Source of the DNA: a virus
Taxonomy: Duplodnaviria; Heunggongvirae; Uroviricota; Caudoviricetes
Virus record (IMG/VR): IMGVR_UViG_3300025896_000021
Length of the DNA stretch: 64,000 nucleotides
Reading direction: 5' to 3' (one strand)
Shown: positions 1 through 64,000 of the stretch, piece by piece
Layout of the letters: each line of letters starts with the position of its first letter
How positions within the stretch are numbered: position 1 is the first letter of the stretch
Made by a program: the position numbers and the translations under genes
The notes under the pieces: model-generated
Databases searched by the model: none
Told to the model about the DNA's origin: nothing
What the model saw: the letters and a program-made list of their open reading frames with translations, nothing else

Positions 1-1
1 T

Positions 2-331
2 TGCTAACTCTAGCATACTGCATATTGGCCCGTGAACTACAGTAAGACTCTTGTTATTGAACGTTCGTAAATAGGGTCTGAACATAGCCCAGTCGTCTTT
101 TAAGAACATATTGATGGGGACGAGTCTATTTGACTCCCACCACCAAACATCACCTAGTTCTAAGAACCGATCACGTAATATTTGATCTACTATGGCCCCG
201 TAATCATAAATCGTAGTCACGATATCATCACGATTTTGAACGATTCCAACATAGTCTTGACCTGCATAGGAACAAACTGTGATGAACGGATGATTTAATG
301 TTAGTTTAGTGAAGAATTCGTTTGGAATCAT
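2..331 (-). CDS. Hypothetical protein, partial (runs off window start): MIPNEFFTKLTLNHPFITVCSYAGQDYVGIVQNRDD...
   Basis: Translated by hand; open from ATG at 331 to window edge, missing from ORF track; GATAAATA on minus strand at 351-358. Confidence 0.75.
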   Translation of the reverse strand, partial: MIPNEFFTKLTLNHPFITVCSYAGQDYVGIVQNRDDIVTTIYDYGAIVDQILRDRFLELGDVWWWESNRLVPINMFLKDDWAMFRPYLRTFNNKSLTVVHGPICSMLELA

Positions 332-350
332 TGTTTTTGTTGTCTATGGA

Positions 351-395
351 TATTTATCAGATTTGGTTAACCATTATATTATTTTTAACTAAATA
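351..395. promoter_or_regulatory. Divergent late-type promoters (GATAAATA minus 351-358; TAAATA plus 390-395)
   Basis: Match to the T4 gp55 late promoter core TATAAATA, between divergent genes. Confidence 0.65.
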
Positions 396-413
396 TAGTA
401 AAGGAGCCTTTTT

Positions 414-1166
414 GTGTACGCTACAACAGTAAATTACTTCATCCCCAGACAAACTGTAGTTTTGTACTCGGGAGCATCCAACAGGAGATATCAAACCGTG
501 TATTCTAGAAACTTAAAAATTCACAAGGGAGTTGACAATAAACTTCAATTCCAATTCATCAATCAGGACCAAAAGCCTGTAAATATCACGGGTAAAACAC
601 TAACCTGTAGAGTAATGAGCTATGACGGCACACAAGTATTGCTACAAAAAGCACTTACACCGTTGTTGCCCTTAACTGGTCTCGCTACACTAGATATAAC
701 GATGAACGAGTCGCTGAGTATGGATACAGCACTATGCTATTACTCATTGTCTATCCCTGACGGTACATTTGAGTTTCCGGTGTTTGTTGATGACAATTCT
801 GGTGGCAGGGGTGTACTAGATGTTACTGATAGCATCCTGCCTAGATTCGTAAAATCAACATTATTAGGTCTATTACCGCACAGTATCCCCACAATTGAGA
901 TTCCAGTTACCTATTATAGTGAACTATTAATCGGGAAAGATACAGACAATTACACAGTCCAAGTTGGTTTCACTGGTTATATCGGTAATGCTACTATTCA
1001 AGGATCAGTTACTGGCACGGTCGACGAATGGTATGATATTACCTATTCTACCGAGTATGACGGTTATGTTGGAACCGACTACTACACCATCACCGGATGC
1101 CACGCATTCATCAGAGTAAAATTCGCTAGTTCAGGCGGAACAATAGGTAAGATTCTGTTCAGATAA
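414..1166 (+). CDS. Putative virion structural protein (BppU-N-like baseplate/adaptor domain possible)
   Basis: GTG start, AAGGAG RBS, late motif; beta-rich 'LQFQFINQDQKPVNITG' segment. Confidence 0.4.
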   Translation: MYATTVNYFIPRQTVVLYSGASNRRYQTVYSRNLKIHKGVDNKLQFQFINQDQKPVNITGKTLTCRVMSYDGTQVLLQKALTPLLPLTGLATLDITMNESLSMDTALCYYSLSIPDGTFEFPVFVDDNSGGRGVLDVTDSILPRFVKSTLLGLLPHSIPTIEIPVTYYSELLIGKDTDNYTVQVGFTGYIGNATIQGSVTGTVDEWYDITYSTEYDGYVGTDYYTITGCHAFIRVKFASSGGTIGKILFR

Positions 1167-1179
1167 TTGACCAAGACTA

Positions 1180-1208
1180 TTGTTTTCACATCATCGTTGT
1201 GTTATAAT
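1180..1208 (+). promoter_or_regulatory. sigma70-type promoter for primase-helicase
   Basis: TTGTTT-17bp-TATAAT with TG extension. Confidence 0.6.
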
Positions 1209-1215
1209 GACATAG

Positions 1216-2196
1216 ATGTTTGATGTACTCTCTATAATTCCCGGTAAAAAGAAACAGACAAATAGTGGTTGGACTAGCTTCAACGCTATTTGCTGTGGTC
1301 ACCGCGGACACAAAGCTGATCGCCGAAGTAGAGGTGGTATCAAGTTTGAGGGTAGCACTAACTGGGTGATGCATTGTTTCAATTGTGGGTTCAGTTGTAG
1401 TTTCACTTTGGGTAAGGTTATTAATCCTAAAGCTAGGCAATTCATGGTCTGGTGTGGTGTTGATAGTGAACAAGTTCAAAAGTGGAGTCTAGAAAGTTTA
1501 CAACAAAAAGACTTGCTAGATTTTACACAAGAGAAGAAACATGAGGTAGTAACTAACTTCAAATCAAGACCCTTACCTAAAGGTGAACTACTTGATATAG
1601 CAAACCCTAGACATAAGATATACGCTGATTATTTAAATAAGCGTAAGATAGACTTAACTAATTATTCGTTCACCGTCACACCTGATGACAAATATCGTAA
1701 TCAATTTAGAGTAATCGTCCCGTATACTTATAGAGGTAAGATTGTAGGTAACACTAGTCGATTTTTAGATGACAAAATTCCCAAGTATCTCAATGATCAA
1801 CCACAAGGCTTTGTATTCAACTTAGACAAGCAAGACAAAGATTGGCAAGTATGTATCGTAACAGAAGGTATCTTTGATGCACTAAGTATTGACGGCGTAG
1901 CAGTTATGCACGATGATATCAGTCCGGAGCAGGCAATAATGCTAGCACAACTTAACAAACGAATTATAGTAGTACCTGACTTTGACAAGACAGGTTTCAA
2001 AATGATTGATAGAGCATTAGAATTAGGATATAGTGTTAGTTTACCTAACTGGGAGCCAGGTGTTAAAGACGTAAATGACGCAGTGAAGAAATACGGTAAG
2101 CTACCGGCACTACTTAGCATATTACAAAATGCCACAATGAGCAAGATAAAACTAGAAATACAAAGGAAGAAAATTGGCAAAGCAAACGGATTCTAA
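1216..2196 (+). CDS. 61: DNA primase (T4 gp61-like)
   Basis: N-terminal Zn ribbon (CCGHRGH...HCFNCG); TOPRIM motifs 'VTEGIFDAL' and 'VVPDFD'; overlaps helicase. Confidence 0.9.
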   Translation: MFDVLSIIPGKKKQTNSGWTSFNAICCGHRGHKADRRSRGGIKFEGSTNWVMHCFNCGFSCSFTLGKVINPKARQFMVWCGVDSEQVQKWSLESLQQKDLLDFTQEKKHEVVTNFKSRPLPKGELLDIANPRHKIYADYLNKRKIDLTNYSFTVTPDDKYRNQFRVIVPYTYRGKIVGNTSRFLDDKIPKYLNDQPQGFVFNLDKQDKDWQVCIVTEGIFDALSIDGVAVMHDDISPEQAIMLAQLNKRIIVVPDFDKTGFKMIDRALELGYSVSLPNWEPGVKDVNDAVKKYGKLPALLSILQNATMSKIKLEIQRKKIGKANGF

Positions 2197-3634
2197 AAAG
2201 CAGTTAGAGTATACTGTAGATGTGCAGAAGTTGTTTCTGCGCATGATGATCACCAACGCGGAACTTTATACCCGTGTTATGAACATTATGAACAGCGAGA
2301 ACTTTGACAGGTCCTTACGACCAGTTGCAGAAATGTACAAAGAGCACACGGACAAGTATAGAATTCTCCCCGACTCTACTCAAATCAAAGCAACAACTGG
2401 GGTTGATATTGAACCTGTGCCTGAGTTGAGCGAAGGTCATTATGAATGGTTCTTTGATGAATTTGAATCATTCACTAAGCGGCAAGAACTTGAACGAGCA
2501 ATTCTTTCGGCAGCAGACTTACTAGAGAAGGGCGACTTTGCACCGGTTGAGAAACTAATCAAAGATGCAGTTCAAATCAGTTTGCAAAAAGACATGGGTA
2601 CTGATTATTTTTACGACCCTGCTGCACGTATCAATAAGTATTTCAATTCAGGCGGTCAGGTATCAACTGGCTGGCCGCAGATGGACCGAATTTTGTACGG
2701 TGGAATGAGTCGCGGTGAATTGAATATTTTTGCAGGTGGCTCTGGTTCAGGTAAATCTCTCGTGATGATGAATCTTGCATTGAACTGGTTGCAAGTGGGA
2801 CTAAGCGGTGTATATATCTCACTAGAACTTTCCGAAGAACTAACGTCACTTAGAACTGATGCGATGTTAACAAGCATGGGTACTAAAGACATTCGTAAGG
2901 ATATTGATAATACCGGATTGAAAATTAAGATGATTGGTAAGAAGACCGGAAAATATCGTGTCAAGGGCTTGCCTGCACAAAGTAATGTCAATGACATTCG
3001 TGCGTACTTGAAAGAAGTACAGATTCAAACTGGTATCAAGATTGACTTTGTTATGGTTGATTATCTTGACTTGGTTATGCCTGTATCCGTTAAAGTCAGC
3101 CCGACCGATCAGTTCATTAAAGACAAGTATGTTGCAGAAGAATTGCGTAACCTATCTAAAGAATTAGGTATCTTGTTAGTAACTGCATCACAGTTGAATC
3201 GTAGTGCGGTTGATGAAATTGAATTTGATCATAGTCACATTGCAGGTGGTATCAGTAAGATTAATACAGCAGATAACGTGTTCGGTATCTTTACTAATCG
3301 TAGTATGCGTGAGCGTGGTAAGTATCAAATTCAATGTATGAAGTCTCGTAGTTCAACTGGTGTTGGTATGAAGGTTGACTTAGAGTACAATGTTGAATCT
3401 ATGCGTATTACAGACGATGGCGGAGAAGACGGAGATAGTGGAAATAGCTATAGACCTCAACCTAGCTCTAGTGACATTATGAGCAGGTTAAAGACTAGTT
3501 CAAGCGTCACTACAATTGATCAAAGTACAGGTGAGATGATGATGGGCGGGACTGACACTAAGAAGGTAGTAGGAGATGTACAAGGAAGCAAGCTAAAATC
3601 AATGTTGCGTGACATTCAGAAGAATAACATTTAA
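2174..3634 (+). CDS. 41: Replicative DnaB-family helicase (T4 gp41-like)
   Basis: Walker A GGSGSGKS, 'YISLELSE', 'MVDYLDL', 'ASQLNR', Arg finger 'MKSR'; TTG start after AAGGAAG. Confidence 0.95.
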   Translation: MAKQTDSKKQLEYTVDVQKLFLRMMITNAELYTRVMNIMNSENFDRSLRPVAEMYKEHTDKYRILPDSTQIKATTGVDIEPVPELSEGHYEWFFDEFESFTKRQELERAILSAADLLEKGDFAPVEKLIKDAVQISLQKDMGTDYFYDPAARINKYFNSGGQVSTGWPQMDRILYGGMSRGELNIFAGGSGSGKSLVMMNLALNWLQVGLSGVYISLELSEELTSLRTDAMLTSMGTKDIRKDIDNTGLKIKMIGKKTGKYRVKGLPAQSNVNDIRAYLKEVQIQTGIKIDFVMVDYLDLVMPVSVKVSPTDQFIKDKYVAEELRNLSKELGILLVTASQLNRSAVDEIEFDHSHIAGGISKINTADNVFGIFTNRSMRERGKYQIQCMKSRSSTGVGMKVDLEYNVESMRITDDGGEDGDSGNSYRPQPSSSDIMSRLKTSSSVTTIDQSTGEMMMGGTDTKKVVGDVQGSKLKSMLRDIQKNNI

Positions 3635-3662
3635 TTAGATAAATACAAGTAGGATCTATACT

Positions 3663-3914
3663 ATGCAAAGAAAAACACGCAGCCTATTAGAAGAATTAGA
3701 AGCAGTCGGTCAAAATCGAGACACTAAACATGTTATTGAAAGCCGTGCTCATAATATTATCACCAGTGCTATCAATCTATTAGAAATGATTAATAAGCAT
3801 TATGATTCTGAAAAAGCTCAAATCTTGGAGAGAAAGTTGTTAAGTGCTATCAAGGCACGAGACCAGGGTAGATTCTCAAAAAGTTTGAGGAAAACCGATA
3901 ATGAGAGCGAGTGA
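3663..3914 (+). CDS. Hypothetical late protein
   Basis: 83 aa ORF after GATAAATA (3638-3645) and AGGA RBS. Confidence 0.7.
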   Translation: MQRKTRSLLEELEAVGQNRDTKHVIESRAHNIITSAINLLEMINKHYDSEKAQILERKLLSAIKARDQGRFSKSLRKTDNESE

Positions 3915-4647
3915 ATTTCAGCAGCTAAATGAAAGAAAGCTTCCACAAGCTAGACGTCCTAGACCGTTAGCAGCCCCGGCAGCACCAGTAGCAGCACCAG
4001 TACAACAAGCACCAGTAGCAGCACCAGTACAACAAGCACCAGTAGCAGCACCAAGTTCAGGATACCTTGACAAAATCAAACAAAAAATGTATTCCACTGG
4101 CCAAGGCATAGCTAATCGGTTTTCTACTCAGGGCAAAATTAGCGCACGGACTGATAAAATCTTTGTTGATAAGTTTATTAAGGATCTGAAATCAGCCGAA
4201 CAAACCTCAACCGGACTCAGGGGCCGCCCACTTGATCTACCGGAGTATATTACTAAGTATTTGGCTAGAAATAGATGGAAAGCCGGTAATCAGCAAGCAG
4301 CACTTAACCAAGCAGTTGCAACAGCGTATAAACCTCAAATTGCGAAGATTATGGCAGCAATTGGTAAAGCTAATAATCGTGCTGACGGTGCAACTACCCC
4401 CGCAGTAGCACCAGCAACTACACCAGCAACTACACCTGCAGTAACTCCGGCAACTACACCTGCAGTAGCACCAGCAACTACAACCACAGCAGCACCAGCT
4501 GGACCATCAGTTAACCCTGATGGATCAATTACTATAGCCGGCGCCAAAGGACAATCTCCTAGTAAAATTCAGCCCGGCGATCCTATGTACAAGAGCCTAC
4601 TAGCTGCCATCAATAAACAAGCTGCTAGCACGCAGCCAACTCTATAA
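3901..4647 (+). CDS. Ala/Pro/Thr-rich protein with capsid-targeting-like N-terminus (putative internal head protein)
   Basis: Starts MRASEFQQLNE; low-complexity repeats. Confidence 0.5.
   Translation: MRASEFQQLNERKLPQARRPRPLAAPAAPVAAPVQQAPVAAPVQQAPVAAPSSGYLDKIKQKMYSTGQGIANRFSTQGKISARTDKIFVDKFIKDLKSAEQTSTGLRGRPLDLPEYITKYLARNRWKAGNQQAALNQAVATAYKPQIAKIMAAIGKANNRADGATTPAVAPATTPATTPAVTPATTPAVAPATTTTAAPAGPSVNPDGSITIAGAKGQSPSKIQPGDPMYKSLLAAINKQAASTQPTL
3982..4053 (+). repeat. 27-bp coding tandem repeat (APVAAPVQQ x2.7)
   Basis: gcaccagtagcagcaccagtacaacaa twice plus an 18-bp partial copy. Confidence 0.9.
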
Positions 4648-4649
4648 TC

Positions 4650-5813
4650 ATGGAACATTCTGAATACTTACGCACCTTAGCTGACAAGATTAGCGCCATT
4701 AATACCCTGGTTGAAACTGGCGAATTAACAAAAGCTCACGTAGAGCACCCTGAAGACTTGGTTTTTCACAATGGAAGTACCGGAGCTAGTCGTGGACTAC
4801 AAGCTATTGTAGAAACAGTAAAGTCACCCGCCGCCATCACTATCAAGTGGGATGGATATCCTGCACTGATCTTTGGTAAAGGACTAGACGGGCAGTTTGT
4901 AGTGTGTGACAAGCATATGTTCAACAAGAAAGACGGTTCAGGCCGTGTTACTAGCCCACAAGCATTCGCAGCATACGATCAGGCACGTGGTATCGTTCGC
5001 GGGGACTTAGTTAACATCATTGCTAGAATCTGGCCAGGCTTGCAAAAAGCATACGCTGGTAAAGGCTATTACTGGGGGGACTTACTATTCAGTCAACCAT
5101 TGCAAGAACAAGGTGGATTGTACAAGTTTAAAGCTAATCCTAACGGAATTGCATACACTATTGAAGCAGATAGTGAAATTGGCCAATTGATTGCCGGTAA
5201 AGTTGGCGGAATCGCAGTGCATCAATATATTCCACCTGAAGCTAGCAATGTTCAATATGCTCAGTTGTTGAATGGTACTATCGGTCAATTGAAAAATAGA
5301 GGTAACGTTGCTATCGTTCCGGCAGCGATGCCAAGCGTTCCTAAACTAAAGCTCAACAAAGCAGACATATCTAAAGTACAGCAAGTAATCAATCAGAATG
5401 GTCCCGCAGCAGATAAGTGGTTACTACAAGCGCCAGCCGGAACGAAAACCGTGTTTCCTTTGATGTGTACTGTTTATATCAATAAAAAGATTGTTTCAGG
5501 TAATCTGAACAACTTAGTCGGCGACTTCTATGAATTCTTCAAAACTCGTCCTATGTCAGAGCCTATTCGTGCTAAATTGACAGAACACTTTCGTCAAAAC
5601 GAAGCAGGTATACAAGGTGCTTTTTCCATATGGATTGCTCTATATACATTAAAAATGCAAATTGAGCCTCAATTAGCTAAAGCAGCAGAACAGAGTCCAG
5701 TTAAGGGCTATCTAGCTGATGGCACTCAAAGTCAAGAAGGATTCGTTGCCCACGGTGTCAAAATCGTGAATCGTATGGGATTTTCTCGCCAGAATTTAGC
5801 CGGTAGGAACTAA
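4650..5813 (+). CDS. DUF6267-like protein with ATP-dependent ligase/capping-enzyme-like motifs
   Basis: 'HPEDLVF', 'TIKWDGYPALIFG' (KxDG), C-terminal 'QEGFVA..VKIVNR'. Confidence 0.55.
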   Translation: MEHSEYLRTLADKISAINTLVETGELTKAHVEHPEDLVFHNGSTGASRGLQAIVETVKSPAAITIKWDGYPALIFGKGLDGQFVVCDKHMFNKKDGSGRVTSPQAFAAYDQARGIVRGDLVNIIARIWPGLQKAYAGKGYYWGDLLFSQPLQEQGGLYKFKANPNGIAYTIEADSEIGQLIAGKVGGIAVHQYIPPEASNVQYAQLLNGTIGQLKNRGNVAIVPAAMPSVPKLKLNKADISKVQQVINQNGPAADKWLLQAPAGTKTVFPLMCTVYINKKIVSGNLNNLVGDFYEFFKTRPMSEPIRAKLTEHFRQNEAGIQGAFSIWIALYTLKMQIEPQLAKAAEQSPVKGYLADGTQSQEGFVAHGVKIVNRMGFSRQNLAGRN

Positions 5814-5878
5814 TTTTTTCTACCTTGCATAAATAAGTATAGAATCTAAAAGATTCATAACAAAAAAGGAAATATATT

Positions 5879-6277
5879 ATGGCAATTCAAACTAAAGTTC
5901 ATGGCAATACAAAGCCAGTTTTCGCAATCGACACCCTAGAAGGTACTGGAACTAACGCTACTGGTACGCCAGTAATGTTCTCTGGTCCTAAGTTAGACTT
6001 CTTCGGTCTTGACTTAGGTGCTAGCCCTGCAGGCGAAATGGATACTAACGAAGCTGTTGAAGCAGTTATCACTTGTATCACTCAGTTGGCAACAACTCAC
6101 TTCTACCAAGTAGAAGCAAGTGCATCAGCTAATAACATGTCTATCGCTATCTACCCAACAGCAGCTTGGACCGCAGCAACATTGCAAGTTGCAGTTCGTG
6201 CTTTAGGTACAGTAGCAGGTTACGACTTGTCTGGTGCAGCAGTTACTAACGTTGGTTTCAAACTAGCAGCAGCTTAA
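5879..6277 (+). CDS. Small, probably abundant virion protein
   Basis: Own CATAAATA (5828-5835), AAGGA RBS, strongly biased codons, own terminator. Confidence 0.55.
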   Translation: MAIQTKVHGNTKPVFAIDTLEGTGTNATGTPVMFSGPKLDFFGLDLGASPAGEMDTNEAVEAVITCITQLATTHFYQVEASASANNMSIAIYPTAAWTAATLQVAVRALGTVAGYDLSGAAVTNVGFKLAAA

Positions 6278-6294
6278 TCAATTAACTTGATTTC

Positions 6295-6323
6295 AAAAGC
6301 CCCTAATATTTAGGGGCTTTTTT
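6295..6323 (+). terminator. Rho-independent terminator
   Basis: aaaagcccctaa-tat-ttaggggctttttt. Confidence 0.9.
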
Positions 6324-6328
6324 ACCTC

Positions 6329-6336
6329 TATAAATA
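6329..6336 (+). promoter_or_regulatory. Perfect T4-type late promoter TATAAATA
   Basis: Exact consensus, 4 nt before ATG 6341. Confidence 0.8.
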
Positions 6337-6340
6337 GTGT

Positions 6341-6793
6341 ATGTCATTAAAAATTAGATGCTACACGCTTTTCGATATTACGAAGACCGGCGTAACCAAT
6401 AGAAGAAATTCTAATAACCCTGATCCTAAGTGGCAAAAGCAACGCAATACTCAATGTAACTTTGATACCATTCTTCAAGTTGCATCACTTAGAAGTCAGC
6501 CCGAAAACATCACTGACCCCACACAAACACCAATAACATTCTCAGAATTTGATAAGTTTGGATTCTTATTTGAATCCGAGACTGAACCACATCCGTGCTG
6601 GACTTTTGAGTTCACTGTGAATTTTCATAGTGTGTTTGATGATGGAATTAATGAGTTTGGATATTTGTATTCAGACTGCGACGGCGTACCTATGATACAA
6701 ATAGGCACCGAATGGGATAAGCTACCTTCATTCTTAGATGCAAGCCCCGAATTACGTAACATATATTTTGAGGTACTACTAGATGAAACTTAA
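6341..6793 (+). CDS. Hypothetical late protein
   Basis: 150 aa ORF directly after the late promoter. Confidence 0.7.
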   Translation: MSLKIRCYTLFDITKTGVTNRRNSNNPDPKWQKQRNTQCNFDTILQVASLRSQPENITDPTQTPITFSEFDKFGFLFESETEPHPCWTFEFTVNFHSVFDDGINEFGYLYSDCDGVPMIQIGTEWDKLPSFLDASPELRNIYFEVLLDET

Positions 6794-7268
6794 CGAACCT
6801 AGAATGTTTGACATTCTAAACAAACTTCTCAGTAAAGAGAAAATATCAACATTGGAACGACAGATAATTTTTCAGGAGCGTAACGGAAGTTACAATCTAT
6901 TTGGAACTTATATTATTTCGAAAACTGAGGTAGGATATATAGTTGAGAAAAAACATACGTTTACATCGCATATCTTTACCGACTTAAAAAATGCAGTTAC
7001 TTGGTCTACATTGGATAAATGCGGTAATTTGAATGGATCTAGTCGAGTGCTAATATTAGATAGACAATTAGCCGGGACAACGCAAAACATGTTGGTTCAT
7101 GAAAATTTATATAAACGAGCTAAAGATGTAGACCAACAATCAATATTTCTTAATAAATTACATGAAGGACGCATTAAGAAGCAAGCGATGACAATTGAAA
7201 TGAATGGATTTATTGAAAGATGCAAGTCTTGGCAATACCAACAATTTGCACAAAACGCCGCGAAATAA
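6783..7268 (+). CDS. Hypothetical protein
   Basis: 161 aa, overlaps upstream stop. Confidence 0.7.
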   Translation: MKLNEPRMFDILNKLLSKEKISTLERQIIFQERNGSYNLFGTYIISKTEVGYIVEKKHTFTSHIFTDLKNAVTWSTLDKCGNLNGSSRVLILDRQLAGTTQNMLVHENLYKRAKDVDQQSIFLNKLHEGRIKKQAMTIEMNGFIERCKSWQYQQFAQNAAK

Positions 7269-7311
7269 ATTAGAAAATGATAAATACTTTATTAGTAATC
7301 TAGGAACAACT

Positions 7312-8049
7312 ATGAAACTTACAGAATTCAACAATAAAAAAACAACAGTAGCACAAAAGGCTCTGAAAGAGCATTTCAATACAACATTCAATGTTGAAAA
7401 ATTAGGTCTTTACGAGACTAGAAAAATGCTTACTAAGGTTAAAGGTCTTATGTCCGAAGCTAAAGGACGCTCAATGAGTGGTGAACAAAATCCTGCTTAC
7501 TTGAAGCTAGTGTTCATGGAACAAGCATTGACTCATCACTATGGTGATCTACGAACTATGCCTATGTACAATACTCGTATCGTAGTAGAGAATGAAGAAG
7601 TTGAGAAATCACAAGTCGTTCTAGCCGCACAAGAGATGGTTGACACTATGCAAAAGATGGTAGAGCAAGTATCCGACATGCTAGTTAAAGAATTACCAGC
7701 AGTAGTTGACGGTGTTAACAGTGAGTTTGGTACAAGCGAAGGTGAACAATTCAGCAGTCAAGTATCAGAAGCATTGACTTCATTACAAGCCGCTATTGCA
7801 CAATCTAAAACAGGATTGCTAAGTGCATTAGGCATTATCACTGGTCAAGGCGGCGGCTTCGGTGGCGACATGGGCGCTATGGGCGGAGATGAGATGGGTG
7901 CTGATATGGGCATGGGCGGCGACGAGATGGGAGCTGACATGGGTGGCGAAATGGACGGTGCTGATATGGGTTCAGAAATGGGCGCAGAAGAAATGCCAGC
8001 AGAAGAACCAGAAGAGCCGATGCCATCAGTTGGACGTGCAAAGCGTTAA
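7312..8049 (+). CDS. Helical, acidic protein with Met/Gly/Asp-rich tail; possible prohead core/scaffold-type protein
   Basis: Start moved to ATG 7312 (GATAAATA 7279-7286, AGGA RBS); begins MKLTEF; GGDEMGADM repeats. Confidence 0.4.
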   Translation: MKLTEFNNKKTTVAQKALKEHFNTTFNVEKLGLYETRKMLTKVKGLMSEAKGRSMSGEQNPAYLKLVFMEQALTHHYGDLRTMPMYNTRIVVENEEVEKSQVVLAAQEMVDTMQKMVEQVSDMLVKELPAVVDGVNSEFGTSEGEQFSSQVSEALTSLQAAIAQSKTGLLSALGIITGQGGGFGGDMGAMGGDEMGADMGMGGDEMGADMGGEMDGADMGSEMGAEEMPAEEPEEPMPSVGRAKR

Positions 8050-8051
8050 AC

Positions 8052-8372
8052 ATGCGTTTATACGAATTCAGTGATGCGGATCCATTGAGAGTTAAGTTGG
8101 TTGCGGTGACGAACCAACTTAAGTCTGCTAATGAGCCGATGTCAACTGATGAATTTCTAACAATATTAAATAAGAACGGAATCAGCTTGGATAAAGCTGA
8201 TCTGTTTGACATGGTTCAAAAAGACCCACTACGCAACATCGTTGCTGACGTTAACGATGACACAGTTACTTTCAAGGGTCAAGAAGGTGATTTAGATACT
8301 GCGATAGATCAATCACAAGACGAAAACGAAAAGATTCGTCAACAAATGGCAAGCAAGCAAACAGGTAAGTAA
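8052..8372 (+). CDS. Hypothetical protein (starts MRLYEF)
   Basis: 106 aa ORF in late cluster. Confidence 0.65.
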   Translation: MRLYEFSDADPLRVKLVAVTNQLKSANEPMSTDEFLTILNKNGISLDKADLFDMVQKDPLRNIVADVNDDTVTFKGQEGDLDTAIDQSQDENEKIRQQMASKQTGK

Positions 8373-8381
8373 CCGAATAGG

Positions 8382-8410
8382 TTGACTTTCGTACTATAGT
8401 TGTCTATAAT
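8382..8410 (+). promoter_or_regulatory. sigma70-type promoter
   Basis: TTGACT-17bp-TATAAT. Confidence 0.85.
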
Positions 8411-8418
8411 CAACTATA

Positions 8419-9105
8419 ATGTACATCCCAAACAAATATAATTACGTAGCAATTCCCAGACAAACTATCGACGGAGTCCGTCGATATGCTACACCCGATG
8501 GCGAGAAGCTCCCAAGCGTCACTACAATTCTAGACGCAACTAAATCAGAAGAATCAAAAGCAGCATTGCAGAACTGGCGCAGGCGAGTTGGTGTAGCAAA
8601 GGCACAAGAGATTACCACAGAAGCTGCAGGGCGCGGCACTCGTATGCACAAGTGGCTCGAAGATTACGTAAAGACTGGTGTCATCGGTGATCCAGGATCT
8701 AATCCGTACTCTATTCAAAGTAATGCAATGGCTAAGTCTATCATTGCACAAGGTATGGTCAAATGTAGTGAATACTGGGGCACAGAAGTTCCTCTTTACT
8801 ATCCAAAAGTGTATGCAGGTACGACTGACTTATGCGGGGTACATGATGGAAGTGATGCTATCATGGATCACAAGCAAACTAACAAACCCAAGAAGCGTGA
8901 GTGGATCGATGACTACTTTGTTCAGTTAGCAGCATACGCTAATGCACACAATGAAGTACATGGAACAAAGATTCAAAAAGGCGTTATTTTCATGTGCGAT
9001 CCAAATTGTCTATACCAAGAGTTTATTGTTGAAGGAACTGAGTTTGACAAGTATACTGACATGTGGTTCAAACGAGTAGAACAATACTACATGAAGTTCT
9101 TGTAA
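8419..9105 (+). CDS. PD-(D/E)XK exonuclease (Cas4/YqaJ/RecB-like phage nuclease)
   Basis: 'LPSVTTIL', 'RGTRMH', 'EVPLY', 'AGTTD', 'IMDHKQ', 'QLAAYA'. Confidence 0.85.
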   Translation: MYIPNKYNYVAIPRQTIDGVRRYATPDGEKLPSVTTILDATKSEESKAALQNWRRRVGVAKAQEITTEAAGRGTRMHKWLEDYVKTGVIGDPGSNPYSIQSNAMAKSIIAQGMVKCSEYWGTEVPLYYPKVYAGTTDLCGVHDGSDAIMDHKQTNKPKKREWIDDYFVQLAAYANAHNEVHGTKIQKGVIFMCDPNCLYQEFIVEGTEFDKYTDMWFKRVEQYYMKFL

Positions 9106-9142
9106 GGCGAGATAAATAGTATATTCACATAAAGAATATACT

Positions 9143-10255
9143 ATGGCCATTGTACAAATCTCAAAAATCCAACACAGAACAGGAGCAAACACTGATTTGC
9201 CTCAGCTTGACATTGGTGAAATCGGTTTTTCAACTGATACTCAGCAAGTTTTCATTGGAAATGATCCGGTATTAGTTCCGATAGACTCAAACATCAGTCC
9301 TACAACACAGACTGAATTGTTGACGGAGGTATCGTCAATAAATAGTCGGGTGACATATGGATCTGAATCAAAAATTCATGCACCGATCGCAGGAGCAGCA
9401 AATACAGTATTCAATCTAACTAATATTCGCACCGGACAGCTTATCATCGGCAACGGCGACGGAATCGCAGCCAATGCATTAGTTAACTGGACTGGTAACT
9501 TAATAGGAAATGGTATTGATCACGATACTAACAGACTTAAGTTAGGTGGTGTTGCTAATATTATGATAACCGGGGGAACAAGTGGCGGAGTACTGACAAC
9601 TGATGGTACTGGACATTTATCTTGGCAAATAGTTTCAAGTTCAGGAGGTGGTTTGCCACTACAAACTGGGGCAACTGGAAAATTCTTAACTACTAACGGA
9701 ACGATAGCTAGCTGGAGCAATACATTACCTAGTTGGGGAATCGCTAATGTGCGTAGTAATCTAAGTGTTACGTCCACCGGTGATAGTTCATTAGCATACA
9801 ACAATACAACTGGGGCGTTTACTTACACCGGGTCTAACGCTACCCAAGTTCGTAGCTACTTTTCATCTGGAACTGGTGTAACATATGCTGCTAACGGGCA
9901 GATTAGCATTGGGCAGAATATCTCAACTACATCTAGTGTTGTTTTTGATGGAATCACTGGTACATCATTAACGCTAAACACACTATCAGCTAACGCAGTA
10001 TTGTATACGTCTGCTACGGGCAATGTAGTATCATCGGAGTCTGACTTCACGTATAATGCAACTACTAATACGTTGAATGTAGGTAAACTAGTATCAGTTG
10101 GAGCCATCGAAGTAGGAACATTGTTTAAATCTAACATCACTACTCAGACAGGTACTAGTACTGGTACTCAAGGTCAAATCTGCTGGGATGCTAACTATGT
10201 GTATGTATGTACATCTACTAACGTTTGGAAACGTATTGCATTAACTGCATTCTAA
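9143..10255 (+). CDS. Tail fibre/spike-like protein with Mtd-N-type N-terminal domain
   Basis: 'QHRTG...PQLDIGEIGFSTDTQQVFIG' N-terminus, Thr/Gly/Ser-rich body, 'GQICWDANYVYVC' C-terminus; GATAAATA 9111-9118. Confidence 0.65.
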   Translation: MAIVQISKIQHRTGANTDLPQLDIGEIGFSTDTQQVFIGNDPVLVPIDSNISPTTQTELLTEVSSINSRVTYGSESKIHAPIAGAANTVFNLTNIRTGQLIIGNGDGIAANALVNWTGNLIGNGIDHDTNRLKLGGVANIMITGGTSGGVLTTDGTGHLSWQIVSSSGGGLPLQTGATGKFLTTNGTIASWSNTLPSWGIANVRSNLSVTSTGDSSLAYNNTTGAFTYTGSNATQVRSYFSSGTGVTYAANGQISIGQNISTTSSVVFDGITGTSLTLNTLSANAVLYTSATGNVVSSESDFTYNATTNTLNVGKLVSVGAIEVGTLFKSNITTQTGTSTGTQGQICWDANYVYVCTSTNVWKRIALTAF

Positions 10256-10334
10256 GATAAATACATTGTTCAATTAACTTATGCTGTAGGTCCACAGCGT
10301 AGTCCCTAGAACGGTCATTACAAAGGAAAATCAA

Positions 10335-11282
10335 ATGGCAAGAAGTCTAAACAAAAAATATTTCGGTAACCGCAACATCGGTACCACAGGCGCAACCGAC
10401 AACAAAATCGGCGGCGAAGGTCTAAATGGCTATACATTAGCTGCTCAAAAAGGTAGCTTGGTTGTCAACAATGCATTTGCACAACCTGTATTAACTATCC
10501 CTGCTCCATCATTGCCACGTGGCGTGCAAGCTACTGCTACTGTAGTCTGGGAAGTTGAATCAGTTATTTCAGCAAACGGATTAGCCGGTAATGGTTACGC
10601 TACTGGTGTAACAACACTAACTGGTTTACCTGGCGTTATCGTCAACGTATCAGCAGTTGGCTCAGGTCAAGGTGAAGTTCAAACTATGAACTTTACTGGT
10701 GCAACAAATCGCGGTGAGTTCACTACTATCCCTGTCATTGCTGGTACATATCAAATCGTCGGTGGTGATGGTGAACAACAAGCTACTGTTAAGTTTCGGG
10801 TCAAGTCTATCACTACAGTTGAAAAAGGTTCAGGCTACATTGCTGCTCCTTCAATCACGTGGACAGTGGCATCTAGTTCTGGTACAATGCCAGGCAATCC
10901 TACAGTTGCATTGACAACTGATTCAGGTGATGTTGGTTCAGCTACTAATCAAGAAAACGGTATCTTAGTTTATGCTGATACCACTGACAATGGTTCTAAG
11001 ATTGGTGACATCGTTCGTCAAGTTGGTGCTCGTCGTTTCAAAGTTCGTACAGCAGATGGTGTTGCAGTTTGCGCACTTAAAGGTTCAGCAGTTGCTGCAC
11101 AGGGTGAAATGACTATCACTGCTACTGATAGTGATGGCGGAACATATTTTGTAACAAAGATCACTGCACATAGAGTTAATGTTACTCGTGGTACTGGTAC
11201 ACAGTTTCAATCTGACACCTCAGTTCCATGGTCATTTGCTGCTGCGGTAGAAGGATATTCGCTACAAGTTGCAAACGCTTAA
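10335..11282 (+). CDS. Virion structural protein, probably highly expressed
   Basis: GATAAATA 10256-10263, AAGGA RBS, beta-rich composition, own terminator. Confidence 0.55.
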   Translation: MARSLNKKYFGNRNIGTTGATDNKIGGEGLNGYTLAAQKGSLVVNNAFAQPVLTIPAPSLPRGVQATATVVWEVESVISANGLAGNGYATGVTTLTGLPGVIVNVSAVGSGQGEVQTMNFTGATNRGEFTTIPVIAGTYQIVGGDGEQQATVKFRVKSITTVEKGSGYIAAPSITWTVASSSGTMPGNPTVALTTDSGDVGSATNQENGILVYADTTDNGSKIGDIVRQVGARRFKVRTADGVAVCALKGSAVAAQGEMTITATDSDGGTYFVTKITAHRVNVTRGTGTQFQSDTSVPWSFAAAVEGYSLQVANA

Positions 11283-11300
11283 TACGCTGTCGCACTAAAC

Positions 11301-11328
11301 AAAAAAGCCGCATTAAGCGGCTTTTTTT
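11301..11328. terminator. Bidirectional terminator between convergent genes
   Basis: aaaaaagccgc-atta-agcggcttttttt. Confidence 0.85.
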
Positions 11329-11732
11329 ATGAGTTTGATTATTTTGTCTTTAACTACATCAAAGTTTATAGTATTGAACAATCCCGGATGCATTGGTTTG
11401 GGGTAGTATTCATAGTCGGTCCATGCATACCCACAATGTTCATCGTTTAGTACAGGGATGAATTCACTTTCTACTTTACAAAAGAAAGTGTGATATACGA
11501 AAGTATTGTTGATAAACTTTTGTATGGGAATGAGTTTAGCATTTTCAGGAAAGAATGCAATTTCTTCCATGCACTCTCGTTCAGCACCTTCAAACAGTGT
11601 CTCGTCAACTTCTATTTTACCGCCGGGCAAACCCCAGTTACCCGGGTTCTTAATGTCGTTGCGTAATAAGTATAAAAATCTTTTGGTATCACTTGCGTAG
11701 AAGAAGATACCTGCTGCTATATTGTCTCTCAT
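11313..11732 (-). CDS. NUDIX hydrolase
   Basis: Nudix box 'GGKIEVDETLFEGAERECMEEI'; start moved to MRDNIAAG at 11732 to avoid overlap with the upstream gene. Confidence 0.9.
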   Translation of the reverse strand: MRDNIAAGIFFYASDTKRFLYLLRNDIKNPGNWGLPGGKIEVDETLFEGAERECMEEIAFFPENAKLIPIQKFINNTFVYHTFFCKVESEFIPVLNDEHCGYAWTDYEYYPKPMHPGLFNTINFDVVKDKIIKLIKKAA

Positions 11733-11751
11733 ACTATGATTTATCACAGTA

Positions 11752-13113
11752 TTAGATGACGATAGAATAATCCCCTTGATCATACCATCCTTCAAATGCC
11801 TTAACCCAAACACCATCTGCATACCGATATTGTATTTGACTTGTCAAATTGAGAACATACTGAGTAGTAGTTATGCTGTTACTTTCAAAGCTGACATACC
11901 ATAAGCCCGTGCTGCTTGAGTATTGAATGATATCATTTGCTTTAGCAGTAATTACACCCCATGCTTCTGACGAATCGGAAATATCTTCTACGATCAAGTA
12001 GCGTTGACCATTGACTGCTGTTGGCAAGCCATGGTCCGGTCCTTTGTTTTGGGGATTAATAACACTAGCTACTGGGTTCAGTGTGTTTTGAGGAAGTGTA
12101 TCAGGATCGATATTGAATATTAATAGACGGTCATCCCCTGGATTGAATGTGATAGTACCTACAATCTCTGTGTCCATGAATGGATTCTGTAACCATATCT
12201 GACTAACACCGGGCTTAATTTGTCCATACACACCTAATACCGGAGTCCAGTAAACTTCTGTATCTGGATTCACCGGTACATCAGTTGAACTGTTGCTAGG
12301 AGACAATATATGAGTTGCTGGTAATATCTGTAATGAATTACCGATGAGCAACAGCTTGTAACCATAAGGAGTAATCTTTTGTCTAGTGCCAAGCAATAAA
12401 TGATCATCTTGCATATCAGTTAATGCATTGCCTTGAAAGATACTAGCAATAATCTTATGAATGATACCTAGTTTTCTGACTTTAGCGGGCCCGCTGATCC
12501 AGATAGGCATATAGAACTTCCAACTCATAATGTCAATTGGATTACCACTGCCCTGCGGAATGCTTCTACTACTGAAAGTAAGACCATCTTGATACACTAC
12601 ACTCAAACTTCCCCAATCAATGAAGTTGTCGGTGCTTTGAATTTCAAGCGATGGGTTGAACAGTATGCCGATCTGTTCAATTAATTCTAACTTTTGTTGA
12701 TAGTTAGTCGTCCAAAAGTCTACCGTCACTCGTAATGTATATGGCACTGGCATTACACGTTCAACCGTGAATGCTTGTGCTTGAGTTGGTTCATACTGTT
12801 GAGTATCAACGTTGAATGTGCGTTGTCTCACTGATAGTTTGTCAACGAAGTAAGGATCCTGAGTGCGTCTTTGATCATATTCGAAACCACTCACGTAATA
12901 TGAAATCAACGGAGCACTTGGTAAACTACTAGGGCTGTTGTTAGCAATCTGTGTTTGTGCCATACGACTTGAATCACCGTATTGAATAGGTACACGCAAT
13001 AAGATATCATTACCTGCTGGGTCTTTACCTTTTGTAACTTGCCAGTCACTAAAGATTCTAGCAAACTGTACTAAGAATCTCCGAATCTGATTATCATAAA
13101 AAAACTGTGCCAT
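11752..13113 (-). CDS. 15: Tail sheath stabilizer/completion protein (T4 gp15-like) with C-terminal extension
   Basis: 'QIRRFLVQFARIF', 'RVPIQYG', 'PVPYTL..TVDFWT...ELIEQI..LFNP'. Confidence 0.75.
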   Translation of the reverse strand: MAQFFYDNQIRRFLVQFARIFSDWQVTKGKDPAGNDILLRVPIQYGDSSRMAQTQIANNSPSSLPSAPLISYYVSGFEYDQRRTQDPYFVDKLSVRQRTFNVDTQQYEPTQAQAFTVERVMPVPYTLRVTVDFWTTNYQQKLELIEQIGILFNPSLEIQSTDNFIDWGSLSVVYQDGLTFSSRSIPQGSGNPIDIMSWKFYMPIWISGPAKVRKLGIIHKIIASIFQGNALTDMQDDHLLLGTRQKITPYGYKLLLIGNSLQILPATHILSPSNSSTDVPVNPDTEVYWTPVLGVYGQIKPGVSQIWLQNPFMDTEIVGTITFNPGDDRLLIFNIDPDTLPQNTLNPVASVINPQNKGPDHGLPTAVNGQRYLIVEDISDSSEAWGVITAKANDIIQYSSSTGLWYVSFESNSITTTQYVLNLTSQIQYRYADGVWVKAFEGWYDQGDYSIVI

Positions 13114-13121
13114 TATGTTCC

Positions 13122-14780
13122 TTAATCCACTTGGATTTTAAATATCTGTGATAGTGACTGTTTCTCCGGCATAGTCGTCCCATTAGTCAATACAGTTACA
13201 TTACTGTTGTTGATGAATGATGCTCGTTGAGACTTGTCATTAGCACCGAGGCCGGTGCCAGTACGCACGTTCTCACTAATCTTTACCCATAATTTACTGT
13301 CCCAGCGGAATAGTTGCTGCGGTAAATAGTCTGTACGCAAGAAGTAGTCACCCGTCTTTGGGTTAGATGGGAATTGAATTCCAGTACCAGTGGGCAATCC
13401 GTTTGGCGCGGCAGCAGTGCCGACCATATAACCATCTGTATAGCCAAACCCCCTAGGACTAGTCTTTGCTACAAAGTGATATCTAGGATCACTGTCAGCA
13501 CGATAGTTCATCACATCAGGTATAATCGTTCCTGTAAAATCAGGGCCAGTTGGATCTTGAGTAGGATCGCTGTATGTATTGTCAGTGGTACCATAAGGTC
13601 CGCTGACTGCACTTAATGCTTTTGCAGTTAGTACTAGTTGTCCACCGACAGCACCTGATCCTGTGTCAGTTCTATCAGGCTTAATTTCAGCAACTTTTAA
13701 ACTCATTTGAATAAACTCTGTTAGCTTAGTGTAGTCACCATCAGCCGTCATATCCCAGATGCTTTGTAATGCTGCGGCAGAAATACGAATAACAGGAGCG
13801 GCGTGTTTATAGCCCGGAGTTGTTATTTCAGCTAAGTTACCAGTAGGTAGTTTAGGTGTACCTTTCAGGTAAACGATATTGACCGGTGGTAGAGGAATAT
13901 TAGTCTCTGACATTGGCGCAATATACAATTGAGTTCTATCGTATCCTGATGATGGTAATAGTCTAGCAGCTTCTGCAATTGCAGCATCATTAATTTTGAT
14001 GTTGGTATTGTAGCGACTTAGAATGTCTTTTAAGTTATCAGCCGTATCAAGCTCCCAGTATGTTACATTTGAGCAGGGTATGCCAATTGGTACATCAGTT
14101 TTTGTAACATAGTTTTTGTCACCAAAGCTGACTGTATATCCAGCTGGATACAATGTAGTCTTATCCCAGTCACCCAAGTAGTTGTCTTTGTTCGTGGGTT
14201 GATCAAGAATATTACTGAATTCTTGACTGTCAACAAGTGGTTCACACTTAATACGCCATAAATGAGGGTACCATGTGTTACTAAATCCTTCACTTGCAAA
14301 GTCACCATCAGTTACTTGATAGTACCTGCGTAGTGCAGTTGGAATAGTTTCATTCAATGGATGATAATCTGTTAAATGCGGTAGCTCAAGCACATCGCCT
14401 ACCATCAACTTGCGACCAATCAAGTCAATCATTTCGTTATAGTGAATAGTGATAAAGATAATGTCATTGTTCAGAAACAATCCAAACTGGCTTAAGTCAA
14501 AGTCTAAGTTTTGAATGTTATAGTGACCACGAACTCGGTAGATGTTTGGTTCGTACTTTCTGTCACGGTTCTCTAGGAACAATAAATCTTGTATGTTTGT
14601 AGGATCTAACTTGTCGTATTGCGGTTGAGTAAAATCTGCACTAGGGCCCTGATCCTTGATACCTAAATACTTGTGGATGTACAAATCGGTGCCACCCACA
14701 GTGAATTGCTCTTTGATGATCCGATCAAAGAACTTGAAATCGTTGGATTTTTGGGAACGGTAAAGGCTTAATCTTGGCAT
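13122..14780 (-). CDS. 14: Neck/head-closure protein (T4 gp14-like) with long C-terminal extension
   Basis: 'DLSQFGLFL.ND.IFITIH', 'GDVLELPH'; adjacent to gp15-like gene; GATAAATA minus 14789-14796. Confidence 0.65.
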   Translation of the reverse strand: MPRLSLYRSQKSNDFKFFDRIIKEQFTVGGTDLYIHKYLGIKDQGPSADFTQPQYDKLDPTNIQDLLFLENRDRKYEPNIYRVRGHYNIQNLDFDLSQFGLFLNNDIIFITIHYNEMIDLIGRKLMVGDVLELPHLTDYHPLNETIPTALRRYYQVTDGDFASEGFSNTWYPHLWRIKCEPLVDSQEFSNILDQPTNKDNYLGDWDKTTLYPAGYTVSFGDKNYVTKTDVPIGIPCSNVTYWELDTADNLKDILSRYNTNIKINDAAIAEAARLLPSSGYDRTQLYIAPMSETNIPLPPVNIVYLKGTPKLPTGNLAEITTPGYKHAAPVIRISAAALQSIWDMTADGDYTKLTEFIQMSLKVAEIKPDRTDTGSGAVGGQLVLTAKALSAVSGPYGTTDNTYSDPTQDPTGPDFTGTIIPDVMNYRADSDPRYHFVAKTSPRGFGYTDGYMVGTAAAPNGLPTGTGIQFPSNPKTGDYFLRTDYLPQQLFRWDSKLWVKISENVRTGTGLGANDKSQRASFINNSNVTVLTNGTTMPEKQSLSQIFKIQVD

Positions 14781-14808
14781 AGTACTCTTATTTATCGTTT
14801 TTCAAAGG

Positions 14809-14837
14809 TTGACATTAAATGGTTTTGGGTATATAAT
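14809..14837 (+). promoter_or_regulatory. Perfect sigma70 consensus promoter
   Basis: TTGACA-17bp-TATAAT. Confidence 0.9.
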
Positions 14838-14870
14838 ACATACATAGACAGTTAATTAAAGGGGTTTAAA

Positions 14871-15233
14871 ATGGCACGTAAAACTAAAGCAGAAATGGCA
14901 CTTGAGGCAGCAAACGCCCGGGCAATGGCTGATGCAGAAGCAGAAGCTACATATCTTCCTCGCTTGATGGCAGCATTGGCTCAAGCAACCAATGATAACT
15001 TTGAACTGACCGTTGAGGATAATCTGTTTGTTGCCCGTGACAGAGACAGCAACACCCGCGCCACTTTCGCAATGAGTCCTACTTACACTCGTGAAGCATG
15101 GGAACTGGACAGTCTGGAAAGCTATCTGGCAGAGAAGGAAGCTGCCCGCGTTGAAAGCGAACGCAAGTACCTTGTTAGATTGTCGGCTCTGAACAAGCTC
15201 ACCTCAGAAGAAAAACAACTTTTGAACCTGTAA
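14871..15233 (+). CDS. Hypothetical early protein
   Basis: 120 aa, AAGGGG RBS, downstream of consensus sigma70 promoter, GC-richer codons. Confidence 0.75.
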   Translation: MARKTKAEMALEAANARAMADAEAEATYLPRLMAALAQATNDNFELTVEDNLFVARDRDSNTRATFAMSPTYTREAWELDSLESYLAEKEAARVESERKYLVRLSALNKLTSEEKQLLNL

Positions 15234-15246
15234 GGGAAAACATAGT

Positions 15247-15275
15247 TTGACAAAAAAGTCAGACTATGTTATACT
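15247..15275 (+). promoter_or_regulatory. sigma70-type promoter
   Basis: TTGACA-17bp-TATACT. Confidence 0.85.
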
Positions 15276-15308
15276 ACACACTAAGTAATCGCAACATAGG
15301 AAATAAAA

Positions 15309-16496
15309 ATGGCAACTCGCAAACCCAAACAAACAGAAGACAATTTTGTTAAAGCACTGAATCCAAGGGATGTTGATCAGAAATACATGGGTGATGAACC
15401 CTTCTTTGCCTTGCAGCCTGATACGGAATGTCGTATCTCTACACTAGCCCGAGCATTCACGTGGTACCATCGTTTCTACAACAAGAAAGATGGTCGTGAA
15501 TTGCTAGCCCAATACTGCGAATTCAACAAGCGCACAGAAGAATCCAAGCAGTTGCGCAAAGTGCATGAAAGCGAATTCCTGCTTACATTGTGCTGGCTAG
15601 CTCGTATGACAATGCGTGGATTAGAACTCACTGAGCATGAAAATGCAACATTACAGAATGAAATTAGTCGGTTGGTCAAGTGTCTGACGGAGACAGCAGA
15701 AGTCAAGTCTAGCATGACTAGCATTGCTAAAGAAGAAGTTGCAACGAATCGCCCTAACATTCAGGAAATTCTCAAAGAGAAAGCAAGCGAAGCAGCAGGC
15801 GAACTAGAAGGTTTGTTTGATGAATTCATTGCAGGTGGTGCAAAGCCTAATGCAAAGCTCAAGCCAATGGATGAAGTTGCTAAAAAGAACGTCATGCCAC
15901 AACACATCAGTTTGATTGTTGACGTTTGGAAAAAGAAACTAACAGAATTTGAAGAAGTTCAATCTGGTAAAGACAAACAGGTAGTTGAGGGTTATAGTCA
16001 CTTGACTAAGATTCAGGTTCGTAGTACAATCAAGTTTATCGAATCAGTACTAGGTGACCTGAACAGCTATGTTTCAGTCAAGAAAGCTAGCAAAGCTCCC
16101 CGCGCTCGTAAGCTAGTGCCCGTTGAGAAGATTGTTGCTAAACTGAAATACTTAAAATTGTTCAAGGACGTTGCAAGCAAGCTAGACTTGGTTAGCATTC
16201 ACCCGACGAAGTTACATGGTGCTAGTGAAGCATGGGTCTACGACACTGCAAAGCGTAAACTGCATCACTATATTGCGGATGAGTACAGCAAGACCTTCAC
16301 CGTTAAAGGTAGCACACTGCTAGGATTTGATTCTGCAAAGAGCGAAGTAAAAACACTGCGCAAGCCCGCAGAACAACTTAAAGAAGTTACTGGTAGCAAG
16401 CCCGCTGCACGTAAGTATTTTACAGAAATTAAAGCAGTGTCCACTACACCGAATGGTCGGTTTAATGAAGCAATGCTAATTTTGAAAGCATGGTAA
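15309..16496 (+). CDS. Hypothetical early protein (helical, Lys-rich C-terminus)
   Basis: 395 aa, AGGA RBS; no recognisable catalytic motif. Confidence 0.75.
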   Translation: MATRKPKQTEDNFVKALNPRDVDQKYMGDEPFFALQPDTECRISTLARAFTWYHRFYNKKDGRELLAQYCEFNKRTEESKQLRKVHESEFLLTLCWLARMTMRGLELTEHENATLQNEISRLVKCLTETAEVKSSMTSIAKEEVATNRPNIQEILKEKASEAAGELEGLFDEFIAGGAKPNAKLKPMDEVAKKNVMPQHISLIVDVWKKKLTEFEEVQSGKDKQVVEGYSHLTKIQVRSTIKFIESVLGDLNSYVSVKKASKAPRARKLVPVEKIVAKLKYLKLFKDVASKLDLVSIHPTKLHGASEAWVYDTAKRKLHHYIADEYSKTFTVKGSTLLGFDSAKSEVKTLRKPAEQLKEVTGSKPAARKYFTEIKAVSTTPNGRFNEAMLILKAW

Positions 16497-16678
16497 TGAG
16501 TGCAACAAAAGAACGAATGACAGAGTTAATGGATTTGATTGACAAGTCAATCCAGTTAACTGATAATCAAAATGACATGCTAATGCTAGCATGTGCAATG
16601 ATGCAACGAACTAATGAGATTTTTACTCAAGTTCTAGGTGAAGAAGGAAAAAAATTAATGTATAAGGACATGGTATGA
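16490..16678 (+). CDS. Small hypothetical protein
   Basis: 62 aa, translationally coupled overlaps on both sides. Confidence 0.6.
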   Translation: MVMSATKERMTELMDLIDKSIQLTDNQNDMLMLACAMMQRTNEIFTQVLGEEGKKLMYKDMV

Positions 16679-17109
16679 ATATTGATTTAAACAAATATAA
16701 AGATTTTGTAGAGGCTGTTACAAGCCAAGCAAGCAACGACTTGACAACTTTTATCAATCGACTAGATCAACTAGACGGCAACTTTGATACTGCAACTGAT
16801 ACACACGGGCCTGATATTAATGTCCCTCTGTTAATTACTGCATGTTTCGGTCTAGCAGCAGAAGCAGGTGAGTTTATTGAAGTGCCCAAGAAGATCATCT
16901 TCCAAGGTAAACCGCTTGATGAGGCAGCAGTGTTTCACTTGAAGCGAGAACTCGGTGATGTTATATGGTATTGGATCAATGCTTGCAGAGCATTGAATCT
17001 TGATCCTAATGATGTGATTGATGAAAATGTACGCAAGCTACAAAGCCGCTATCCCGGTGGTTCATTTGACGTACACTATTCTGAGAATCGCAAAGAAGGC
17101 GATATCTAA
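16675..17109 (+). CDS. mazG: MazG-like nucleoside triphosphate pyrophosphohydrolase
   Basis: 'GLAAEAGEFIEVPKK', 'ELGDVIWY', 'ENVRKLQSRYP'. Confidence 0.85.
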   Translation: MNIDLNKYKDFVEAVTSQASNDLTTFINRLDQLDGNFDTATDTHGPDINVPLLITACFGLAAEAGEFIEVPKKIIFQGKPLDEAAVFHLKRELGDVIWYWINACRALNLDPNDVIDENVRKLQSRYPGGSFDVHYSENRKEGDI

Positions 17110-17110
17110 T

Positions 17111-17332
17111 ATGCAACTTTGGAGTGAGGAAGGTCTTTATCTTTTTACACCCGACGAGTATGAACAACTACCTGACGGATGTGAACTTACATGCATTGAT
17201 GGATCAAAAGAAGTCAAGGGCAAAGATTATATTGACATGGATACTAGATTCGGTTACACTGCGTTTGGCGTAAGAGATCCATGGAATCATCCTCTCAAAG
17301 ACTTGTTCTTAATCTTTAAACTTAAAGAATAA
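17111..17332 (+). CDS. Small hypothetical protein
   Basis: Start moved to ATG 17111 (MQLWSEE), just after the mazG stop. Confidence 0.6.
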   Translation: MQLWSEEGLYLFTPDEYEQLPDGCELTCIDGSKEVKGKDYIDMDTRFGYTAFGVRDPWNHPLKDLFLIFKLKE

Positions 17333-17869
17333 TAGTAGGGCTACGGCCCTACTTCCATTATTGGCTTATAGGTAGCACCACCTCGAAGTGTGCCATTAAT
17401 CCGTCCACGACCCGCGATGTGACGGTAGTTAAGATGAATGCCAACATCCTATTTACAGGACTACCCTTCGGGATGCCTTAAATGCCTGCCCTCTGCGCAG
17501 TTCACATTTCCTGTACCTTAATGGTTGAGATAGAGTAATCTACGAGAAGCATTGCCGCGTCAAAGTAATAGCGATAGAGGGCGCGGGCTGGTTAAATCTT
17601 CCTAATGAACAATGATTTAACATACAGCGAATACGGCAAAATCCCTGCACGGGTTAGTGAGACATAGACAATCCTCCACTGTAATTTTTGAATTCATTAT
17701 CGCACCCGTAAGGGCCTCAAGAATGTATACCTTTTTGGCGAGTAGGTATTTATATCTACTCGCCTATGCCTAAGAATATAACTAAATCTTACATGTACCT
17801 GAATAGATAGACCGAACTTAGCTTGCTAAGTGAAGGTAGATGACTTCGGTCATCTCTATAAGATTCTTA
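17333..17869 (+). ncRNA. Candidate structured non-coding RNA (or origin-like element)
   Basis: Largest ORF-free gap in the window; hairpins with cUACGg, GUAA, gCUUGc and cUUCGg loops; long-range helix 17488-17494/17576-17582. Confidence 0.45.
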
Positions 17870-17895
17870 GATAAATATAGTATCTGGAGTAAACA

Positions 17896-18666
17896 ATGGC
17901 AATACAACAATCCCAACAATTAAACGAAATCAAAGAAGAATTATTTAGAAATTTAAGGCTACGTCTGGGTGAGGGTATCATTGATTTAGAACTTGATCCA
18001 GAACACTTTGAAGCTGCATATAGATATGCGGTACAGGTATATCGTCAAAGGGCTCAGAATGCTACGGAAGAAGCGTATACATTAATGACACTTCACGCCC
18101 ATCAAACCGACTATACTTTGCCTAGAGAGTTTATCAATGTGCGTCAGGTATTTCGTAGAACAGTTGGTCTGGAGACAGGGCCTGCAGCTAGTTCATTCGA
18201 TCCATTCTCTAGTGCTATTCTAAACACTTATCTATTGAACTACAACTACGCAGGTGGTTTAGCAATGTACGATATGTATGCAGGATATATTGAGTTAGCT
18301 GCACGTATGTTCGGCGGATATGTCATTTACACCTTCAATAACGTAACCAAAGAAATCAAACTAGTTCGTAACGTCAAAGGTGATGGAGAACAAATTCTTA
18401 TCTGGGCTGACATTCAAAAACCGGAATCAACACTATTACTAGACCCGGGTTCAGGTGTATGGATCGGTGACTGGACACTGAGTCAATTAAAGTATACTAT
18501 GGGTGAGGCACGTGAAAAGTTTGCTAGCATTGCAGGACCGGGTGGCGGCACTAGCTTAAACGGAGCAGCATTAAAGTCAGAAGCAAAAGAGATGCAACTT
18601 ACACTATTGGAAGACTTGAAACGATATGTTGATTACAGTCAGCCGCTAACATGGGTGCAAGGCTAA
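17896..18666 (+). CDS. 13: Neck/head-tail adaptor protein (T4 gp13-like)
   Basis: 'RLRLGEGIIDLEL', 'YTLP..FINVRQVF', 'QLKYTMGEAREKF..GPGG..LNG'; GATAAATA 17870-17877. Confidence 0.75.
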   Translation: MAIQQSQQLNEIKEELFRNLRLRLGEGIIDLELDPEHFEAAYRYAVQVYRQRAQNATEEAYTLMTLHAHQTDYTLPREFINVRQVFRRTVGLETGPAASSFDPFSSAILNTYLLNYNYAGGLAMYDMYAGYIELAARMFGGYVIYTFNNVTKEIKLVRNVKGDGEQILIWADIQKPESTLLLDPGSGVWIGDWTLSQLKYTMGEAREKFASIAGPGGGTSLNGAALKSEAKEMQLTLLEDLKRYVDYSQPLTWVQG

Positions 18667-19049
18667 TGAGATCCTTTGAATTTATCATAGAATCCGCACA
18701 GCGTGTAGGGCCCGTCTATCACGGGACAAGTGGTTCCTTTACTAATTTTAATGATGCTACATTGGGAACCAGTACAGGTGATCCCAACACAGTGTTAGGA
18801 CATTTTTTTACTTCCTCAAAAGAAGAAGCACTACTGTATGGTAAAAATATCATCGCTGCTCAATTAGTACTGCGCAATCCATACGAAGCTACTATGGATG
18901 AGTTGGTTGGTTTGGATGAAGAAGATTATCAAACAATGCGTGAAGAACTGATAGGAGATGGATACGACAGTATTATTGCTCCGCATGATGAAGGTGATGG
19001 CGTGTGGTATGTTGCATTCTCTGATAATCAAATTAAAATAATACAATAA
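18666..19049 (+). CDS. Putative ADP-ribosyltransferase-fold protein (ART-PolyVal-like) with capsid-targeting-like N-terminus
   Basis: Start at ATG 18666, MRSFEFIIES; 'VYHGT..F..F', 'GHFFT...A..YG', 'GYDSII', 'YVAF..NQIK'. Confidence 0.55.
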   Translation: MRSFEFIIESAQRVGPVYHGTSGSFTNFNDATLGTSTGDPNTVLGHFFTSSKEEALLYGKNIIAAQLVLRNPYEATMDELVGLDEEDYQTMREELIGDGYDSIIAPHDEGDGVWYVAFSDNQIKIIQ

Positions 19050-19063
19050 GGTTAACCTAAACA

Positions 19064-19093
19064 TTGACTTTTGACACACTCCTGTAGTATACT
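19064..19093 (+). promoter_or_regulatory. sigma70-type promoter
   Basis: TTGACT-18bp-TATACT. Confidence 0.7.
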
Positions 19094-19115
19094 TGTGCTA
19101 TAGGAGTTTTTCTTT

Positions 19116-19751
19116 ATGATTATAGGCGTAACGGGTTTTATCGGTAGTGGCAAAGATACAGTCGCTAATTATCTCACAACACATCATGGATTTAAGAAGT
19201 TAAGTTTTGCCGCATCGTTAAAAGATGCCGTTGCAAGTGTGTTTGGTTGGGATAGAGAACTACTAGAGGGTTCTACAAAGAGTAGCAGAGAATGGCGAGA
19301 ACAAGTCGATCCATGGTGGAGTAATCGCTTAAATATCCCTGAACTTACCCCTAGATGGATTCTACAATACTGGGGCACTGAAGTATGTCGCAATCACTTT
19401 CATAATGATATCTGGGTAGCAAGTGTGCAGAACAAACTGCGAGTAGCAACCGATAATATTGTAATCACTGATTGCCGTTTTGCTAATGAAGTACTAGCAA
19501 TCAAAGAAGTAGGTGGTGTTACTACCCGTGTTGAACGTGGTCCTAGACCAGAATGGTATGATGCAGCTATTGCTTTTAATCGCGGACCTAATGGCAACGC
19601 TGAATGGGCAGTCAGTAAAGGAACACTAGATCGTCTACACATTCATGCAAGCGAATACTCTAGTGTAGGACTGAATTATGATTCTTGGCTAGACAACAAC
19701 CAAACGATTGATGACTTGCATAGTCAAGTTGAGAAGTTAATCAACCTCTAA
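19116..19751 (+). CDS. 1: Deoxynucleoside monophosphate kinase (T4 gp1-like)
   Basis: 'IIGVTGFIGSGKDT', 'SFAASLKD', 'PRWILQYWGTE..R', 'ITDCRF.NE'. Confidence 0.9.
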   Translation: MIIGVTGFIGSGKDTVANYLTTHHGFKKLSFAASLKDAVASVFGWDRELLEGSTKSSREWREQVDPWWSNRLNIPELTPRWILQYWGTEVCRNHFHNDIWVASVQNKLRVATDNIVITDCRFANEVLAIKEVGGVTTRVERGPRPEWYDAAIAFNRGPNGNAEWAVSKGTLDRLHIHASEYSSVGLNYDSWLDNNQTIDDLHSQVEKLINL

Positions 19752-20078
19752 ATCCCCACGTTTCCAAGTAACGTCTTTTTTCTTCACTACTTCAACACAG
19801 TTTAAACAAATTGTTCTGAGGTTAGTGAAGTCAGCATTCTCTAACTTACCGTCTATGTGAAACACTGTTGTTTGCGTAGTAAATAAACTCTTAAACCCAC
19901 ATAAGTCACATGTGGGTTTTTTCTTGTAGCCAGCCTTCTTCCACGAAGGTGTTCTTGGCACTAACTTCGCTTTCTTCCTTCCACACTCATCACACATCCT
20001 GCGATAGTGCGTGATACCGTTACGGTTGTAATTTACTGCACAATTATTCTTGTTGCAAGTGGAGCAGATGGGCCTCAT
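19737..20078 (-). CDS. Small Zn-finger/HNH-like protein
   Basis: Multiple CxxC pairs; 'CDLCG...HIDG..EN..FTNLRTICLNC'. Confidence 0.6.
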   Translation of the reverse strand: MRPICSTCNKNNCAVNYNRNGITHYRRMCDECGRKKAKLVPRTPSWKKAGYKKKPTCDLCGFKSLFTTQTTVFHIDGKLENADFTNLRTICLNCVEVVKKKDVTWKRGDLEVD

Positions 20079-20199
20079 ACTTTATTTAGTCCAAAAAACC
20101 TTCGAAGGTACGGTTATTGGGGCTTTTTATGGCATTACTGCTAAATATTAACAGATAAGGTAATCCTTACATCAAGTATAACATTAAAGGAAATAAAAC

Positions 20200-23100
20200 A
20201 TGGCACTAGTATCACCTGGCGTAGAAGTAACAGTTATTGACCAAAGTCAATATTTACCGTCTGCCTCAAGCTCAGTTCCGTTGATCGTTTTAGCTACTGC
20301 ACAAAGTAAAGCAAATGCAGCAGGTACAGCAATCGCAGCGGCGACAACAAAATCAACAGCTAACAAGTTGTATCAAGTAACAAGTCAACGTGACTTAGTT
20401 ACATTGTACGGGAATCCATTCTTCTACAAAACCACTAACGGCACTCCAATTCATGGATATGAATTAAACGAATACGGCTTGCTAGCTGCGTATTCATTGT
20501 TGGGTTCAACTAATCGTGCTTATATTTTACGTGCAGACGTAGATTTAGCTGACTTTGTTGGAGCAATTTCTCGTCCATCAGGCGAACCAAATAATGGTCA
20601 ATATTGGTTAGATACTACTAACACTAATTGGGGTATCTTTGAATTTGATGCTTCTACTGGTGATTTTACTAACAAGATCCCTTTCATATTGAATGATGCA
20701 ACTTATGTTGTCGCAGACAAGCCAAAAGACATTATTGGTAATATCGGTGACTATGCAGTAATTGCATATCCTCAAAATTTAGCTAAATCTTCTTATTTCT
20801 TCAAGTCACGTTTTAATACATGGGTTGCAATAGGTGGAAGAGAATGGCAAGCATCTATTCCTGCAGTAGCAGGAACAATCTCTAATCCTACATTGAGCGC
20901 AGGTGATACATTTACTATCACATTACCTCTACCAGAAGGAAGCGTTACTGTAGCAGTACCTAGCTCTCCGAATAACAATGTTAACGGACTAGCAACTGCA
21001 ATCAACAACAAGAATTTGCAATATATCGAGGCAAGCGTTATTTCAGGTAAGTTGTCATTGGCATGTACTATGCCACCGACACAACAGACCTTCAGTCCTG
21101 CGTTCACACTTGCTTCAGTAAGCGGTACTATTTTAAATGATCTTGGTATTAGTGCTAAGACTTATTATGCACCAACATTTACTTCAGCTCCTAGTGCTAA
21201 AATGCCATTATGGACTGCTAGTCAAACTCAACCTCATCCGTCAGGCTCTGTGTGGTTAAAAACATCAGCATCTGGTAATGGATTGAACATTGTGTTATCT
21301 CGTTATAATATTGCAACTGGTGCATATGGTACAGTTAATGTACCTACATATCGTACTGAAGACGTAGCAACTGCTACATTAGATAGTTCAGGCGGCGCAG
21401 CAATTCTAAAAGATACAGTATATGCTCAGTTTCCTGACGTGACTGATCCAGACCAAGCTGTTGTATTATGGACAAGACTTGCAACTGGAGCTACAGTAGT
21501 AACAGGATCAATCGCATCACCGACTATTACTTCAGGTAATAGCATTAGTGTTATTGTTACAACACCTGGTGTAGCACCTACTGTCTGGGGTTCACAGGGC
21601 ACTGTTTATAATTTTAATAATACTGGTACTACATTAGATTCATTTATTAATGATTGGGTCGCTGCTCGTATTCCATACACTACTATTACTAAGACAACAT
21701 CAGGTACTGTGCAAATTGCACACACTTTAGGTGGTCAGATTTATATCAATCCTAGAAATTCATCTACTGGTGTAACATCTACTGTACTAAGTGACTTAGG
21801 ACTAATCGCCGGTACAACTACTGGTGTTAAAAGTGTAGGCTACTGGCCATTCACTAATGTTGGTGCTAATGCAACAAGTTCATCAGGTGGTGGTGCAGGT
21901 GCAGTGTTTAGTGTTACTTCAACCACTTATGCATATACTATCAATAGTATTAGCTCAGGCGGCGGTGGCTATTCAGTCGGTGACGTTGTTACTATTTCAG
22001 GAGATCAGCTAGCAGGAACAAGTCCACTTAATGACTTAGCTGTAGTAATAACTGCAATAAATGCAGGACAAATTACAGCAGTCGCAATTAAGTCAGGTAT
22101 CCCAGCTACTTTCAATGTTGTATCACTTTCAAACTGGGTACCATTAGATTACACCGCTAATGAAGGTGCTCCAGTTATGATGCCAGCAGATGGCAAGCAT
22201 TGGTTTTACAGTACACCTACTCAAGTTGATATCATGGTTAAACGTGGTACAAGTTGGAAAGGTTACAATAACGTAGCGTTCGATGCATCTGGACATCCAA
22301 CTGGGTCGAATACTGGATCAGGACTAACGAACCCAACTGGTCCTATCTTGTCACCTTCTACTCCTGCAGCAACTACAGGTCAAACTGATGGTACTCCATT
22401 AGTATACGGTGATATCTGGATTGATACCGGTGATCTAGAAAACTATCCAATGATGTATCTTTGGAAAGATGTTCGCGGTGTACCACAGTGGGTAGCTATT
22501 GACAAGACTGACCAAGTTAGTTCTAACGGTGTGTTATTTGCAGACGCACGATGGGCAAGTACTGGCTCAGTAGATCCAGTTCAAGATCCTATTCCATCTA
22601 TCACTGGTTTATTAACTAGTGATCACTTAGATTTAGATGCGCCGGATCCGGCACTATACCCACAAGGTATGTTACTATTCAACACACGCCGTTCAGGATA
22701 TAACGTTAAGCGATTCGTAAAAGAATACTTCACTGGTAAAGACTTCCCTAACGCAGGGTCATATGATCCTAATGCTCCGCAAACTAATACTAACTTACCA
22801 TTAGTAACTCACGCATGGGTAAGTGCAAGTGGATTGAAAGCAGATGGTTCAGCATATATGGGTCGTAAATCTCAACGTGCTATGGTCGTAGCTGCTCTAA
22901 AAGCAGCAATCGGTACTAATCAAACTATTCGTGAAGAAGACAACTTCTTTAACTTGATTTCATGCCCTGGTTATCCAGAGCTACAATCAGACATGGTAGC
23001 ATTGAACAATGACCGTCACAACACAGCGTACATCGTTGGTGATACACCATTGCGTTTGAATGATCAAGCAACTTCTATCACGAACTGGGCAACTAATGCT

Positions 23101-23802
23101 GCATTCGCAACTTCAAGTGGCGAAGATGGTTGGGTTACTCGTGACAGTTACTTAGGTGTGTTCTATCCAAGTGGTATTACAACAGATTTATCAGGTTCTC
23201 CTGCTGTTGTTCCTGCAAGTCACATGATGTTACGTACATTGTTACGCAATGATACTATCGCTTATCCTTGGTTAGCTCCAGCTGGTGTTCGCCGTGGTAC
23301 TATTGACAATGCTACGAACATTGGATACTTAGATTCAACTACTGGTGAATTCCAAGTAGTTAAGAATCGTATGAGTATCCGTGATGTACTTTACACGAAC
23401 CAAATCAACCCAATGGCTTACTTTACTGGCGTTGGCTTGTTGAACTACGGTAACAAAAACAGCTTTGACTCACAAAGTGCTATGGATCGTATCAACGTTT
23501 CTCGTCTAGTAGCTTACATTCGTGAACGTCTGCAAGTTGCGGCTCGTCCGTTCGTATTCGAACCAAACGATTCGTTAACTCGTCAGCAAATTGCAGGTGT
23601 AGTTCAATCATTGTTTATCGACTTAGTTGCTAAACGTGGTCTGTACGACTATCTAGTAGTATGTGATTCTAGTAACAACACTCCTTCTCGTATTGATAGA
23701 AACGAGTTGTGGATTGATATTGCAATTGAGCCTGTAAAGGCAGCAGAATTCATCTACATCCCTGTTCGTCTATTGAACACTGGAGCTCTCGGAGCAGCGT
23801 AA
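20200..23802 (+). CDS. 18: Tail sheath protein (gp18-like), 1200 aa with large central insertion
   Basis: 'MALVSPGVEVTVID' N-terminus; C-terminal 'RINVSRL', 'FEPND..TR', 'IEPVKAAEFIYI'. Confidence 0.95.
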   Translation: MALVSPGVEVTVIDQSQYLPSASSSVPLIVLATAQSKANAAGTAIAAATTKSTANKLYQVTSQRDLVTLYGNPFFYKTTNGTPIHGYELNEYGLLAAYSLLGSTNRAYILRADVDLADFVGAISRPSGEPNNGQYWLDTTNTNWGIFEFDASTGDFTNKIPFILNDATYVVADKPKDIIGNIGDYAVIAYPQNLAKSSYFFKSRFNTWVAIGGREWQASIPAVAGTISNPTLSAGDTFTITLPLPEGSVTVAVPSSPNNNVNGLATAINNKNLQYIEASVISGKLSLACTMPPTQQTFSPAFTLASVSGTILNDLGISAKTYYAPTFTSAPSAKMPLWTASQTQPHPSGSVWLKTSASGNGLNIVLSRYNIATGAYGTVNVPTYRTEDVATATLDSSGGAAILKDTVYAQFPDVTDPDQAVVLWTRLATGATVVTGSIASPTITSGNSISVIVTTPGVAPTVWGSQGTVYNFNNTGTTLDSFINDWVAARIPYTTITKTTSGTVQIAHTLGGQIYINPRNSSTGVTSTVLSDLGLIAGTTTGVKSVGYWPFTNVGANATSSSGGGAGAVFSVTSTTYAYTINSISSGGGGYSVGDVVTISGDQLAGTSPLNDLAVVITAINAGQITAVAIKSGIPATFNVVSLSNWVPLDYTANEGAPVMMPADGKHWFYSTPTQVDIMVKRGTSWKGYNNVAFDASGHPTGSNTGSGLTNPTGPILSPSTPAATTGQTDGTPLVYGDIWIDTGDLENYPMMYLWKDVRGVPQWVAIDKTDQVSSNGVLFADARWASTGSVDPVQDPIPSITGLLTSDHLDLDAPDPALYPQGMLLFNTRRSGYNVKRFVKEYFTGKDFPNAGSYDPNAPQTNTNLPLVTHAWVSASGLKADGSAYMGRKSQRAMVVAALKAAIGTNQTIREEDNFFNLISCPGYPELQSDMVALNNDRHNTAYIVGDTPLRLNDQATSITNWATNAAFATSSGEDGWVTRDSYLGVFYPSGITTDLSGSPAVVPASHMMLRTLLRNDTIAYPWLAPAGVRRGTIDNATNIGYLDSTTGEFQVVKNRMSIRDVLYTNQINPMAYFTGVGLLNYGNKNSFDSQSAMDRINVSRLVAYIRERLQVAARPFVFEPNDSLTRQQIAGVVQSLFIDLVAKRGLYDYLVVCDSSNNTPSRIDRNELWIDIAIEPVKAAEFIYIPVRLLNTGALGAA

Positions 23803-23805
23803 TAT

Positions 23806-23833
23806 AAAAGCTCCCTGGAAACGGGGAGTTTTT
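23806..23833 (+). terminator. Rho-independent terminator after sheath
   Basis: aaaagctccc-tggaaac-ggggagttttt. Confidence 0.75.
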
Positions 23834-23863
23834 TAAGATAAATAATATATAGGAGATACACAA

Positions 23864-24496
23864 ATGGCAATAGCCTCACAATCATTGTTCAACATGACCG
23901 TAGGAGCAGATAACACACCGAGTTCGCAAGGTCTGTTGATGCCGAAACTACAATATCGTTTCCGAGCACTATTCATCAACTTCGGTGTTGGTGGTTCTAC
24001 TCAGGAAATCACGAAGCAAGTTATGGACATTCAACGTCCAAGCCTTTCATTCGAAGAAATCGCACTAGACATTTACAACAGCAAGATTTATCTAGCTGGT
24101 AAGCATACTTGGGCAGAAACACAAATCAACTTGCGTGATGATGCAGGCGGTAATGTTACTAAACTAGTTGGTCAACAATTACAGAAGCAATTCGATTTTG
24201 TTGAACAAGCAAGTGCTGCAACTGGTCAAGATTACAAGTTCCAAATTAATTACGAAGTACTAGACGGCGGAAACGGCACTATGGTTCCTAACGTTTTAGA
24301 AACTTGGGAATTGTATGGATGCTTTATCAAGTCAGCTAACTACAATAACATGGATTATAAATCAAATGAACCTGCAACAATTCAGTTATCAATTCGCTTT
24401 GATAACGCAGTTCAAAGTCCATTGAGTTCTGGTATTGGTACCTCAGTTGGTCGTGCTTCTGGTGGAACAGCAGTAACTGGTATTGGACGTATCTAA
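23864..24496 (+). CDS. 19: Tail tube protein (gp19-like)
   Basis: Follows sheath; 'QYRFRALF', 'YLAGKHTW..TQINLRDD', 'WELYGCF'; GATAAATA 23837-23844. Confidence 0.85.
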   Translation: MAIASQSLFNMTVGADNTPSSQGLLMPKLQYRFRALFINFGVGGSTQEITKQVMDIQRPSLSFEEIALDIYNSKIYLAGKHTWAETQINLRDDAGGNVTKLVGQQLQKQFDFVEQASAATGQDYKFQINYEVLDGGNGTMVPNVLETWELYGCFIKSANYNNMDYKSNEPATIQLSIRFDNAVQSPLSSGIGTSVGRASGGTAVTGIGRI

Positions 24497-25650
24497 TGTC
24501 AGGACTAATCCAGGATCTATTAACTGATGTAGCTACTGGATTTTTCGGTAATGATTACTTGCGTGACTACACCCACGCAAGTAAAACTTTTAGAACCGGC
24601 TCATATGGTTATGCGCCGAAGTTCAAGCATTTATTTCACGTGTATTTTGACATTAACACTGATTTGATACCTGCATCAAAAAGCTGGCCTACATTAGCCG
24701 CTGATAGAAACTTTGGTCTAGCAGTTAAGACAGTGCAACTACCTAAGTATAGTTTTGATCTTCATACTTTAAATCAGTACAATCGAAAACGAATTGTACA
24801 GACTAAGATTAAGTATGATCCTATTCAAATCACCTTTCATGATGATAATGCTGATTTGATACGTAAATTATGGCATACTTACTATACATATTATTATAAA
24901 GATGCAGCAACTCCTGACATGAATCCAGGGATAACAAGCGGTAGAGATATATATGATCCTATATCTACTACAGGACATGATTGGGGCTACATTGGCGAAG
25001 GTACTTCACCAGCTAGCGGGTCAGTTGTAGGCTCGACTAAGCCATGCTTCTTCAAAACGATTAGAGTGTATGGTTTCAATCAACATAACTTTTCTTTGTA
25101 CACTTATGTAAATCCTATAATTGAGAGTTTTGGTCACGATACTTATAGCTATGCTGAATCAGGTACGATGGAGCACAACATGACTATTCAGTATGAAACG
25201 GTCAAGTACTATTCAGGTGCAATCAATGGTCAACGTCCAAGTGACATTGTTCAGCAGTTCGGTGATGTGACACATTATGATAATACGATGAGTCCTATTG
25301 CACGTCCAGGATCAAATGCTTCTATCTTGGGACCAAACGGATTGTTATCTACTGCGAGCGGTATTATTAATGATCTAACCCCTGACGAAGCAGGAAACAT
25401 CAACTTGTTTGGTGCGTTACAAGCAGGTGGCACCCTATTGAATACTTTTAAGAATCCAAAAAGTATATTAGCAGCAGCAAAATCAGATGCACTGGGACTA
25501 GCAATGGATACGGTAAAAGGTACGCCAAACAGGAATACATTGTTCAACTTTCCGGCCGCATCATCATCAGTGATGACCTCGACTAATAGTACGATAGGTA
25601 CCATGTTCAAAGGTGTAGCTAAAAACCCACAAGTACCACCTAACTCGTAA
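24496..25650 (+). CDS. Tube-fold paralog (tube initiator / gp48-gp54-like)
   Basis: 'KTVQLPKYSF...NQYNRKR..QTKIKYDPIQITFHDD'. Confidence 0.6.
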   Translation: MSGLIQDLLTDVATGFFGNDYLRDYTHASKTFRTGSYGYAPKFKHLFHVYFDINTDLIPASKSWPTLAADRNFGLAVKTVQLPKYSFDLHTLNQYNRKRIVQTKIKYDPIQITFHDDNADLIRKLWHTYYTYYYKDAATPDMNPGITSGRDIYDPISTTGHDWGYIGEGTSPASGSVVGSTKPCFFKTIRVYGFNQHNFSLYTYVNPIIESFGHDTYSYAESGTMEHNMTIQYETVKYYSGAINGQRPSDIVQQFGDVTHYDNTMSPIARPGSNASILGPNGLLSTASGIINDLTPDEAGNINLFGALQAGGTLLNTFKNPKSILAAAKSDALGLAMDTVKGTPNRNTLFNFPAASSSVMTSTNSTIGTMFKGVAKNPQVPPNS

Positions 25651-25672
25651 TAAATACACAAAGAGGTATTTT

Positions 25673-26035
25673 ATGGCACAGATAATCGATGGTCCACGTT
25701 CACAACTAGACACTACAGTAAGAGTTTTTGATAGTTTTTATAACTACGAAGCCGCAGTCAATGCGGATGCATATGAAATTGTAAATTCATATTTCAGATC
25801 AGTGTGCGCTAATACTAGCATAGCAAATAATTTCACATCAATGTTATTTAGAATTGTTAGTTTAACTGGTCAAGATGCAATGACATTATTAGACAACATT
25901 CAGGGTACTACTAAGTTAGAGACTACTGCGATGATGGCATACTATCTTAACAGTTTAAAAAGTAAGACTACATTATACGGTGTTAGTGTCGTTCCATCCC
26001 CCAATGAAAATGTTCAGCGCAACATAGTCACATAA
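25673..26035 (+). CDS. Hypothetical late protein
   Basis: AATAAATA 25649-25656, GAGG RBS. Confidence 0.65.
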   Translation: MAQIIDGPRSQLDTTVRVFDSFYNYEAAVNADAYEIVNSYFRSVCANTSIANNFTSMLFRIVSLTGQDAMTLLDNIQGTTKLETTAMMAYYLNSLKSKTTLYGVSVVPSPNENVQRNIVT

Positions 26036-26472
26036 TGTCTAGATTTGCACAAGGTCTTTACGAAGTTAAAAATCCCCATAAGTATATGGGTAATCATAAA
26101 CCACGATATCGTAGTGGTTGGGAATTCACATTCATGACCTTTTGTGATAATAATAAAAGCATTCTTAAATGGGCCAGCGAATCAATTGCTATTCCCTATA
26201 TGAATCCTATCACAGGGAAACGATCTAACTACATCCCTGATTTCTTCATTGTATACGAGAACAAGTTCGGCAAGCAAGTTGCTGAAATGGTAGAAATCAA
26301 ACCAAAGAAACAAAGTCTAATTGAAAGTAGAACAGCTAATGCAAGAGACAGAGCAATTGTAGCAGTAAACCATGCTAAATGGGCAGCAGCAAGAGCATAT
26401 TGCATACAAAATCACTTTACATTTCGTGTTATTACTGAAGATGACCTTTTTCATCAAGGAAGACGCAAGTAA
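26035..26472 (+). CDS. 4: Head completion nuclease (T4 gp4-like, TnsA-N family)
   Basis: 'YRSGWE..FM.FCD', 'WASE.IAIPY', 'YIPDF', 'VEIKP'. Confidence 0.85.
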   Translation: MSRFAQGLYEVKNPHKYMGNHKPRYRSGWEFTFMTFCDNNKSILKWASESIAIPYMNPITGKRSNYIPDFFIVYENKFGKQVAEMVEIKPKKQSLIESRTANARDRAIVAVNHAKWAAARAYCIQNHFTFRVITEDDLFHQGRRK

Positions 26473-26498
26473 TAAATACTACTATATAGGATTATAGT

Positions 26499-26981
26499 AT
26501 GACGAAAAAACTGTCTGAGTTGTTTGAACTCCCGACTGATGACACTGATGTGAATGAGCATATGCTTGAGAAAGCGGAAGCCGACATAGTTACTCAGGAA
26601 GCATACGACACACTAGAAAAGATTGAAAATGCATTACCGCAAGTTCGCGGATTAGAATCAAGCGATAATGAGATGGATGATCTAGCTAAACTAGCTACTG
26701 ACAGCTACAAAGACTTGATGGATTTAGGTATGCAAGTTGATAGTCGTTTTGCTAGTGAGATATTTAACAGTGCTAGCAGTATGTTGGGCCATGCTATCAC
26801 GGCGAAGACAGCTAAGATTAATAAGAAATTGAAGATGCTAGACTTACAGCTTAAAAAAGCTGCATTAGATCAGAAGATTGCTGGCAAAACAGAAGAAATT
26901 GAGAATACACCGTTGGGTGAAGGTAGCTTAGTAGATCGTAACGAACTGCTTAAAACCATTCTGGCTAACAAAAAAACGTAA
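26499..26981 (+). CDS. Probable terminase small subunit (gp16-like)
   Basis: 160 aa helical; 'DSRFASEIF' resembles the gp16 PR..EV motif; C-terminal 'DRNELLK'; adjacent to gp4. Confidence 0.45.
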   Translation: MTKKLSELFELPTDDTDVNEHMLEKAEADIVTQEAYDTLEKIENALPQVRGLESSDNEMDDLAKLATDSYKDLMDLGMQVDSRFASEIFNSASSMLGHAITAKTAKINKKLKMLDLQLKKAALDQKIAGKTEEIENTPLGEGSLVDRNELLKTILANKKT

Positions 26982-27011
26982 TATAGATAAATATATAATA
27001 GGAACAACATA

Positions 27012-27614
27012 ATGAAAAGCCTCAGACATTACTTAACAGAAAGCGTTCATACGTATCGTTATACGATTAAAATCGTCGGCGAACTTGACAAAAACTTTCT
27101 GGACATGTTCACGTACAACTTGAACAAATTCGATCCTGTTAAAATTGAAGACCCGAAGACTACCCCAATTCAGAAAAACCCATATGGTTTCCCTGGTGCG
27201 GAAGAAAATCAAAGTGTAACAATTATCAAAGCTGAATTCAAATATCCAGCAACAGAACCAATGATTCAGCAAATTGCTCAACAACTTGGGTACAACATCA
27301 ATAATGTTAGAGTAATGACTACTGATTACAATGATAGTATCAATGCTGAGAACGACAAGTATGCAAATGAAGATGACTCTGACAAGCCATTATTAGATCA
27401 AGAAACATTACCAGACAATGGTAAAGAAGCAAGCAAAGACTATGCAAATCAATACTTAGATAAGGTTCTTCCTAAGAAGCCTAGTCTTGATATGCAGTAC
27501 GATGCAAAGAAAACCCCAACAGCCCCAAATAATAGTAAAGAAGGTGTTAACACTAAGAGCCCATTCAGTAGTGTTAAGATGCCTCCTAGACCAGAGACTG
27601 GGGCCAGAAAATGA
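27012..27614 (+). CDS. Hypothetical head-associated protein (MKSLRHYLTES)
   Basis: GATAAATA 26986-26993; capsid-targeting-like N-terminus. Confidence 0.55.
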   Translation: MKSLRHYLTESVHTYRYTIKIVGELDKNFLDMFTYNLNKFDPVKIEDPKTTPIQKNPYGFPGAEENQSVTIIKAEFKYPATEPMIQQIAQQLGYNINNVRVMTTDYNDSINAENDKYANEDDSDKPLLDQETLPDNGKEASKDYANQYLDKVLPKKPSLDMQYDAKKTPTAPNNSKEGVNTKSPFSSVKMPPRPETGARK

Positions 27615-27832
27615 TTGATTTCAACGCTAGCCAATTAACATGGATAGTTATCGGTGCTTGCTCAATGGGCGGCACGGGATATCTTACAATGGACGGCAAG
27701 ATGAAAGAATTAGATACTAAAATTGAAATTAGTAGTGTAAAGATGGACAACGTTAAAGTTGATCTTGCTGAACTACACAAGCAACTAGTACGTATCGAAG
27801 ACAAATTAGACAAGAAACAAGGATTAAAATAA
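27611..27832 (+). CDS. Small single-TM coiled-coil protein
   Basis: Hydrophobic 'LTWIVIGACSMGGTGYL' followed by a heptad pattern. Confidence 0.55.
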   Translation: MIDFNASQLTWIVIGACSMGGTGYLTMDGKMKELDTKIEISSVKMDNVKVDLAELHKQLVRIEDKLDKKQGLK

Positions 27833-30147
27833 TGGATTTCAGAAAACTACTCCAATCAATGAACACTCTTTCCGAGGCTACTAAAGAGACTCCGACAGGA
27901 AAGATTCACACTGCTGATCCAGGTGGCTATGGTCGTAAAGACGACGAAGATGCTGATGGTAACCCGGTTAAGCAAGCACCACCTGCTGTTAAGCGTGGTA
28001 AAGGTCGTCCTCCAAAAGCAGGCCCAGCTGATAGCAAACCTGATTGGTCTGCATTTGGCGCCAGTGGTAAAGATGTTAAGTTACCTAAGTGGGATAAAAA
28101 GAAAACAATCAAGCACAGCTTAAAAGACTGGATTGAAAGTGCCGGAGTTGATATGCTAGCTGAGGGTCGTGTAAAACAACTTCAGATGGATTTGCGTGAA
28201 TTGACTGACCAGGAATTTCAAGCTACTTACAAGATGACTAAAGCTGAAGCACGTGCTGGTTTAGCTGATAAGAAGCCTGTGTCTGAAGAAGGTGGAATCA
28301 CTATCAAGCCAATGCCCGGTGCATCACAAATCATGGGTGCTGACAACAAACCAATTGGTACTGCTGATGCAGCAACTGCTAACACAATCAAACAAGCAGC
28401 CGAAAAAGGTACGTTGAACTTAGCGGGTGATGACGAGCAAGGTCAACAGATGAATGAAAAGTGGGATACCAAAATGGATACCCCTGCATCTGAAAAAGGT
28501 AAGTATGCTGGTAAGAGCAAGAGCGAATTGCTTAAGGCTTACAATCACTTGAAGTCTACTGGCCCTCATCAAGAAGGCAGCAAGCCATACAGCAACATGA
28601 AAGAACTAGCATTTGCTATTCGTGCTAAAGGTAAGTTTGGTAAAGTACAAGATCAAGAAGCAGTATCTGAAGCAAAAGATTTACCAGGTAAGCAAGAAAA
28701 ATTAGATGTTGCTCCACCAAAAGGTAAATTGACTGGTGCAGATTTCAAAGCATTAGCTAAGAAGAAAGTTAAAGAAAGTTTAAGTTTCACTGAAATGATG
28801 CAAGAAGCTGGTACTGACGTGAATGATATGATGTCAGAATTGCAAAAAGATATTGACACATATACTAAGACTGGACATTGCAGTGATAAGTTAGAAGCAT
28901 TTCTAAAAATTCATGGTCATTCAAAAAAGAAAATGGCTGATGAAGGTTTAGGCGGTGGCATTGGCGGCGCAGTATTAGGTGGTGCGTTAGGCGGCCCACT
29001 AGGAGCTATCGGTGGCGGTTTAGCAGGTAATGCAATTACCGATGAAGGTTCTAAAGAAGACTTCACTACTCACGGCATGGACAGCAAGCCATCAAGATTC
29101 AACATGGTTGATGCTAATCCTAAGCCAACATCATGGAAAGTAGATCCAATTCAAGCAACAACTGACCGAGCTATTGACGCTGGGGCAAAAGCAGGTAGTT
29201 TCCTTAGAAACTTAGTCGCACCAAAGAAAACATTTGAAAGCAAAGATATGAAAGACGTACAACTAGAGAGCTGGGAAAAAGAATTAAATTCATTATTGTC
29301 TGAGGGTTTCACTGTAACAAGTAGCCAAGGTCAACAAGGTACACCTGATTCAGTTAGCATCAATGCTACTGATTCTGACGCAGCAGAACTAATGGCTCTA
29401 GTAAAACAAGCTGGTTTAGGTATCTTTGGTGGCGGGGGCGAGCAAGCAACTAGTGCATACGGTGCACCAATGAGCGGCGATGAAGGTGGCAGTGGTAATG
29501 ATCCTCAAGCAAGTCCTTCAGTAGTCGGCGACGGTGATGATATGATGGCATTGATTAAGAAAATGTCTGGAATCCAAAGTGCTCCGCCTACTGGTGGTTT
29601 TGCTGATCAAGGTGGCGAGCAAGAAGAACATGGTCAAGATGGTCCAGAAGGAACATTGACCCCTGACTACGAAGAAGAAGACGGTGTTGCAGATGGTCAA
29701 GGCGAAGGCGAAGAAGAAACTACTGACGAAGGCAATGCTTTTGGTGGTGCAGTTGCTAAAGCTAAGTCTGATAACATCCCTGACGCAGGTCAGAAAATCA
29801 AAGTCGGTGGACAAGAGTACCCAGTTAAAGAACAAGGTCAAGTACCTCAGATGGGCGAAGAAGAACACATGCACGAAGAAGGTGGTTCATGTAACGAATG
29901 CGGTATGTTTGAAGCACGTTGCGTTTGTTCAACTGATGGTAAAGAACAAGTAGAAGAATATGCAAATGATGCAGGTAACGAACAAATGGCTCACTTGAAG
30001 CATATGCTAGGTCAAGGTAATGATTTGCACCGTGAAAAACATAGCCAAGCAGTCGGTAATCCAACTAAAGTTACATTTGAAACTAAGTTGTTAAAGGATT
30101 CTAGCAACTTGCTAGTAGACTGGAAAAAGTTAAGCGGAATAAAATAA
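27832..30147 (+). CDS. 771-aa low-complexity acidic/basic mosaic; putative internal head polyprotein
   Basis: Many hydrophobic-X-E sites separating short charge-biased segments; one glycine zipper. Confidence 0.5.
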   Translation: MDFRKLLQSMNTLSEATKETPTGKIHTADPGGYGRKDDEDADGNPVKQAPPAVKRGKGRPPKAGPADSKPDWSAFGASGKDVKLPKWDKKKTIKHSLKDWIESAGVDMLAEGRVKQLQMDLRELTDQEFQATYKMTKAEARAGLADKKPVSEEGGITIKPMPGASQIMGADNKPIGTADAATANTIKQAAEKGTLNLAGDDEQGQQMNEKWDTKMDTPASEKGKYAGKSKSELLKAYNHLKSTGPHQEGSKPYSNMKELAFAIRAKGKFGKVQDQEAVSEAKDLPGKQEKLDVAPPKGKLTGADFKALAKKKVKESLSFTEMMQEAGTDVNDMMSELQKDIDTYTKTGHCSDKLEAFLKIHGHSKKKMADEGLGGGIGGAVLGGALGGPLGAIGGGLAGNAITDEGSKEDFTTHGMDSKPSRFNMVDANPKPTSWKVDPIQATTDRAIDAGAKAGSFLRNLVAPKKTFESKDMKDVQLESWEKELNSLLSEGFTVTSSQGQQGTPDSVSINATDSDAAELMALVKQAGLGIFGGGGEQATSAYGAPMSGDEGGSGNDPQASPSVVGDGDDMMALIKKMSGIQSAPPTGGFADQGGEQEEHGQDGPEGTLTPDYEEEDGVADGQGEGEEETTDEGNAFGGAVAKAKSDNIPDAGQKIKVGGQEYPVKEQGQVPQMGEEEHMHEEGGSCNECGMFEARCVCSTDGKEQVEEYANDAGNEQMAHLKHMLGQGNDLHREKHSQAVGNPTKVTFETKLLKDSSNLLVDWKKLSGIK

Positions 30148-30163
30148 TAAAATCCGTATTTTT

Positions 30164-30192
30164 AATAGCCCGGTTCGCTGGGCTATTTTTTT
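30164..30192 (+). terminator. Rho-independent terminator
   Basis: aatagccc-ggttcgct-gggctattttttt. Confidence 0.85.
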
Positions 30193-30244
30193 GGGCAAGT
30201 GTTTATCTGAAAACGATAAATACTAAACAAGGTGTAATTAGAAC

Positions 30245-33200
30245 ATGACACAACAAATTATTGATTTTGGGGCATTCCCCAACGACCCGGCAGCTGACGG
30301 TATTAGAGATGCCTTTGGTAAGGTACAAAATAACTTCACTGACTTATACTCAGCGACTCTTAACACAGGTGTACAAACTGTAACAGCTGGTGTAGGGCTT
30401 GCGCAAAATAGAACTACTGGTAATGTAATTCTGACTGCTAACATATCGAATGTAACCATTCAAACTACTTCGGGGCTATTAGTCGGAGTGGGGGCAGCAA
30501 CTGGAACATCAGCAACTATCAATAGTTATAATACTCCGTTTGTGATCGGTTTAGGCACAGACATATCTGTATCTAATGTTTCTGCAACGAATATTATAGG
30601 AACATTAAAGACTGGTGCTCAACCAAACATTACTACAATTGGTACATTGTCTAGTTTGACAGTAACAGGTAACATAACTGCCGCTGCATTTATCGGTAAT
30701 ATATCAGGTAACTTGTCTGGAACCTTTGTTAGTCCGGGCGCCAACACACAACTTATCTTTAACAACAGGGGTAACTTGGGTGCAGCAACAAACTTAACTT
30801 ATACTGGTACAACACTATCATTGACTGGTGCTTTTACTGTCGCTGGTAATGTTACTGCACGAAATGTTGACGGTGGTAATACTGTCAGTGCTAACTATTT
30901 CGTCGGTACCTTCTTAGGACCTGCTGCTAATTCAGCAACAGTGTCAGCTAACGCACAGCCTAACATTACATCGGTCGGTACACTATCTGCCCTACAAGTT
31001 TCTGGTAATTTAAGTGCACCAAGTATAACTGGTAACGTAACTGGTAACTTAGTTGGAACTGTGACTGGTAACTTAGTTGGAACTGCTGCAAACTCAGTCA
31101 CTGTCACTGCTAGCTCACAACCTAACATCACTAGTCTAGGTAATCTATTATTACTTAACGTTACTGGTAATGCTAACATTGGTAACATCAATGCTACTAC
31201 TATTACTGGTGCATTAGTATCTAGCAGTCAACCTAATATTAGATCAGTTGGTATTTTAGCTGGATTAGCTGTCACTGGTAATATGACTGGTGGAAATATT
31301 TCACTGACCGGTAATTTGACTGCTGCTAATATGATAGTTGGTATCTTTAGTGCTACTACAATTACAGGTAATGTCTCTGGAAATGTAACTGGCAATATCT
31401 CTGGTAACTTGTCTGGAACAATGACCGGTAACGTATCTGGAAATCTATCAGGTAATGTGTCTGGTAACATCTCAGGCAATATCACTGGTAATATTGGCAT
31501 CCCTGGATCTAACACATATGTTGTTTTCAACGACGGCGGAAACGCTAACACACATTCAGGATTGGCATATAACAGGTCAACTAGTCTATTATCTATCACT
31601 GGTAACGTATCAAGCGGTAACTTAACATCAACTGGTATTATGGTCGCTACCGGTAACGTAGCTGGTGGAAACTTAACAACTGCTGGAGTAGTATCTGCTA
31701 CTGGTACTGTTACTGGTGGAAATATAACTACTAATGGTTTGTTGTCTGTTGCAGGTAACGCAAGCATTGGTAATATTACCGCAGTAAACTCTATTAATGG
31801 TAATGTAGTTACTGTGTCCGGTAATGTATCTGGAGCTAATTTAGTTGCAAGTGGAATATTAAGTGTCGTTGGTACTGCTGATGTAGGTAACTTATCAACT
31901 GCGGGAGACATTGACGCTGCAGGCAATGTTACTAGTAATACAATAACCGTAAACACGCTCACTACACTAACATTAGTGTCAACTGGAAACATCTCCGGTG
32001 CAAACATTACTACTGGTGGCATCTTACGTGTAACGGGTAATGCTACTTCAGGAAATCTAAGTACAGGCATAATTGTTGCAACGGGTAACATCACCGGTAA
32101 CGCTAGTACAAATATTACTATTGGTGGCAATTTCGTAACTACCGGAAGTGCTAACGTTGCTACAATTAGAGCTAGTGCTAATGCTAACATAGCTGGTGTT
32201 GCTAACGTAGGTAGCTTAGTAACAGCGGGAACTATTACTGCAACTGGAAATATTAATGCAAATGCAGCTACTATCAATGCTAATAACTTAAAAATTACTA
32301 GCACAATCACTAGTGGCAATTTAGCGACATCTGGCACCTTGTCAGTTACTGGAAATGCTACGGTTGGCAATGTCTCTGCGACTACTTTATCAGGTACTAC
32401 ATTTAGTGCTACCGGTAATGTTTCTGGTGCTAATTTATCAGCTAGTGGCGAATTGAGTGTTACTGGAAATGCGACAACAGGTAATATTGGTACAATGCAC
32501 GTTACTGCATCAGGTAACTTGTATGCGAGTGAAGGCACAATGTTTGCTAACATTGCAAACGCTAACACAATCAACACGGGTAATCTAGCAACCACTGGTA
32601 ACTTGTATGCTAATGCCGGTTTAATACGAGCATTGAATTCTAACATCACCGGTACTTTGTCGTCATTACATCTTAACGCAACTGGTAATGCTAGCTTTAG
32701 TGGTACTTCTTTTAATGTCACTGCTGCTGCAACATTGAGTGAAGTCTCATCAGGTAATATCACTTCTAGTGGAAATGTTTCTGCTGAAAACTTAAATGCA
32801 ACAAGCACATTAAGTGGTGGTAACTTAGCAACACCGGGCGCATTGAATGTAGCCGGAACTGGTAACATGGCACACTTAGTGCTACCTACTATAACATTAG
32901 TCGGTACCGGAAACATCACATCAATTGCATATGTAGGCACTCGCATTCGTGTTACTACAGTCAATCCTCACGGTATGGGGGTTGTAGGTGCGCAAGTAAC
33001 AATTACTAGCACAACTGCTACTAGTAATGCACCTAATGGTACTTACACTGTCAGTGCTATTATTGATACTGTTAAGTTTGAATATATCGCTGCTACTGCA
33101 CCAACTAACACCCCATCGGGAACTGTTGGAGTAGGATCGACAACTACTATCGTTATCAAACCTATTTTATCTAGTTCGGGATCAGGTGCATTTGGTGGAG

Positions 33201-35422
33201 GTCTTAGTGTAACAGGAAATGCAAGTGTAGGTAATGTGGGCACAACTCACTTAGTTGCTTCTGGTAATATTAGTGCTTCTGGTACATTGTCGGCTGTTGT
33301 AGCTAACTTGAGCACAGTTAATACAGGTAATTTAGCAACTACAGGTAGCTTATATGCTAATTCTGGTTTATTACAAGCATTGAATTCTAGTATCACAGGT
33401 GGATTAGCAACTGCAAACTTCTCAGCTAGCGGTGATGCAGCATTTACTGGATCATTGGTTACAATGATTAGTGCTAACCTAAGTGGTAATATTGATAGTG
33501 TAACACACATTACCGCCGGTGGCAATATCGTTACCAGCACAGGATTAATCTCGTCACTGAATAGTAATGTTACTGGAACATTAAACGCTGCTACTGCAAA
33601 TATTGGTGCTAACTTAAAAGTGGTCGGTACGTCTACTCACGGTAATTTATCTTCACTCGGTAATCTGAACGTAACAGGTAATGCTAACGTAGGTAACATT
33701 GGCATGGTAACGATTGTAGCTACTGGTAATGCTAACATATCCGGTGCGATGAAAGTTAATGGCATAGCTAACGTAGGTAATTTATCATTCCCGGCTGCAT
33801 CAACTATTGCAATAACTAGCATTACTTACGCATCAGTTACTGTTACCGTGACAACTACTGCTGCTCATAAATTAGCAATAGGTAATGAAATTGTAATTGC
33901 ATTATCGACTGCAACCGCAAACGCACCAAATGGTGTATTCTTAGTTGCAACAGTACCTTCAGCTACTACGTTGACGTTTGTTGTTCCTGCAGCTCCGACA
34001 GGTACTATTGGATTTGCTTCGGCCACTATGACAGTACGCCCATTGATTACGAGTGCAGGCTCTGGATTGTTTGATGGTAGATTGAAGGTTGGCGGAAATA
34101 CTGATATTTTAGGTAGTTTGAATAGTGTTACTCATATTTTTGCGTCTGGTAATATTAACGCAGAAGGTACATTAAATGTAAAGAACATTACTGCAAACAC
34201 ACTGTTCACGTTTACCGGTACTAGTGCTAACGTAGCCAACGTTGTACTGGCAGACGGCACTATTACTACAGTGGGCGCAGCTAACTTTGGCGGAAGACTT
34301 GACGCCACAGAAGCTAACTTCTCTGGTAACTTGGGTGCACCTCACGTATTCATTAGTGGTAATGTTGAAGCAGGTGTATTGAAATCTTCTGGTCTTATGT
34401 TTGCTACTGGTAACGTGACTGGTGGAAACTTAGTAACTAACGGGTTACTAACAGTCGCAGGAAATGCAAGTGTAGGTAACATTACTGCAAAAACACTATC
34501 AGGTAATGTAGTTACTGTGTCCGGTAACGTATCTGGAGCTAATTTAGTTGCTAGCGGAGTACTATCAGTCGTTGGTAATGCTAACGTAGGTAACATTGGT
34601 GCTGTTGCTGGTGTATTCACTGGTAACGTGTCAGTGCTCAATCTAACTGCAACTACATTGTCGGGTAACTTCAGTGGTAATGGTTCATCACTTACGAATA
34701 TTACCGGTGCGAACATTACAGGTACTGTTGCAAACGCTAACTACTCTGCCAACTCTAATTATTCAACTAGCGCAAACTTAGCAGCTTATGCGACATTAGC
34801 ATATGCAATAGCTGGTGGTAACGTTTCCGGCAACGTAAACGCTGCATTAGAAGCATATAGTGTCGGCGGCGGTAATGTAGTAGGTAATGTAGGAGCAGCA
34901 TTGACCGCATATGCAGTATCAGGTGCTAATGTAAGTGGTACTGTAGCTACAGCAACATCTGCTGGCACAGTATCTGGTGCAGCGCAAACAGCCATAACTT
35001 CAGTAGGTACATTAACTTCATTAAGTGTGTCAGGCGCATTTAGTGGTGGAGCTATCAGTGGGTCAACTATTAGTGGCACTAACATAACAACAAGCGGTTT
35101 CTTACTGCATAGTATTGGTACTGGTATTGCAGCGACAGGCACAACCCAAGCAACCGCTGTCATATTAACTAAAACAGTAAACGTTATTAGCGGCGCAACT
35201 GCTAATACAAGCGATGGTATAAAATTGCCAGCTACAGCGGCGGGTGTTAATTGTATTATTATCAACACTACCGCTGCTACAATTAAAGTCTACCCTAACG
35301 ATACTGGAAAGATCGACGGTCTTGCATTGAACGTTGCATTCAGTTTAGGCGCAGGTGCAAAATTGACATTTGTTGCAACTTCAGCAACACAATGGTACTC
35401 GCTAACAGCGGTATACGGATAA
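30245..35422 (+). CDS. 1725-aa repetitive fibre/adhesin-like virion protein
   Basis: Dense GN(I/V/L)(S/T) repeats; two inserted 'TT..(P/A)H....V.I.......PNG.(Y/F).V' domains; baseplate-attachment-like N-terminus; GATAAATA 30215-30222. Confidence 0.75.
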   Translation: MTQQIIDFGAFPNDPAADGIRDAFGKVQNNFTDLYSATLNTGVQTVTAGVGLAQNRTTGNVILTANISNVTIQTTSGLLVGVGAATGTSATINSYNTPFVIGLGTDISVSNVSATNIIGTLKTGAQPNITTIGTLSSLTVTGNITAAAFIGNISGNLSGTFVSPGANTQLIFNNRGNLGAATNLTYTGTTLSLTGAFTVAGNVTARNVDGGNTVSANYFVGTFLGPAANSATVSANAQPNITSVGTLSALQVSGNLSAPSITGNVTGNLVGTVTGNLVGTAANSVTVTASSQPNITSLGNLLLLNVTGNANIGNINATTITGALVSSSQPNIRSVGILAGLAVTGNMTGGNISLTGNLTAANMIVGIFSATTITGNVSGNVTGNISGNLSGTMTGNVSGNLSGNVSGNISGNITGNIGIPGSNTYVVFNDGGNANTHSGLAYNRSTSLLSITGNVSSGNLTSTGIMVATGNVAGGNLTTAGVVSATGTVTGGNITTNGLLSVAGNASIGNITAVNSINGNVVTVSGNVSGANLVASGILSVVGTADVGNLSTAGDIDAAGNVTSNTITVNTLTTLTLVSTGNISGANITTGGILRVTGNATSGNLSTGIIVATGNITGNASTNITIGGNFVTTGSANVATIRASANANIAGVANVGSLVTAGTITATGNINANAATINANNLKITSTITSGNLATSGTLSVTGNATVGNVSATTLSGTTFSATGNVSGANLSASGELSVTGNATTGNIGTMHVTASGNLYASEGTMFANIANANTINTGNLATTGNLYANAGLIRALNSNITGTLSSLHLNATGNASFSGTSFNVTAAATLSEVSSGNITSSGNVSAENLNATSTLSGGNLATPGALNVAGTGNMAHLVLPTITLVGTGNITSIAYVGTRIRVTTVNPHGMGVVGAQVTITSTTATSNAPNGTYTVSAIIDTVKFEYIAATAPTNTPSGTVGVGSTTTIVIKPILSSSGSGAFGGGLSVTGNASVGNVGTTHLVASGNISASGTLSAVVANLSTVNTGNLATTGSLYANSGLLQALNSSITGGLATANFSASGDAAFTGSLVTMISANLSGNIDSVTHITAGGNIVTSTGLISSLNSNVTGTLNAATANIGANLKVVGTSTHGNLSSLGNLNVTGNANVGNIGMVTIVATGNANISGAMKVNGIANVGNLSFPAASTIAITSITYASVTVTVTTTAAHKLAIGNEIVIALSTATANAPNGVFLVATVPSATTLTFVVPAAPTGTIGFASATMTVRPLITSAGSGLFDGRLKVGGNTDILGSLNSVTHIFASGNINAEGTLNVKNITANTLFTFTGTSANVANVVLADGTITTVGAANFGGRLDATEANFSGNLGAPHVFISGNVEAGVLKSSGLMFATGNVTGGNLVTNGLLTVAGNASVGNITAKTLSGNVVTVSGNVSGANLVASGVLSVVGNANVGNIGAVAGVFTGNVSVLNLTATTLSGNFSGNGSSLTNITGANITGTVANANYSANSNYSTSANLAAYATLAYAIAGGNVSGNVNAALEAYSVGGGNVVGNVGAALTAYAVSGANVSGTVATATSAGTVSGAAQTAITSVGTLTSLSVSGAFSGGAISGSTISGTNITTSGFLLHSIGTGIAATGTTQATAVILTKTVNVISGATANTSDGIKLPATAAGVNCIIINTTAATIKVYPNDTGKIDGLALNVAFSLGAGAKLTFVATSATQWYSLTAVYG

Positions 35423-35434
35423 AAAGGAAATATA

Positions 35435-36058
35435 ATGATTACAGTAGAAATTTTACAGGCTCTATGCCCAAAGACAAAATTAAACGTATTACAGACATAC
35501 GCAGAACCTTTGCACGAAGTTGCAGAGTATTATGATATGTATGACAATATGCATCGTGCTGCTGGGTTCTTAGCCCAAGTTGCACATGAATCGGGTGGTT
35601 TTAATTTTGTAAAAGAGAACTTAAATTATAGTGCAAAAGGTTTGATGGGAACATTTAAAAAATACTTTCCTAATGAAGCTCTAGCAAAAGAGTACGAACG
35701 CAAACCTGAAAAGATTGCAAACAAAGTGTATGCTAATCGTATGGCTAATGGTGACGAAGCAAGTGGTGATGGATATCGTTTCTGTGGGCGCGGGTTGATT
35801 CAATTAACTGGTCGTGCAAACTATACAAAATTTGCAGCCGATCTTGGTATCAGTATAGAAGAAACAGTTGCGTACTTGGAAACTCCGGCTGGTGCAGTTA
35901 GTAGTGCAGGCTGGTTCTGGGACAATAATAACTTGAATCAATATTGTGACAGTGATGATTTTGTTACACTAACTAAACGCATTAATGGTGGCACTATTGG
36001 TTTAGAAGACAGAAAGCACCACTATCATATCGCACTAGATTTGTTGCAAGGACATTAA
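35435..36058 (+). CDS. Glycoside hydrolase family 19 (chitinase/lysozyme-class) lysin
   Basis: 'FLAQVAHESGGF..VKENLNYS', 'GRGLIQLTGRANY', 'AGWFW', 'RINGG..GLEDR'. Confidence 0.9.
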   Translation: MITVEILQALCPKTKLNVLQTYAEPLHEVAEYYDMYDNMHRAAGFLAQVAHESGGFNFVKENLNYSAKGLMGTFKKYFPNEALAKEYERKPEKIANKVYANRMANGDEASGDGYRFCGRGLIQLTGRANYTKFAADLGISIEETVAYLETPAGAVSSAGWFWDNNNLNQYCDSDDFVTLTKRINGGTIGLEDRKHHYHIALDLLQGH

Positions 36059-36059
36059 T

Positions 36060-38210
36060 ATGGCACAGCCGGAATGGAAGACTAGTGCAGGAAATTTAGG
36101 TACATATCCTGCAGGCGAATTGTTATCTATACAGATGCAAGCAGTGCCATTGTTCCCTTCAAATCAAGTTTTCTATAAACTCCTATCCGGTATATTACCG
36201 CCCGGTACGGTGCTTGACCAAAATGGACTATTAACTGGCACTCCTAATAACGTGTCAACTGAAACTGTTACCATGTTCACTGTACGTGCAACGGATAACA
36301 TGAATAATATAAGAGATAGAACGTTTTCAATAGTAGTAGCAGGAACAAACGGCCCGAAACTAACTACTCCTAGTGGGCAAATTTTAAGCATCACTGATAG
36401 CGTTTATGTAAATTATGCGCTGCGATTCACTAACAAAATATCCAACAATTTGATTGAAATGAAAGTGTCTTCAGGATCATTACCTCCTGGCTTGTACTTA
36501 TCTACTAGCGGAGTAATTAAGGGGTATCCTGATATGCCTAAGTTACCCGACAATAGTCCTACTAGTAGGACTTATAGCTTTTCAGTACAACTCAAAAGTA
36601 ATTTAGGTAATGATTTGAAGATGTATTCTATTACAGTTCGTAATCAACAAACGAATCAGCCACCCAACATTAGAATACCTGTTATGTTGAATAGGAAACC
36701 ATTGAGTGAACCTATTCTGAATGCAGATCCATATTACGATTACTATCTATTAGATGGTAGAACTATACCTACAATTCGAGCCAATGAATACTTCTCTTTT
36801 AAAATCTTAGGTAATGATTTTGATAAGAACGACATTGTGTATCAATTCGGCGGCATGCCTCCTGGACTAGTAGGTAATTCGACCACCGGTTGGATAACCG
36901 GTATACCTATCATGACTGGTAAAGGTATAAGCCGATACGAAATAAATGTAAGCATTGCTAAAAAGAGAGCTACATCGATTGTATCAAGCCATGAGATATT
37001 CTACCTAACTGTAGCGAATGAGATTACCGAAGACATTACCTGGATAACTACTAGTGATTTGGGCACTATCTTAAATGGTACTTCTAATGCATTGAGTATC
37101 AAAGCAACCTCCACCTTACCATTACAATATCGAATTATATCAGGTGAGCTGCCACACAATTTAGAACTAGATTCGATCGGTGAGATAATCGGCAAAGTAG
37201 CCGAACAACCATTAGATAGAGTACTAGCTGAGGGTGAAGTAACTAAGTATAATTTTATAGTAGAAGCATATAGTCCTAATTATCCTGTGTTTAAAAAGCA
37301 GAAAGAATTTACATTGCAAGTTGAGCAATATTACGCAACTCCCTTCGAATCTATTTACTTGAAGGCTGCTCCCAGCATTGCTGGTAAAAAACTAATTAAA
37401 AATCTACTAACAGATGACTCTCTGATACCAGAAGAATACATATACAGACCGGATGACTTGTACTATGGTAAAGCGACTGATATTAAAATCGTACACGCTT
37501 ACGGAGTAAAAGTAAGTACGTTACCTGAATATATTGCAGCCGTTCAGCAGAATCACTATTGGAGAAGAATAACATTAGGTCAGATAGAAACGGCAATAGC
37601 AACAGATAACAACGGGCATGTATTATATGAAGTGGTATATTGTAGAATCGTAGATGAGTTGACTAATCTCGATGGAGTTAGTATTAGTGGGGAAATTGAA
37701 TGGGATAGAGATATTAACTTGCGTCTAAATGCATATACGATTAACAATTCAAACATTACAGTCAATACTAGCTTGCTATCTAATAGTAGTCCCGGTAAAG
37801 TTAAATATTTGTATCCAGCTAGTTTAGAGAATATGCGCAATGAAGTCACTAGTGTATTAACTCAAAACACTGATAGTAGACTATTGCCAAAATGGATGAC
37901 TACGCAACAAGCAAATAGCAATACCTTAGGATTTGTTCAGGCTTGGGTTATTTGTTATACTAAGCCTGGTAAAGCAGCGTTAGTAAAGGATTTGATTGAC
38001 ACTCAGTGGCCACATAAATTAAACGAGATTGACTTTACCGTTGACAGATATCATGTAGACAAAAGCTCTACTTATAATTGGAACACGAATTTAGCCGTGC
38101 CCGCTTGGACTGGATTACCTAGTTCTACACCGGTACCTGACCCAATTGACAAGTATGATTTTAGTGTAATTTTTCCTAGAAAAACTATTTTACCTAAAGA
38201 TATACAGTAA
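36060..38210 (+). CDS. Virion protein with several putative-Ig (cadherin-like) repeats
   Basis: Repeated 'SG.LPPG..L...G.I.G.P' units; N-terminal 'W.T.AG.LG'. Confidence 0.7.
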   Translation: MAQPEWKTSAGNLGTYPAGELLSIQMQAVPLFPSNQVFYKLLSGILPPGTVLDQNGLLTGTPNNVSTETVTMFTVRATDNMNNIRDRTFSIVVAGTNGPKLTTPSGQILSITDSVYVNYALRFTNKISNNLIEMKVSSGSLPPGLYLSTSGVIKGYPDMPKLPDNSPTSRTYSFSVQLKSNLGNDLKMYSITVRNQQTNQPPNIRIPVMLNRKPLSEPILNADPYYDYYLLDGRTIPTIRANEYFSFKILGNDFDKNDIVYQFGGMPPGLVGNSTTGWITGIPIMTGKGISRYEINVSIAKKRATSIVSSHEIFYLTVANEITEDITWITTSDLGTILNGTSNALSIKATSTLPLQYRIISGELPHNLELDSIGEIIGKVAEQPLDRVLAEGEVTKYNFIVEAYSPNYPVFKKQKEFTLQVEQYYATPFESIYLKAAPSIAGKKLIKNLLTDDSLIPEEYIYRPDDLYYGKATDIKIVHAYGVKVSTLPEYIAAVQQNHYWRRITLGQIETAIATDNNGHVLYEVVYCRIVDELTNLDGVSISGEIEWDRDINLRLNAYTINNSNITVNTSLLSNSSPGKVKYLYPASLENMRNEVTSVLTQNTDSRLLPKWMTTQQANSNTLGFVQAWVICYTKPGKAALVKDLIDTQWPHKLNEIDFTVDRYHVDKSSTYNWNTNLAVPAWTGLPSSTPVPDPIDKYDFSVIFPRKTILPKDIQ

Positions 38211-38234
38211 TAAATACAATACGGAATAACAAAT

Positions 38235-39038
38235 ATGAGCGCAATCAACACAAACAGTCTTAACGTAAGCTACCCTACCCCTGGAGTCAATAATAGTACT
38301 CAGGGTTTTAGAGATAACTTCACTAACATCAAAACCAATATCGATACTGCAAAAGTAGAGATAACTGACTTACAAAACAAAGTTATTGTTAAGTCTGGGT
38401 TAACTGGTATCACTCTCAATAATGACATGAACGGGACATTGATTAGTAATGCACTAGTCAGAAGTTTTACAGCTACTACTCATAATTTGGGTACTAGTAT
38501 TCCATCTTCATTGTTCATTGATGTAAGTAAAGGTGATGTACAATACGGTACTATTGACAAAGATACTACTATCAGCTTCGGTGGCTGGGGTAAGACCGGT
38601 ACTCAGAGTAATTTAGAACTAAGACTCACTGTAGCGAATGCTAGTGCTACTGTATTCTTCCCTGATAGTACATTTAATGCAGGTGGGATTCTAACCCAAG
38701 GGATGACTACTACTGCACGAATCCTAGAAAATTACGGTTCAAATGGTTATCCAGATATCAACACCACGTACTCTAATCAAGTGACCGCGCCTGCAGGAGT
38801 AGGTGAATTACAGTATAAACTTGCTACTATCAATTGTGGCACAACACTTGATATCTACCCATTGAACAGAAATCAAGTTGCTAGTAGAATTGATTTACGT
38901 CAGCCAGCCGGCCGTGGGGCCCCCGGTGACAGCGCCGGTGGTATTTGCACAGACGGCGCGAATCTGTATGTATGTGTCGGAAGCTACGATGGCAGTTCAT
39001 ACATTTGGGGCTATGTAGCACTTTACGCGGCGCCTTAA
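38235..39038 (+). CDS. Virion structural protein
   Basis: AATAAATA 38209-38216; 'YP.PGVNNSTQGFRDNF' N-terminus; fibre-like C-terminus. Confidence 0.55.
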   Translation: MSAINTNSLNVSYPTPGVNNSTQGFRDNFTNIKTNIDTAKVEITDLQNKVIVKSGLTGITLNNDMNGTLISNALVRSFTATTHNLGTSIPSSLFIDVSKGDVQYGTIDKDTTISFGGWGKTGTQSNLELRLTVANASATVFFPDSTFNAGGILTQGMTTTARILENYGSNGYPDINTTYSNQVTAPAGVGELQYKLATINCGTTLDIYPLNRNQVASRIDLRQPAGRGAPGDSAGGICTDGANLYVCVGSYDGSSYIWGYVALYAAP

Positions 39039-39040
39039 TT

Positions 39041-39277
39041 ATGGAACATCCTTTCATGCCCGATATCTCTGAGAAATCAGTAGAAGAACTACAAACTGCA
39101 ATGAATGATCTAACCGGCAAACTAACCTTTGCCCATCGCATGAACCAGCCCTTTATGATTAACCAAATATTCATGGTTCTTGAAGGGTACAAAGCTGAGT
39201 ACGCAAAGCGTATGGATGAAATGTATAAGAAACAAAACATCCAAAACAACATTCAAATCAATAACAACAAGCCCTAA
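39041..39277 (+). CDS. Small hypothetical protein
   Basis: Start moved to ATG 39041 (MEHPFMPD). Confidence 0.6.
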   Translation: MEHPFMPDISEKSVEELQTAMNDLTGKLTFAHRMNQPFMINQIFMVLEGYKAEYAKRMDEMYKKQNIQNNIQINNNKP

Positions 39278-39292
39278 ACGGGCAAATAAGTC

Positions 39293-39321
39293 TTGCATTT
39301 TTGCTATCGCTGTGTTATCAT
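39293..39321 (+). promoter_or_regulatory. sigma70-type promoter
   Basis: TTGCAT-17bp-TATCAT with TG extension. Confidence 0.6.
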
Positions 39322-39326
39322 AGCGT

Positions 39327-39833
39327 ATGAAAACAGATATGTACGGACGTCAACTATTAGATGAGGCAGATTTATGCCAAATCTACTTGTCTGATCCTGA
39401 TAAAGTAATCAACCACGCATTGGTTACTGCCGACATACAGTTTGCTTCTGGATTAGAACTAACCAACTTACCGCATCTAGTCAACTATGTGCAAGAAACA
39501 CTGACACTAGCTGAATTCGATAATCTATCACAAGACAATTGGTACATGCCCGATGAATACAAGTCATTAGACATTGCTAAACTAGTATTGGATTGTTGTA
39601 AGACAGATAGTGAGTTACAACGAGTTGGCGAAGAATTAATCAAGTTTCAAGAAAGAGAAATGTTCCCTTTACTTAGATACTGTAAGTACCTAGTTGACAC
39701 TATGCGCAAACATAATGTCATATGGGGAGTAGGTAGGGGAAGCAGTGTAGCTAGCTATGTTCTGTATTTGATCGGGATTCACAGAATAAATAGCTTGCAT
39801 TACGATATATCGATAGATGAGTTTTTAAAATAG
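39327..39833 (+). CDS. dnaE: DNA polymerase III alpha (C-family) homologous fragment, 168 aa
   Basis: 'R..EEL...', 'NVIWGVGRGSSVASYVLYLIGIHRINSLHYDISIDEFLK' matches the DnaE GRGS region. Confidence 0.75.
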   Translation: MKTDMYGRQLLDEADLCQIYLSDPDKVINHALVTADIQFASGLELTNLPHLVNYVQETLTLAEFDNLSQDNWYMPDEYKSLDIAKLVLDCCKTDSELQRVGEELIKFQEREMFPLLRYCKYLVDTMRKHNVIWGVGRGSSVASYVLYLIGIHRINSLHYDISIDEFLK

Positions 39834-39842
39834 GAGAAACAT

Positions 39843-40184
39843 ATGGCAATTCACAGAACAGCAATGGGCAAGTCAGTAGACATGTCCTCATTATCATCAC
39901 AGCACGAAAAAACAAGAGCAGTAGGTAACATGAACGTCAACGCTCGTGGAGATATTGTTGATAGTAATAATCGAGTCATTCAAGATAATACCAAACGAGT
40001 TAAAGCTACGTACAATAATTCAGTAGCAGATCACCTTACTCCTGGAACAGCTCCGGTTCATGCTCCTGCAATGAATGCATTAGTTGCTGATGAACCAGTT
40101 GAACTATCTGCCGCAGAACAAGAGATGTTTAATCAAGATGACGAAGAAGCTGAAATGGTAACAAAGAAAGCACCAAAAAAGTGA
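39843..40184 (+). CDS. Hypothetical protein
   Basis: 113 aa, AGGAG RBS. Confidence 0.7.
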   Translation: MAIHRTAMGKSVDMSSLSSQHEKTRAVGNMNVNARGDIVDSNNRVIQDNTKRVKATYNNSVADHLTPGTAPVHAPAMNALVADEPVELSAAEQEMFNQDDEEAEMVTKKAPKK

Positions 40185-40570
40185 GCGACATTGTATTGAA
40201 AGCAGCCTTTGAGCCGCACAAAATTACTAAAGCATCTTTCAAGCCAATTGGGCAGCACGTTATCGTTAGTGGTATGGAATTCACTGAACGGTTCACTAAG
40301 AGTGGTATTGTGTTATTGAATGATGACATGAAAAGTCATGGTATCAGACCTCGTTGGGCACAAGTCTATGCACTTGGACCAGACTTCAACGCTATCAATG
40401 ACATTGAAGTGGGCAAATGGATTTACATTACACACGGAAGATGGACGCGCGGTGTTGATATTGAAGACGAAACGGGTAAACACACGTTGCGCAGAGTGGA
40501 TCCTGATGATATACTACTGATATCAGACGAACCCGTCAATGATTTAACAATAGGTGAAAAAGGCGTTTAA
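40181..40570 (+). CDS. groES: GroES/Cpn10-like co-chaperonin
   Basis: 'KPIGQHVIV', mobile loop 'TKSGIVL', 'VYALGP', 'IEVG..I'. Confidence 0.8.
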   Translation: MSDIVLKAAFEPHKITKASFKPIGQHVIVSGMEFTERFTKSGIVLLNDDMKSHGIRPRWAQVYALGPDFNAINDIEVGKWIYITHGRWTRGVDIEDETGKHTLRRVDPDDILLISDEPVNDLTIGEKGV

Positions 40571-40882
40571 ATGTTTAAATGGATCAACAAGTGGTTTAAT
40601 AAGAAGGTAGAGCAAGCGTGGAATGAAGCACGTAATCAAGCATCGCCGCAGGAAGAATCAATGAAGCTGAGTAATACTATCGGCCTCTCCCGCAGTAGAA
40701 GGCTTGAGCAGAATGGTATGAACTTCACAATCTACAATGCAGTTGGTGGACATATTATGGAATATAGTTGCTACGATGAACGTACTGACCATAGCACTAA
40801 AACACTGCATATTATCACTAGCGATCAAGACCTAGGTCAAAGCATTGCACATGTTATCACTTACGAAATGTTGAAAAAATGA
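40571..40882 (+). CDS. Hypothetical protein
   Basis: 103 aa. Confidence 0.65.
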   Translation: MFKWINKWFNKKVEQAWNEARNQASPQEESMKLSNTIGLSRSRRLEQNGMNFTIYNAVGGHIMEYSCYDERTDHSTKTLHIITSDQDLGQSIAHVITYEMLKK

Positions 40883-40908
40883 AAAATAGTCTCTGGGTAG
40901 AAAAGTGA
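40879..40908 (+). pseudogene. 9-codon stub MKNSLWVEK*, remnant of the original clamp-loader 5' end
   Basis: ATGA overlap with upstream stop; matches the RFC/gp44 N-terminal LWVEKYRP motif and duplicates MKSKLWVEAYRP at 41617. Confidence 0.75.
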
Positions 40909-40943
40909 TCTCTATGCATAAATAAGTATACAGGAGTATACTT

Positions 40944-41627
40944 ATGAAATCACCCAGACCAAAAGCTGAATCAACAATCACTACTGAATTTTGTTTCTAC
41001 GGATGTAACACTGTAGCTAAATTCAAGTTCTCTAACGGTAGATATTGTTGTTCAGCCCATCAAAATTCATGTCAAGGTAAAAGAAAACAGTTCTCTGCCC
41101 GCACTGACCACAAAGAAACTGCTTCAAAGTCTTTAGCTACACGGACTAGATTAGGAATCACTAAATCATCTCAGGTTAAGGGAGGTGCGACTAGGGTTGC
41201 GTCAGGGCATTATCAACGATTAGCAGAAAAAATGAAAGAACATTGGGCCGAGCACCCCTGGCAGAATAATGTACAGTGCCCTCTTTTACCTTATAAGGAC
41301 ACGAATTTAAACTATCAAGGCACGCATGAGTATAATTTTTTAGAGAACCTTGAAGATAAGAATGGTATTGATTGGATAAGATATAATGTTTCACGAGGTC
41401 CGTCAATTTGGTATATTGATCCAACTGATAGCACCAAACGACTTTACATTAGTGATTTTTTAGTAGATAATACGATTTATGAGATAAAATCTGAATGGAC
41501 TTGGAACAAACACGGAGAAGATATGGATCTTGAGAATAAGAACAAAGCTAAATTGAATGAATGCGTTATGCAAGGATTTAGTGTTATTTTAGTATTGAAC
41601 GGAAAAGAAATTATATATGAAAAGTAA
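40944..41627 (+). mobile_element. Free-standing putative homing endonuclease (Cys-rich N-terminus plus PD-(D/E)XK-like C-terminus)
   Basis: 'CFYGC..RYCC...C'; 'YISDFLVDNTIYEIKS'; own CATAAATA (40917-40924) and AGGAG; flanked by duplicated target N-termini. Confidence 0.7.
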
Positions 41628-42540
41628 ATTATGGGTTGAAGCCTACAGACCGACAACAACTGAGGACTACGTGTTCGTAGATGACCGTCAACGTGAACAA
41701 GTTGCGGGCTGGATCAAGAATGAATCAATCCCTCACTTACTATTGAGTGGTGATCCAGGCACAGGTAAGACAACACTAGCTAAGGTTTTGATTAACGAGC
41801 TAGGTGTCAATGAGTATGACGTGCTAGAAATTAACGCAAGTCGTGAGAACTCCGTTGACGTTGTACGTAACAAGATTGTTGGATTCGTACAAACAATGCC
41901 CTTTGGTAAGTTCAAAGTCGTATTGCTAGACGAAGCAGACTACTTGACACCAGCTGGTCAAGCTGCATTGCGTAATGATATGGAAGCATATCACATGACT
42001 GCACGGTTTATTCTTACGTGTAACTACGAACATCGTATTATCCCTGCACTTAAGAGCAGATGCCATGAGTTTCGCATCACGAAGACAGACAAAAACGACT
42101 TTACGGCTCGTGCTGCAACAGTATTAGTCACAGAAGACATTAATTTTGATTTAGATGTACTTGATAGCTATGTAACAATCACGTATCCTGACTTGCGCAA
42201 GTGTTTGAATCAATTGCAAGTAAACAGTAGCACAGGAACATTGTTGCCACCTATCTCTACTGGTAGCGGGGAAGACGAATTATTGTTTGATGCAACACAG
42301 TTGTTCAAATCAGGTAAGGTAGCTGAAGGTCGTCAGCAATTGCTTCAGTATCTCAGCCTGAATCCATCAAGACTGGAAGATATCTATCGCTGGATGTATA
42401 ATAATCTCCCATTGTGGGGGAACACGAATGAAAAGCGTGATGCTAGTATCATCTTCATTCGCAACGGATTAGCTAATCTAAGTCTGGTGGGAATTCCTGA
42501 AATCAGTCTAGCAGCTACTCTAGTAGAATTAACAAGTTAA
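41617..42540 (+). CDS. 44: Sliding clamp loader ATPase subunit (gp44/RFC-small-like)
   Basis: 'LWVEAYRP', GDPGTGKT, 'EINASRE', 'LLDEAD', 'SRC', 'PDLRK'. Confidence 0.95.
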   Translation: MKSKLWVEAYRPTTTEDYVFVDDRQREQVAGWIKNESIPHLLLSGDPGTGKTTLAKVLINELGVNEYDVLEINASRENSVDVVRNKIVGFVQTMPFGKFKVVLLDEADYLTPAGQAALRNDMEAYHMTARFILTCNYEHRIIPALKSRCHEFRITKTDKNDFTARAATVLVTEDINFDLDVLDSYVTITYPDLRKCLNQLQVNSSTGTLLPPISTGSGEDELLFDATQLFKSGKVAEGRQQLLQYLSLNPSRLEDIYRWMYNNLPLWGNTNEKRDASIIFIRNGLANLSLVGIPEISLAATLVELTS

Positions 42541-42548
42541 GGAACAAT

Positions 42549-42800
42549 ATGAGATATTTTATAGTTACGTACCTGAGAAAGCCTGATGGCAAAGTTGACG
42601 AGCAAGTTGAGATTGCAAAAAGTTTGAAAGAGCGTGATATTACTACTGCTAATATCATCTTAGACTTTAAGGAAAAAACTGTCGTAAAGAGCGTGATTCA
42701 GGGTATGGTTGTACCAACTGAGTGGGACATTATCTCGGCACATTATAAACAAGTCTATCCAGACTATATTGATGAGCTAGAGAAAATGCAAGACGAATAA
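42549..42800 (+). CDS. Hypothetical protein
   Basis: 83 aa, AAGGA RBS. Confidence 0.7.
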   Translation: MRYFIVTYLRKPDGKVDEQVEIAKSLKERDITTANIILDFKEKTVVKSVIQGMVVPTEWDIISAHYKQVYPDYIDELEKMQDE

Positions 42801-42823
42801 AAAGGGGCGAAAGCCCCTTTTTT
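42799..42823. terminator. Bidirectional terminator
   Basis: aaaaaggggc-gaaa-gcccctttttt between convergent genes. Confidence 0.9.
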
Positions 42824-42824
42824 A

Positions 42825-43616
42825 TTAACCGTACAATCTAAGTACGTGTTCAATTATTCTATGACGTTGAACGTCTTTCAGTTCAAAGTTACATAATTGC
42901 AATCCAGGAATCACCCCCTTCCTCAATCGATTTTGTAGGTCTAGTAGCCCATTGTCGGCTGTTTTTCTATCGGCTTGCTCTATGTCTCCAGTAATTACAA
43001 TCTTACTGTTAACGCCGATTCGGGTCATAATCATTTTGAGTTGCCCTGGGGTTGCATTTTGAGCTTCATCTAATATAATCCAGCTGTCCTTGAAGTTTCG
43101 ACCTCGACAGAATGCTAGGGGTGCGATTTCCACTATTTGTTCTTCTAGCATGTGGGCGATTTCTGCGGCTGTATAATACTCTCTTAGCACATCTAACAAA
43201 GGTCTAGTCCAAGGTTCCATCTTTTGATTGATATCACCTGGTAAGAACCCATGTTGTTCGTCTTCAACACCGATTGCAGGGCGGCTAAGAATAATACGGT
43301 CTGTCTCACCTGCTTTTAGTGCTTTGATAGCAGCTAACATAGCTAAGTAAGTCTTACCTGTTCCAGCTGGTCCACCGACAACTACAATATCTGTAGAATC
43401 GTCAAGTAGTGCTAGAATGTATTTCTCTTGGTTGACTGATTTTGGAATAAGATTAATAGGTCTTTTGTCTACCCGAGTACTAGTTCGAGTTTGATCAAAT
43501 TTAATAGTTTTAGTTTCCTTTGCGTAGTAAGTTTGTGAGTCCTGTTTTCTACCGTGTGATGGGTAACGTGTGTCTTGTTCCTGATTGCGTAAAGCGCCTG
43601 TTTTTCTTTTGCTCAA
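42825..43616 (-). CDS. phoH: PhoH-like ATPase
   Basis: GPAGTGKT, 'GFLPGD', 'RGRNF', 'DEAQN', 'GDIEQAD'; likely TTG start at 43616 after AAGGAG. Confidence 0.95.
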   Translation of the reverse strand: MSKRKTGALRNQEQDTRYPSHGRKQDSQTYYAKETKTIKFDQTRTSTRVDKRPINLIPKSVNQEKYILALLDDSTDIVVVGGPAGTGKTYLAMLAAIKALKAGETDRIILSRPAIGVEDEQHGFLPGDINQKMEPWTRPLLDVLREYYTAAEIAHMLEEQIVEIAPLAFCRGRNFKDSWIILDEAQNATPGQLKMIMTRIGVNSKIVITGDIEQADRKTADNGLLDLQNRLRKGVIPGLQLCNFELKDVQRHRIIEHVLRLYG

Positions 43617-43790
43617 AGTATGTCTCCTTTGGTAGAGCGTGAGTGTTTCCACTCACAGATATTTAAAGGCATCTCATTGAGTTATACTAGTATACTTTTA
43701 ACACAATTTCCTAGCATAAATATTAGGCTAACAGGAACACACTCTTGGATTTGATTTGCGCATAATCAGTTGCACAATGATAAATACACT

Positions 43791-44405
43791 ATGAGCAAAC
43801 ATTCCGCCGACGATTTTTTCAACGATATTGACTACCCTAGTATTATTGATACTATTAAGGGCATCTACACCAGTGACGGTTCAATCAACACATTGCTTGA
43901 TTTTGAACGAGTACTAGACGAATCAGATTTATATGCATTCAAAAATTGGATTTTGGGTGAGTTAGTGGATGGTCCGATCACTAACAAATACTCAGTAGCA
44001 TGTATTTTCATGTACCCAGAGAAACTAATGCCTAACCCAAAAGGTGGCAAAAGACTTACCCACTTGGGATGCAGAATTCATTTTAAAAAGACTACAATGG
44101 AAGTACCTATTAAGCTAGAAGATAATGATGACTTCAAGCCAGGCACACACTATCCAAAAATGATTGAAAAATCAGTATGGTTAGTACGCATTGAAATACC
44201 AAAAGAATTAATGAACGATATCCGTGAAGGTTCTATTGACCTTGCAGGACAGACCTTGGATCTAGATGAGTTGGATGACGCATACGATGATGACTTGGAT
44301 AAAGAAGGTGCAGAGGGCGGAGCCGAAGAAAGTACCGCGACTCAACAAGGTGGCGCATTAGATTCACCGATGGCGGCACCGCAACAACAGCCAGGAGCAA
44401 TGTAA
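43791..44405 (+). CDS. Hypothetical late protein with acidic tail
   Basis: Start moved to ATG 43791, 4 nt after GATAAATA (43779-43786). Confidence 0.7.
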   Translation: MSKHSADDFFNDIDYPSIIDTIKGIYTSDGSINTLLDFERVLDESDLYAFKNWILGELVDGPITNKYSVACIFMYPEKLMPNPKGGKRLTHLGCRIHFKKTTMEVPIKLEDNDDFKPGTHYPKMIEKSVWLVRIEIPKELMNDIREGSIDLAGQTLDLDELDDAYDDDLDKEGAEGGAEESTATQQGGALDSPMAAPQQQPGAM

Positions 44406-44938
44406 TGAGATTAAACGAGAATCTAGATCACCATGATATGGTTGGACAAATTATCCCTACGGTAAGTGTTGATGAATTTTCTGCACAAGCTGGTAGTGAT
44501 GATGAAATTGTCACTTTTGCTTTCATTGTAAAAGGTGAGCAAGCAAGCCAAGACTTAAGTGACTGGTTTGAACGTGGTTATGATTGGATTCTTGACGCAG
44601 CAGTAAGTGAGGGCGAATATACACCAGGTAGAAATCTAGTTTTTGTAGAAATTCCTCGTAGAAGTACAGCAGCCGCTAGACTTATTGAATTGATTGATGA
44701 CTTAGAAACATTAAGTGATATTCCACTAACTGAATGGACCGTTAAATTCAATGGTGAGGATTATGATGCTGATGTTGAACAATTGAAATCAATTATCATT
44801 ATGAGCCCACATGATTATCGTATTGAACATGAAGAAGATTTGAACGAGATGAGAGCAATTGCAGGTCTTCCTGCCAAGAACGTGCACGGTAAAAAAGATA
44901 ATCTTCTTAGAGATTTTCTATCAAAGGCAGGACTATAA
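44405..44938 (+). CDS. Hypothetical acidic protein
   Basis: 177 aa, coupled to the upstream gene. Confidence 0.7.
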   Translation: MRLNENLDHHDMVGQIIPTVSVDEFSAQAGSDDEIVTFAFIVKGEQASQDLSDWFERGYDWILDAAVSEGEYTPGRNLVFVEIPRRSTAAARLIELIDDLETLSDIPLTEWTVKFNGEDYDADVEQLKSIIIMSPHDYRIEHEEDLNEMRAIAGLPAKNVHGKKDNLLRDFLSKAGL

Positions 44939-44939
44939 T

Positions 44940-45554
44940 ATGGCAACACTACTAGCAAAAAAAGCAGGAACAGAGACTCCGATTGCATTGGATGACGATC
45001 ATCACGATGCATTAGCCGCTGATCCAACTGTATCAGCATTTCCGGCAGCAAGCACATTCGGAGCAATAACTAATGGCAACACAGCGACAACAACAGCAGG
45101 ACCAACGACAGGGTTTACAGCATATAGCTCACCGACAACAGGATTCGGTGCAGCACCTGGGGGCTTCGGTTCTCCAGCAACAACCCCAGCAGCAACAGCA
45201 AGTACCCCTAACGCAACAGCAGTTGCCCCCAACCCAGCCATGCTAGCTAGCACAGGTGGTGCAATGCAAGAAGGCGGTGAATCTACTGTAGCACTAGACC
45301 AAGGTGCTACAGATTGGATCAACAAGAAAATGCGACCTATGATGGGTTGGATTTATATGTTGACTTGCACGTGTGACTTTGTTATCTTCCCTGTGTTATG
45401 GTCATTGCTTCAAGCATTGAGCAAAGGTCAAGTTACAAGTCAGTGGCAACCATTGACACTGCAAGGTGCTGGTTTGTATCACATTGCAATGGGTGCAGTT
45501 CTAGGTATCGCAGCATACGGTAGAACAAAAGAAAAGGTAGCCGGAGTAGCATAA
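44940..45554 (+). CDS. Putative holin (GTA-type 3TM family-like) with long Ala/Thr/Pro N-terminal extension
   Basis: 'MRPMMGWIY..TC.CDFVIFPVLW', 'MGAVLGIAAYGRTKEK'; start at ATG 44940. Confidence 0.55.
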   Translation: MATLLAKKAGTETPIALDDDHHDALAADPTVSAFPAASTFGAITNGNTATTTAGPTTGFTAYSSPTTGFGAAPGGFGSPATTPAATASTPNATAVAPNPAMLASTGGAMQEGGESTVALDQGATDWINKKMRPMMGWIYMLTCTCDFVIFPVLWSLLQALSKGQVTSQWQPLTLQGAGLYHIAMGAVLGIAAYGRTKEKVAGVA

Positions 45555-45560
45555 TAAATA

Positions 45561-45589
45561 TTGACATGTAGCACCTAATGTGCTACAAT
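45561..45589 (+). promoter_or_regulatory. sigma70-type promoter, abutting a late motif AATAAATA (45553-45560)
   Basis: TTGACA-17bp-TACAAT; spacer holds a perfect 8-bp inverted repeat. Confidence 0.85.
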
Positions 45590-45596
45590 CAATATC

Positions 45597-46394
45597 ATGG
45601 ACCATTATAATACTCTTGGTGTAGCTAGAAACGCTTCACCTGACGAAATCAAAAAAGCATATCGAAGACTAGCAGCTATTCATCACCCGGACAAAGGTGG
45701 TGATACTGCTATGTTTCAACAGATTCAAGCAGCTTACGAAACACTAAGCGACCCCCAAAAGAAACAAGAATACGAACAACCGCAGCAGGGTTTCCCGGGC
45801 GGCTTTCCAGGCGGAGGCTTTAGCTTTCATCACGGTGGAGTTGATATTAATGATATCATCGGGCAGATGTTTGGTGGTGGAAGACAAAATCCATTTCAAC
45901 AACATTTCCAACAAACTTATAAAACAACTATTTGGGTATCGCTAGAACAAGTTTTCACTGGTGGCGAACAAATGCTACAAATGCAAGGACCAAATGGAAT
46001 ACAAGTAGTGAAGATTGAGATTCCAAAAGGAGTAGAAAACGGTGCGCAACTACGATTTGATAACTTGATTCCAAATGGAATACTTATGGTTGAATTTAGA
46101 GTGCATGTGCATCCCGTATACGAACGTCAAGGTAGCCACTTGTTGTGCCAACATCGCATTAGTGTGTTAGACTTGATTGTCGGAACCAAGTTCTCATTCA
46201 CTACTATATCTGGGAAAACATTCGAAGTTGATGTTAAACCAGGAACACAACCTGATAGTACATTACGCATCGCCGGACAAGGTTTACCTACTCAGAATGG
46301 CTACGGTGACCAATTGATATTGATTAAACCGTTTATTCCTGATAAAATAGACAAAAGCATAACTGACAGTATTTTACAACACAAAACTTCATAA
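45597..46394 (+). CDS. dnaJ: DnaJ/CbpA-like J-domain co-chaperone (no Zn finger)
   Basis: 'HYNTLGV..NAS.DEIKKAYRRLA..HHPDKGGD', G/F-rich linker, C-terminal substrate domain. Confidence 0.95.
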   Translation: MDHYNTLGVARNASPDEIKKAYRRLAAIHHPDKGGDTAMFQQIQAAYETLSDPQKKQEYEQPQQGFPGGFPGGGFSFHHGGVDINDIIGQMFGGGRQNPFQQHFQQTYKTTIWVSLEQVFTGGEQMLQMQGPNGIQVVKIEIPKGVENGAQLRFDNLIPNGILMVEFRVHVHPVYERQGSHLLCQHRISVLDLIVGTKFSFTTISGKTFEVDVKPGTQPDSTLRIAGQGLPTQNGYGDQLILIKPFIPDKIDKSITDSILQHKTS

Positions 46395-46403
46395 GGAAAC
46401 ATA

Positions 46404-48677
46404 GTGCATTCACCCGAAATTGAATCAATCATCGAACAAGCAGTAGGTTTGGCGAAAGTTCGCAATCATCAGTATTGCACCGTCGAGCACTTGTTGCTTG
46501 CATTAATTAATTATGTACCATTCAAGAAATGTATAGTTGGTCACGGTATTGACACTGAATCTATGAACAAAGACATAACTGCATATTTGGATAGCTTAAC
46601 AGCTATTACAGTAGATGTAGAGCCCGGTCAAGAAGTTCAACCTCGTAAGACCAACAGCTTAGAACGTGTGATGAATCGAAGCGTAACTCAAGTATTGTTC
46701 ACTGGTCGCAAAGTTGTGACTACGATTGACTTGTACCTGAGTATTAGCGCAGAAACAAATAGTCACGCGCATTACTTTATGCTTAAGTATGGCTTTGTGA
46801 AGAACGAATTTGTTCCTTACTGGCAGAAAAACTACAAGAGTGACCACAAAGAAGTCAAGATGACAGATGAGCAAGCTGATGAGATTCTTGAAGAATTTAC
46901 TATCAACATGACTCAATTGGCTAAGCTAGACAAACTTGAGCCAGTCATCGGTCGTACTAAAGAAATTGATGATATCGTTAACGTTCTGGCAAAACGATTC
47001 AAAAGCAATGTATTGATGGTTGGTGATCCTGGCGTGGGAAAAACTGCGATTGCAGAAGGTCTCGCACAGATGATTGTCAACAAAGAAGTACCTGACTTTT
47101 TGTTAGATCACGAATTGTATAGTCTTGAAATCGGTTCATTGCTTGCAGGTAGTAAGTATCGTGGTGACTTTGAAGAAAAGGTCAAAGACGTACTAGAAGC
47201 ATTGGCTGCAAAAGAAAATGCTATTCTGTTCATTGACGAAGCACATACCATGCGTAGTGCAGGCGGCTCCAGCAATGGAAGTGTTGACTTTGCTAACATG
47301 ATCAAGCCTGCGATTACTAAAGGCACACTGAAAGTTATTGCTAGTACTACATGGGAAGAATTCTACGAAAGTTTCGAGAAGGATCGTGCATTGATGCGCC
47401 GATTCTATCGTGTTAGTATTGATGAACCAAGTCCAGAGTCTACTGTTCGAATTCTCAAAGGATTGAGTGCAAGATTGAGCGATTTCCACAGTGTTGAAAT
47501 CACCGACGAAGCAATCAATGCAAGCGTAGAAGGTGCAACTCGTTACATTCAAGATCGTAAGAACCCTGACAAATCTATTGACTTGCTAGACGCAGCTTGT
47601 GCTAAACAACGTGTGTTGGAAAACAAAGGTGCTGTCATCACTAAGGAACTAGTGTTTGAGCAAATTGAAAAGTACACTGGAGTTCCTGCTGACAAGTTGA
47701 CAGATGATACTTCTGATAGAATTCAAAATCTAGAAACTAATGTTAAAGATAAATTGTACGGACAAGAGGAAACGGTTGATAAAGTACTTGAACGTATCTA
47801 TGTGTCATTCGCGGGTATCGGTAATCAAACTAAACCTCTAGCAAGTTTCTTGTTCTTAGGACCAACTGGTACAGGTAAGACCGAACTAGCTAAACAACTT
47901 AGTAAGAACTTGGACATGAAATTGCTCAAGTACGATATGAGTGAATACAGTGAAAAGTTTAACGTCAGCGGCTTGCTAGGCGCACCTCCTGGTTATGTAG
48001 GCTTCGGTGAAGGAAACTTAGGCGGCGGCAGACTTATCAATGACTTGAGTAAGCACCCTCACTCTATCTTGTTGTTTGATGAAGTTGAAAAAGCTCACCC
48101 TGATATCTTTAACGTATTCTTGCAATTGTTAGACGAAGGTCGTGTTACTGGTACAAACGGTAAAGAAGTGAATGCTAAAAACTGTATCATTATTATGACT
48201 AGCAACTTAGGTTCTAGTGATAGCGAACGTAGCAACATTGGCTTCGGTAGTCAAGAACGTATCGGTGATGATGACAAAGCATTGAAAGAATTCTTCAAGC
48301 CAGAATTCAGGAATCGTATTGACCTGATTACTAAGTTTGGTAAGCTAGACATACTAGCAATTAAAAAAATCGTTATTAAGTTTACCGATGACTTGAAGAA
48401 ATCTCTTAAGGAAGTGCATGACATTACATTGAATCTTAGTGAGCCAGTAGTAGATTATCTAGCTGACAAGGGATATGATCCTAAAATGGGCGCACGTCCT
48501 TTAGCTCGTAAAATTGATGAACTAGTACGCATCCCATTAAGTAAGAAGATTCTGTTTGAACGTATTAAAAACACCACAATTACTGCTAATATGAATGGAG
48601 ATGAAATACGTTTTGACATAGCACAGAAACTAAACGTAGGGGTAGATAGTAATGGTTTCATCAACGTCATTAGTTAA
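46404..48677 (+). CDS. clpA: ClpA-type Hsp100 AAA+ unfoldase
   Basis: Clp N-domain; two NBDs ([16 protein letters not shown]); 'GAPPGYVG'; ClpP-docking 'IGF' loop; no ClpB middle domain. Confidence 0.92.
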
Positions 48678-49359
48678 GCCGGCAGTGATCGGCATAGATC
48701 GCAGAGAGTCGTTGTATTATGGCAAATATCAATACCGAGCTAGGTTGAAGCTAGCTGGGTTGAATAGAACACATCAAGCTAAAACAATGCTTGATGTTCT
48801 ATATCGTTTAAAAAAGTATGGTAGGCAAAAAGAAATAGCATTACTTGATCTAGACTGTATAGAGAAGTTTATCAATTGGAGAAACACCTATGCAACTCCA
48901 ATTGATAAAGCCGATAAACAAGTACTCATTCGTGTTGAGTCGATTACTGCTGGTGTGTTTAGCAATGACTTGCAGCTATTACAGACACTGGAATCTATTG
49001 CTGGAAAAGATGCAGTTGACTATACTGAGATTGATACAAGCATCCCGACAGGGGTCAAGTATTTCGTTAAGGAACCTAAATACAAGTATAGGGTGTATCT
49101 AAAATCTAAAGCGGTCAAAGACAAATTTGTTGAAGATTTGAAACGGTTTGTAGATAGATACAAAGGCACCCAAACTATAATTGTTGCTAGTTCATCACTA
49201 AATAGTTGGCTTAACGGTCAAGTAAAATACTGGGCATACCGCTATTGTAGCAGTCATTATTACATAGAATACAATGAAGAAAGTACTCACTCATTGATTG
49301 GTATTATGTTCGGAGACATGATTAAGCGTAGGTTTAAACTAGAGAAACGCCCTGACTAA
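48652..49359 (+). CDS. Hypothetical protein
   Basis: 235 aa, overlaps clpA end. Confidence 0.65.
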   Translation: MVSSTSLVKPAVIGIDRRESLYYGKYQYRARLKLAGLNRTHQAKTMLDVLYRLKKYGRQKEIALLDLDCIEKFINWRNTYATPIDKADKQVLIRVESITAGVFSNDLQLLQTLESIAGKDAVDYTEIDTSIPTGVKYFVKEPKYKYRVYLKSKAVKDKFVEDLKRFVDRYKGTQTIIVASSSLNSWLNGQVKYWAYRYCSSHYYIEYNEESTHSLIGIMFGDMIKRRFKLEKRPD

Positions 49360-49392
49360 TGATAAATACTCTATAATAATGGAGTATTTACC

Positions 49393-49560
49393 ATGGCAAA
49401 GATTGTCGAAACCGTATTCGTAGTTAAACTAAGTCAATTAGTAAGAGATAACCCAACAGATGTAGAGTCTACTGGGTTTGACGACCTTCCCAAGACTATT
49501 GAGGAAGTAGTGCAGCAATTAGTTGCAGGTGATGTTATTGTCGAAGTGGACAGAGCATAA
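49393..49560 (+). CDS. Small hypothetical protein (55 aa, MAKIVETVFVVKLSQL...)
   Basis: Translated by hand; GATAAATA 49361-49368 and GGAG RBS; TAATG coupling to next gene. Confidence 0.75.
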   Translation: MAKIVETVFVVKLSQLVRDNPTDVESTGFDDLPKTIEEVVQQLVAGDVIVEVDRA

Positions 49561-49916
49561 TGAGCCAAGCAACTGCACTAACACTGTTACCGCAAACTCT
49601 TGCGTTAACAACTGGTACAAAGCAGCCTGCAGCTTGCTATTATGTATCCGGTAAAACATTACAAACACTTACCTGGAGGCTTTCAGCTTTCTTAGGTACC
49701 GTTGTTGTTCAAGCTACATTAGTTGATGATCCAACCGACGACAGTGATTGGTTCGCAGTATACAACTTAGTTTGTACAGTTGGCAACGGCAATGGTGGAA
49801 CGTCATTATCCCCTAAAATTGGTTACATGAATATCAATGGCAACTTTGCTTGGCTACGAGCTAATGTCATTTCATACACCTCTGGCACAGTGGATTATTT
49901 GAAGGTGTGTTACTAA
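49560..49916 (+). CDS. Hypothetical, probably virion, protein
   Basis: 118 aa beta-rich. Confidence 0.6.
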   Translation: MSQATALTLLPQTLALTTGTKQPAACYYVSGKTLQTLTWRLSAFLGTVVVQATLVDDPTDDSDWFAVYNLVCTVGNGNGGTSLSPKIGYMNINGNFAWLRANVISYTSGTVDYLKVCY

Positions 49917-49917
49917 A

Positions 49918-51534
49918 ATGGCTACTATTGTTGTATACGGCGGAGGCTTTCAGCCATTTCATGAAGGTCATTTGAGTAGCTACTTACAAGCTAAGAAGGC
50001 ATTTCCTGGTGCAACTTTCTACGTAGCAGCAAGCAACGATGTTAAACAGCGTCCGATTCCTTTCAAAGACAAACAGTTTTTAGCACAGCAAGCCGGTGTA
50101 GTTGATCCATTCGTTGAAACTAAGAACCCAATCAATCCTCAAGAAATTCTTGCTCAGTATGATCCTGAGAAAGATGTTTATATCATGGTTCGTAGTGAGC
50201 GTGATCCAGTGGGATATACTAGAAAAGACGGAACACCTGCATACTATCAACCGTATGTTAAAGGTCAACCAATGGCTCCGTTCAGTAAGCATGGTTATGT
50301 ATTTGTTACTAAGAAACACAACTTCACCGTTGATGGTCAAGAAGTATTCTCTGGCTCACAAGTTCGTAGTATGTATGGTTCAGCGGATGATGCTGGTAGA
50401 ATGCAGATCATTCAACAACTATATCCTAAGAGCAAACAACAACAAATGATTAAATCATTGCTAGACAAGTATCTAACAAGTCCACAGGAACCTGCAGCTA
50501 TGCCAGTCAAACCTAACGCCATCAATAAACTAAAGAACAAGGCACTAGCCGAACAAATTCAAAAGATTCGTCCTTTGTTAAAAGAAGCTAGTCCGGCAAT
50601 GAAATTGAAGTTCATGAAGTTGATGAAAACTGCGCTAAGTGAAAACAAAGAGACTGACTATTCAGATCCTGCATGGGACGAGAAAGTCGCTAGCGTAGGT
50701 CAAAAGGCTAAACAAGCGCAAGCATTAAAAGCAAAAGGTAAAGAACCACAGACACGTTGGAATCCTGTTACTAAGAAGTACTATGTAGACTTTAGTGACC
50801 GTGATGAAAAAGGTGTGGCGGAAGGCTGGAAGGGCGCGGCGCTCGGCGGAGCATTGGGATATCATTTTGGAAATCACTATGCAGCAATGTTAGGTGCGAC
50901 TCTCGGTCATTTAGTAGGAGAATTTGTTAGTAAAATTGGAAAATCTATTAGTAAAGATAACAAATTAGTAAATGATAATATAGATGTTATAAATAAGGTA
51001 ACTTCTGAAATTATTAAGTCTAGCCCAACTGATAAATTTGGTTTTCCTATGTTTAGTGCTAACGTCGGTATCGGGGCATATATAGGTACTGTACTACAAC
51101 AAGAGATCACAACTAGAATAGAAGATTCGTTAATTGAAAAATACGGTAAAGAAATTGCTTACGGAATAGTGAAATCCAATGTAATGTATCAACTAAGTTC
51201 AGAGGTAGGGTCAAAATTGTACGAGTATGTTGTTAAACTTGACAAGTCATACAAGAATTCTACAATAGATCGTAAAGAGCCAACATTTGAGCAGCAAGGT
51301 GTGGCGGAGGGCGCTCCAATTGTAGTAGCACAAGCTCCTATTCATATTCGCAATCCTAAAAAGGCTCAACCTAAACAAAGATACATGGGAGACATTGTTC
51401 CACCAACAAAACCACCAAGCACAGAGAAGCGTGGCGTCAAAGGTCGTCCGGGACAAAGACCAATGCCTACTTATGACGAAGATGTAGCTGAAAGCAATAT
51501 CTCCGAATCCACTGATTATCTAGAAGAAAAATAA
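49918..51534 (+). CDS. HxGH nucleotidyltransferase (cytidylyltransferase-like) domain fused to a modular low-complexity tail
   Basis: 'YGGGFQPFHEGH', 'SGSQVR'; tail with LAE/LKE/LSE/VAE sites and a glycine-zipper module. Confidence 0.7.
   Translation: MATIVVYGGGFQPFHEGHLSSYLQAKKAFPGATFYVAASNDVKQRPIPFKDKQFLAQQAGVVDPFVETKNPINPQEILAQYDPEKDVYIMVRSERDPVGYTRKDGTPAYYQPYVKGQPMAPFSKHGYVFVTKKHNFTVDGQEVFSGSQVRSMYGSADDAGRMQIIQQLYPKSKQQQMIKSLLDKYLTSPQEPAAMPVKPNAINKLKNKALAEQIQKIRPLLKEASPAMKLKFMKLMKTALSENKETDYSDPAWDEKVASVGQKAKQAQALKAKGKEPQTRWNPVTKKYYVDFSDRDEKGVAEGWKGAALGGALGYHFGNHYAAMLGATLGHLVGEFVSKIGKSISKDNKLVNDNIDVINKVTSEIIKSSPTDKFGFPMFSANVGIGAYIGTVLQQEITTRIEDSLIEKYGKEIAYGIVKSNVMYQLSSEVGSKLYEYVVKLDKSYKNSTIDRKEPTFEQQGVAEGAPIVVAQAPIHIRNPKKAQPKQRYMGDIVPPTKPPSTEKRGVKGRPGQRPMPTYDEDVAESNISESTDYLEEK
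50810..50822 (+). repeat. AAGGTGTGGCGGA copy 1
   Basis: Identical to 51296-51308 and 56165-56177; encodes (K)GVAE. Confidence 0.9.
51296..51308 (+). repeat. AAGGTGTGGCGGA copy 2
   Basis: Encodes (Q)GVAE. Confidence 0.9.
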
Positions 51535-51584
51535 TTCGGGGTCTTCGATTTGATGTAAATAATTACATCAATTAAGAGGACCTT

Positions 51585-52487
51585 ATGGCAACAAAGAAAA
51601 AAACCGAATTAGTAGCACCTGTAACAAAGGCAGCTCCTGTAAAAGCAACTAAAGCTACGAAAGAACCAAAGACAGTTCCTGTAGAAAAGATTCAAGAAAT
51701 TGCTGAACAAGCTGCTGCTGAACAAGTTGAGAAAAAAGAAGGACAAGTTCAAGTTAACGTTGACTTTCTAAAGACAACTAAAGTTCATATCGCAATGCCA
51801 TGCTATGGTGGTATGCTAACAGAATCTACATTCATGAGTTTTATCAAGTGGGCTAACACAGCCCGTCAACTTGGTATTGATTGGACATTGGAAACAATGG
51901 TCAATGAATCACTCATCTCCCGCGCACGTAATACACTAACTGCTAAATTCTTAGAGCAAGCTGACTCAACTCACTTGTTCTTTGTTGACGCAGACATTGG
52001 TTGGGAGCCATGGCACTTGTTAGTGTTGTTGAATCGTGACGTTGACGTTATCGGTGGACTATACCCAATGAAGACTATGCCAATCAAGTGGGTAGTTAAT
52101 GGATTTGACGGTGCAGAAGAAGGACCAGATGGCTTCCAAGAAGTCTCTAAAACAGGTACTGGATTCTTGCTAATGAAACGTCACGTGTTTGAAAAACTAA
52201 AGGTTCACCCTGCTGTCAAACAATACAAGAACGATATCGGACTTGATCCAAAGTACGATGCACACTTGAAAACATACTTTGACACAGCAGTTCGTCAGGG
52301 TCGTTATTACAGTGAAGACTGGACATTCTGTGAAAACTGGCGTGATCTAGGCGGTAAAGTGTATGTCGATAAGCGTGTATTATTGCGTCACAGTGGCAGT
52401 TATGTATTCTGTATGGAAAATCAGAATCACTTGTTGAACACAATCGGACCTATGTACGTTGAGGAACAAGCTAAAAAGCAACAATAA
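51585..52487 (+). CDS. GT-A fold glycosyltransferase-like protein with Lys/Ala-rich N-tail
   Basis: 'IAMPCYGG', 'LISRARN', 'HLFFVDADIGW', 'GTGFLLMKR', 'SEDWTFC'. Confidence 0.8.
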   Translation: MATKKKTELVAPVTKAAPVKATKATKEPKTVPVEKIQEIAEQAAAEQVEKKEGQVQVNVDFLKTTKVHIAMPCYGGMLTESTFMSFIKWANTARQLGIDWTLETMVNESLISRARNTLTAKFLEQADSTHLFFVDADIGWEPWHLLVLLNRDVDVIGGLYPMKTMPIKWVVNGFDGAEEGPDGFQEVSKTGTGFLLMKRHVFEKLKVHPAVKQYKNDIGLDPKYDAHLKTYFDTAVRQGRYYSEDWTFCENWRDLGGKVYVDKRVLLRHSGSYVFCMENQNHLLNTIGPMYVEEQAKKQQ

Positions 52488-52508
52488 TTAGCATTTAACG
52501 CTAATACG

Positions 52509-52541
52509 ATGGCTATCATGGAAACGTGATAGCCATTTTTT
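52509..52541 (+). terminator. Rho-independent terminator
   Basis: atggctatca(t/c)g-gaaa-cgtgatagccat followed by a T-tract. Confidence 0.85.
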
Positions 52542-52554
52542 GTATAAATACAAT

Positions 52555-53631
52555 ATGCAATTTAAAGAATTAGATAAATTTAAGCTGGATGATGCCATCC
52601 ACTTCCATGACCACTTGAACCCAGCAGTGTTCAAAGGTGATCATTTGAGAGATGATGTACGCAAAAAATTGTTACTTATTGCAGAAGATTTCGTTGAACA
52701 TTTAGGAATCAACGACATAGACATAGCGGACATTACTATTTCAGGTAGTAATGCAGCATACACATACACTGCGCACAGCGACATTGACCTACACATTTTA
52801 GTAGATATAAAGAGTTTTGAAGACGATGATGTATACCGTGAACTGTTTGACGCAAAAAAGACGGTATATAACGAACAACACGACATTAAGATTAACGGAT
52901 ATGAAGTTGAAGTATATGTACAGGATAGTGATGAGCCTGTAATTAGTCTGGGTGAATACTCAGTAATGAACAACAAGTGGATCAAATTGCCTAGAAAGCG
53001 CAAAGCTGACTTTGATCAAATGGCTACTAAACTAAAGTACCGTAAATTATACAGATTAGCTAAGTACGCACTACAAGCGAAAACACCAGATAAGATTCAA
53101 AATGTATTGAAGACATTAAAGAAGTACAGACAAGCAGGATTAGATTCACTGGGTGAATTCAGTCCTGAAAATTTAGCATTCAAAGCATTACGTAGCAAGG
53201 GTGTTATTCAGAAACTATACGACAAGTTGAATGACTTGCATAGCGAAACATTGAGTATTCCTGAGAGTGAAAACTTAGATAAGCGTACACTAAATGTTGA
53301 TGACCTGGCAAGAAAACATCGTGTATCGAAAGATTATCTATTAGATCAATTAATGAAGGGCATCGGTATTGAGTCCGAGCATACTAGTAATTTTGATATT
53401 GCAGCAGAGATTGCATTAGATCATTTAGGTGAGAATCCAAACTACTATGAGCTACTTAAAAAAGCTAGCTTAGAAGAATGCGGTTATATTCCTAGTGAAA
53501 GCGAAAGAAATGATCCAAGATTTAAAACAGCACTAACAGTTGATATCACTCCAAATTCAATCAAAGATAATGCTAGAAGATTAGGAAGCAATATACAACG
53601 TGACGGACGACCACCGTTGCTACGACCATAA
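52555..53631 (+). CDS. Pol-beta-superfamily nucleotidyltransferase fused to a DUF5661-like domain
   Basis: 'ISGSNA.Y.Y..HSDIDLHIL'; 'KGIGIESEHT...IALDHL.ENPNYY'; start at ATG 52555, 4 nt after TATAAATA (52543-52550). Confidence 0.75.
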   Translation: MQFKELDKFKLDDAIHFHDHLNPAVFKGDHLRDDVRKKLLLIAEDFVEHLGINDIDIADITISGSNAAYTYTAHSDIDLHILVDIKSFEDDDVYRELFDAKKTVYNEQHDIKINGYEVEVYVQDSDEPVISLGEYSVMNNKWIKLPRKRKADFDQMATKLKYRKLYRLAKYALQAKTPDKIQNVLKTLKKYRQAGLDSLGEFSPENLAFKALRSKGVIQKLYDKLNDLHSETLSIPESENLDKRTLNVDDLARKHRVSKDYLLDQLMKGIGIESEHTSNFDIAAEIALDHLGENPNYYELLKKASLEECGYIPSESERNDPRFKTALTVDITPNSIKDNARRLGSNIQRDGRPPLLRP

Positions 53632-53643
53632 TAAGGAAAATAA

Positions 53644-55434
53644 ATGTCAGCACCTATTAAGACCCCACCATCAGTTAACACTCTGCAAGACCCTGCACTA
53701 GAATATTTAATGCAGCGTGAAATTCAAGTTGCACTAACACCTATTGAAAATGTCACTAAAAATGTAGTATTAGAGCAAGTAACTCAGGTGGTAACTCAAG
53801 TTATCCAAATAAATGCTCCGCAAGGTGCGAACGGTTCAATCCAGTTTAATCAAAACGGTAGCTATGTTGGAGACACCGGTCTACAGTTTGAGCCCACTAC
53901 GGATACGTTGACTACTGGTACTGTTATCGCTAACTCTATTACAATCAATAATAGTTTGAAATTAAGTGGTGGAGTTAATAGAAACTTTCTGACAACTGAC
54001 GGTAACGGTAATACTTCATGGGCTGATGTTCTTCCCTCTAGAGTTGGTAACAGTGGTAAGTTCTTAGTTACAAATGGTGTTTCTGACGCCTGGAGCACAG
54101 TAAGCTACAGTACACTCGCAACCCAGACTGATGTAGCAAATGCTATAGATACCTTAGTTGGTACTGCCCCTGGTATTCTAGACACACTAGCTGAAATAGC
54201 CAATGTGATCGGTGCTACTGACAATCCGGAGTTCAGTATTATTTCTCAACTAGCTAACAAAGCAAACATCACTAGTTTAGCAGATGTTGCATTTAGTGGC
54301 CTGTATAGCGATTTATCTAATTTACCTACTATATCTACTGCTGGCCGTACTGGCAACTATGAAGACGTGCGCAACAAACCAACTATCCCCACTTCTATCG
54401 CTGACTTTGGTATTAGCGACGGGACAGTAGGTCAAGTGCTGACCGCATACGGAAATGGTACTTATCATTTCACTACAGTGAATAGTGGTTCGTCTACTGG
54501 AAATATCACTTTTACTGACAACACCATGACTGGTACCGGTGATGTAAAGATTCACTTCACTCCTAGCGCAAGCCCAGCAGTAGAATTTAATTTTGCTAGT
54601 AGCGGTACGCTAACAGTTCCTGGAAGTATAGTATTACAAGACGGTGTTATAACTGGCAATGACAATACTGATCCTGGTATTGTGTTAGGCTCGTCAGACA
54701 AATCTGTGTTTGTCCGCACACTAGGTGGCGTTGACAACTATACATGGAAGTTTGGTACTGATGGTGCATTAACACTCCCTAGCGACGGTAAGATTGCCTC
54801 TGGCATAGATACACCTCAGGTTGGTTCTACGAAGACTATTGCTACTGACAGTGAAGGTGGTACTGGGGCAGGTACTCCTGGAGTAGTAGATATACCATGG
54901 GATGGCACTATCATCAACACCTATCCAGCGGGTAGTACAATCACTTTCGCTAACGGTGATGTAAGAACTATCACAAGTATTGCTCAGGGTAATGTTGGCT
55001 TATACCTTGATATCTCATATTCCGGCGCCGCAACCACCAGCAGTCCAGAATTTCCAATCATATTAAAGACTGCTAACTATGCCGCGGCAATAACAGCACC
55101 AGAATGGACGTTTGGCAATAATGGCACACTAACTGTTCCTGATTCTATTACTAGAAATGACCGTTTAACATTAGTCAGTAGCGGAGCAGCATCAAGTAAT
55201 GTTGCATCTGTTATTGCTGACGGAGAAGCAGGTAGAGTATTTGTAAGAACCCTCGATGGTACAACATTACAGACTTGGGAATTTAACAAAGAAGGTAATT
55301 TAATGCTACCAAATGGTGGCGACATTGTTGACAGCGCAGGTATATCTCAGTTTATTAGTATAACATCATTAAAAACATTAGTGGCAGCTAGCACTGACTT
55401 TGCTGACTTCCAAACAAGAATTGCTGCACTGTAA
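53644..55434 (+). CDS. Tail fibre/spike-like protein
   Basis: Four '(W/F).F..(D/S/N/E)G.L..P' repeats, 'L.TDG.G..SW' motif, Thr/Gly-rich. Confidence 0.65.
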   Translation: MSAPIKTPPSVNTLQDPALEYLMQREIQVALTPIENVTKNVVLEQVTQVVTQVIQINAPQGANGSIQFNQNGSYVGDTGLQFEPTTDTLTTGTVIANSITINNSLKLSGGVNRNFLTTDGNGNTSWADVLPSRVGNSGKFLVTNGVSDAWSTVSYSTLATQTDVANAIDTLVGTAPGILDTLAEIANVIGATDNPEFSIISQLANKANITSLADVAFSGLYSDLSNLPTISTAGRTGNYEDVRNKPTIPTSIADFGISDGTVGQVLTAYGNGTYHFTTVNSGSSTGNITFTDNTMTGTGDVKIHFTPSASPAVEFNFASSGTLTVPGSIVLQDGVITGNDNTDPGIVLGSSDKSVFVRTLGGVDNYTWKFGTDGALTLPSDGKIASGIDTPQVGSTKTIATDSEGGTGAGTPGVVDIPWDGTIINTYPAGSTITFANGDVRTITSIAQGNVGLYLDISYSGAATTSSPEFPIILKTANYAAAITAPEWTFGNNGTLTVPDSITRNDRLTLVSSGAASSNVASVIADGEAGRVFVRTLDGTTLQTWEFNKEGNLMLPNGGDIVDSAGISQFISITSLKTLVAASTDFADFQTRIAAL

Positions 55435-55473
55435 TAGATGTTTTGATAAATATATTATAAACGGAATTTATCT

Positions 55474-56403
55474 ATGAAAATCAGTAATTTAACAGAAACA
55501 ATGGCTACCCCAGTGTCAATGCCATCACCGGGACAACCGGGCGCAAAGTTTGGTCGTAGCGATGAAATGCTAGAATCAGGTGTAGGAACTAGCACTGCAG
55601 GCGGTATGGCACCTAGTGCAAAACCAATGGGCAAGATGCAAAGACGTGGGCAAGGCAGCATGTTTCAAGGTATCAAGACTAGCAGCAAGTTTGCGAACAG
55701 TGCAAAGGCTGGTATTAAAGAAGATACAGTTAATGAAGACGAATTGAGCGAAGAACAACTACAAGCTAAACAAAAGCGTGAAGATATATTCAACCGTGCA
55801 AAAGATAAAGAATTAGGTAACAAGCCTAAATCAAAAGATATTATTGCTAAAGAAGCAACTGGTCGTGGAACATGGGATAGTAACGCAAGTGACTACGAAG
55901 GTGATTATGGTGGTTCACGCAATTGGGGGCGTAGAGAAAGAGAAGATGACGAGCATCATCACATTGACAGAGCCCGTGAAAAACAAGAACAATCCGGCAC
56001 ATGGTATGTTGCTATCAACGGTAAAGTTGTAAAAGATAAAGCTGGTCAACCTTACACATTCTATGGTAAAGCAGCAGCAAACAAAGCAGCATTAACTATG
56101 CAAGCTAAACCGTTCAATTCAGGAAAGCAATTTATGCTTACTACAAATCCTAATCCACCTGAGCAAGGTGTGGCGGAAGTAGCACCTCCTGGAGCTAAAG
56201 CTGAACGCATGGTAAAGCACATTAAAAAGGGTTATGCTAAAGACGGCAAACTAACTCCTAAAGAAAAATCAATTGCTTATGCCACTACATGGAAAGCACA
56301 TAATGCCGGTAAAGTAGAAGAAGATTGCTGGGATGGTTACGAGCAAATCGGCATGAAGAAAAAAGGTGGCAAGACAGTGCCTAACTGTGTACCAAAGAAG
56401 TAA
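55474..56403 (+). CDS. Modular basic protein, putative internal head polyprotein
   Basis: MKISNLTE; GATAAATA 55445-55452; segments ending in E, including QGVAE; C-terminal 'CWDGY..GMKKKGGK.VPNCVP'. Confidence 0.55.
   Translation: MKISNLTETMATPVSMPSPGQPGAKFGRSDEMLESGVGTSTAGGMAPSAKPMGKMQRRGQGSMFQGIKTSSKFANSAKAGIKEDTVNEDELSEEQLQAKQKREDIFNRAKDKELGNKPKSKDIIAKEATGRGTWDSNASDYEGDYGGSRNWGRREREDDEHHHIDRAREKQEQSGTWYVAINGKVVKDKAGQPYTFYGKAAANKAALTMQAKPFNSGKQFMLTTNPNPPEQGVAEVAPPGAKAERMVKHIKKGYAKDGKLTPKEKSIAYATTWKAHNAGKVEEDCWDGYEQIGMKKKGGKTVPNCVPKK
56165..56177 (+). repeat. AAGGTGTGGCGGA copy 3
   Basis: Encodes (Q)GVAE in ORF 55474. Confidence 0.9.
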
Positions 56404-56405
56404 TT

Positions 56406-56714
56406 ATGAAACTCAACGAATTAATCACTGAATCCATTGATGTAAAAGAAGTTGCTGCTTGGCAAAAGAAGTCAGGTAAGAATAAGACCGGTGGATTGAA
56501 TCAAAAGGGTGTTGACTCATATCGTAGAGAACATCCTGGTAGTAAACTACAAACAGCAGTTACTACTAAGCCTTCAAAATTAAAAGCAGGCAGTAAAGAC
56601 GCAAAGCGTAGAAAAAGTTTCTGCGCTAGAATGAGTGGCATGGAAGGTCCAATGAAGGATGAACATGGTGAACCAACTCGCAAAGCATTATCATTAAAGA
56701 AGTGGAACTGTTAA
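56406..56714 (+). CDS. DUF6321-like basic protein with capsid-targeting-like N-terminus
   Basis: MKLNELITES; 'AWQKKSGKN..GGLN.KG', 'RRKSFCARM', 'KW.C'. Confidence 0.65.
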   Translation: MKLNELITESIDVKEVAAWQKKSGKNKTGGLNQKGVDSYRREHPGSKLQTAVTTKPSKLKAGSKDAKRRKSFCARMSGMEGPMKDEHGEPTRKALSLKKWNC

Positions 56715-56715
56715 T

Positions 56716-58119
56716 ATGAATTTTCAAGAATTATACGAAGGCACAACGCCTAAACTACCCGGCGCCCCACAAGGCGTAAAAGTTATGTCTATGGATCAAT
56801 TCGTTGGTCAAGCTGGACAATCTCAAGAACAACCTGAAGAAGAAGTTGCAGAAGAAGTAGACATGGGTCAAGCTGAAAAGCGCACACCACCAAAAGATAG
56901 CCGTGAAGATGACGATAGAGTTTTTAACGCCTTCAGAGAAAGACTGCGAAAACTAAAAGGTGAAGACTTAGACGAAGCTACTGCACTACCGGCACAACAA
57001 CGTGAATTAGGTTCTCAAGAATTTCAAGACTACATGGGTCGTATCAAAGGAACCGATGATATTGATAAAAAGACCGGCGAGATTAAAGTAAACAAAAAAG
57101 GTGTGCAGCAGTATACTACTGGTAAGACTAAGACAGACAAGTATAAGATGCCATATGTTCACCGTAGTAGTGCTATTGAGTATTATGATGAAGGTGGAAA
57201 GAGATACAAAGAAGAAGCTGTTATTGCTGCATTGCAACAACGTCCTAAGAAGTTGTTAAAGCAAAATGAAAAGATGAAACATAGCAACGGAGAGTTTGAA
57301 CAATTCTTTAACGTTGGTTTTGCAGCATTAACTGGTATCGCAGTTGATGAATCTACTGGTAAACTTATTGTAGTTAACACATGCCCAGGTGCTGGTTCAT
57401 GTAAAGTTGACTGTTTCGCTATGAAGGGCGGCAAAGTACAATTCAAAGCTGCTTGGTTAAGCGATGGTCGTATTCTAACTTATCTATTGAATGATCCAAC
57501 CGGTTTCTTCAAACAGTTAAGTGCAGAGATTGCTAAAGAAGAACGAGATGGCGCAAAAGGATCAAAGGGATTTGAAGGTGGATGGAGAGTGACAGTTCGT
57601 TGGCACGATGCTGGTGACTTCTTCTCACCAGAATACTTAGACATGGCATTGAAGATGGCTGCTGCTCACCCTAATGTTAAATTCTACGCTTATACCAAAA
57701 TGGCAGGTGCTGCAATGGCACAAAAGCCTGACAACTTCATTATTAACTGGAGTGAAGGCGCAAGTTCTGGTCAAGAGAAACAAGTTAAAGCTCAAGACCC
57801 TAACTTAGAGACAACTAAGAACAGTCGTATTGTTCCAGAGAAGTTATTCTATGACTTGTTAGCTAAAGATGAGAAGGGTAACTTAGTTAAGACCGCTGAT
57901 GGTGCATGGCAACCTGCTAGCCCAGAAGCACTACAGCAAATGAAGCAACGTATTGGTCAGGCGTACAGTATCAGCCCATCAAGTATTCTAAGCTACAATG
58001 AATATACTTCAAAGCCTAAAGTTGCTGGCATGAAGTATAATGTTATCGTTGCTCCGGGTGAGGGAGATGTTTCTGCCAACGATCCTAATGTACTAAGTAC
58101 ATTACTATTAAGGCATTAA
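56716..58119 (+). CDS. Phage Gp88-like (putative Fe-S) domain protein with N-terminal charged modules
   Basis: 'TCPGAGSCKVDCFA' (CX5CX3C), 'VRWHDAGDFFS', 'FYAYTK'. Confidence 0.6.
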   Translation: MNFQELYEGTTPKLPGAPQGVKVMSMDQFVGQAGQSQEQPEEEVAEEVDMGQAEKRTPPKDSREDDDRVFNAFRERLRKLKGEDLDEATALPAQQRELGSQEFQDYMGRIKGTDDIDKKTGEIKVNKKGVQQYTTGKTKTDKYKMPYVHRSSAIEYYDEGGKRYKEEAVIAALQQRPKKLLKQNEKMKHSNGEFEQFFNVGFAALTGIAVDESTGKLIVVNTCPGAGSCKVDCFAMKGGKVQFKAAWLSDGRILTYLLNDPTGFFKQLSAEIAKEERDGAKGSKGFEGGWRVTVRWHDAGDFFSPEYLDMALKMAAAHPNVKFYAYTKMAGAAMAQKPDNFIINWSEGASSGQEKQVKAQDPNLETTKNSRIVPEKLFYDLLAKDEKGNLVKTADGAWQPASPEALQQMKQRIGQAYSISPSSILSYNEYTSKPKVAGMKYNVIVAPGEGDVSANDPNVLSTLLLRH

Positions 58120-58120
58120 A

Positions 58121-58561
58121 ATGTTATCTGACAACTTAAAGACATTACTGGCTTCAACTGAATTGTTCTCGTTGAAGTCTCGTAACTTTCATTGGAATAT
58201 TGAAGGTAGTAACTTCCCGCAATATCATGAATTCTATGACAACCTGTACAACGATTCATATGCGACTATAGATAGAATTGCAGAGTATATCAGGGTGTTA
58301 GATGCATATGCTCCTGCAAGTTTAACTCGCTATGCTGAGTTGTCAATCATTCAAGATCAAATAAAGATTCCACGTGCAGAACTAATGTTTGCTGAATCAT
58401 TAGTGGACTGTCAAAAAATGATCGTATTAGTAATAGAGATATTTGATGTTGCCTCTGCTGAACGTCAGCAGGGCATTGCAAACTTCATGGCAGAACTACA
58501 AGACTTCTATGGTAAGAAATCATGGATGATTCGCTCTATCTTAAAGAAAGATAGAGAGTAA
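58121..58561 (+). CDS. dps: Dps / DNA-binding mini-ferritin
   Basis: 'NFHWNIEGSNF..YHE.Y..LY...DRIAEYIR'. Confidence 0.9.
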   Translation: MLSDNLKTLLASTELFSLKSRNFHWNIEGSNFPQYHEFYDNLYNDSYATIDRIAEYIRVLDAYAPASLTRYAELSIIQDQIKIPRAELMFAESLVDCQKMIVLVIEIFDVASAERQQGIANFMAELQDFYGKKSWMIRSILKKDRE

Positions 58562-59181
58562 TGAGAGCAATTGAATTCATCACAGAAACTGAATCATATC
58601 AACCACCTGAATTAAGTGTTGGTGATAAGATACTTAAAGGTAAATTTAAGAATAGCCCAGCAGAGATTAAAGGCTTCACTAAAGACAAGCACAATCAACC
58701 TGTGTTAAAAACTAACAAAGGTGAAGTACAGTTGTTCAAGCCTCGTGTTGCTAAGTTGATGAAAGAGGTAGAACTAACAGAACTATTCGCCCCTGACAAA
58801 GATTGGAAATGGGATTATAACAGTCCAACTGAATCTGAAGCAACATTTGTAATAGGTGATATACAGTACAAATTCTATGCGTATTCATCACAACCCGGAA
58901 CTTGGGAAGTAGAGTTTAAGATAGTAGAAGGTGGTGACCCAGGTAATAGATTTGGTGTTACTGGTACAGGTAATGCTGCACAAGTTATGTCTACTGTTAC
59001 TGATATCCTACGAGCCTTCCTAGAGAAACATAAAGGGCAGATATCTAAGTTGATATTTTCTGCCAAGGAATCATCACGACAAGCACTATATGCTAAAATG
59101 GCAAAACGCCTATTGCCTAATTGGAATTTAGAACATTTTAAGAGTGAGTTTTCACTAACTGCACCTGAGGTAACTAAATGA
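58561..59181 (+). CDS. Two-module hypothetical protein with capsid-targeting-like N-terminus
   Basis: MRAIEFITE; modules separated by MKE/LTE; 'GVTGTGNA..V.STV'. Confidence 0.6.
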   Translation: MRAIEFITETESYQPPELSVGDKILKGKFKNSPAEIKGFTKDKHNQPVLKTNKGEVQLFKPRVAKLMKEVELTELFAPDKDWKWDYNSPTESEATFVIGDIQYKFYAYSSQPGTWEVEFKIVEGGDPGNRFGVTGTGNAAQVMSTVTDILRAFLEKHKGQISKLIFSAKESSRQALYAKMAKRLLPNWNLEHFKSEFSLTAPEVTK

Positions 59182-59945
59182 GAGCAACCGAATTTATCAA
59201 CGAGGAAATAAACCCGGATATTCTTGATTCACGCTTTAGTCACAAGCAAAAGATTGGTGCATATACATATACCGCTGCACTGGAACCCGATAGATTCCAC
59301 AAAGCAGATTTGTTTGTTATTAGATGCTATAACCGTACTAAAATGATCGGACAAGCTAAATTCTACACAACATTCGGTGACTCACTAGTAAGCGCACTAA
59401 CAACAGTACAGCCAGAGTATCAACAATCAGGTATCGCAAGTACAATGTATGCTTATGCTAGAATGCTAGGCAACACGATAGAACCTAGTGCTTCACAATT
59501 GCCACCTGGTAAGAAGATGTGGAAAGCGTGGAAGAAGTCAGGTGAAGCTAAACACTTGATGAAAGAAGACGCAAGTTCTACTACTCTAGCGCAATTATAC
59601 AACGGAAACTATCCAGATCGTGACGAAACATTCTGGGACTATGTTAGTCCGCATGAATTTAATACACCACTAACTATTCAAACATTGGCAAGGCATAAAG
59701 TAATGATTACATTGCTTGGTCAGTATCGTGCAGAACATATTGACGATGTAGTAGATATGTTAGATGATGACAGAAAAGAACTAGTACAATCATATGTAGA
59801 TGATCCTGCACTATCAAGTAAAGTCATTGTGCTTTCAGGAGATAGAATCATTGATGGGAATCATCGTGCATTAGCTGCTGCAATCAAAGGTGTACCTATC
59901 AATTATGTTGACGTAGCTGATTTAGAAGACTCTGAAGAAAGCTAA
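59178..59945 (+). CDS. GNAT-like acetyltransferase plus ParB/Srx-like domain, capsid-targeting-like N-terminus
   Basis: MRATEFINE; 'VQPEYQQSGIASTMY'; 'IIDGNHRALAA'. Confidence 0.65.
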   Translation: MRATEFINEEINPDILDSRFSHKQKIGAYTYTAALEPDRFHKADLFVIRCYNRTKMIGQAKFYTTFGDSLVSALTTVQPEYQQSGIASTMYAYARMLGNTIEPSASQLPPGKKMWKAWKKSGEAKHLMKEDASSTTLAQLYNGNYPDRDETFWDYVSPHEFNTPLTIQTLARHKVMITLLGQYRAEHIDDVVDMLDDDRKELVQSYVDDPALSSKVIVLSGDRIIDGNHRALAAAIKGVPINYVDVADLEDSEES

Positions 59946-59946
59946 T

Positions 59947-60651
59947 ATGAAGACATTAGCAATATTTGGCGATAGCTATGGTAGAAAAGACGCGCCTGAT
60001 ATCCAAGAACGGTCTTGGGTAGACTTCATCCAAGATACTAACACTTACGATATCACTAATTTTGCAGAAACTGGTACTAACTTGTGGTTTAGTTATGCGT
60101 TGTTCTTAAAGAATCATCAAAATTTTGATAAAGTTATCTTTCTTGTGACCGCACCGCATCGTATGACATTGACTAATCTTAAGTTCACTATCTATCCTAA
60201 TCAAAACTATGAAGCAGCACTAGTTAAATTAGGGCATTCTACTAACGAAGAATACAAACAATATAAGTTGCTAGTTGATTACTATGAATACATTCACGAT
60301 ATTGACAAAGATGAGACACTACATCAGTTAATGGTATCTGATGTACAGCAAAAAAGACCAGATGCAATAGTCTATCCATGTTTCACTGTTCCATATCTGA
60401 ATGATACTGGATTATATGAAGTGACTAAATACGAAGATGAGTTTTTAGGAATGAATCACGTTGTACGAAAAGAATTTTACAATAAAAAGCTGCGAGATAG
60501 TAGAAATTGTCATATGATAGAAGATAATAATCGTATTGTAGCTGAAATGTTCTTAGATAGATTGTCTGGATCATATAGTGAGATAGACATGAAATCTTTA
60601 GTAAGACCTACTAAAGGTTTAGATTTTTACTACCAATCAAAGTGGCACTGA
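59947..60651 (+). CDS. SGNH/GDSL-like hydrolase-fold protein
   Basis: 'LAIFGDSYG', 'SW', 'NFAETGTN', late 'NCH'. Confidence 0.5.
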   Translation: MKTLAIFGDSYGRKDAPDIQERSWVDFIQDTNTYDITNFAETGTNLWFSYALFLKNHQNFDKVIFLVTAPHRMTLTNLKFTIYPNQNYEAALVKLGHSTNEEYKQYKLLVDYYEYIHDIDKDETLHQLMVSDVQQKRPDAIVYPCFTVPYLNDTGLYEVTKYEDEFLGMNHVVRKEFYNKKLRDSRNCHMIEDNNRIVAEMFLDRLSGSYSEIDMKSLVRPTKGLDFYYQSKWH

Positions 60652-60652
60652 A

Positions 60653-60736
60653 ATGAGCGAACGAAACAATGAATACCCGGTAATACCGGAGGACGATGGT
60701 TACGATAGATTTCGTAATCCATACAGTCCTGTATAG
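60653..60736 (+). CDS. Possible 27-aa peptide MSERNNEYPVIPEDDGYDRFRNPYSPV
   Basis: ATG 1 nt after the upstream stop; too short to confirm. Confidence 0.35.
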   Translation: MSERNNEYPVIPEDDGYDRFRNPYSPV

Positions 60737-60850
60737 ATCACACTACCTTAGGACCCTTGTGGTTTTCGTGTGGGCCGGCTGCTGGCCAGAGAAGTATATG
60801 GAGTCGTGCCCTGATATCTCTAAAGTGAGCACTAATTTGATAAATATATA

Positions 60851-61435
60851 ATGCGCTATAATGAATTTATCTTTGAATCCGCTGCTACTGAGTTAGCAGA
60901 CAAACTCCCGTCACTAAAAAAGCACGATTACAGTACAATTGACAAATTGATGAAGCGAATCAGTGCAAGACATGATATTGACGGTAAGAAATTGCATGAT
61001 ATGTTTGTTAGCAAGTACGGTCACACTCCTGATACGTGGGTGAAAAAGATCAAAAACAGAATGGACGAATCAGTAGACAATACTGAAAACTTAGACCAAA
61101 TCAGAGACTTTGTTCAATGGGCAATCAAAACATTAAACGTTCAAAAACCTTATCCAAAGATCAAGTTAAGCACTGATACTAAAGACGCACAAGTCAATCA
61201 TCGTACTGGTATGCACACAGACGATGGCCACATATTAGTCTATATCAAAAATCGCAATTTAGTAGATATTTTTCGTACATTGTTCCACGAACTTGTGCAT
61301 GAGAGACAAGATCAATTGAACATGATTGGTCCCGATGATAGTTACCCCGGTTCACCCATCGAAGCGATGGCAGATATGATGGCAGGGAAGTATATTAAGA
61401 TATACGGCAAAGAACATCCCGAAATATTCCAATAA
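60851..61435 (+). CDS. HExxH zinc-metallopeptidase-like domain with capsid-targeting-like N-terminus
   Basis: MRYNEFIFES; 'FRTLFHELVHERQ' and downstream 'E..AD'; GATAAATA 60839-60846. Confidence 0.7.
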   Translation: MRYNEFIFESAATELADKLPSLKKHDYSTIDKLMKRISARHDIDGKKLHDMFVSKYGHTPDTWVKKIKNRMDESVDNTENLDQIRDFVQWAIKTLNVQKPYPKIKLSTDTKDAQVNHRTGMHTDDGHILVYIKNRNLVDIFRTLFHELVHERQDQLNMIGPDDSYPGSPIEAMADMMAGKYIKIYGKEHPEIFQ

Positions 61436-61448
61436 TAAGAAAGAACCA

Positions 61449-62888
61449 ATGGCAAATTATAACTCAATAAAAAACGCGGCATTAATCGCCCCAACAACTA
61501 ACCCTGATTTGGGGTCAGCTAGTAACAGATATGGAAATGTCTATTTAAGTGGTAATGTTAACATTGCTGGAACTAGTATTACTAGTACTAATGCACTTAC
61601 TCCTAAAGTATCAAGCATTGGCTACATCGGGGACGATACTGCGGCAGACATTGCCGGTGGACAGACAATTACATTGAATGGATCTGGATTTGTATTCGGT
61701 GCTAGTGTGCTAATAGGTGGAACGGTAGTAGGGGTAGTAACATTTATTAGCAGTAATCAATTAACACTCACTAGTCCGGCAATGAGTGCTGGTAGTTATG
61801 TTATATATGTCATCAATCCAGATGGTGGCACTGCAATGTCACTACCTGGAATTCAATATTCAGGTACTCCTTCTTGGACTACTACTGCCGGCGCATTAAC
61901 CGGTGTAGTAGCTTCAGCAAGTGTAAGTATAACATTAGCTGCGACCGGAGATGCGCCGGTCACCTACAGTTTATATTCAGGTACATTACCAAGTGGCGTA
62001 ACACTAAACAGTGCAACCGGTGCATTATCAGGTACTGCTCCAGCAGTTACTAATTCTACATTATATAGCTTTACGATTCGTGCTACTGACGCACAGAAAC
62101 AAGATACTAATCGTAGCTTTAGTCTAACTGTAGCTGCTTCTGTTACAATAGAATATCTTGTAATTGGTAAAGGTGGAGATGGTAGTTGGGGCGGTGGCGG
62201 CGCTGGCGGATTTATTTCAGGTACAGCTACTGTTGCTCCGGGAGACACTAGAGTTATCACATTTAATAATGCTGCTTCATACTCGGGCGGCAAGGTGATA
62301 TTTGGATCATTAGTTGCAATAAATGGTGGCGATGAGGGACAGGCTGGCGGATCGGGCGGTGGTGGGTCTATTAATCAAGGATCTACTCCGACAGGAGCTC
62401 CAAAAGCATCAGGTCTCATAGGTGGAGCAGCACTGCAACCTGCATCTGCGTCGGGCGGTTTAGGATATGCGGGCGCAGACGCGCCGGTCGCAAATAGTTC
62501 TACTAAAGGGGGAGGAGGAGGCGGCGGCGCAGGTGGCCCAGCCGAGGTTCGATATACTTGGAGCTCCAATAGCGGTGGCGCCGGAGGTGCCGGAGTAACA
62601 TCTAACATTACCGGAGTAACCATTTCATACGCGGGCGGGGGCGGCGGCGGCCAGACTGGTGCAACCCCGGCAGGTGGTGGTGGTGCCTCATATGGCGGTG
62701 GCGGCTCAATGACCGTATACAATCCGCAGTATACCGGCGGCCCGGGTGTTGTTGTAATAGCATATCCATCAAGTACTCCAGCGATTACAACCATTCCTGG
62801 TACACTTACGTATGCAGTAGATACTACTACTAGAACAGGGTACCGAGTATATACATTTACTGCTGGTACCGGCACAATAACATTCTAA
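61449..62888 (+). CDS. IPT/TIG plus putative-Ig plus glycine-rich domain virion fibre protein
   Basis: 'GGQTITLNGSGF', 'VINPDGG', 'SGTLPSGVTLN', GGGGGAGG runs, 'G..GVVVIAYP'. Confidence 0.75.
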   Translation: MANYNSIKNAALIAPTTNPDLGSASNRYGNVYLSGNVNIAGTSITSTNALTPKVSSIGYIGDDTAADIAGGQTITLNGSGFVFGASVLIGGTVVGVVTFISSNQLTLTSPAMSAGSYVIYVINPDGGTAMSLPGIQYSGTPSWTTTAGALTGVVASASVSITLAATGDAPVTYSLYSGTLPSGVTLNSATGALSGTAPAVTNSTLYSFTIRATDAQKQDTNRSFSLTVAASVTIEYLVIGKGGDGSWGGGGAGGFISGTATVAPGDTRVITFNNAASYSGGKVIFGSLVAINGGDEGQAGGSGGGGSINQGSTPTGAPKASGLIGGAALQPASASGGLGYAGADAPVANSSTKGGGGGGGAGGPAEVRYTWSSNSGGAGGAGVTSNITGVTISYAGGGGGGQTGATPAGGGGASYGGGGSMTVYNPQYTGGPGVVVIAYPSSTPAITTIPGTLTYAVDTTTRTGYRVYTFTAGTGTITF

Positions 62889-62898
62889 GAAATAAAAC

Positions 62899-64000
62899 AT
62901 GGCAAATTATAACTCAATCAAAAACGCGGCATTAATAGCTCCGACAACTAACCCCGACCTTGGTAGTGCAACTAACAGATATGGAAATGTCTATCTTAGT
63001 GGTAATGTAAACATTGCGGGAACTAGTCTAACTAGTACTAATGCTCTCGCTCCTAGAATTACATCTATTAATTATATAGGTGATGACACTGCGGCAGACA
63101 TTGCAGGAGGTCAAACTATTACATTAAGTGGATCTGGATATCAAACCGGAGCAACTGTTTTAATAAACGGTACTCCTGTTTCATTAGTTACATTTGTAAA
63201 CAGTACTACACTAACCTTTACTAGTCCTGCGATGAGTGCAGGTGGATATGTCGTGTATGTTATTAACCCTGACGGAGGCACTGCACTTAGTGTACCGGGT
63301 ATACAATACTCAGGTGTACCAGCATGGACAACTAGTGCAGGTAGTTTAGCTAGTGTTGTTAAATCTTCTAGCGTAAATATAACTGTAGCTGCGACAGGAG
63401 ATGCACCTGTAACTTATAGTGTAACTTCAGGTGCATTACCTAGTGGAGTAACATTGAATGCTAGCACTGGTTTTATATCAGGAACTGCTCCTACAGTAAC
63501 AAACTCATCAACATATAATTTTACAATTAGTGCAATTGACGCACAGAAGCAGGATACTGCTAGAAACTTTAGTTTAACAGTAATTCCTAGCAATGCCCCT
63601 GCTACTGTAGAATACTTAGTGGTTGCTGGTGGTGGAGGTGGTGGTGGCATCGGTGGTGGAGGTGGCGCCGGGGGCTACTTGACTGCAACGAGCTATTCAA
63701 TAACACCGTCTACGCCTATTACAGTCACTGTAGGTGCTGGTGGCGCAGCCTCAACTGACTCATATGCAGTAAATGGTGGTAACGGTGGCGCCTCAGTATT
63801 TGGAACAATTACTAGTACGGGTGGTGGTGGTGGCGCAGCAGGATCAGGCGGAGCACCAGTTATACAAGCAGGATCAGGCGGTTCAGGTGGCGGCGGCGCT
63901 GGTGTAGCATTTGGCGGTAATGGTACAGGTGGCGCCGGAATTGCAGGTCAAGGTTATGCAGGTGGAACTTCAACTGCATATGGGCGTGGTGGTGGCGGTG
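62899..64000 (+). CDS. Paralog of 61449 ORF, partial (runs off window end)
   Basis: Translated by hand; near-identical N-terminus MANYNSIKNAALIAPTTNPDLGSA and the same domain order. Confidence 0.85.
   Translation, partial: MANYNSIKNAALIAPTTNPDLGSATNRYGNVYLSGNVNIAGTSLTSTNALAPRITSINYIGDDTAADIAGGQTITLSGSGYQTGATVLINGTPVSLVTFVNSTTLTFTSPAMSAGGYVVYVINPDGGTALSVPGIQYSGVPAWTTSAGSLASVVKSSSVNITVAATGDAPVTYSVTSGALPSGVTLNASTGFISGTAPTVTNSSTYNFTISAIDAQKQDTARNFSLTVIPSNAPATVEYLVVAGGGGGGGIGGGGGAGGYLTATSYSITPSTPITVTVGAGGAASTDSYAVNGGNGGASVFGTITSTGGGGGAAGSGGAPVIQAGSGGSGGGGAGVAFGGNGTGGAGIAGQGYAGGTSTAYGRGGGG

Follow-up and report, generated by a model that had tools for sequence, protein, structure and literature searches.

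A short N-terminal leader resembling the T4 capsid-targeting sequence on unrelated late-type proteins of an uncultured freshwater giant phage

The closest described counterpart of the leader reported here is the capsid-targeting sequence of bacteriophage T4. The T4 record gives MKTYQEFIAE/A for both ipII and ipIII (the slash marks the end of the leader), as had been stated correctly in the preliminary description of this DNA, and MAKINELLRE/S, MLKEQLIAE/A and MNEPQLLIE/T for gp24, gp22 and gp21, respectively. Cleavage by gp21 takes place at L/I-X-E, and targeting requires no more than the first 10 residues of IPIII (PMC9026906). T4 also packages in its head, and ejects, the ADP-ribosyltransferase Alt. 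In the giant phages phiKZ, 201phi2-1 and SPN3US, a gp21-related protease cuts numerous proteins of the head interior after Glu, at S/A-x-E sites; their propeptides are long and non-uniform (PMC9026906). Finally, co-delivery with the DNA has been predicted for the polyvalent proteins of phages and conjugative elements (Iyer, Burroughs, Anand, de Souza and Aravind 2017, PMC5512222).

The window analysed here is a stretch of 64,000 nucleotides from IMG/VR record IMGVR_UViG_3300025896_000021, which belongs to an uncultured group of jumbo phages of about 340 kb in the T4 superfamily. As in T4, a peptide of about ten residues with the core E-F-I-x-E and the ending L/I-x-E is found at the N-terminus of otherwise unrelated proteins, the genes are of late type and clustered, and relatives encode a gp21-type protease. 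Unlike in T4, the commonest form is one residue shorter (MRAxEF[ILV]xE versus MKTYQEFIAE) and is carried by many more and much larger proteins, including enzymes; the T4 peptide is proven, whereas the present one is known from sequence alone. Compared with phiKZ, 201phi2-1 and SPN3US, a single short and uniform leader with an [L/I]-x-E site is used, in another jumbo clade (the PA5oct and Atu_ph07 group).

All twelve N-termini listed in the preliminary description were found at their positions on the + strand, and the bodies that follow are indeed unrelated, the best pair of an all-against-all BLASTP with residues 1-12 removed having E = 0.067. Three of the twelve starts are ATGs internal to the longest ORF; public gene calls agree on the starts of 7312 (245 aa) and 52555 (358 aa), genes being designated by their first nucleotide. 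The resemblance to the T4 sequence is real, but the twelve are heterogeneous and do not form the single uniform family that had been proposed. Six are strict members (18666, 56406, 58561, 59178 and 60851, with the looser 3901) carrying M-[RK]-x-x-E-[FL]-I-x-E, three are variants with the common ending [L/I]-x-E (27012, 55474 and 56716), and three are weak or non-members, of which 7312 and 8052 share MxxxEF only and 52555 has a conserved enzyme domain at its start. The overall consensus is M-[RK]-x-x-E-[FL]-[ILV]-x-E, with variants of 8, 10 and 11 residues ending in [L/I]-x-E. Nine members are credible, two are doubtful and 52555 is probably devoid of a leader; the earlier count of a dozen or more loaded proteins was therefore too generous for the window (Table 1).

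Table 1. Leader-bearing genes, doubtful members and promoter-like motifs of the window
Coordinates	Strand	Feature	N-terminus	PSSM score or other evidence
3901..4647	+	basic Pro/Ala-rich protein, 248 aa, pI 10.4	MRASEFQQLNE/R, 11-residue variant	6.6
7312..8049	+	acidic coiled-coil protein, 245 aa, pI 4.5	MKLTEFNNKK	-1.8
8052..8372	+	acidic protein, 106 aa, doubtful	MRLYEFSDAD	-3.8
18666..19049	+	ADP-ribosyltransferase, 127 aa	MRSFEFIIE/S, directly before domain	18.2
27012..27614	+	clade-conserved protein, 200 aa	MKSLRHYLTE/S, ten-residue T4-like	
27832..30147	+	added candidate, 771 aa	MDFRKLLQSMNTLSE/A, candidate second leader type	
52555..53631	+	nucleotidyltransferase + DUF5661, 358 aa		-14.9; Pfam DUF5661 3.3e-12, NTP_transf_2 9.7e-4
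55474..56403	+	basic protein, 309 aa	MKISNLTE/T, eight-residue variant	internal EQGVAE junction
56406..56714	+	DUF6321 protein, 102 aa, very basic (pI 10.2)	MKLNELITE/S	8.5
56716..58119	+	GP88-domain protein, 467 aa	MNFQELYE/G, eight-residue variant	Pfam GP88 E = 2.5e-24
58561..59181	+	protein without assigned function, 206 aa	MRAIEFITE/T	21.2
59178..59945	+	255-aa protein	MRATEFINE/E	24.3
60851..61435	+	zincin-like protein with HExxH (HELVH), 194 aa	MRYNEFIFE/S	15.2
55446..55452	+	ATAAATA, late-type promoter-like motif		precedes cargo operon 55474-60651
3639, 7280, 17871, 26987, 52544, 60840	+	further ATAAATA motifs		precede remaining leader genes

Among the strict members, 18666 matches ART-PolyVal (PF18760, E = 1.7e-13). 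Its start codon shares the sequence TAATG with the stop codon of the head-tail adaptor gene 17896-18666, an arrangement typical of coupled genes. The protein resembles Alt in its short propeptide-like leader and its location among late structural genes, but it differs in its 127 residues devoid of other domains and in its family, which is ART-PolyVal and not the R-S-E clade of Alt (PMC5512222). Gene 3901 overlaps 3663-3914, a match to phrog_11854 'virion structural protein', and is transcribed together with it. The orthologs of 58561, itself a weak DUF6934 match in Pfam, retain the leader (MRAIEFINE in relative G001, MRANEFVTE in G005), and the DUF6321 domain of 56406 (E = 4.6e-24) has its own leader in G001 (MRFNEIISE) and G008 (MKITEFVTE). 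GNAT-like and ParB-like (DGNHR) features in the body of 59178 are leads only, GNAT being indicated at 0.81 by atlas features and by sub-threshold Pfam matches. The atlas neighbours of 60851 include Peptidase_M78 (14% of one cluster, score 0.95).

The variants are likewise maintained in relatives. Orthologs of 27012 begin with MKTFKDYLAE/A (G006), MKTFAQYLIE/S (G016) and MKTFADYLTE/S (G011), and a relative of 55474 in G016 with MNLNTLFE/N. The orthologs of 56716 start with MNFKELLE/G (G001) and MRFNELQE/T (G016), so that L-x-E is fixed at positions 6-8 in this family. The additional 27832 may carry a second type of leader, as its N-terminus resembles those encoded immediately downstream of the prohead protease in Phosso and in Atu_ph07 (MDFRQIRALLE/G and MSIRKFLNIINE/S in the latter). 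Of the doubtful members, 7312 displays no [L/I]-x-E near its start, matches phrog_14154 'virion structural protein' (E = 1.4e-9) and has a tail rich in Gly, Asp and Met; its likelier role is that of a core- or scaffold-like virion component rather than an ejected enzyme. No cleavage motif was found near the start of 8052, whose ortholog in G016 begins with MRLDEIEQG. Aligned with its orthologs, 52555 matches their conserved nucleotidyltransferase domain from its first residue on; this N-terminus contains no [L/I]-x-E, and the protein was rejected as a probable non-bearer. Proteins of 1595 and 1603 aa in G007 and G008 likewise match it from residue 1, and it is still a candidate injected protein because it corresponds to the N-terminus of these 1600-aa polyvalent proteins.

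The leader is restricted to protein N-termini. The pattern M...E[FL] occurs 23 times in the six frames of the window, with 10 occurrences at the start of long ORFs. A PSSM built exclusively from the leader arrays of contigs other than this one gives six gene starts of the window scores of 6.6 to 24.3; of the 380 internal Met sites, none reaches a positive score (Fisher p = 9e-6). Similarly, [L/I]-x-E with Glu at positions 6-11 is present at 15 of 67 gene starts versus 16 of 375 internal Met sites (p = 5e-6). Across 1.06 Mb of IMG/VR loci, the PSSM gives 209 six-frame matches. Of these, 200 fall at ORF starts, on 188 distinct proteins, often in arrays of 2-6. The leader is under protein-level selection: synonymous codons vary at Ala3, Phe6, Ile/Val/Leu7 and Glu, no conservation was found in the DNA upstream of leader genes, and the position of [L/I]-x-E is fixed among orthologs of about 47% identity, with differing adjacent residues.

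The genetic context is of late type. ATAAATA is intergenic in 22 of its 27 copies (binomial p = 1e-13), the intergenic copies lying 11-57 nt upstream of same-strand starts. All twelve listed genes are preceded by such motifs; 27012 has its own, and the copy of 60851 ends 4 nt ahead of the ATG. Sigma-70-like promoters are found at four other genes, an exonuclease among them. The earlier proposal would have been contradicted by a motif equally common on early or replication genes, and none of the replication genes carries it.

Further evidence concerns the protease. Each of the seven long leader-bearing contigs (G007, G008, G016-G020) encodes one PF03420 prohead protease, as do PA5oct, Atu_ph07, Phosso and a Vibrio relative. 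The bodies of the leader proteins contain fewer internal [L/I]-x-E motifs than expected (182 observed vs 237 expected, ratio 0.77), compared to a ratio of 1.19 in non-leader proteins of related genomes, and this motif displays the lowest cargo-to-background ratio among 16 control motifs. The control [L/I]-x-D gives 1.17 in leader proteins and 1.15 in the background, and neither it nor [L/I]-x-Q or [L/I]-x-K is depleted. Weighting by cluster yields 0.74, and 23 clusters fall below expectation versus 9 above it; the sequences share ancestry, and the cluster-level sign test gives only p = 0.02. The nine leader proteins of the window contain 7 internal motifs vs 12.6 expected, and T4 IPI-III none vs 2.7 expected. 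Two PA5oct proteins annotated as structural by ESI-MS/MS add to this evidence: gp333, the small core protein next to the portal, which starts with the same motif, and gp282, the ortholog of 27012. Several independent computational lines suggest that these proteins encounter a T4-type prohead protease and associate with the virion. The leader is, with good probability, this lineage's version of the T4 capsid-targeting sequence, a propeptide cut by a T4-type prohead protease from cargo that is retained and then ejected. The proteins would be made late, docked by their N-terminal peptide on the assembling prohead core, cut after Glu by the protease (Peptidase_S77) and kept in the head with the DNA for delivery to the next host.

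The leader could alternatively target the prohead on behalf of assembly-core or scaffold components which are degraded or expelled at maturation, a reading we regard as improbable. In several phages, a motif of this class heads the small gene located directly after the portal, at the gp67 position: MKINDIITE/G in PA5oct gp333, annotated 'structural protein, ESI-MS/MS', MRYNEFSKE/S in Phosso, MKLTEL...LTE/S in Atu_ph07 and, among the IMG/VR loci, for instance MRSNEFLVE/Y in L076; G006 is a further case. Similar cleaved N-termini are found in T4 gp22, gp67 and gp68 (PMC9026906), and 7312 is an acidic coiled coil with a scaffold-like tail. The bodies, however, are mostly folded enzyme domains or basic proteins rather than acidic coiled coils, and their internal cleavage motifs are depleted and not enriched, in contrast to the extensive fragmentation of T4 core proteins (PMC9026906). 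Some observations weigh against the capsid-targeting reading itself. In G016, the nearest complete relative, the gp67-position protein begins with MILNEVYQ and only five strict leaders are found in 345 kb; across lineages, the cargo leader therefore does not track the N-terminus of the core protein. In PA5oct, the structural protein gp282 starts with MKSFRDYYDAS, devoid of the Glu, and may reside in the head or in the neck. Two extra PA5oct matches to a looser motif have no mass-spectrometry support, and the MRxxEF pattern is at chance level in cultured relatives.

Equally improbable is a tag for a machine other than the capsid, such as a phage chaperone/Clp proteostasis system, an N-terminal modifying enzyme or an export pathway. 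Genes for DnaJ and for a ClpA/B-like AAA+ protein are present in the window, and in some leader proteins of relatives a Tat export signal and a GH19 muramidase directly follow the leader, which also fits a secreted late enzyme. The depletion, nevertheless, is specific to the gp21-type [L/I]-x-E, the leader is close to proven T4 propeptides and is neither hydrophobic nor signal-like, and beside the arrays only a ferritin-like gene was seen, with no conserved modifying enzyme.

It is very improbable that the shared start acts at the nucleic-acid level (as a translation enhancer or a gene-shuffling recombination joint) with a functionless peptide, as although 29 of the 31 Arg residues at position 2 are encoded by AGA versus 31% AGA genome-wide, GAATT recurs and the genes form shuffled arrays, synonymous codons vary freely at positions 3, 6, 7 and 9, position 7 accepts I, V and L via different codons, highly expressed structural genes (sheath, tube) have no leader, and a DNA-level element leaves the internal [L/I]-x-E depletion unexplained.

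With the leader taken as a T4-like head-loading tag in this uncultured freshwater giant phage, its injected proteins can probably be read from sequence. The predicted cargo of the window comprises an ADP-ribosyltransferase, a zincin-like peptidase, a GNAT/ParB-like protein, a GP88-domain protein and several small basic proteins. The suggestion that many of these are enzymes holds for ART-PolyVal, for the nucleotidyltransferase and, as leads, for GNAT and zincin; it probably does not extend to 7312. Taken with the leader proteins found elsewhere, the domain repertoire is that of the polyvalent proteins (ART-PolyVal, pol-beta nucleotidyltransferase, zincin peptidase, GNAT, ParB-like, amidoligase and kinase; PMC5512222), and G007 and G008 fuse the 52555 and 60851 domains, the latter as an internal domain, into one 1600-aa protein. 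Domains strung together in the polyvalent proteins of relatives are separate genes here, solo or two-domain, each with its own short leader, whereas the available part of PMC5512222 describes no shared N-terminal targeting peptide. The families matched by 61 leader proteins elsewhere include GNAT (2), ParB_N (1), ADPrib_exo_Tox, Kinase-PolyVal, Amidoligase_2 and lysozymes.

The 64-kb window, with a G+C content of 39-43%, belongs to a jumbo myovirus within the T4 superfamily. The encoded tail sheath (1200 aa) has 47% identity with its counterparts in Agrobacterium phage Atu_ph07 and Sinorhizobium phage Phosso and 44% with the one in Pseudomonas phage PA5oct. Genes for the tail tube, a gp15-like protein, the head-tail adaptor and head closure are interleaved with genes for a primase, a DnaB-like helicase, an exonuclease, a clamp loader, PhoH, DnaJ and a 757-aa ClpA/B-like double-AAA+ ATPase. 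Fifty of the 67 window genes are present in conserved order, with a mean amino-acid identity of 47%, in G016, an IMG/VR contig of 345 kb that is 99% complete, and freshwater-type metagenome contigs carry proteins identical to those of the window.

The preliminary description had grouped twelve proteins of the window, designated here by the start coordinates of their plus-strand genes, into one large family with a capsid-targeting-like N-terminus. All twelve N-termini are present at the coordinates given there (12/12) and the bodies that follow them are indeed unrelated by BLASTP. The family is less uniform than proposed: [L/I]-x-E stands at a fixed position in 9/12 genes, and nine proteins are retained as credible members. 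Six of these carry the strict leader M-[RK]-x-x-E-[FL]-[ILV]-x-E, 3901 more loosely as an 11-residue form, and 27012, 55474 and 56716 carry 10- and 8-residue variants. Genes 7312 and 8052 have MxxxEF alone in common, and 52555 opens with the conserved N-terminal part of a nucleotidyltransferase domain, which aligns from residue 1 with orthologs also devoid of the cleavage motif. Public gene calls place the starts of 7312 and 52555 at the same internal ATGs. Coupling between the genes is tight, as shown by TAATG and ATGA overlaps.

A position matrix was trained exclusively on the leader arrays of other contigs and loci (G005, G008 and L007). Applied to the window, this profile scan returned scores of 6.6 to 24.3 at six gene starts (59178, 58561, 18666, 60851, 56406 and 3901), while none of 380 internal Met sites scored above 0 (Fisher p = 9e-6). 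A simpler T4-derived definition, [L/I]-x-E with the Glu at positions 6-11, recovered 15/67 gene starts versus 16/375 internal Met sites (p = 5e-6).

T4-type capsid targeting is the best available interpretation of the leader, and probably the correct one. The T4 protease gp21 cleaves after Glu in L/I-X-E, residues 1-10 of IPIII are enough for head targeting, and targeting depends on residues 4 and 7 and processing on residues 8 and 10 (PMC9026906). As in T4, a short N-terminal peptide is common to proteins with unrelated bodies and ends in L/I-x-E, with a predicted cut after the Glu. The T4 start MKTYQEFIAE, quoted in the preliminary description, is the one in the T4 record for ipII and ipIII (see table). 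The window leader has the same E-F-I-x-E core, which unlike that of T4 lies one residue nearer to the Met, and the orthologs of 27012 display nearly the T4 sequence (MKTFKDYLAE↓A in contig G006, MKTFAQYLIE↓S in G016). On this interpretation the leader is a variant within the known T4 system and no separate kind of system.

Genes, N-termini and sites discussed in the text (window coordinates unless a contig or locus is named; the arrow marks the supposed cut after Glu)
Feature	Location or source	N-terminus	Remarks
Leader gene	18666		ART-PolyVal ADP-ribosyltransferase, E = 1.7e-13
Leader gene	56406		DUF6321
Leader gene	56716		GP88 domain
Leader gene	60851		HExxH motif; viral neighbours include Peptidase_M78 (Atlas lead)
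Leader gene	59178		Sub-threshold GNAT signals and ParB-like DGNHR motif, leads only
Leader genes	3901, 55474, 56406		Basic proteins, pI 9.5-10.4
Gene probably without leader	52555		Nucleotidyltransferase (weak match) and DUF5661
DnaJ, ClpA/B-like and PhoH genes	45597-48677; 42825-43652
Cytidylyltransferase-like protein	49918-51534		538 aa
AAGGTGTGGCGGA	50810; 51296; 56165
ATAAATA sites before 6341, 52555, 60851	6330-6340; 52544-52554; 60840-60850
Leader-Tat-GH19 genes	L225:2992-3609; L273:3861-4493; G007 near 152.7 kb (152744, minus strand)
Ferritin/Dps-like gene	58121-58561; G008 33744-34187; G007 147183-147668; G016 340931-341371
Three adjacent genes	L009 9677-11318 (contig G003)	MIRFKTFMNE↓S, MIRFKAFISE↓D, MRFKTFINE↓A
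Paralogous small genes	G005 12788-21809; G002 10590-34466	MNERI(K/R)xLAxQAG
T4 ipII, ipIII	T4 record	MKTYQEFIAE↓A
T4 ipI	T4 record	MKTFKEF...
T4 gp24	T4 record	MAKINELLRE↓S
T4 gp22	T4 record	MLKEQLIAE↓A
T4 gp67	T4 record	MEGLIE↓A
T4 gp21	T4 record	MNEPQLLIE↓T
Post-portal protein gp333	PA5oct	MKINDIITE↓G	Leader motif class; annotated 'structural protein, ESI-MS/MS'
Post-portal protein	Phosso	MRYNEFSKE↓S	Leader motif class
Post-portal protein	Atu_ph07	MKLTEL...LTE↓S	Leader motif class
Post-portal protein	G006	MRYRELIKE↓N	Leader motif class
Post-portal protein	IMG/VR L076	MRSNEFLVE↓Y	Leader motif class; sample shared with the L007 array

The leader extends well beyond the window. Related contigs contain arrays of six to eight consecutive genes starting with MRAxEF[ILV]xE, and at least 120 IMG/VR stretches match the exact leader DNA pattern. 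Among the matches listed from 1.06 Mb of IMG/VR, 200 of 209 six-frame matrix matches lie at ORF starts, and at least 188 distinct leader proteins of 54-725 aa were obtained, often two to six per locus, with the Glu at position 9 in 170/188. The near-complete relative G016 has five strict leaders only, so that the size of the leader family differs strongly among lineages. Leader positions 3, 6, 7 and 9 show synonymous codon variation and the DNA upstream is not the same, which indicates that the constraint is on the peptide. Codon 2 is an exception: in 35 leader genes of the window and its relatives, Arg is encoded by AGA in 29/31 cases, versus 31% AGA among genome-wide Arg codons, which suggests a translation-initiation effect added to the peptide constraint. 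The MRxxEF DNA pattern remains at control level in the cultured relatives PA5oct, Atu_ph07, Phosso and Vibrio phage 2.275.O. Relaxing the pattern added two PA5oct matches, at the gp075 gene start and a few codons inside gp213, neither with mass-spectrometry support. In contig G003, from a smaller T4-like phage (about 160 kb) that has PF03420, three adjacent genes start with a leader variant ending in [I/M]-x-E. About ten small genes (66-88 aa) in G005 and G002 form a distinct family of paralogs that has no relation to the leader.

A Peptidase_S77 prohead protease is absent from the window and was not found in G001, G002 and G005, which are contigs of related loci. One such protease is encoded in each long leader-bearing contig (7/7: G007, G008 and G016-G020; in G016 at 195584-196210, minus strand), and the enzyme is also present in all four cultured relatives. 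The relatives' major capsid protein (MSNRLFE↓S, MSKLFE↓S, MSQELLE↓G) and prohead protease (MARQLYE↓Y, MANFLTE↓A, MALYLRE↓N) have an N-terminal L-x-E themselves. In the PA5oct/Atu_ph07 clade a conserved protein is encoded directly after the portal, where T4 has gene 67. It usually measures 64-86 aa, its N-terminus is specific to the lineage and its centre holds an RKxRLTLKxLNKLRK-type motif; such an ORF directly follows the portal in most of 80 portal loci (L076-L155). It is a possible equivalent, in this clade, of T4 gp67. Its representatives PA5oct gp333 and Atu_ph07 gp199 are annotated as hypothetical or structural only. Several of these N-termini belong to the leader motif class (see table). 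A co-variation analysis nevertheless rejected the idea that the cargo leader generally equals the N-terminus at the contig's own gp67 position: in G007, G008 and G016 the cargo begins with MRAxEF but the gp67-position protein with MILNE/MVLTE, and no matching cargo was found in the G010 and G011 lineages, whose core protein starts with MILRELFYFD. The link between leader and core protein is thus partial. Among cultured phages, the PA5oct ortholog of 27012 (gp282) carries an ESI-MS/MS-based structural annotation and has an N-terminus devoid of the Glu; tblastn against these phages gave no matches with virion evidence for 7312, 56716, 60851 and 18666. The gp282 and gp333 annotations, like the motif depletion described below, are indirect signs that such proteins may reside in the head with the leader removed.

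The sequence ATAAATA forms the core of T4-type late promoters, as in T4 and the cyanophages. Neither the exact T4 late promoter TATAAATA (4 matches versus 5.7 expected) nor ATAAATA (27 copies versus 20.5) is enriched in number in the window. The ATAAATA copies are enriched in placement: 22/27 are intergenic, where intergenic DNA is 6.8% of the window (binomial p = 1e-13), and nearly all of these lie 11-57 nt upstream of a same-strand start. The motif stands before the genes for the tail tube, the head-tail adaptor and other structural proteins of the virion as well as before all leader-gene transcription units, and all twelve listed genes lie behind such motifs. The exonuclease and three other genes display TTGAC-N-TATAAT-like (sigma-70-like) promoters instead. 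No replication gene in the window carries the leader. Taken with the late-type promoters of the leader units, this argues against the motif being equally common on early or replication genes, an objection anticipated in the preliminary description. Judging from their promoters, the leader genes would be expressed late, with the head genes. At 6341, 52555 and 60851 the ATAAATA ends only 4 nt before the ATG; a transcription start like that of T4 late promoters would give these genes mRNAs with little or no 5' untranslated region.

Leader proteins would share a compartment with a protease cutting after [L/I]-x-E, and selection against internal copies of this motif is expected as a consequence. 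The bodies of the 188 leader proteins, among the matches listed, contain 182 [L/I]-x-E sites versus 237 expected from composition (ratio 0.77), whereas the other proteins of six related contigs contain 3454 versus 2893 (ratio 1.19; bootstrap 95% interval of the difference -0.55 to -0.32). The resulting cargo-to-background ratio of 0.65 is the lowest among 16 control motifs; [L/I]-x-D, -Q and -K and E-x-[L/I] gave 0.98 to 1.15, and [V/M]-x-E gave 0.81. With BLAST clusters weighted equally, observed/expected is 0.74 versus 1.20 for [L/I]-x-D, 23 clusters being below and 9 above expectation (p = 0.02). In the nine credible window proteins 7 sites were counted versus 12.6 expected, in the remaining window proteins 132 versus 116.5, and in T4 IPI-III 0 versus 2.7. 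As a sign of protease exposure this depletion is supportive rather than decisive because the families are not fully independent. A 13-base word, AAGGTGTGGCGGA, occurs three times in the window, always in frame as (K/Q)GVAE and at junctions of dissimilar segments, twice in the cytidylyltransferase-like protein and once in leader protein 55474. Each copy may represent an internal site for the protease or a joint left by recombination.

Polyvalent proteins, as described by Iyer et al. 2017 (PMC5512222), are predicted to be packaged and injected, and their domain repertoire is that of the IMG/VR leader proteins. Among 61 diverse IMG/VR leader proteins, Pfam identified GH19 in 6 and DUF6267 in 5, together with GNAT, ADPrib_exo_Tox, ParB_N, Kinase-PolyVal, Amidoligase_2, Phage_lysozyme2 with LysM, GP88 and DUF6321. 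Of the characteristic polyvalent domains, ART-PolyVal is clear in the window and the nucleotidyltransferase match is weak, while zincin, GNAT and ParB are represented by motifs and Atlas leads only. Genes 3901, 8052, 27012 and 59178 have no significant match in Pfam or PHROGs, and 60851 has one weak match to an uncharacterised PHROG. Iyer et al. describe polyvalent proteins with two to fifteen conflict-related domains per polypeptide; in proteins of the window the number is one or two. In G007 and G008 the domains of 52555 and 60851 reside, with an amidoligase, in single proteins (1595 and 1603 aa), whereas in the window they occupy separate genes and 60851 has its own leader. One short leader per module appears to take the place of covalent linkage. 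Cyanophage DUF6321 homologs were rejected as leader proteins: each forms the C-terminal domain of a large protein encoded between g16 and g17, without leader.

In some relatives a twin-arginine (Tat) signal and a GH19 muramidase domain directly follow the leader. A cut after Glu9 would, as predicted from these sequences, place the Tat signal at the new N-terminus, and the arrangement could permit periplasmic re-export after injection. These proteins could alternatively be secreted late enzymes in which the leader has a different role. Extending the capsid-targeting interpretation, it is conceivable, though doubtful at present, that in uncultured jumbo phages widespread in freshwater and other environments one nine-residue leader defines the whole injected proteome in a form readable from sequence, that polyvalent proteins are split into individually addressed modules and that Tat-GH19 cargo is exported again after injection, into the periplasm of the new host cell. 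If the leader acts as in T4, the injected proteins of a large uncultured phage group could be listed from sequence, providing testable counter-defence candidates and a short portable tag to load foreign proteins into jumbo-phage heads. The listed cargo would then be the first weapons against host defences, including ADP-ribosyltransferase, peptidase, acetyltransferase, nuclease-like and cell-wall enzymes. The leader would also link the T4 internal proteins with the polyvalent injected proteins, so far treated separately, and internal cleavage-motif depletion is a simple sequence test that could recognise head-resident proteins in other phages. A ferritin/Dps-like gene without leader lies inside or adjoining the leader arrays in 4/4 genomes (the window, G008, G007 and G016).

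Follow-up and report, generated by a model that had tools for sequence, protein, structure and literature searches.

A predicted multi-pseudoknot RNA with a duplicated 3' site between the mazG and gp13 genes of uncultured phages

Introduction

To our knowledge, bacteria and phages have few classes of large RNA that are rich in pseudoknots, and where such a class has an established task, it is a ribozyme or part of the core machinery. ROOL, GOLLD, and OLE are large ornate orphan RNAs that have been studied by cryo-EM (10.1101/2024.12.08.627333). The RNA described here resembles them in its large size, its multiple junctions and pseudoknots, and its occurrence as an optional phage RNA gene without a known protein partner; with ROOL and GOLLD in particular it shares a covariation-supported multi-pseudoknot fold, a phage-borne location, and the lack of a partner gene. 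It differs from ROOL, GOLLD, and OLE in matching none of their Rfam models, in its shorter length (about 410 nt, whereas GOLLD often exceeds 800 nt), and in lying outside of tRNA islands in the 13 carrier loci scanned; locus L253 alone has tRNA genes at a distance of about 3.5 kb. Furthermore, a duplicated two-site 3' module sets it apart from all three.

Two other kinds of RNA invite comparison on account of this module. Circularly permuted group II introns (PMC8637638) are large RNAs in which the splice-like sites are rearranged, so that circles could be formed, and DRT10 requires an A-B-A' pattern and possesses a 137-nt RNA that adjoins its enzyme (10.1101/2025.10.16.682844). Covariation mining of IMG/VR has yielded 8,495 candidate motifs of 29-151 nt (PMC10690425), and a fragment of the present RNA may stand unrecognised among them; a description of the RNA was not found in the literature, and neither were its conserved motif strings.

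The RNA class is backed by more than a hundred sequences, its size suits in vitro transcription and cryo-EM, and it carries a built-in prediction, namely two identical-looking 3' sites that can be docked by one loop. Because of this sequence support, small size, and two-site prediction, the role of ornate phage RNAs becomes directly testable.

Genomic setting

The window, i.e., the whole 64,000-nt stretch of the virus record IMGVR_UViG_3300025896_000021 that was analysed, comes from a large T4-like myovirus, of which it represents the structural region. The cultured phages nearest to it are the distant jumbo phages PA5oct, RaK2, and XaC1, whose neck proteins are 36-40% identical to that of the window. 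An operon is closed by mazG (16675-17109) and a 73-amino-acid ORF (17111-17332, plus strand), the last protein-coding gene of this operon. On the other side of the gap lies the gene for the gp13-like neck or head-tail adaptor protein (17896-18666, plus strand; PHROG 211, E 2e-24), which is served by a late-promoter-like GATAAATA at 17870-17877 on the plus strand, 3' of the RNA; this word occurs at 20 sites in the window, nearly all of them immediately 5' of genes. The region between is gene-free, the longest stop-free stretch in its six frames being 50 codons, and no conserved ORF was found among the homologs of the RNA. Its GC content is 0.434, compared with 0.404 for the window. A small ORF that follows gp13 (18651-19049) is sporadic and recurs in L084 (90%) and L143 (89%) but in few other loci. 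At the far end of the window (61449-64000), two adjacent genes with near-identical N-terminal starts are tandem paralogs, the second of which runs off the window.

A conserved structured RNA on the plus strand

The initial annotation of this DNA had proposed a novel structured RNA in the gap from the abundance of tetraloop hairpins. Every hairpin sequence that it quoted is present where it had been placed, and the tetraloop richness is real: four such hairpins whose stems measure 4 bp or more occur on the plus strand, in contrast to 0.41 in shuffled sequences (p=0.0005), and none on the minus strand. Three of these showcase elements, the UACG, CUUG, and UUCG hairpins, exist but fall outside of the conserved RNA. 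The proposal itself is now backed by conservation, covariation, strand asymmetry, and the lack of an Rfam match.

Motif scans retrieved at least 125 full-length copies of the RNA including that of the window, of which 65 are non-redundant at 95%; such scans bias the apparent conservation at the motifs that were used as queries. Later scans added five more distant copies beyond this full-length set (L250, L253, L259, L260, L290). Within the first set of 41 homologs, the mean identity was 72% and the minimum 51%. Conservation spans approximately positions 17357 to 17778 of the plus strand (about 420 nt) and ends sharply; the aligned homologs are 386-507 nt long, with a median of 410 nt.

Covariation among relatives, which the initial annotation had proposed as a check, was assessed in the 65-sequence alignment, mazG-gp13 loci included. 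In total, 88.5% of the cells are paired, and 61 of the 89 pairs exhibit compensatory, two-sided changes; both totals are conservative, as helices 10 and 11 and the last pairs of helices 18 and 19 are mis-registered. None of 500 shuffles reached these values, and slid partners gave 36-42%, two controls that both ignore phylogeny. Several helices are 100% paired with at least three pair types. The folding z-score is -3.56 on the plus and -2.73 on the minus strand, and, because G-U pairs outnumber A-C combinations by 167 to 29 when the plus strand is read, the RNA strand is the plus strand. Hence, as judged from comparative evidence, the region almost certainly encodes a real structured RNA.

Predicted architecture

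The alignment establishes a compact plus-strand RNA core with four predicted pseudoknots, in which both ends are tucked in, the 5' end into pseudoknots 1 and 2 and the 3' end into pseudoknot 4. Neither these four pseudoknots nor the duplicated 3' site had been listed by the initial annotation. The 5' end strand (17361-17365) forms pseudoknot 1 with the loop 17440-17444 (90% paired, 5/5 pairs covarying), and it is captured in this manner by the hairpin 17433-17448 (91% paired, 4/4 covarying). The H-type pseudoknot 2 follows at 17370-17393: its first helix (17370-73:17380-83) is 91% paired with 3/4 pairs covarying, and it is crossed by a second one (approximately 17375-79:17388-93), which covaries, is 71% paired, and is the least well aligned. 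The ccgtc/gacgg hairpin at 17401-17425 that had been read from the single sequence is upheld by the 65 homologs (99% paired, 3/5 pairs covarying). The proposed catcc/ggatg stem, on the other hand, is without a single covarying pair, and its segment 17445-48 pairs instead with 17433-36, where all four pairs covary.

The central part of the RNA begins with a three-way domain (17454-17515) closed by the helix 17454-60:17509-15 (96% paired, 7/7 covarying), which contains an inner hairpin with a conserved internal loop (17461-75) and a second hairpin (17481-508). An optional GNRA hairpin (17531-17542) is found in 25 of the 65 homologs (100/100 cells paired, 3/4 pairs covarying). The stem of the guide hairpin (17555-17586) is paired in 454/454 cells, with 6/7 pairs covarying, and its loop (17563-17579) is nearly invariant; the segment 17570-78 of this loop is the part that would dock the 3' sites. 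A long-range gccctct/agagggc helix had previously been assigned to this area, but it is only 68% paired, with A-C combinations outnumbering G-U pairs, and its 3' strand (17576-82) is part of the guide hairpin and its pseudoknot loop. The next hairpin (17587-17628) forms pseudoknot 3 between its loop (17603-09) and 17693-99 (454/454 paired, 4-5 of 7 pairs covarying), and a three-way junction (17637-17690) includes the hairpin 17656-17680, which carries the most invariant loop of the RNA.

The 3' part comprises the first copy of the 3' site (17700-17725), made of UCGC, an optional hairpin, and then CCUCAAGAAU. The ccc-GUAA-ggg hairpin of the initial annotation is present, though optional and limited to a minority of the homologs. 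Downstream, the segment 17728-17747 combines a U-tract, the shared partner of both copies, with the 5' strand of a local hairpin (17737-64). Copy 2 (17755-17778) forms pseudoknot 4, in which 17755-63 pairs with the loop segment 17571-78 through 8 bp with a bulge (100% paired); covariation is seen at 17572:17762 and 17570:17765, and a third covarying pair was found out of sample in L250.

The duplicated 3' module

The homologous 3' sites (17700-25 and 17760-77) are 53 nt apart in the window. In most homologs this spacing amounts to 40-54 nt, and it reaches 60 nt in L290, 78 nt in L134, and 182 nt in L253. The two copies resemble each other within a given sequence more than they resemble their counterparts elsewhere: among 23 clusters, 7.3 of 10 positions agree within a sequence, compared with 4.8 between sequences, and for the variable last five positions (5-9) of the copies the values are 2.4 and 1.5, respectively. 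This concerted change of the two sites was reached by none of 3000 permutations at three clustering levels (p<1/3000). In distant members, the repeat is kept with other words, UCCAUG occurring twice in L253 and UGCAUGUG twice in L290.

Both copies also match the same partners. The guide loop is complementary to both UCGC words, in 260/260 cells for one and 246/260 for the other. Where C17572 of the loop is replaced by U, copy 2 has A in 8/8 sequences; copy 1 has A in 6/8 after realignment, the other two forming G-U, and the number of independent events behind the compensation in copy 1 is about three. In L250, which stands outside of the alignment and was found after the model had been built, the loop has changed in step with both copies and with the local hairpin. 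When a scan was made for the best complementary partner of the copies, the U-tract at 17728-40 emerged for both (z 4.2 for copy 1 and 2.8 for copy 2). A pairing of both copies with 17748-54 was considered as well and is unsupported (p 0.16-0.5).

Because the guide loop and the U-tract fit both copies, either copy can build the same module, and the hairpin 17737-64 offers copy 2 another place of pairing. This hairpin had been noted from the window sequence as a 9-bp stem and competes with the fully conserved pseudoknot; against its proposed role of holding site 2, it is paired in only 76% of the cells, and L134, L218, and L290 lack it or have it in a shifted position. From these comparisons, we consider it probable that a two-site 3' switch exists. 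A plain switch does not explain that the identity of the copies reaches positions without an identified pairing partner; intermittent conversion between the repeats might be one neutral explanation for this excess.

Comparison with known RNA families

A search of the window against Rfam 15, including GOLLD, ROOL, OLE, and HEARO, gave no match at gathering or E-value thresholds, which answers the question of a known family that the initial annotation had raised; among the homolog loci that were searched, with E-values up to 2-10, no match fell on the RNA either. Likewise, that the initial annotation saw no tRNA, tmRNA, RNase P, or group I/II core motifs agrees with ARAGORN, with pattern tests on the 65 homologs, and with Rfam. 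ARAGORN detected no tRNA in the window or in the 13 carrier loci, and no tmRNA. The T-arm of tmRNA and tRNA is present in 0/65 homologs, and there is no conserved ORF for a tag. For RNase P RNA, the CR-I/CR-V elements that form P4 are found in 0/65 homologs; a P1 helix is missing, and the ends of the RNA pair with internal loops. The domain 5 AGC/CGC triad plus GUGYG of group II introns, including the circularly permuted ones, occurs in 0/65 homologs on either strand, and Rfam gives no match. A hammerhead pattern (CUGANGA plus GAAA) appears in only 11/65 homologs, not including the window, and the bases concerned form pseudoknot 3.

The likeness to group I introns extends further, as an R-like GACUA word is present in 55/65 homologs and an exact S-like word in 6/65, in the correct order, and as one guide serves two sites. 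P7, however, is not formed: an A-A combination occupies its second pair in 52/65 homologs, and only 1/65 has a perfect P7. G17459, the would-be G-binding G, is replaced by A in six sequences, and the change is compensated at 17510, not at 17669. In contrast to group I introns, the RNA has no P4-P6 domain, and its core lies upstream of both sites; nor does it interrupt a gene, as an intron with its P1 U-G site and terminal G would, since in every context it follows a stop codon and precedes the next promoter.

Since every family test fails and no homolog is detectable outside of the family, the RNA is, on comparative grounds, a new class, a novelty that pertains to the RNA class and not to any new mechanism.

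Distribution and mobility

The carriers are uncultured phages, mostly jumbo myoviruses with the RNA between mazG and gp13, and also small unrelated phages; about ten homologs reside in phages that are small and AT-rich, and wherever their contigs extend far enough, a terminase gene is close by. A 19-mer from the loop of hairpin 17656-17680 retrieved at least 66 viral and at least 35 metagenome loci, and BLAST searches of GenBank phages and plasmids gave no match to the RNA. The only GTDB hit obtained with the invariant motif by an exact-match scan, which diverged cellular homologs would escape, is a chance match inside a LacI-type ORF.

Only 7 of 80 gp13 loci have a homolog at the same site (E below 1e-34); the others have a gap of 40-80 nt or variable ORFs, and two complete related genomes lack the RNA altogether. 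A gp13 tree with 119 variants, in which carriers are over-sampled, requires at least 19 gains or losses to account for the presence of the RNA, as opposed to 39 when presence is shuffled, so the RNA is partly inherited. The RNA and gp13 can diverge to very different degrees: the window and L143 share 94% identity in the RNA and 73% in gp13, while the respective values for L168 are 73% and 87%. One 277-kb genome possesses two RNA paralogs that are 69% identical (L290:1487-2000 and L134:1643-2149), one at the gp13 site and the other elsewhere. In all contexts the RNA has the orientation of the upstream ORF and starts within about 60 nt of its stop codon. The gene downstream usually has its own late promoter, and downstream genes differ between contexts; no constant protein neighbour or linked protein was found across these contexts. 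Judged from its distribution, the RNA is an optional accessory gene that moves from phage to phage and is not tied to any particular protein neighbour.

The mazG-gp13 slot is an accessory-gene hotspot. In nine RNA-less relatives (L005, L006, L008, L019, L033, L036, L042, L062, L065), it holds ORFs of 190-290 amino acids, nearly all without a Pfam family, that of L008 being a methyltransferase. The most distant homolog (L253:6706-6010, minus strand) sits in a stand-alone gap with its own TAAATA promoter directly 5' of the RNA, and its two 3' sites are separated by an insert that forms a hairpin of some 130 nt. In L224 (7205-7281, minus strand), a freshwater-2 RNA (RF02980) scores 48.3 bits, just below the gathering threshold of 49.9.

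Proposed function and alternative explanations

We tentatively favour, at somewhat less than even confidence for the mechanism as a whole, an RNA that is stable, has protected ends, acts in trans, and carries a two-state switch at its 3' end. The RNA would be transcribed as the presumed last cistron of the mazG operon and then trimmed to its knotted ends. During synthesis, the guide loop would dock site 1 while the local hairpin holds site 2; the mature RNA would then swap to site 2, so that the same module is rebuilt with the other strand and the 3' end becomes locked. Without being catalytic, the stable product might then serve in trans as a scaffold or decoy that binds a host factor via the invariant loops 17563-79 and 17659-77. 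Such a non-catalytic trans function has been proposed for ROOL, GOLLD, and OLE, and its extension to the present RNA is by analogy only.

The main rival explanation, less likely but with several points in its favour, is a new class of large self-processing phage ribozyme. Its guide loop would dock the two sites in succession, site 1 first, much as a single guide in group I introns receives the 5' splice site and afterwards the 3' one; by two cuts or transesterifications, an insert of 40-180 nt (one period, 53 nt here) would be set free as a small RNA, either linear or circular. The presence of two homologous sites with one loop and one partner strand would suit such a mechanism, as would the free spacing from 40 to 182 nt around an interchangeable insert, the invariant unpaired loops, and the lack of a partner protein. 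A helix of 8 bp with a single bulged pyrimidine is a geometry common to P4 of RNase P and P7 of group I introns, and the 8-bp pseudoknot with its single bulged pyrimidine would fit this pattern. However, no invariant base marks a scissile bond at the repeated site, the tests for group I P7 and group II domain 5 are negative, and no one-copy or three-copy allele of the 3' site exists among the 65 sequences. If this reading were true, the RNA would represent an undescribed class of large natural phage ribozyme with two duplicated guide-docked sites.

The location at the end of the mazG operon, together with mutually exclusive 3' pairings that recall an expression platform, could alternatively indicate a cis-acting attenuator or riboswitch-like element that sits where early genes give way to late ones and governs how far transcription continues into the neck gene. 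This seems quite improbable to us: the gp13 promoter lies 3' of the RNA, no U-tract follows the 3' hairpin and no plus-strand terminator was found, the downstream genes vary with the context, the ribosome-binding site is uninvolved, and in L253 the RNA stands alone behind its own promoter.

The 3' module also has, 3' of a structured RNA, an A-B-A' pattern in which the sequence is free and B varies, the hallmark of templates of DRT10 and telomerase, and copy-to-copy identity matters more than the sequence itself. We nevertheless regard it as very unlikely that a trans-acting reverse transcriptase that adds repeats uses the RNA as its template or is decoyed by it. No reverse transcriptase is nearby, and RVT_1 genes were found in 0/5 carrier records, among which is a complete genome of 364 kb; B is a stable hairpin with invariant bases that pair to the core; and, unlike the RNA of DRT10 beside its enzyme, the present RNA is three times larger. 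A Neo-like ORF within the repeat period was rejected, as the periods share no common frame.

It is more doubtful still that the RNA is an antisense trap for translation starts, an idea prompted by the complementarity of the invariant hairpin 17659-77 to a Shine-Dalgarno sequence and start codon. Chance matches of this motif in unrelated phages (L145; L287-L289) do fall on apparent opposite-strand translation starts, because 17659-17677, when reverse-complemented, reads as a strong Shine-Dalgarno sequence plus start codon; yet part of the anti-Shine-Dalgarno segment is probably paired within the hairpin, L224 breaks the complementarity, the window contains no target, and nothing convincing beyond the RNA copies was found in five carrier genomes.

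The replication origin that the initial annotation had offered as its alternative, or another DNA element, possibly with the antisense TATAAATA (minus strand, 17747-54) as a primer promoter, could draw on the long gap without genes, but it is already largely refuted by the G-U bias and the pseudoknots, which are RNA traits, by the two complete relatives that lack the element, by a cumulative GC skew without inflection at the region, and by the poor conservation of the antisense late promoter TAAATA (3/65 homologs).

Flanking elements

The UACG hairpin (17334-17353, plus strand) follows the upstream stop codon outside of the core, and a similar GC hairpin precedes the RNA in only 15/64 homologs. 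On the other side lies an accessory two-hairpin module (17811-17855, plus strand), in which a purine-rich internal loop over the CUUG hairpin is followed by the UUCG hairpin. Directly 3' of the RNA, this module recurs in nine small-phage homologs (L092, L098, L178, L192, L195, L202, L226, L227, L236) and in L088, counting only eye-checked matches right after the RNA, as the scan is loose and yields many false matches in coding DNA; it is missing from most jumbo homologs. Its architecture is retained with differing sequence, namely a stem with a GAA/UGA-type internal loop and then a second hairpin, often with a GAGCGAAGCGA-like loop. No Rfam match to this two-hairpin motif was seen, and it could be a separate RNA or DNA element. 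In L063, L085, L121, and L133, the stretch from the RNA to the gp13 promoter contains imperfect AACCC-containing tandem repeats of about 15 nt, which look like duplicated promoter-upstream pieces.

Follow-up and report, generated by a model that had tools for sequence, protein, structure and literature searches.

A 13-nt DNA word found at protein module joints in a T4-like phage is a general linker, common to many phages and many modules and not peculiar to the DNA in which it was noticed, a 64,000-nucleotide stretch of an IMG/VR virus record (IMGVR_UViG_3300025896_000021; hereafter, the window). The best explanation of our data is that this linker parts small self-contained modules in the multi-module genes of large T4-like freshwater phages. 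In our judgement it is probably a protease-type linker that doubles as a short-homology crossover point for the in-frame exchange of cassettes.

The word and its genes in the window

The exact 13-mer, AAGGTGTGGCGGA, occurs three times in the window, always on the plus strand (Table 1), and in all three copies it is read in frame as (K/Q)-G-V-A-E. Allowing up to two mismatches on both strands of the window yielded no further copy and no complementary copy, and 100 dinucleotide-preserving shuffles of the window contained no exact match. The ten remaining V-A-E tripeptides in the window ORFs spell Val as GTT or GTA and Ala as GCA, GCT or GCC, and never use the GTG GCG of the word; across the window, GTG makes up 12% of Val codons, GCG 7% of Ala codons and GGT 53% of Gly codons. 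An initial annotation, made from the letters of the window and a list of its open reading frames, had placed in-frame copies at module joints at 50810, 51296 and 56165 and had remarked on their unusual codons. Our recount returned these three positions and none else, and this observation is confirmed. The broader claim that the 13-mer marks module junctions stood in part: all three copies lie at joints, but some joints do without the word. A reading of AAGGTG as a Shine-Dalgarno sequence followed by an in-frame GTG internal start was rejected by eye, the spacing being zero and the anti-Shine-Dalgarno pairing 4 bp.

Copies 1 and 2 are spaced 486 bp apart, in frame, within ORF 49918, whose head matches Pfam PF01467 and NCBIfam TIGR00125. 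As had been annotated, the segment between them stands out by composition: its GC content is 35.6% (32.4% without the first 60 nt) versus 40.6% and 43.9% in its flanks, and ATA accounts for 6 of its 14 Ile codons but for none of the 16 elsewhere in the ORF. The cassette starts with a glycine zipper, for which the Pfam matches (Gly-zipper_Omp and Gly-zipper_YMGG) are both sub-threshold. Its sole homolog sits inside an unrelated protein (P0006/P0007, locus L148), where the word borders it at one end and a GVSE variant at the other. An exhaustive HMMER profile search for further relatives found none, returning just two matches of a repetitive, low-complexity type, and a search of viral contigs yielded no confirmed relative. 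The tail of ORF 49918, SNISESTDYLEEK, is common to P0003-5, P0009, P0011, P0026 and 22 other ORFs. A contig from an RNA library covers 51237-51415, with DNA carry-over possible.

Orthologs of ORF 49918 range from 370 to 902 residues and differ in their module sets, with nucleotidyltransferase, kinase, ParB-like, GNAT and HD modules among them. The same gene order was assembled from other samples, in L171, which is 99.9% identical across 19.6 kb, and in the Logan contig L172, and ORF 49918 is identical in three further assemblies. Because the gene arrangement recurs in independent assemblies, the joints in the window are not an assembly artefact of a single data set.

Orthologs of the second modular gene, ORF 55474, in L022, L024 and L025 have only the first ~130 residues in common and then continue with other module sets. 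The module downstream of copy 3 also follows the word in L123, behind another partner. Small modules of ORF 55474 are present in the cultured cyanophages S-CREM1 and S-RSM4; the word is absent from both, with one-mismatch matches at chance level only, and a near-identity DNA search with positions 49500-57000 against cultured phages gave zero matches.

Table 1. Positions of the linker word, the modular genes and the capsid-targeting-like N-termini in the window
Feature	Position	Strand	Description
Modular gene, 538 aa	49918..51534	+	HxGH nucleotidyltransferase head, helical spacer, cassette, shared C-terminal module, short tail
Linker word copy 1	50810..50822	+	K-G-V-A-E, residues 298-302 of ORF 49918; joint of conserved head and glycine-zipper cassette
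Glycine-zipper cassette, residues 303-460	50824..51297	+	AT-rich, ATA-rich; other cassettes in its place in orthologs
Linker word copy 2	51296..51308	+	Q-G-V-A-E, residues 460-464 of ORF 49918; joint of cassette and shared C-terminal module
Pro/Lys/Arg-rich shared C-terminal module (GAPIVV...RPMPTY)	51310..51483	+	Present in hundreds of differently built proteins
D-V-A-E joint, then 13-residue tail SNISESTDYLEEK	51481..51531	+	Joint in ordinary codons, GAT GTA GCT GAA
Second modular gene, 309 aa	55474..56403	+	Capsid-targeting-like N-terminus MKISNLTE, variable middle, word, two small modules
Linker word copy 3	56165..56177	+	Q-G-V-A-E, residues 231-235 of ORF 55474
Capsid-targeting-like N-terminus MKLNELITE of DUF6321 gene	56406..56432	+	Compare T4 IPII/IPIII, MKTYQEFIAE
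Capsid-targeting-like N-terminus MRAIEFITE	58561..58587	+	
Capsid-targeting-like N-terminus MRATEFINE	59178..59204	+	
Capsid-targeting-like N-terminus MRYNEFIFE	60851..60877	+	

Spread and DNA-level conservation of the linker

The 13-mer forms the core of a longer linker, 18-20 nt in length, with the consensus nAG-CAA-GGT-GTG-GCG-GAA-GGC, which reads (E/K/Q)-Q-G-V-A-E-G. The word is present in at least 120 IMG/VR contigs, frequently as 2-8 copies on one strand with spacings divisible by 3, and in partial genomes of 167-300 kb, each with 3-11 copies that all lie on a single strand. Among 198 distinct contexts, 193 are in the GVAE frame and within long ORFs, with no intergenic or antisense copies. 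Full-text literature searches for GVAE together with phage returned nothing relevant.

Among 28 distinct GVAE peptides in loci collected solely by protein homology, 26 are spelt GGTGTGGCGGA, compared with 0.6% predicted from the codon usage of the same loci; the lone clearly non-linker GVAE among these loci uses GTT GCA. In homologous flanks, codons of identical residues are just 50-90% identical right up to the word, and the codon preceding it is 97% identical. This codon is NAA in 27 of 29 cases (CAA, AAA or GAA, encoding Q, K or E) and the codon after the word, which encodes G, A, V or E, begins with G in all 29 (GNN); at the codons adjoining the word, it is the base that is fixed rather than the residue. 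The wobble preferences of NAG at -2 and GGC at +1 also run against codon usage. Between the cassettes of the window and L148, the conserved glycine zipper has drifted synonymously and the word is intact in both. These results show that the DNA spelling is kept far beyond the needs of the peptide or of codon usage. Both the suspected conservation at the DNA rather than merely the peptide level and the codon-usage null proposed as its check thus came out in favour of the initial annotation, the word being far commoner than GVAE peptides and codon usage predict, and flanking synonymous sites varying freely. The peptide is under selection as well, because single-base variants of the word are enriched for synonymous changes (51 versus 29, with ~28% expected to be synonymous).

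Conservation of this kind could also be expected if the word were a nucleic-acid signal for a dedicated factor, with purifying selection acting on the signal itself; an att-like site for a phage nuclease or recombinase, an RNA-level translational pause, or a site bound or cut by an RNA-binding protein would be examples. The sharp island of synonymous conservation, whose flanks do not hitch-hike, fits such a signal, as do the fixed bases beside the core and the wobble preferences described above. Moreover, 13-20 nt is short for efficient or general homologous recombination, which leaves some room for an enzyme dedicated to the task or for some other role of the sequence as nucleic acid. Nevertheless, we consider a signal unlikely. 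A pure DNA or RNA site needs no reading frame, whereas nearly all copies keep to one, and the enrichment of synonymous variants points to selection on the peptide too. The three joints show no local RNA structure (z-scores of -0.15 to -1.19 against shuffles), the Rfam search gave no family and two matches, both at chance level, the complementary copy is missing from the window, and we identified no candidate enzyme.

Quite improbable, in our estimate, is an enzyme-catalysed exchange of modules in frame, in which the 18-20 nt word would be an att-like site and the whole would act as an 'integron for protein modules', common to a whole guild of T4-like freshwater phages, reloading packaged and injected proteins within a few infection cycles. 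Unlike integron cassettes, the genes have no integrase near them, and the word has no dyad symmetry, its joints folding no better than shuffled controls.

Module exchange at the word

Alignments of orthologs and contigs show module exchange between phages that, as read from these sequences, breaks at the word. The proteins P0003, P0004 and P0005 have the head and the C-terminal tail of ORF 49918 and different cassettes between their xVAE joints. A 153-nt cassette is 96% identical between L043 and L123, and both outer flanks beyond its two words are at chance identity. Module families with at least two different partners number 24 upstream and 23 downstream of the word, and the GAPIVV C-terminal module follows it behind 7 different upstream partners. 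One contig of another run matches the window over 50691-50827 and then diverges, one of run X3 matches it only from 51292 on, and further contigs of run X3 match it up to 56179 and diverge thereafter. Ortholog comparison, singled out beforehand as a check, thus revealed cassettes that some orthologs have and others lack or replace, the breakpoints coinciding with the word or with decayed xVAE forms.

Some exchanges do without the word: the close relative L146 has DVAE (GAT GTT GCC GAA) as its left joint, and a near-identical relative has gained a module in the gene at 59178 with the word entirely absent. In metagenome contigs, some of the joints that occur just once could be chimeras created by assembly across the common word. 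Neither an excised form nor a joint skipping 50823-51308 was found in the Logan contigs, a result that comes from contigs alone and cannot count as absence.

Might the spelling be inherited passively along with recently copied modules, the word being a protein linker or cleavage site only, with no role in recombination? The peptide is clearly selected, and some modules, such as GAPIVV, are rather conserved at the DNA level too. We strongly doubt this account, however: homologous flank codons have diverged by 10-50% at synonymous sites while the word is ~95% intact, breakpoints fall at the word on either side of the cassette, and the preceding residue varies (Q, K or E) with its last two bases constant.

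The initial annotation had further described copies 1 and 2 as direct repeats around a foreign-looking cassette; they are no duplication left by the insertion of one such cassette, the word being a general linker used by many phages and modules. An origin of the 486-bp unit by one insertion of a mobile element, with the copies at 50810 and 51296 as its 13-bp target-site duplication, is already contradicted and hardly credible even though direct repeats bracket a compositionally odd in-frame segment: the word also occurs at the unrelated joint in ORF 55474 and at hundreds of joints elsewhere (unrelated joints in more than 100 contigs), orthologs hold other cassettes between equivalent joints, and the segment, a glycine-zipper peptide only, is just translated within the ORF, with terminal inverted repeats, transposase and endonuclease all absent.

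We return to the linker that doubles as a crossover point. Under this model, identical words would provide the short homology for crossing over, and a module lying between two of them could be transferred, with its reading frame kept, to any gene of a co-infecting phage that also bears the word. Joints whose word has decayed would drop out of the exchange, and the spelling would thereby stay uniform. Such uniformity requires a fast turnover of joints, which is suggested by the finding that, among 211 joints, just 2 have both flanks in common with another. Taken as a whole, the interpretation first put forward is partly supported.

Candidate processing and related systems

On the protein side of the crossover-linker model, we infer packaging, cleavage and ejection of the modules: ...V-A-E would be the site at which a prohead protease of the gp21 type cuts, the array would fall apart into free modules while still in the prohead, and these would enter the next host along with the DNA, as T4 internal proteins do. 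Cleavage after ...VAE is plausible because relatives encode a gp21-type protease and neighbouring genes start with capsid-targeting-like peptides, and the earlier suggestion that the peptide fits T4-type prohead-protease sites gained support on both counts. The window's own head genes fall outside the 64 kb, and the search for gp21 (Peptidase S77, PF03420) covered related records. Homologs of gp21, gp22 and gp23 are encoded in the word-bearing records G001 and G004, to whose tail sheaths that of the window is 51-56% identical, and a gp21-type protease is also encoded in G007, in which the nucleotidyltransferase gene has an ortholog. Several window genes have N-termini of the form M[KR]xxE[FL]IxE, and so do distant orthologs of ORF 49918, which start MKFRDFITE. 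A capsid targeting sequence of the T4 type measures some 10 residues, the last three being (L/I)-x-E, and the genes at 56406, 58561, 59178 and 60851 match this form well. Overall, 29 of 93 word-bearing ORFs start with a capsid-targeting-like peptide, versus 119 of 966 others (P = 6e-6). The consensus of T4 gp21 has Leu or Ile at P3, and the Val at this position of the word peptide is a point against the protease reading.

T4 gp21 cleaves after Glu and removes capsid-targeting peptides (PMC5694885). According to Mullaney and Black (1996, via PMC5694885 and PMC3012670), IPI, IPII, IPIII and Alt of T4 carry a capsid targeting sequence that is removed by this protease; the internal-protein cargo is highly diverse, with only a short conserved peptide in common (PMC3012670). 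The system described here is similar in its diverse cargo with a short conserved peptide in common, in the gp21 homolog within the T4-type head module of related records, and in its N-termini (MKISNLTE in ORF 55474, and those of the genes at 56406, 58561, 59178 and 60851), which resemble the MKTYQEFIAE of T4 IPII and IPIII. The word peptide likewise ends in (aliphatic)-x-Glu, cleavage and packaging here being predicted from sequence. Unlike in T4, the motif is internal and repeated, several cargo modules are strung in one gene, the DNA spelling of the motif is fixed over many phages, and ORF 49918, an enzyme domain from its very start, has no N-terminal targeting peptide.

In the polyvalent proteins of phages and conjugative elements, 2-15 unrelated domains are combined in variable order in one polypeptide, and packaging and delivery together with the DNA have been predicted for them (Iyer, Burroughs, Anand, de Souza and Aravind 2017, PMC5512222). 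ORF 49918 and its orthologs share with them an architecture of unrelated domains that varies among relatives. Unlike polyvalent proteins, neither window gene has a built-in processing peptidase (e.g., zincin-like) or a MuF domain, and the modules are mostly very small DUF-type domains (DUF6321, DUF5661). The passages on cleavage and processing in that paper concern built-in metallopeptidase domains, and the word 'linker' is absent from its main text (PMC5512222).

In the CdiA and Rhs proteins of polymorphic toxin systems, a short motif-coding sequence (VENN and PxxxxDPxGL, respectively) bounds variable modules, and recombination there has been proposed as the means of exchange (Poole et al. 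2011, PMC3150448). Here, too, the limits of homology between loci coincide exactly with the sequence that encodes the motif. However, CdiA and Rhs swap a C-terminal toxin and its immunity gene on bacterial chromosomes, whereas the modules described here are internal to one ORF of a lytic-type phage, paired small (immunity) genes and a CdiB, Rhs or T6SS context are lacking, and the word presumably serves as a protease site as well. Promoter-early stem-loop cassettes, as Arbiol et al. are said to have described in 2010, reportedly shuffle small genes in T4-type phages. Short conserved sequences, thought to be crossover points, flank those swappable units as well; they are intergenic and regulatory and move whole genes, whereas the word is coding, in frame, and moves protein parts.

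If our reading is correct, searching for the word would be a simple rule for finding cargo in metagenomes. The word offers a handle for protease assays, virion proteome searches and recombination tests, and may serve the engineering of T4-like phages that package foreign proteins. Most modules have no known function (DUF6321, DUF5661, GAPIVV), so that hundreds of candidate independent domains are marked out by the word. For the phages themselves, the model would mean that host-delivered proteins are built from a common pool of small modules, any of which could enter any carrier gene, and that the carrier protein is afterwards cut back to free parts. This would amount to exon-shuffling-like evolution in an intron-less virus, and would explain how a quick diversification of injected counter-defence proteins could come about.

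Spelling of the word in the window and in its relatives

The 13-mer AAGGTGTGGCGGA (hereafter the word), the core of an 18-20 nt linker, was re-found at all three positions reported in the initial annotation, always read as (K/Q)-G-V-A-E and in the unusual codons described there. Two copies lie in ORF 49918-51534 (538 aa; protein P0001) and one in ORF 55474-56403 (309 aa; P0002). In the window's ORFs, GTG accounts for 12% of Val, GCG for 7% of Ala and GGT for 53% of Gly codons, and the remaining V-A-E tripeptides are all written in common codons (10/10). No further copy with up to two mismatches was found on either strand of the window, and no exact match appeared in any of 100 shuffled windows. 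What separates copies 1 and 2 had likewise been described accurately: this segment is in frame, starts with a glycine zipper, has a GC content of 35.6% (vs ~41-44% in its flanks) and holds six ATA codons, with none elsewhere in gene 49918. The observation of the word is thus confirmed.

Copies of the word and capsid-targeting-like starts in the window
Feature	Gene	Position	Strand	Detail
Word AAGGTGTGGCGGA		50810, 51296, 56165	+	exact match
Capsid-targeting-like N-terminus	55474	55474-55497		MKISNLTE
Capsid-targeting-like N-terminus	56406	56406-56432		MKLNELITE
Capsid-targeting-like N-terminus	58561	58561-58587		MRAIEFITE
Capsid-targeting-like N-terminus	59178	59178-59204		MRATEFINE
Capsid-targeting-like N-terminus	60851	60851-60877		MRYNEFIFE
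Capsid-targeting-like start		18651-19049		from internal Met

The suggestion that the word is conserved as DNA was borne out in related phages. In the initial relatives, chosen by protein similarity alone, GVAE was encoded by identical bases every time. A 15-mer scan of IMG/VR identified at least 120 word-bearing contigs; in many of those listed, the word recurs 2-8 times on the same strand, its copies spaced by multiples of 3. Among the matches listed, 193 of 198 distinct word contexts belonged to long ORFs in which the word is read as GVAE. Each of the partial genomes, 167-300 kb in size, held 3-11 copies, on a single strand and clustered in few genes. Moreover, in a sample assembled independently of the word (loci found by homology to P0001/P0002, to the C-terminal module, or by protein identity), 26 of 28 distinct GVAE peptides were spelled GGTGTGGCGGA, far above the 0.6% predicted from codon usage in the same loci, and the sole GVAE located inside a domain instead of at a joint used GTT GCA.

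This conservation is confined to a sharp island. When pairs with one homologous flank were compared, 50-90% of identical-residue codons were the same up to the word's edge, vs 97% for the codon immediately 5' of the word. Of 29 preceding codons, 27 were CAA, AAA or GAA, and all 29 following codons, encoding Gly, Ala, Val or Glu, began with G; the adjoining codons compared keep the base and let the residue vary. At -2 (NAG) and +1 (GGC), the wobble bases are contrary to normal codon usage, and the full linker consensus approximates nAG CAA GGT GTG GCG GAA GGC. One-base variants of the word at joints comprised 51 synonymous and 29 non-synonymous changes, an excess over the ~28% synonymous expected of random change, so the peptide, too, is under selection. 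Some of the same small modules are present in cultured marine cyanophages, where the word is absent. Of note, a 784-residue multi-module protein encoded beside a NadR-like gene in Synechococcus phage S-CREM1 (OP535465; L175, 577-2928) has both small C-terminal modules of ORF 55474, joined without the GVAE word.

Module exchange at the word

The ortholog alignment proposed in the initial annotation revealed swapped cassettes (modules between two joints). Three close orthologs of P0001 (P0003, P0004 and P0005) have nearly the same first ~295 residues and the same tail, SNxxESTDYLEEK, and carry one, two or three cassettes, none of them the window's glycine-zipper cassette, with borders at GVAE or a near variant (DVAE, GVEE, VMAE, GLAE). 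At the DNA level, the related locus L146 matches the window at 83% identity as far as the left joint, contains an unrelated cassette, and resumes its similarity at the right joint. The glycine-zipper cassette was found in only one other protein, unrelated to P0001, where its borders are the word and a GVSE variant that differs by one base; between the two copies, synonymous sites of the conserved zipper have drifted and the word is unchanged. The cleanest case of exchange is a 153-nt cassette, 96% identical between loci L043 and L123 and flanked by the word on both sides, outside of which identity is at chance level.

Similarity between the window and contigs from other samples ends at 50827, 51292 and 56179, i.e., at the three words. 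Orthologs of P0002 are conserved only over their first ~130 residues, beyond which their module sets differ widely. Where the word leads into the C-terminal GAPIVV module, seven different partners were seen upstream of it. In the set of 211 distinct joints, two or more partners were counted for 24 module families upstream of the word and for 23 downstream, and only two joints had both flanks in common with another joint, a scarcity that fits fast turnover of joints. In principle, assembly chimeras at a shared 20-mer might account for joints that occur only once in the metagenome contigs; those of the window itself, along with several more, recur in independent assemblies.

On the favoured interpretation, co-infecting phages would exchange modules with the identical word as their crossover point. 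Those joints that keep it exactly would stay in exchange and found new joints, while mutated ones would freeze and then decay, as may have happened at the DVAE joint of L146 (GAT GTT GCC GAA). For general recombination, 13-20 nt is a short stretch, so the word may instead depend on a dedicated enzyme or play a part at the RNA level; we found no local RNA structure at the word, no Rfam family for it and, within the window, no complement of it. Passive inheritance of the spelling is poorly compatible with the diverged flank codons, the drift in the zipper beside an intact word, the L043/L123 breakpoints at both words, and the fixed bases around the word where residues vary. A transposon-type duplication is a similarly poor account of the two copies in gene 49918. 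The initial interpretation is supported in part: DNA-level conservation and exchange at the word are shown by comparison between loci. Copies 1 and 2 are not the footprint of one insertion, both being instances of a general linker.

In a separate observation, locus L171 (99.9% identical to the window over 19.6 kb) has a 141-residue extra module in gene 59178 (window 59178-59945; L171 19261-20451), inserted after window position 59569 without any GVAE word, with downstream similarity falling to 83%; modules are therefore gained by other routes too.

Genome setting and the putative protease site

The window derives from a large myovirus. It encodes a 1200-aa tail sheath with further tail and virion genes, as well as a clamp-loader-like ATPase, PhoH, DnaJ, a ClpB-like ATPase and a ferritin-like gene. 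The DnaJ-like gene and the 757-residue ClpB-like double-AAA ATPase are adjacent (45597-48677), just upstream of the modular genes, and the pair is kept in the relatives L146 and L170. A protein database entry places the P0001 gene on a 359 kb contig, P0001 and its neighbours recur in identical or near-identical assemblies from other samples, and the sequencing runs containing window DNA are freshwater and lake metagenomes. The N-terminal domain of P0001 is an HxGH nucleotidyltransferase (PF01467, TIGR00125); distant orthologs (L004-L021) combine it with a P-loop kinase domain in one protein, a layout reminiscent of NadR-type NMN adenylyltransferase plus kinase, with weak family matches. Two adjacent genes, 61449-62888 and 62899-63999, are alike in their first 24 residues bar one substitution (MANYNSIKNAALIAPTTNPDLGSA...) and then separate; they have the appearance of tandem paralogs and may encode fibre or Ig-like surface proteins (TIG, He_PIG matches).

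Word-bearing records encode a T4-type head module, consisting of a gp21 protease (PF03420), a gp22-like scaffold rich in L-A-E and V-A-E, and a gp23 capsid protein (PF07068), whose likely propeptide site we take to be YLKE or YLGE by the T4 gp23 cleavage site. A gp21-type protease gene is also present on a contig where the nucleotidyltransferase gene has an ortholog, and the tail sheath encoded in the window shares 51-56% identity with its counterparts in two head-module records. T4 gp21 cleaves after Glu and strips capsid-targeting peptides off internal proteins and Alt (PMC5694885; PMC3012670).

A run of window genes with an M[KR]xxE[FL]IxE start closely resembles the targeting sequence of T4 IPII and IPIII, MKTYQEFIAE, and 55.4-61.4 kb looks like a battery of putative capsid-targeted internal-protein genes. 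Of the word-bearing ORFs, 29 of 93 have such an N-terminus, vs 119 of 966 among the remaining ORFs of these loci (P = 6e-6); distant P0001 orthologs start with MKFRDFITE or MKFSKFLAE, and the window's P0001 has no targeting N-terminus. Its conserved DYLEEK tail (51493-51531), of the form ...DY[LI][DE]E[K], also ends 22 other ORFs in related loci, e.g., in L030, L036, L043 and L025, many of the proteins being otherwise unrelated; the tail may be a targeting tag or a binding peptide. Given the head module, the T4-like N-termini and the composition of the scaffold, ...V-A-E with a small residue after it makes a credible candidate prohead-protease site in an internal-protein-like neighbourhood, and cleavage at the word is plausible.

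Relation to known systems

The closest published parallel to the word as a crossover point is found in the VENN-coding sequence of cdiA and the PxxxxDPxGL-coding sequence of rhs, where homology between loci begins and ends at the motif and exchange by recombination between the motif-coding sequences has been proposed (PMC3150448). The ingredients are known, namely T4 capsid targeting with gp21 processing, polyvalent phage proteins (PMC5512222) and motif-bounded cassette exchange in polymorphic toxins; in the literature searched, we found no report of an internal repeated linker of fixed DNA spelling that bounds in-frame modules in more than 100 phage contigs. At the protein level, the modules may, as proposed in the initial annotation, be packaged, excised as free peptides and ejected.
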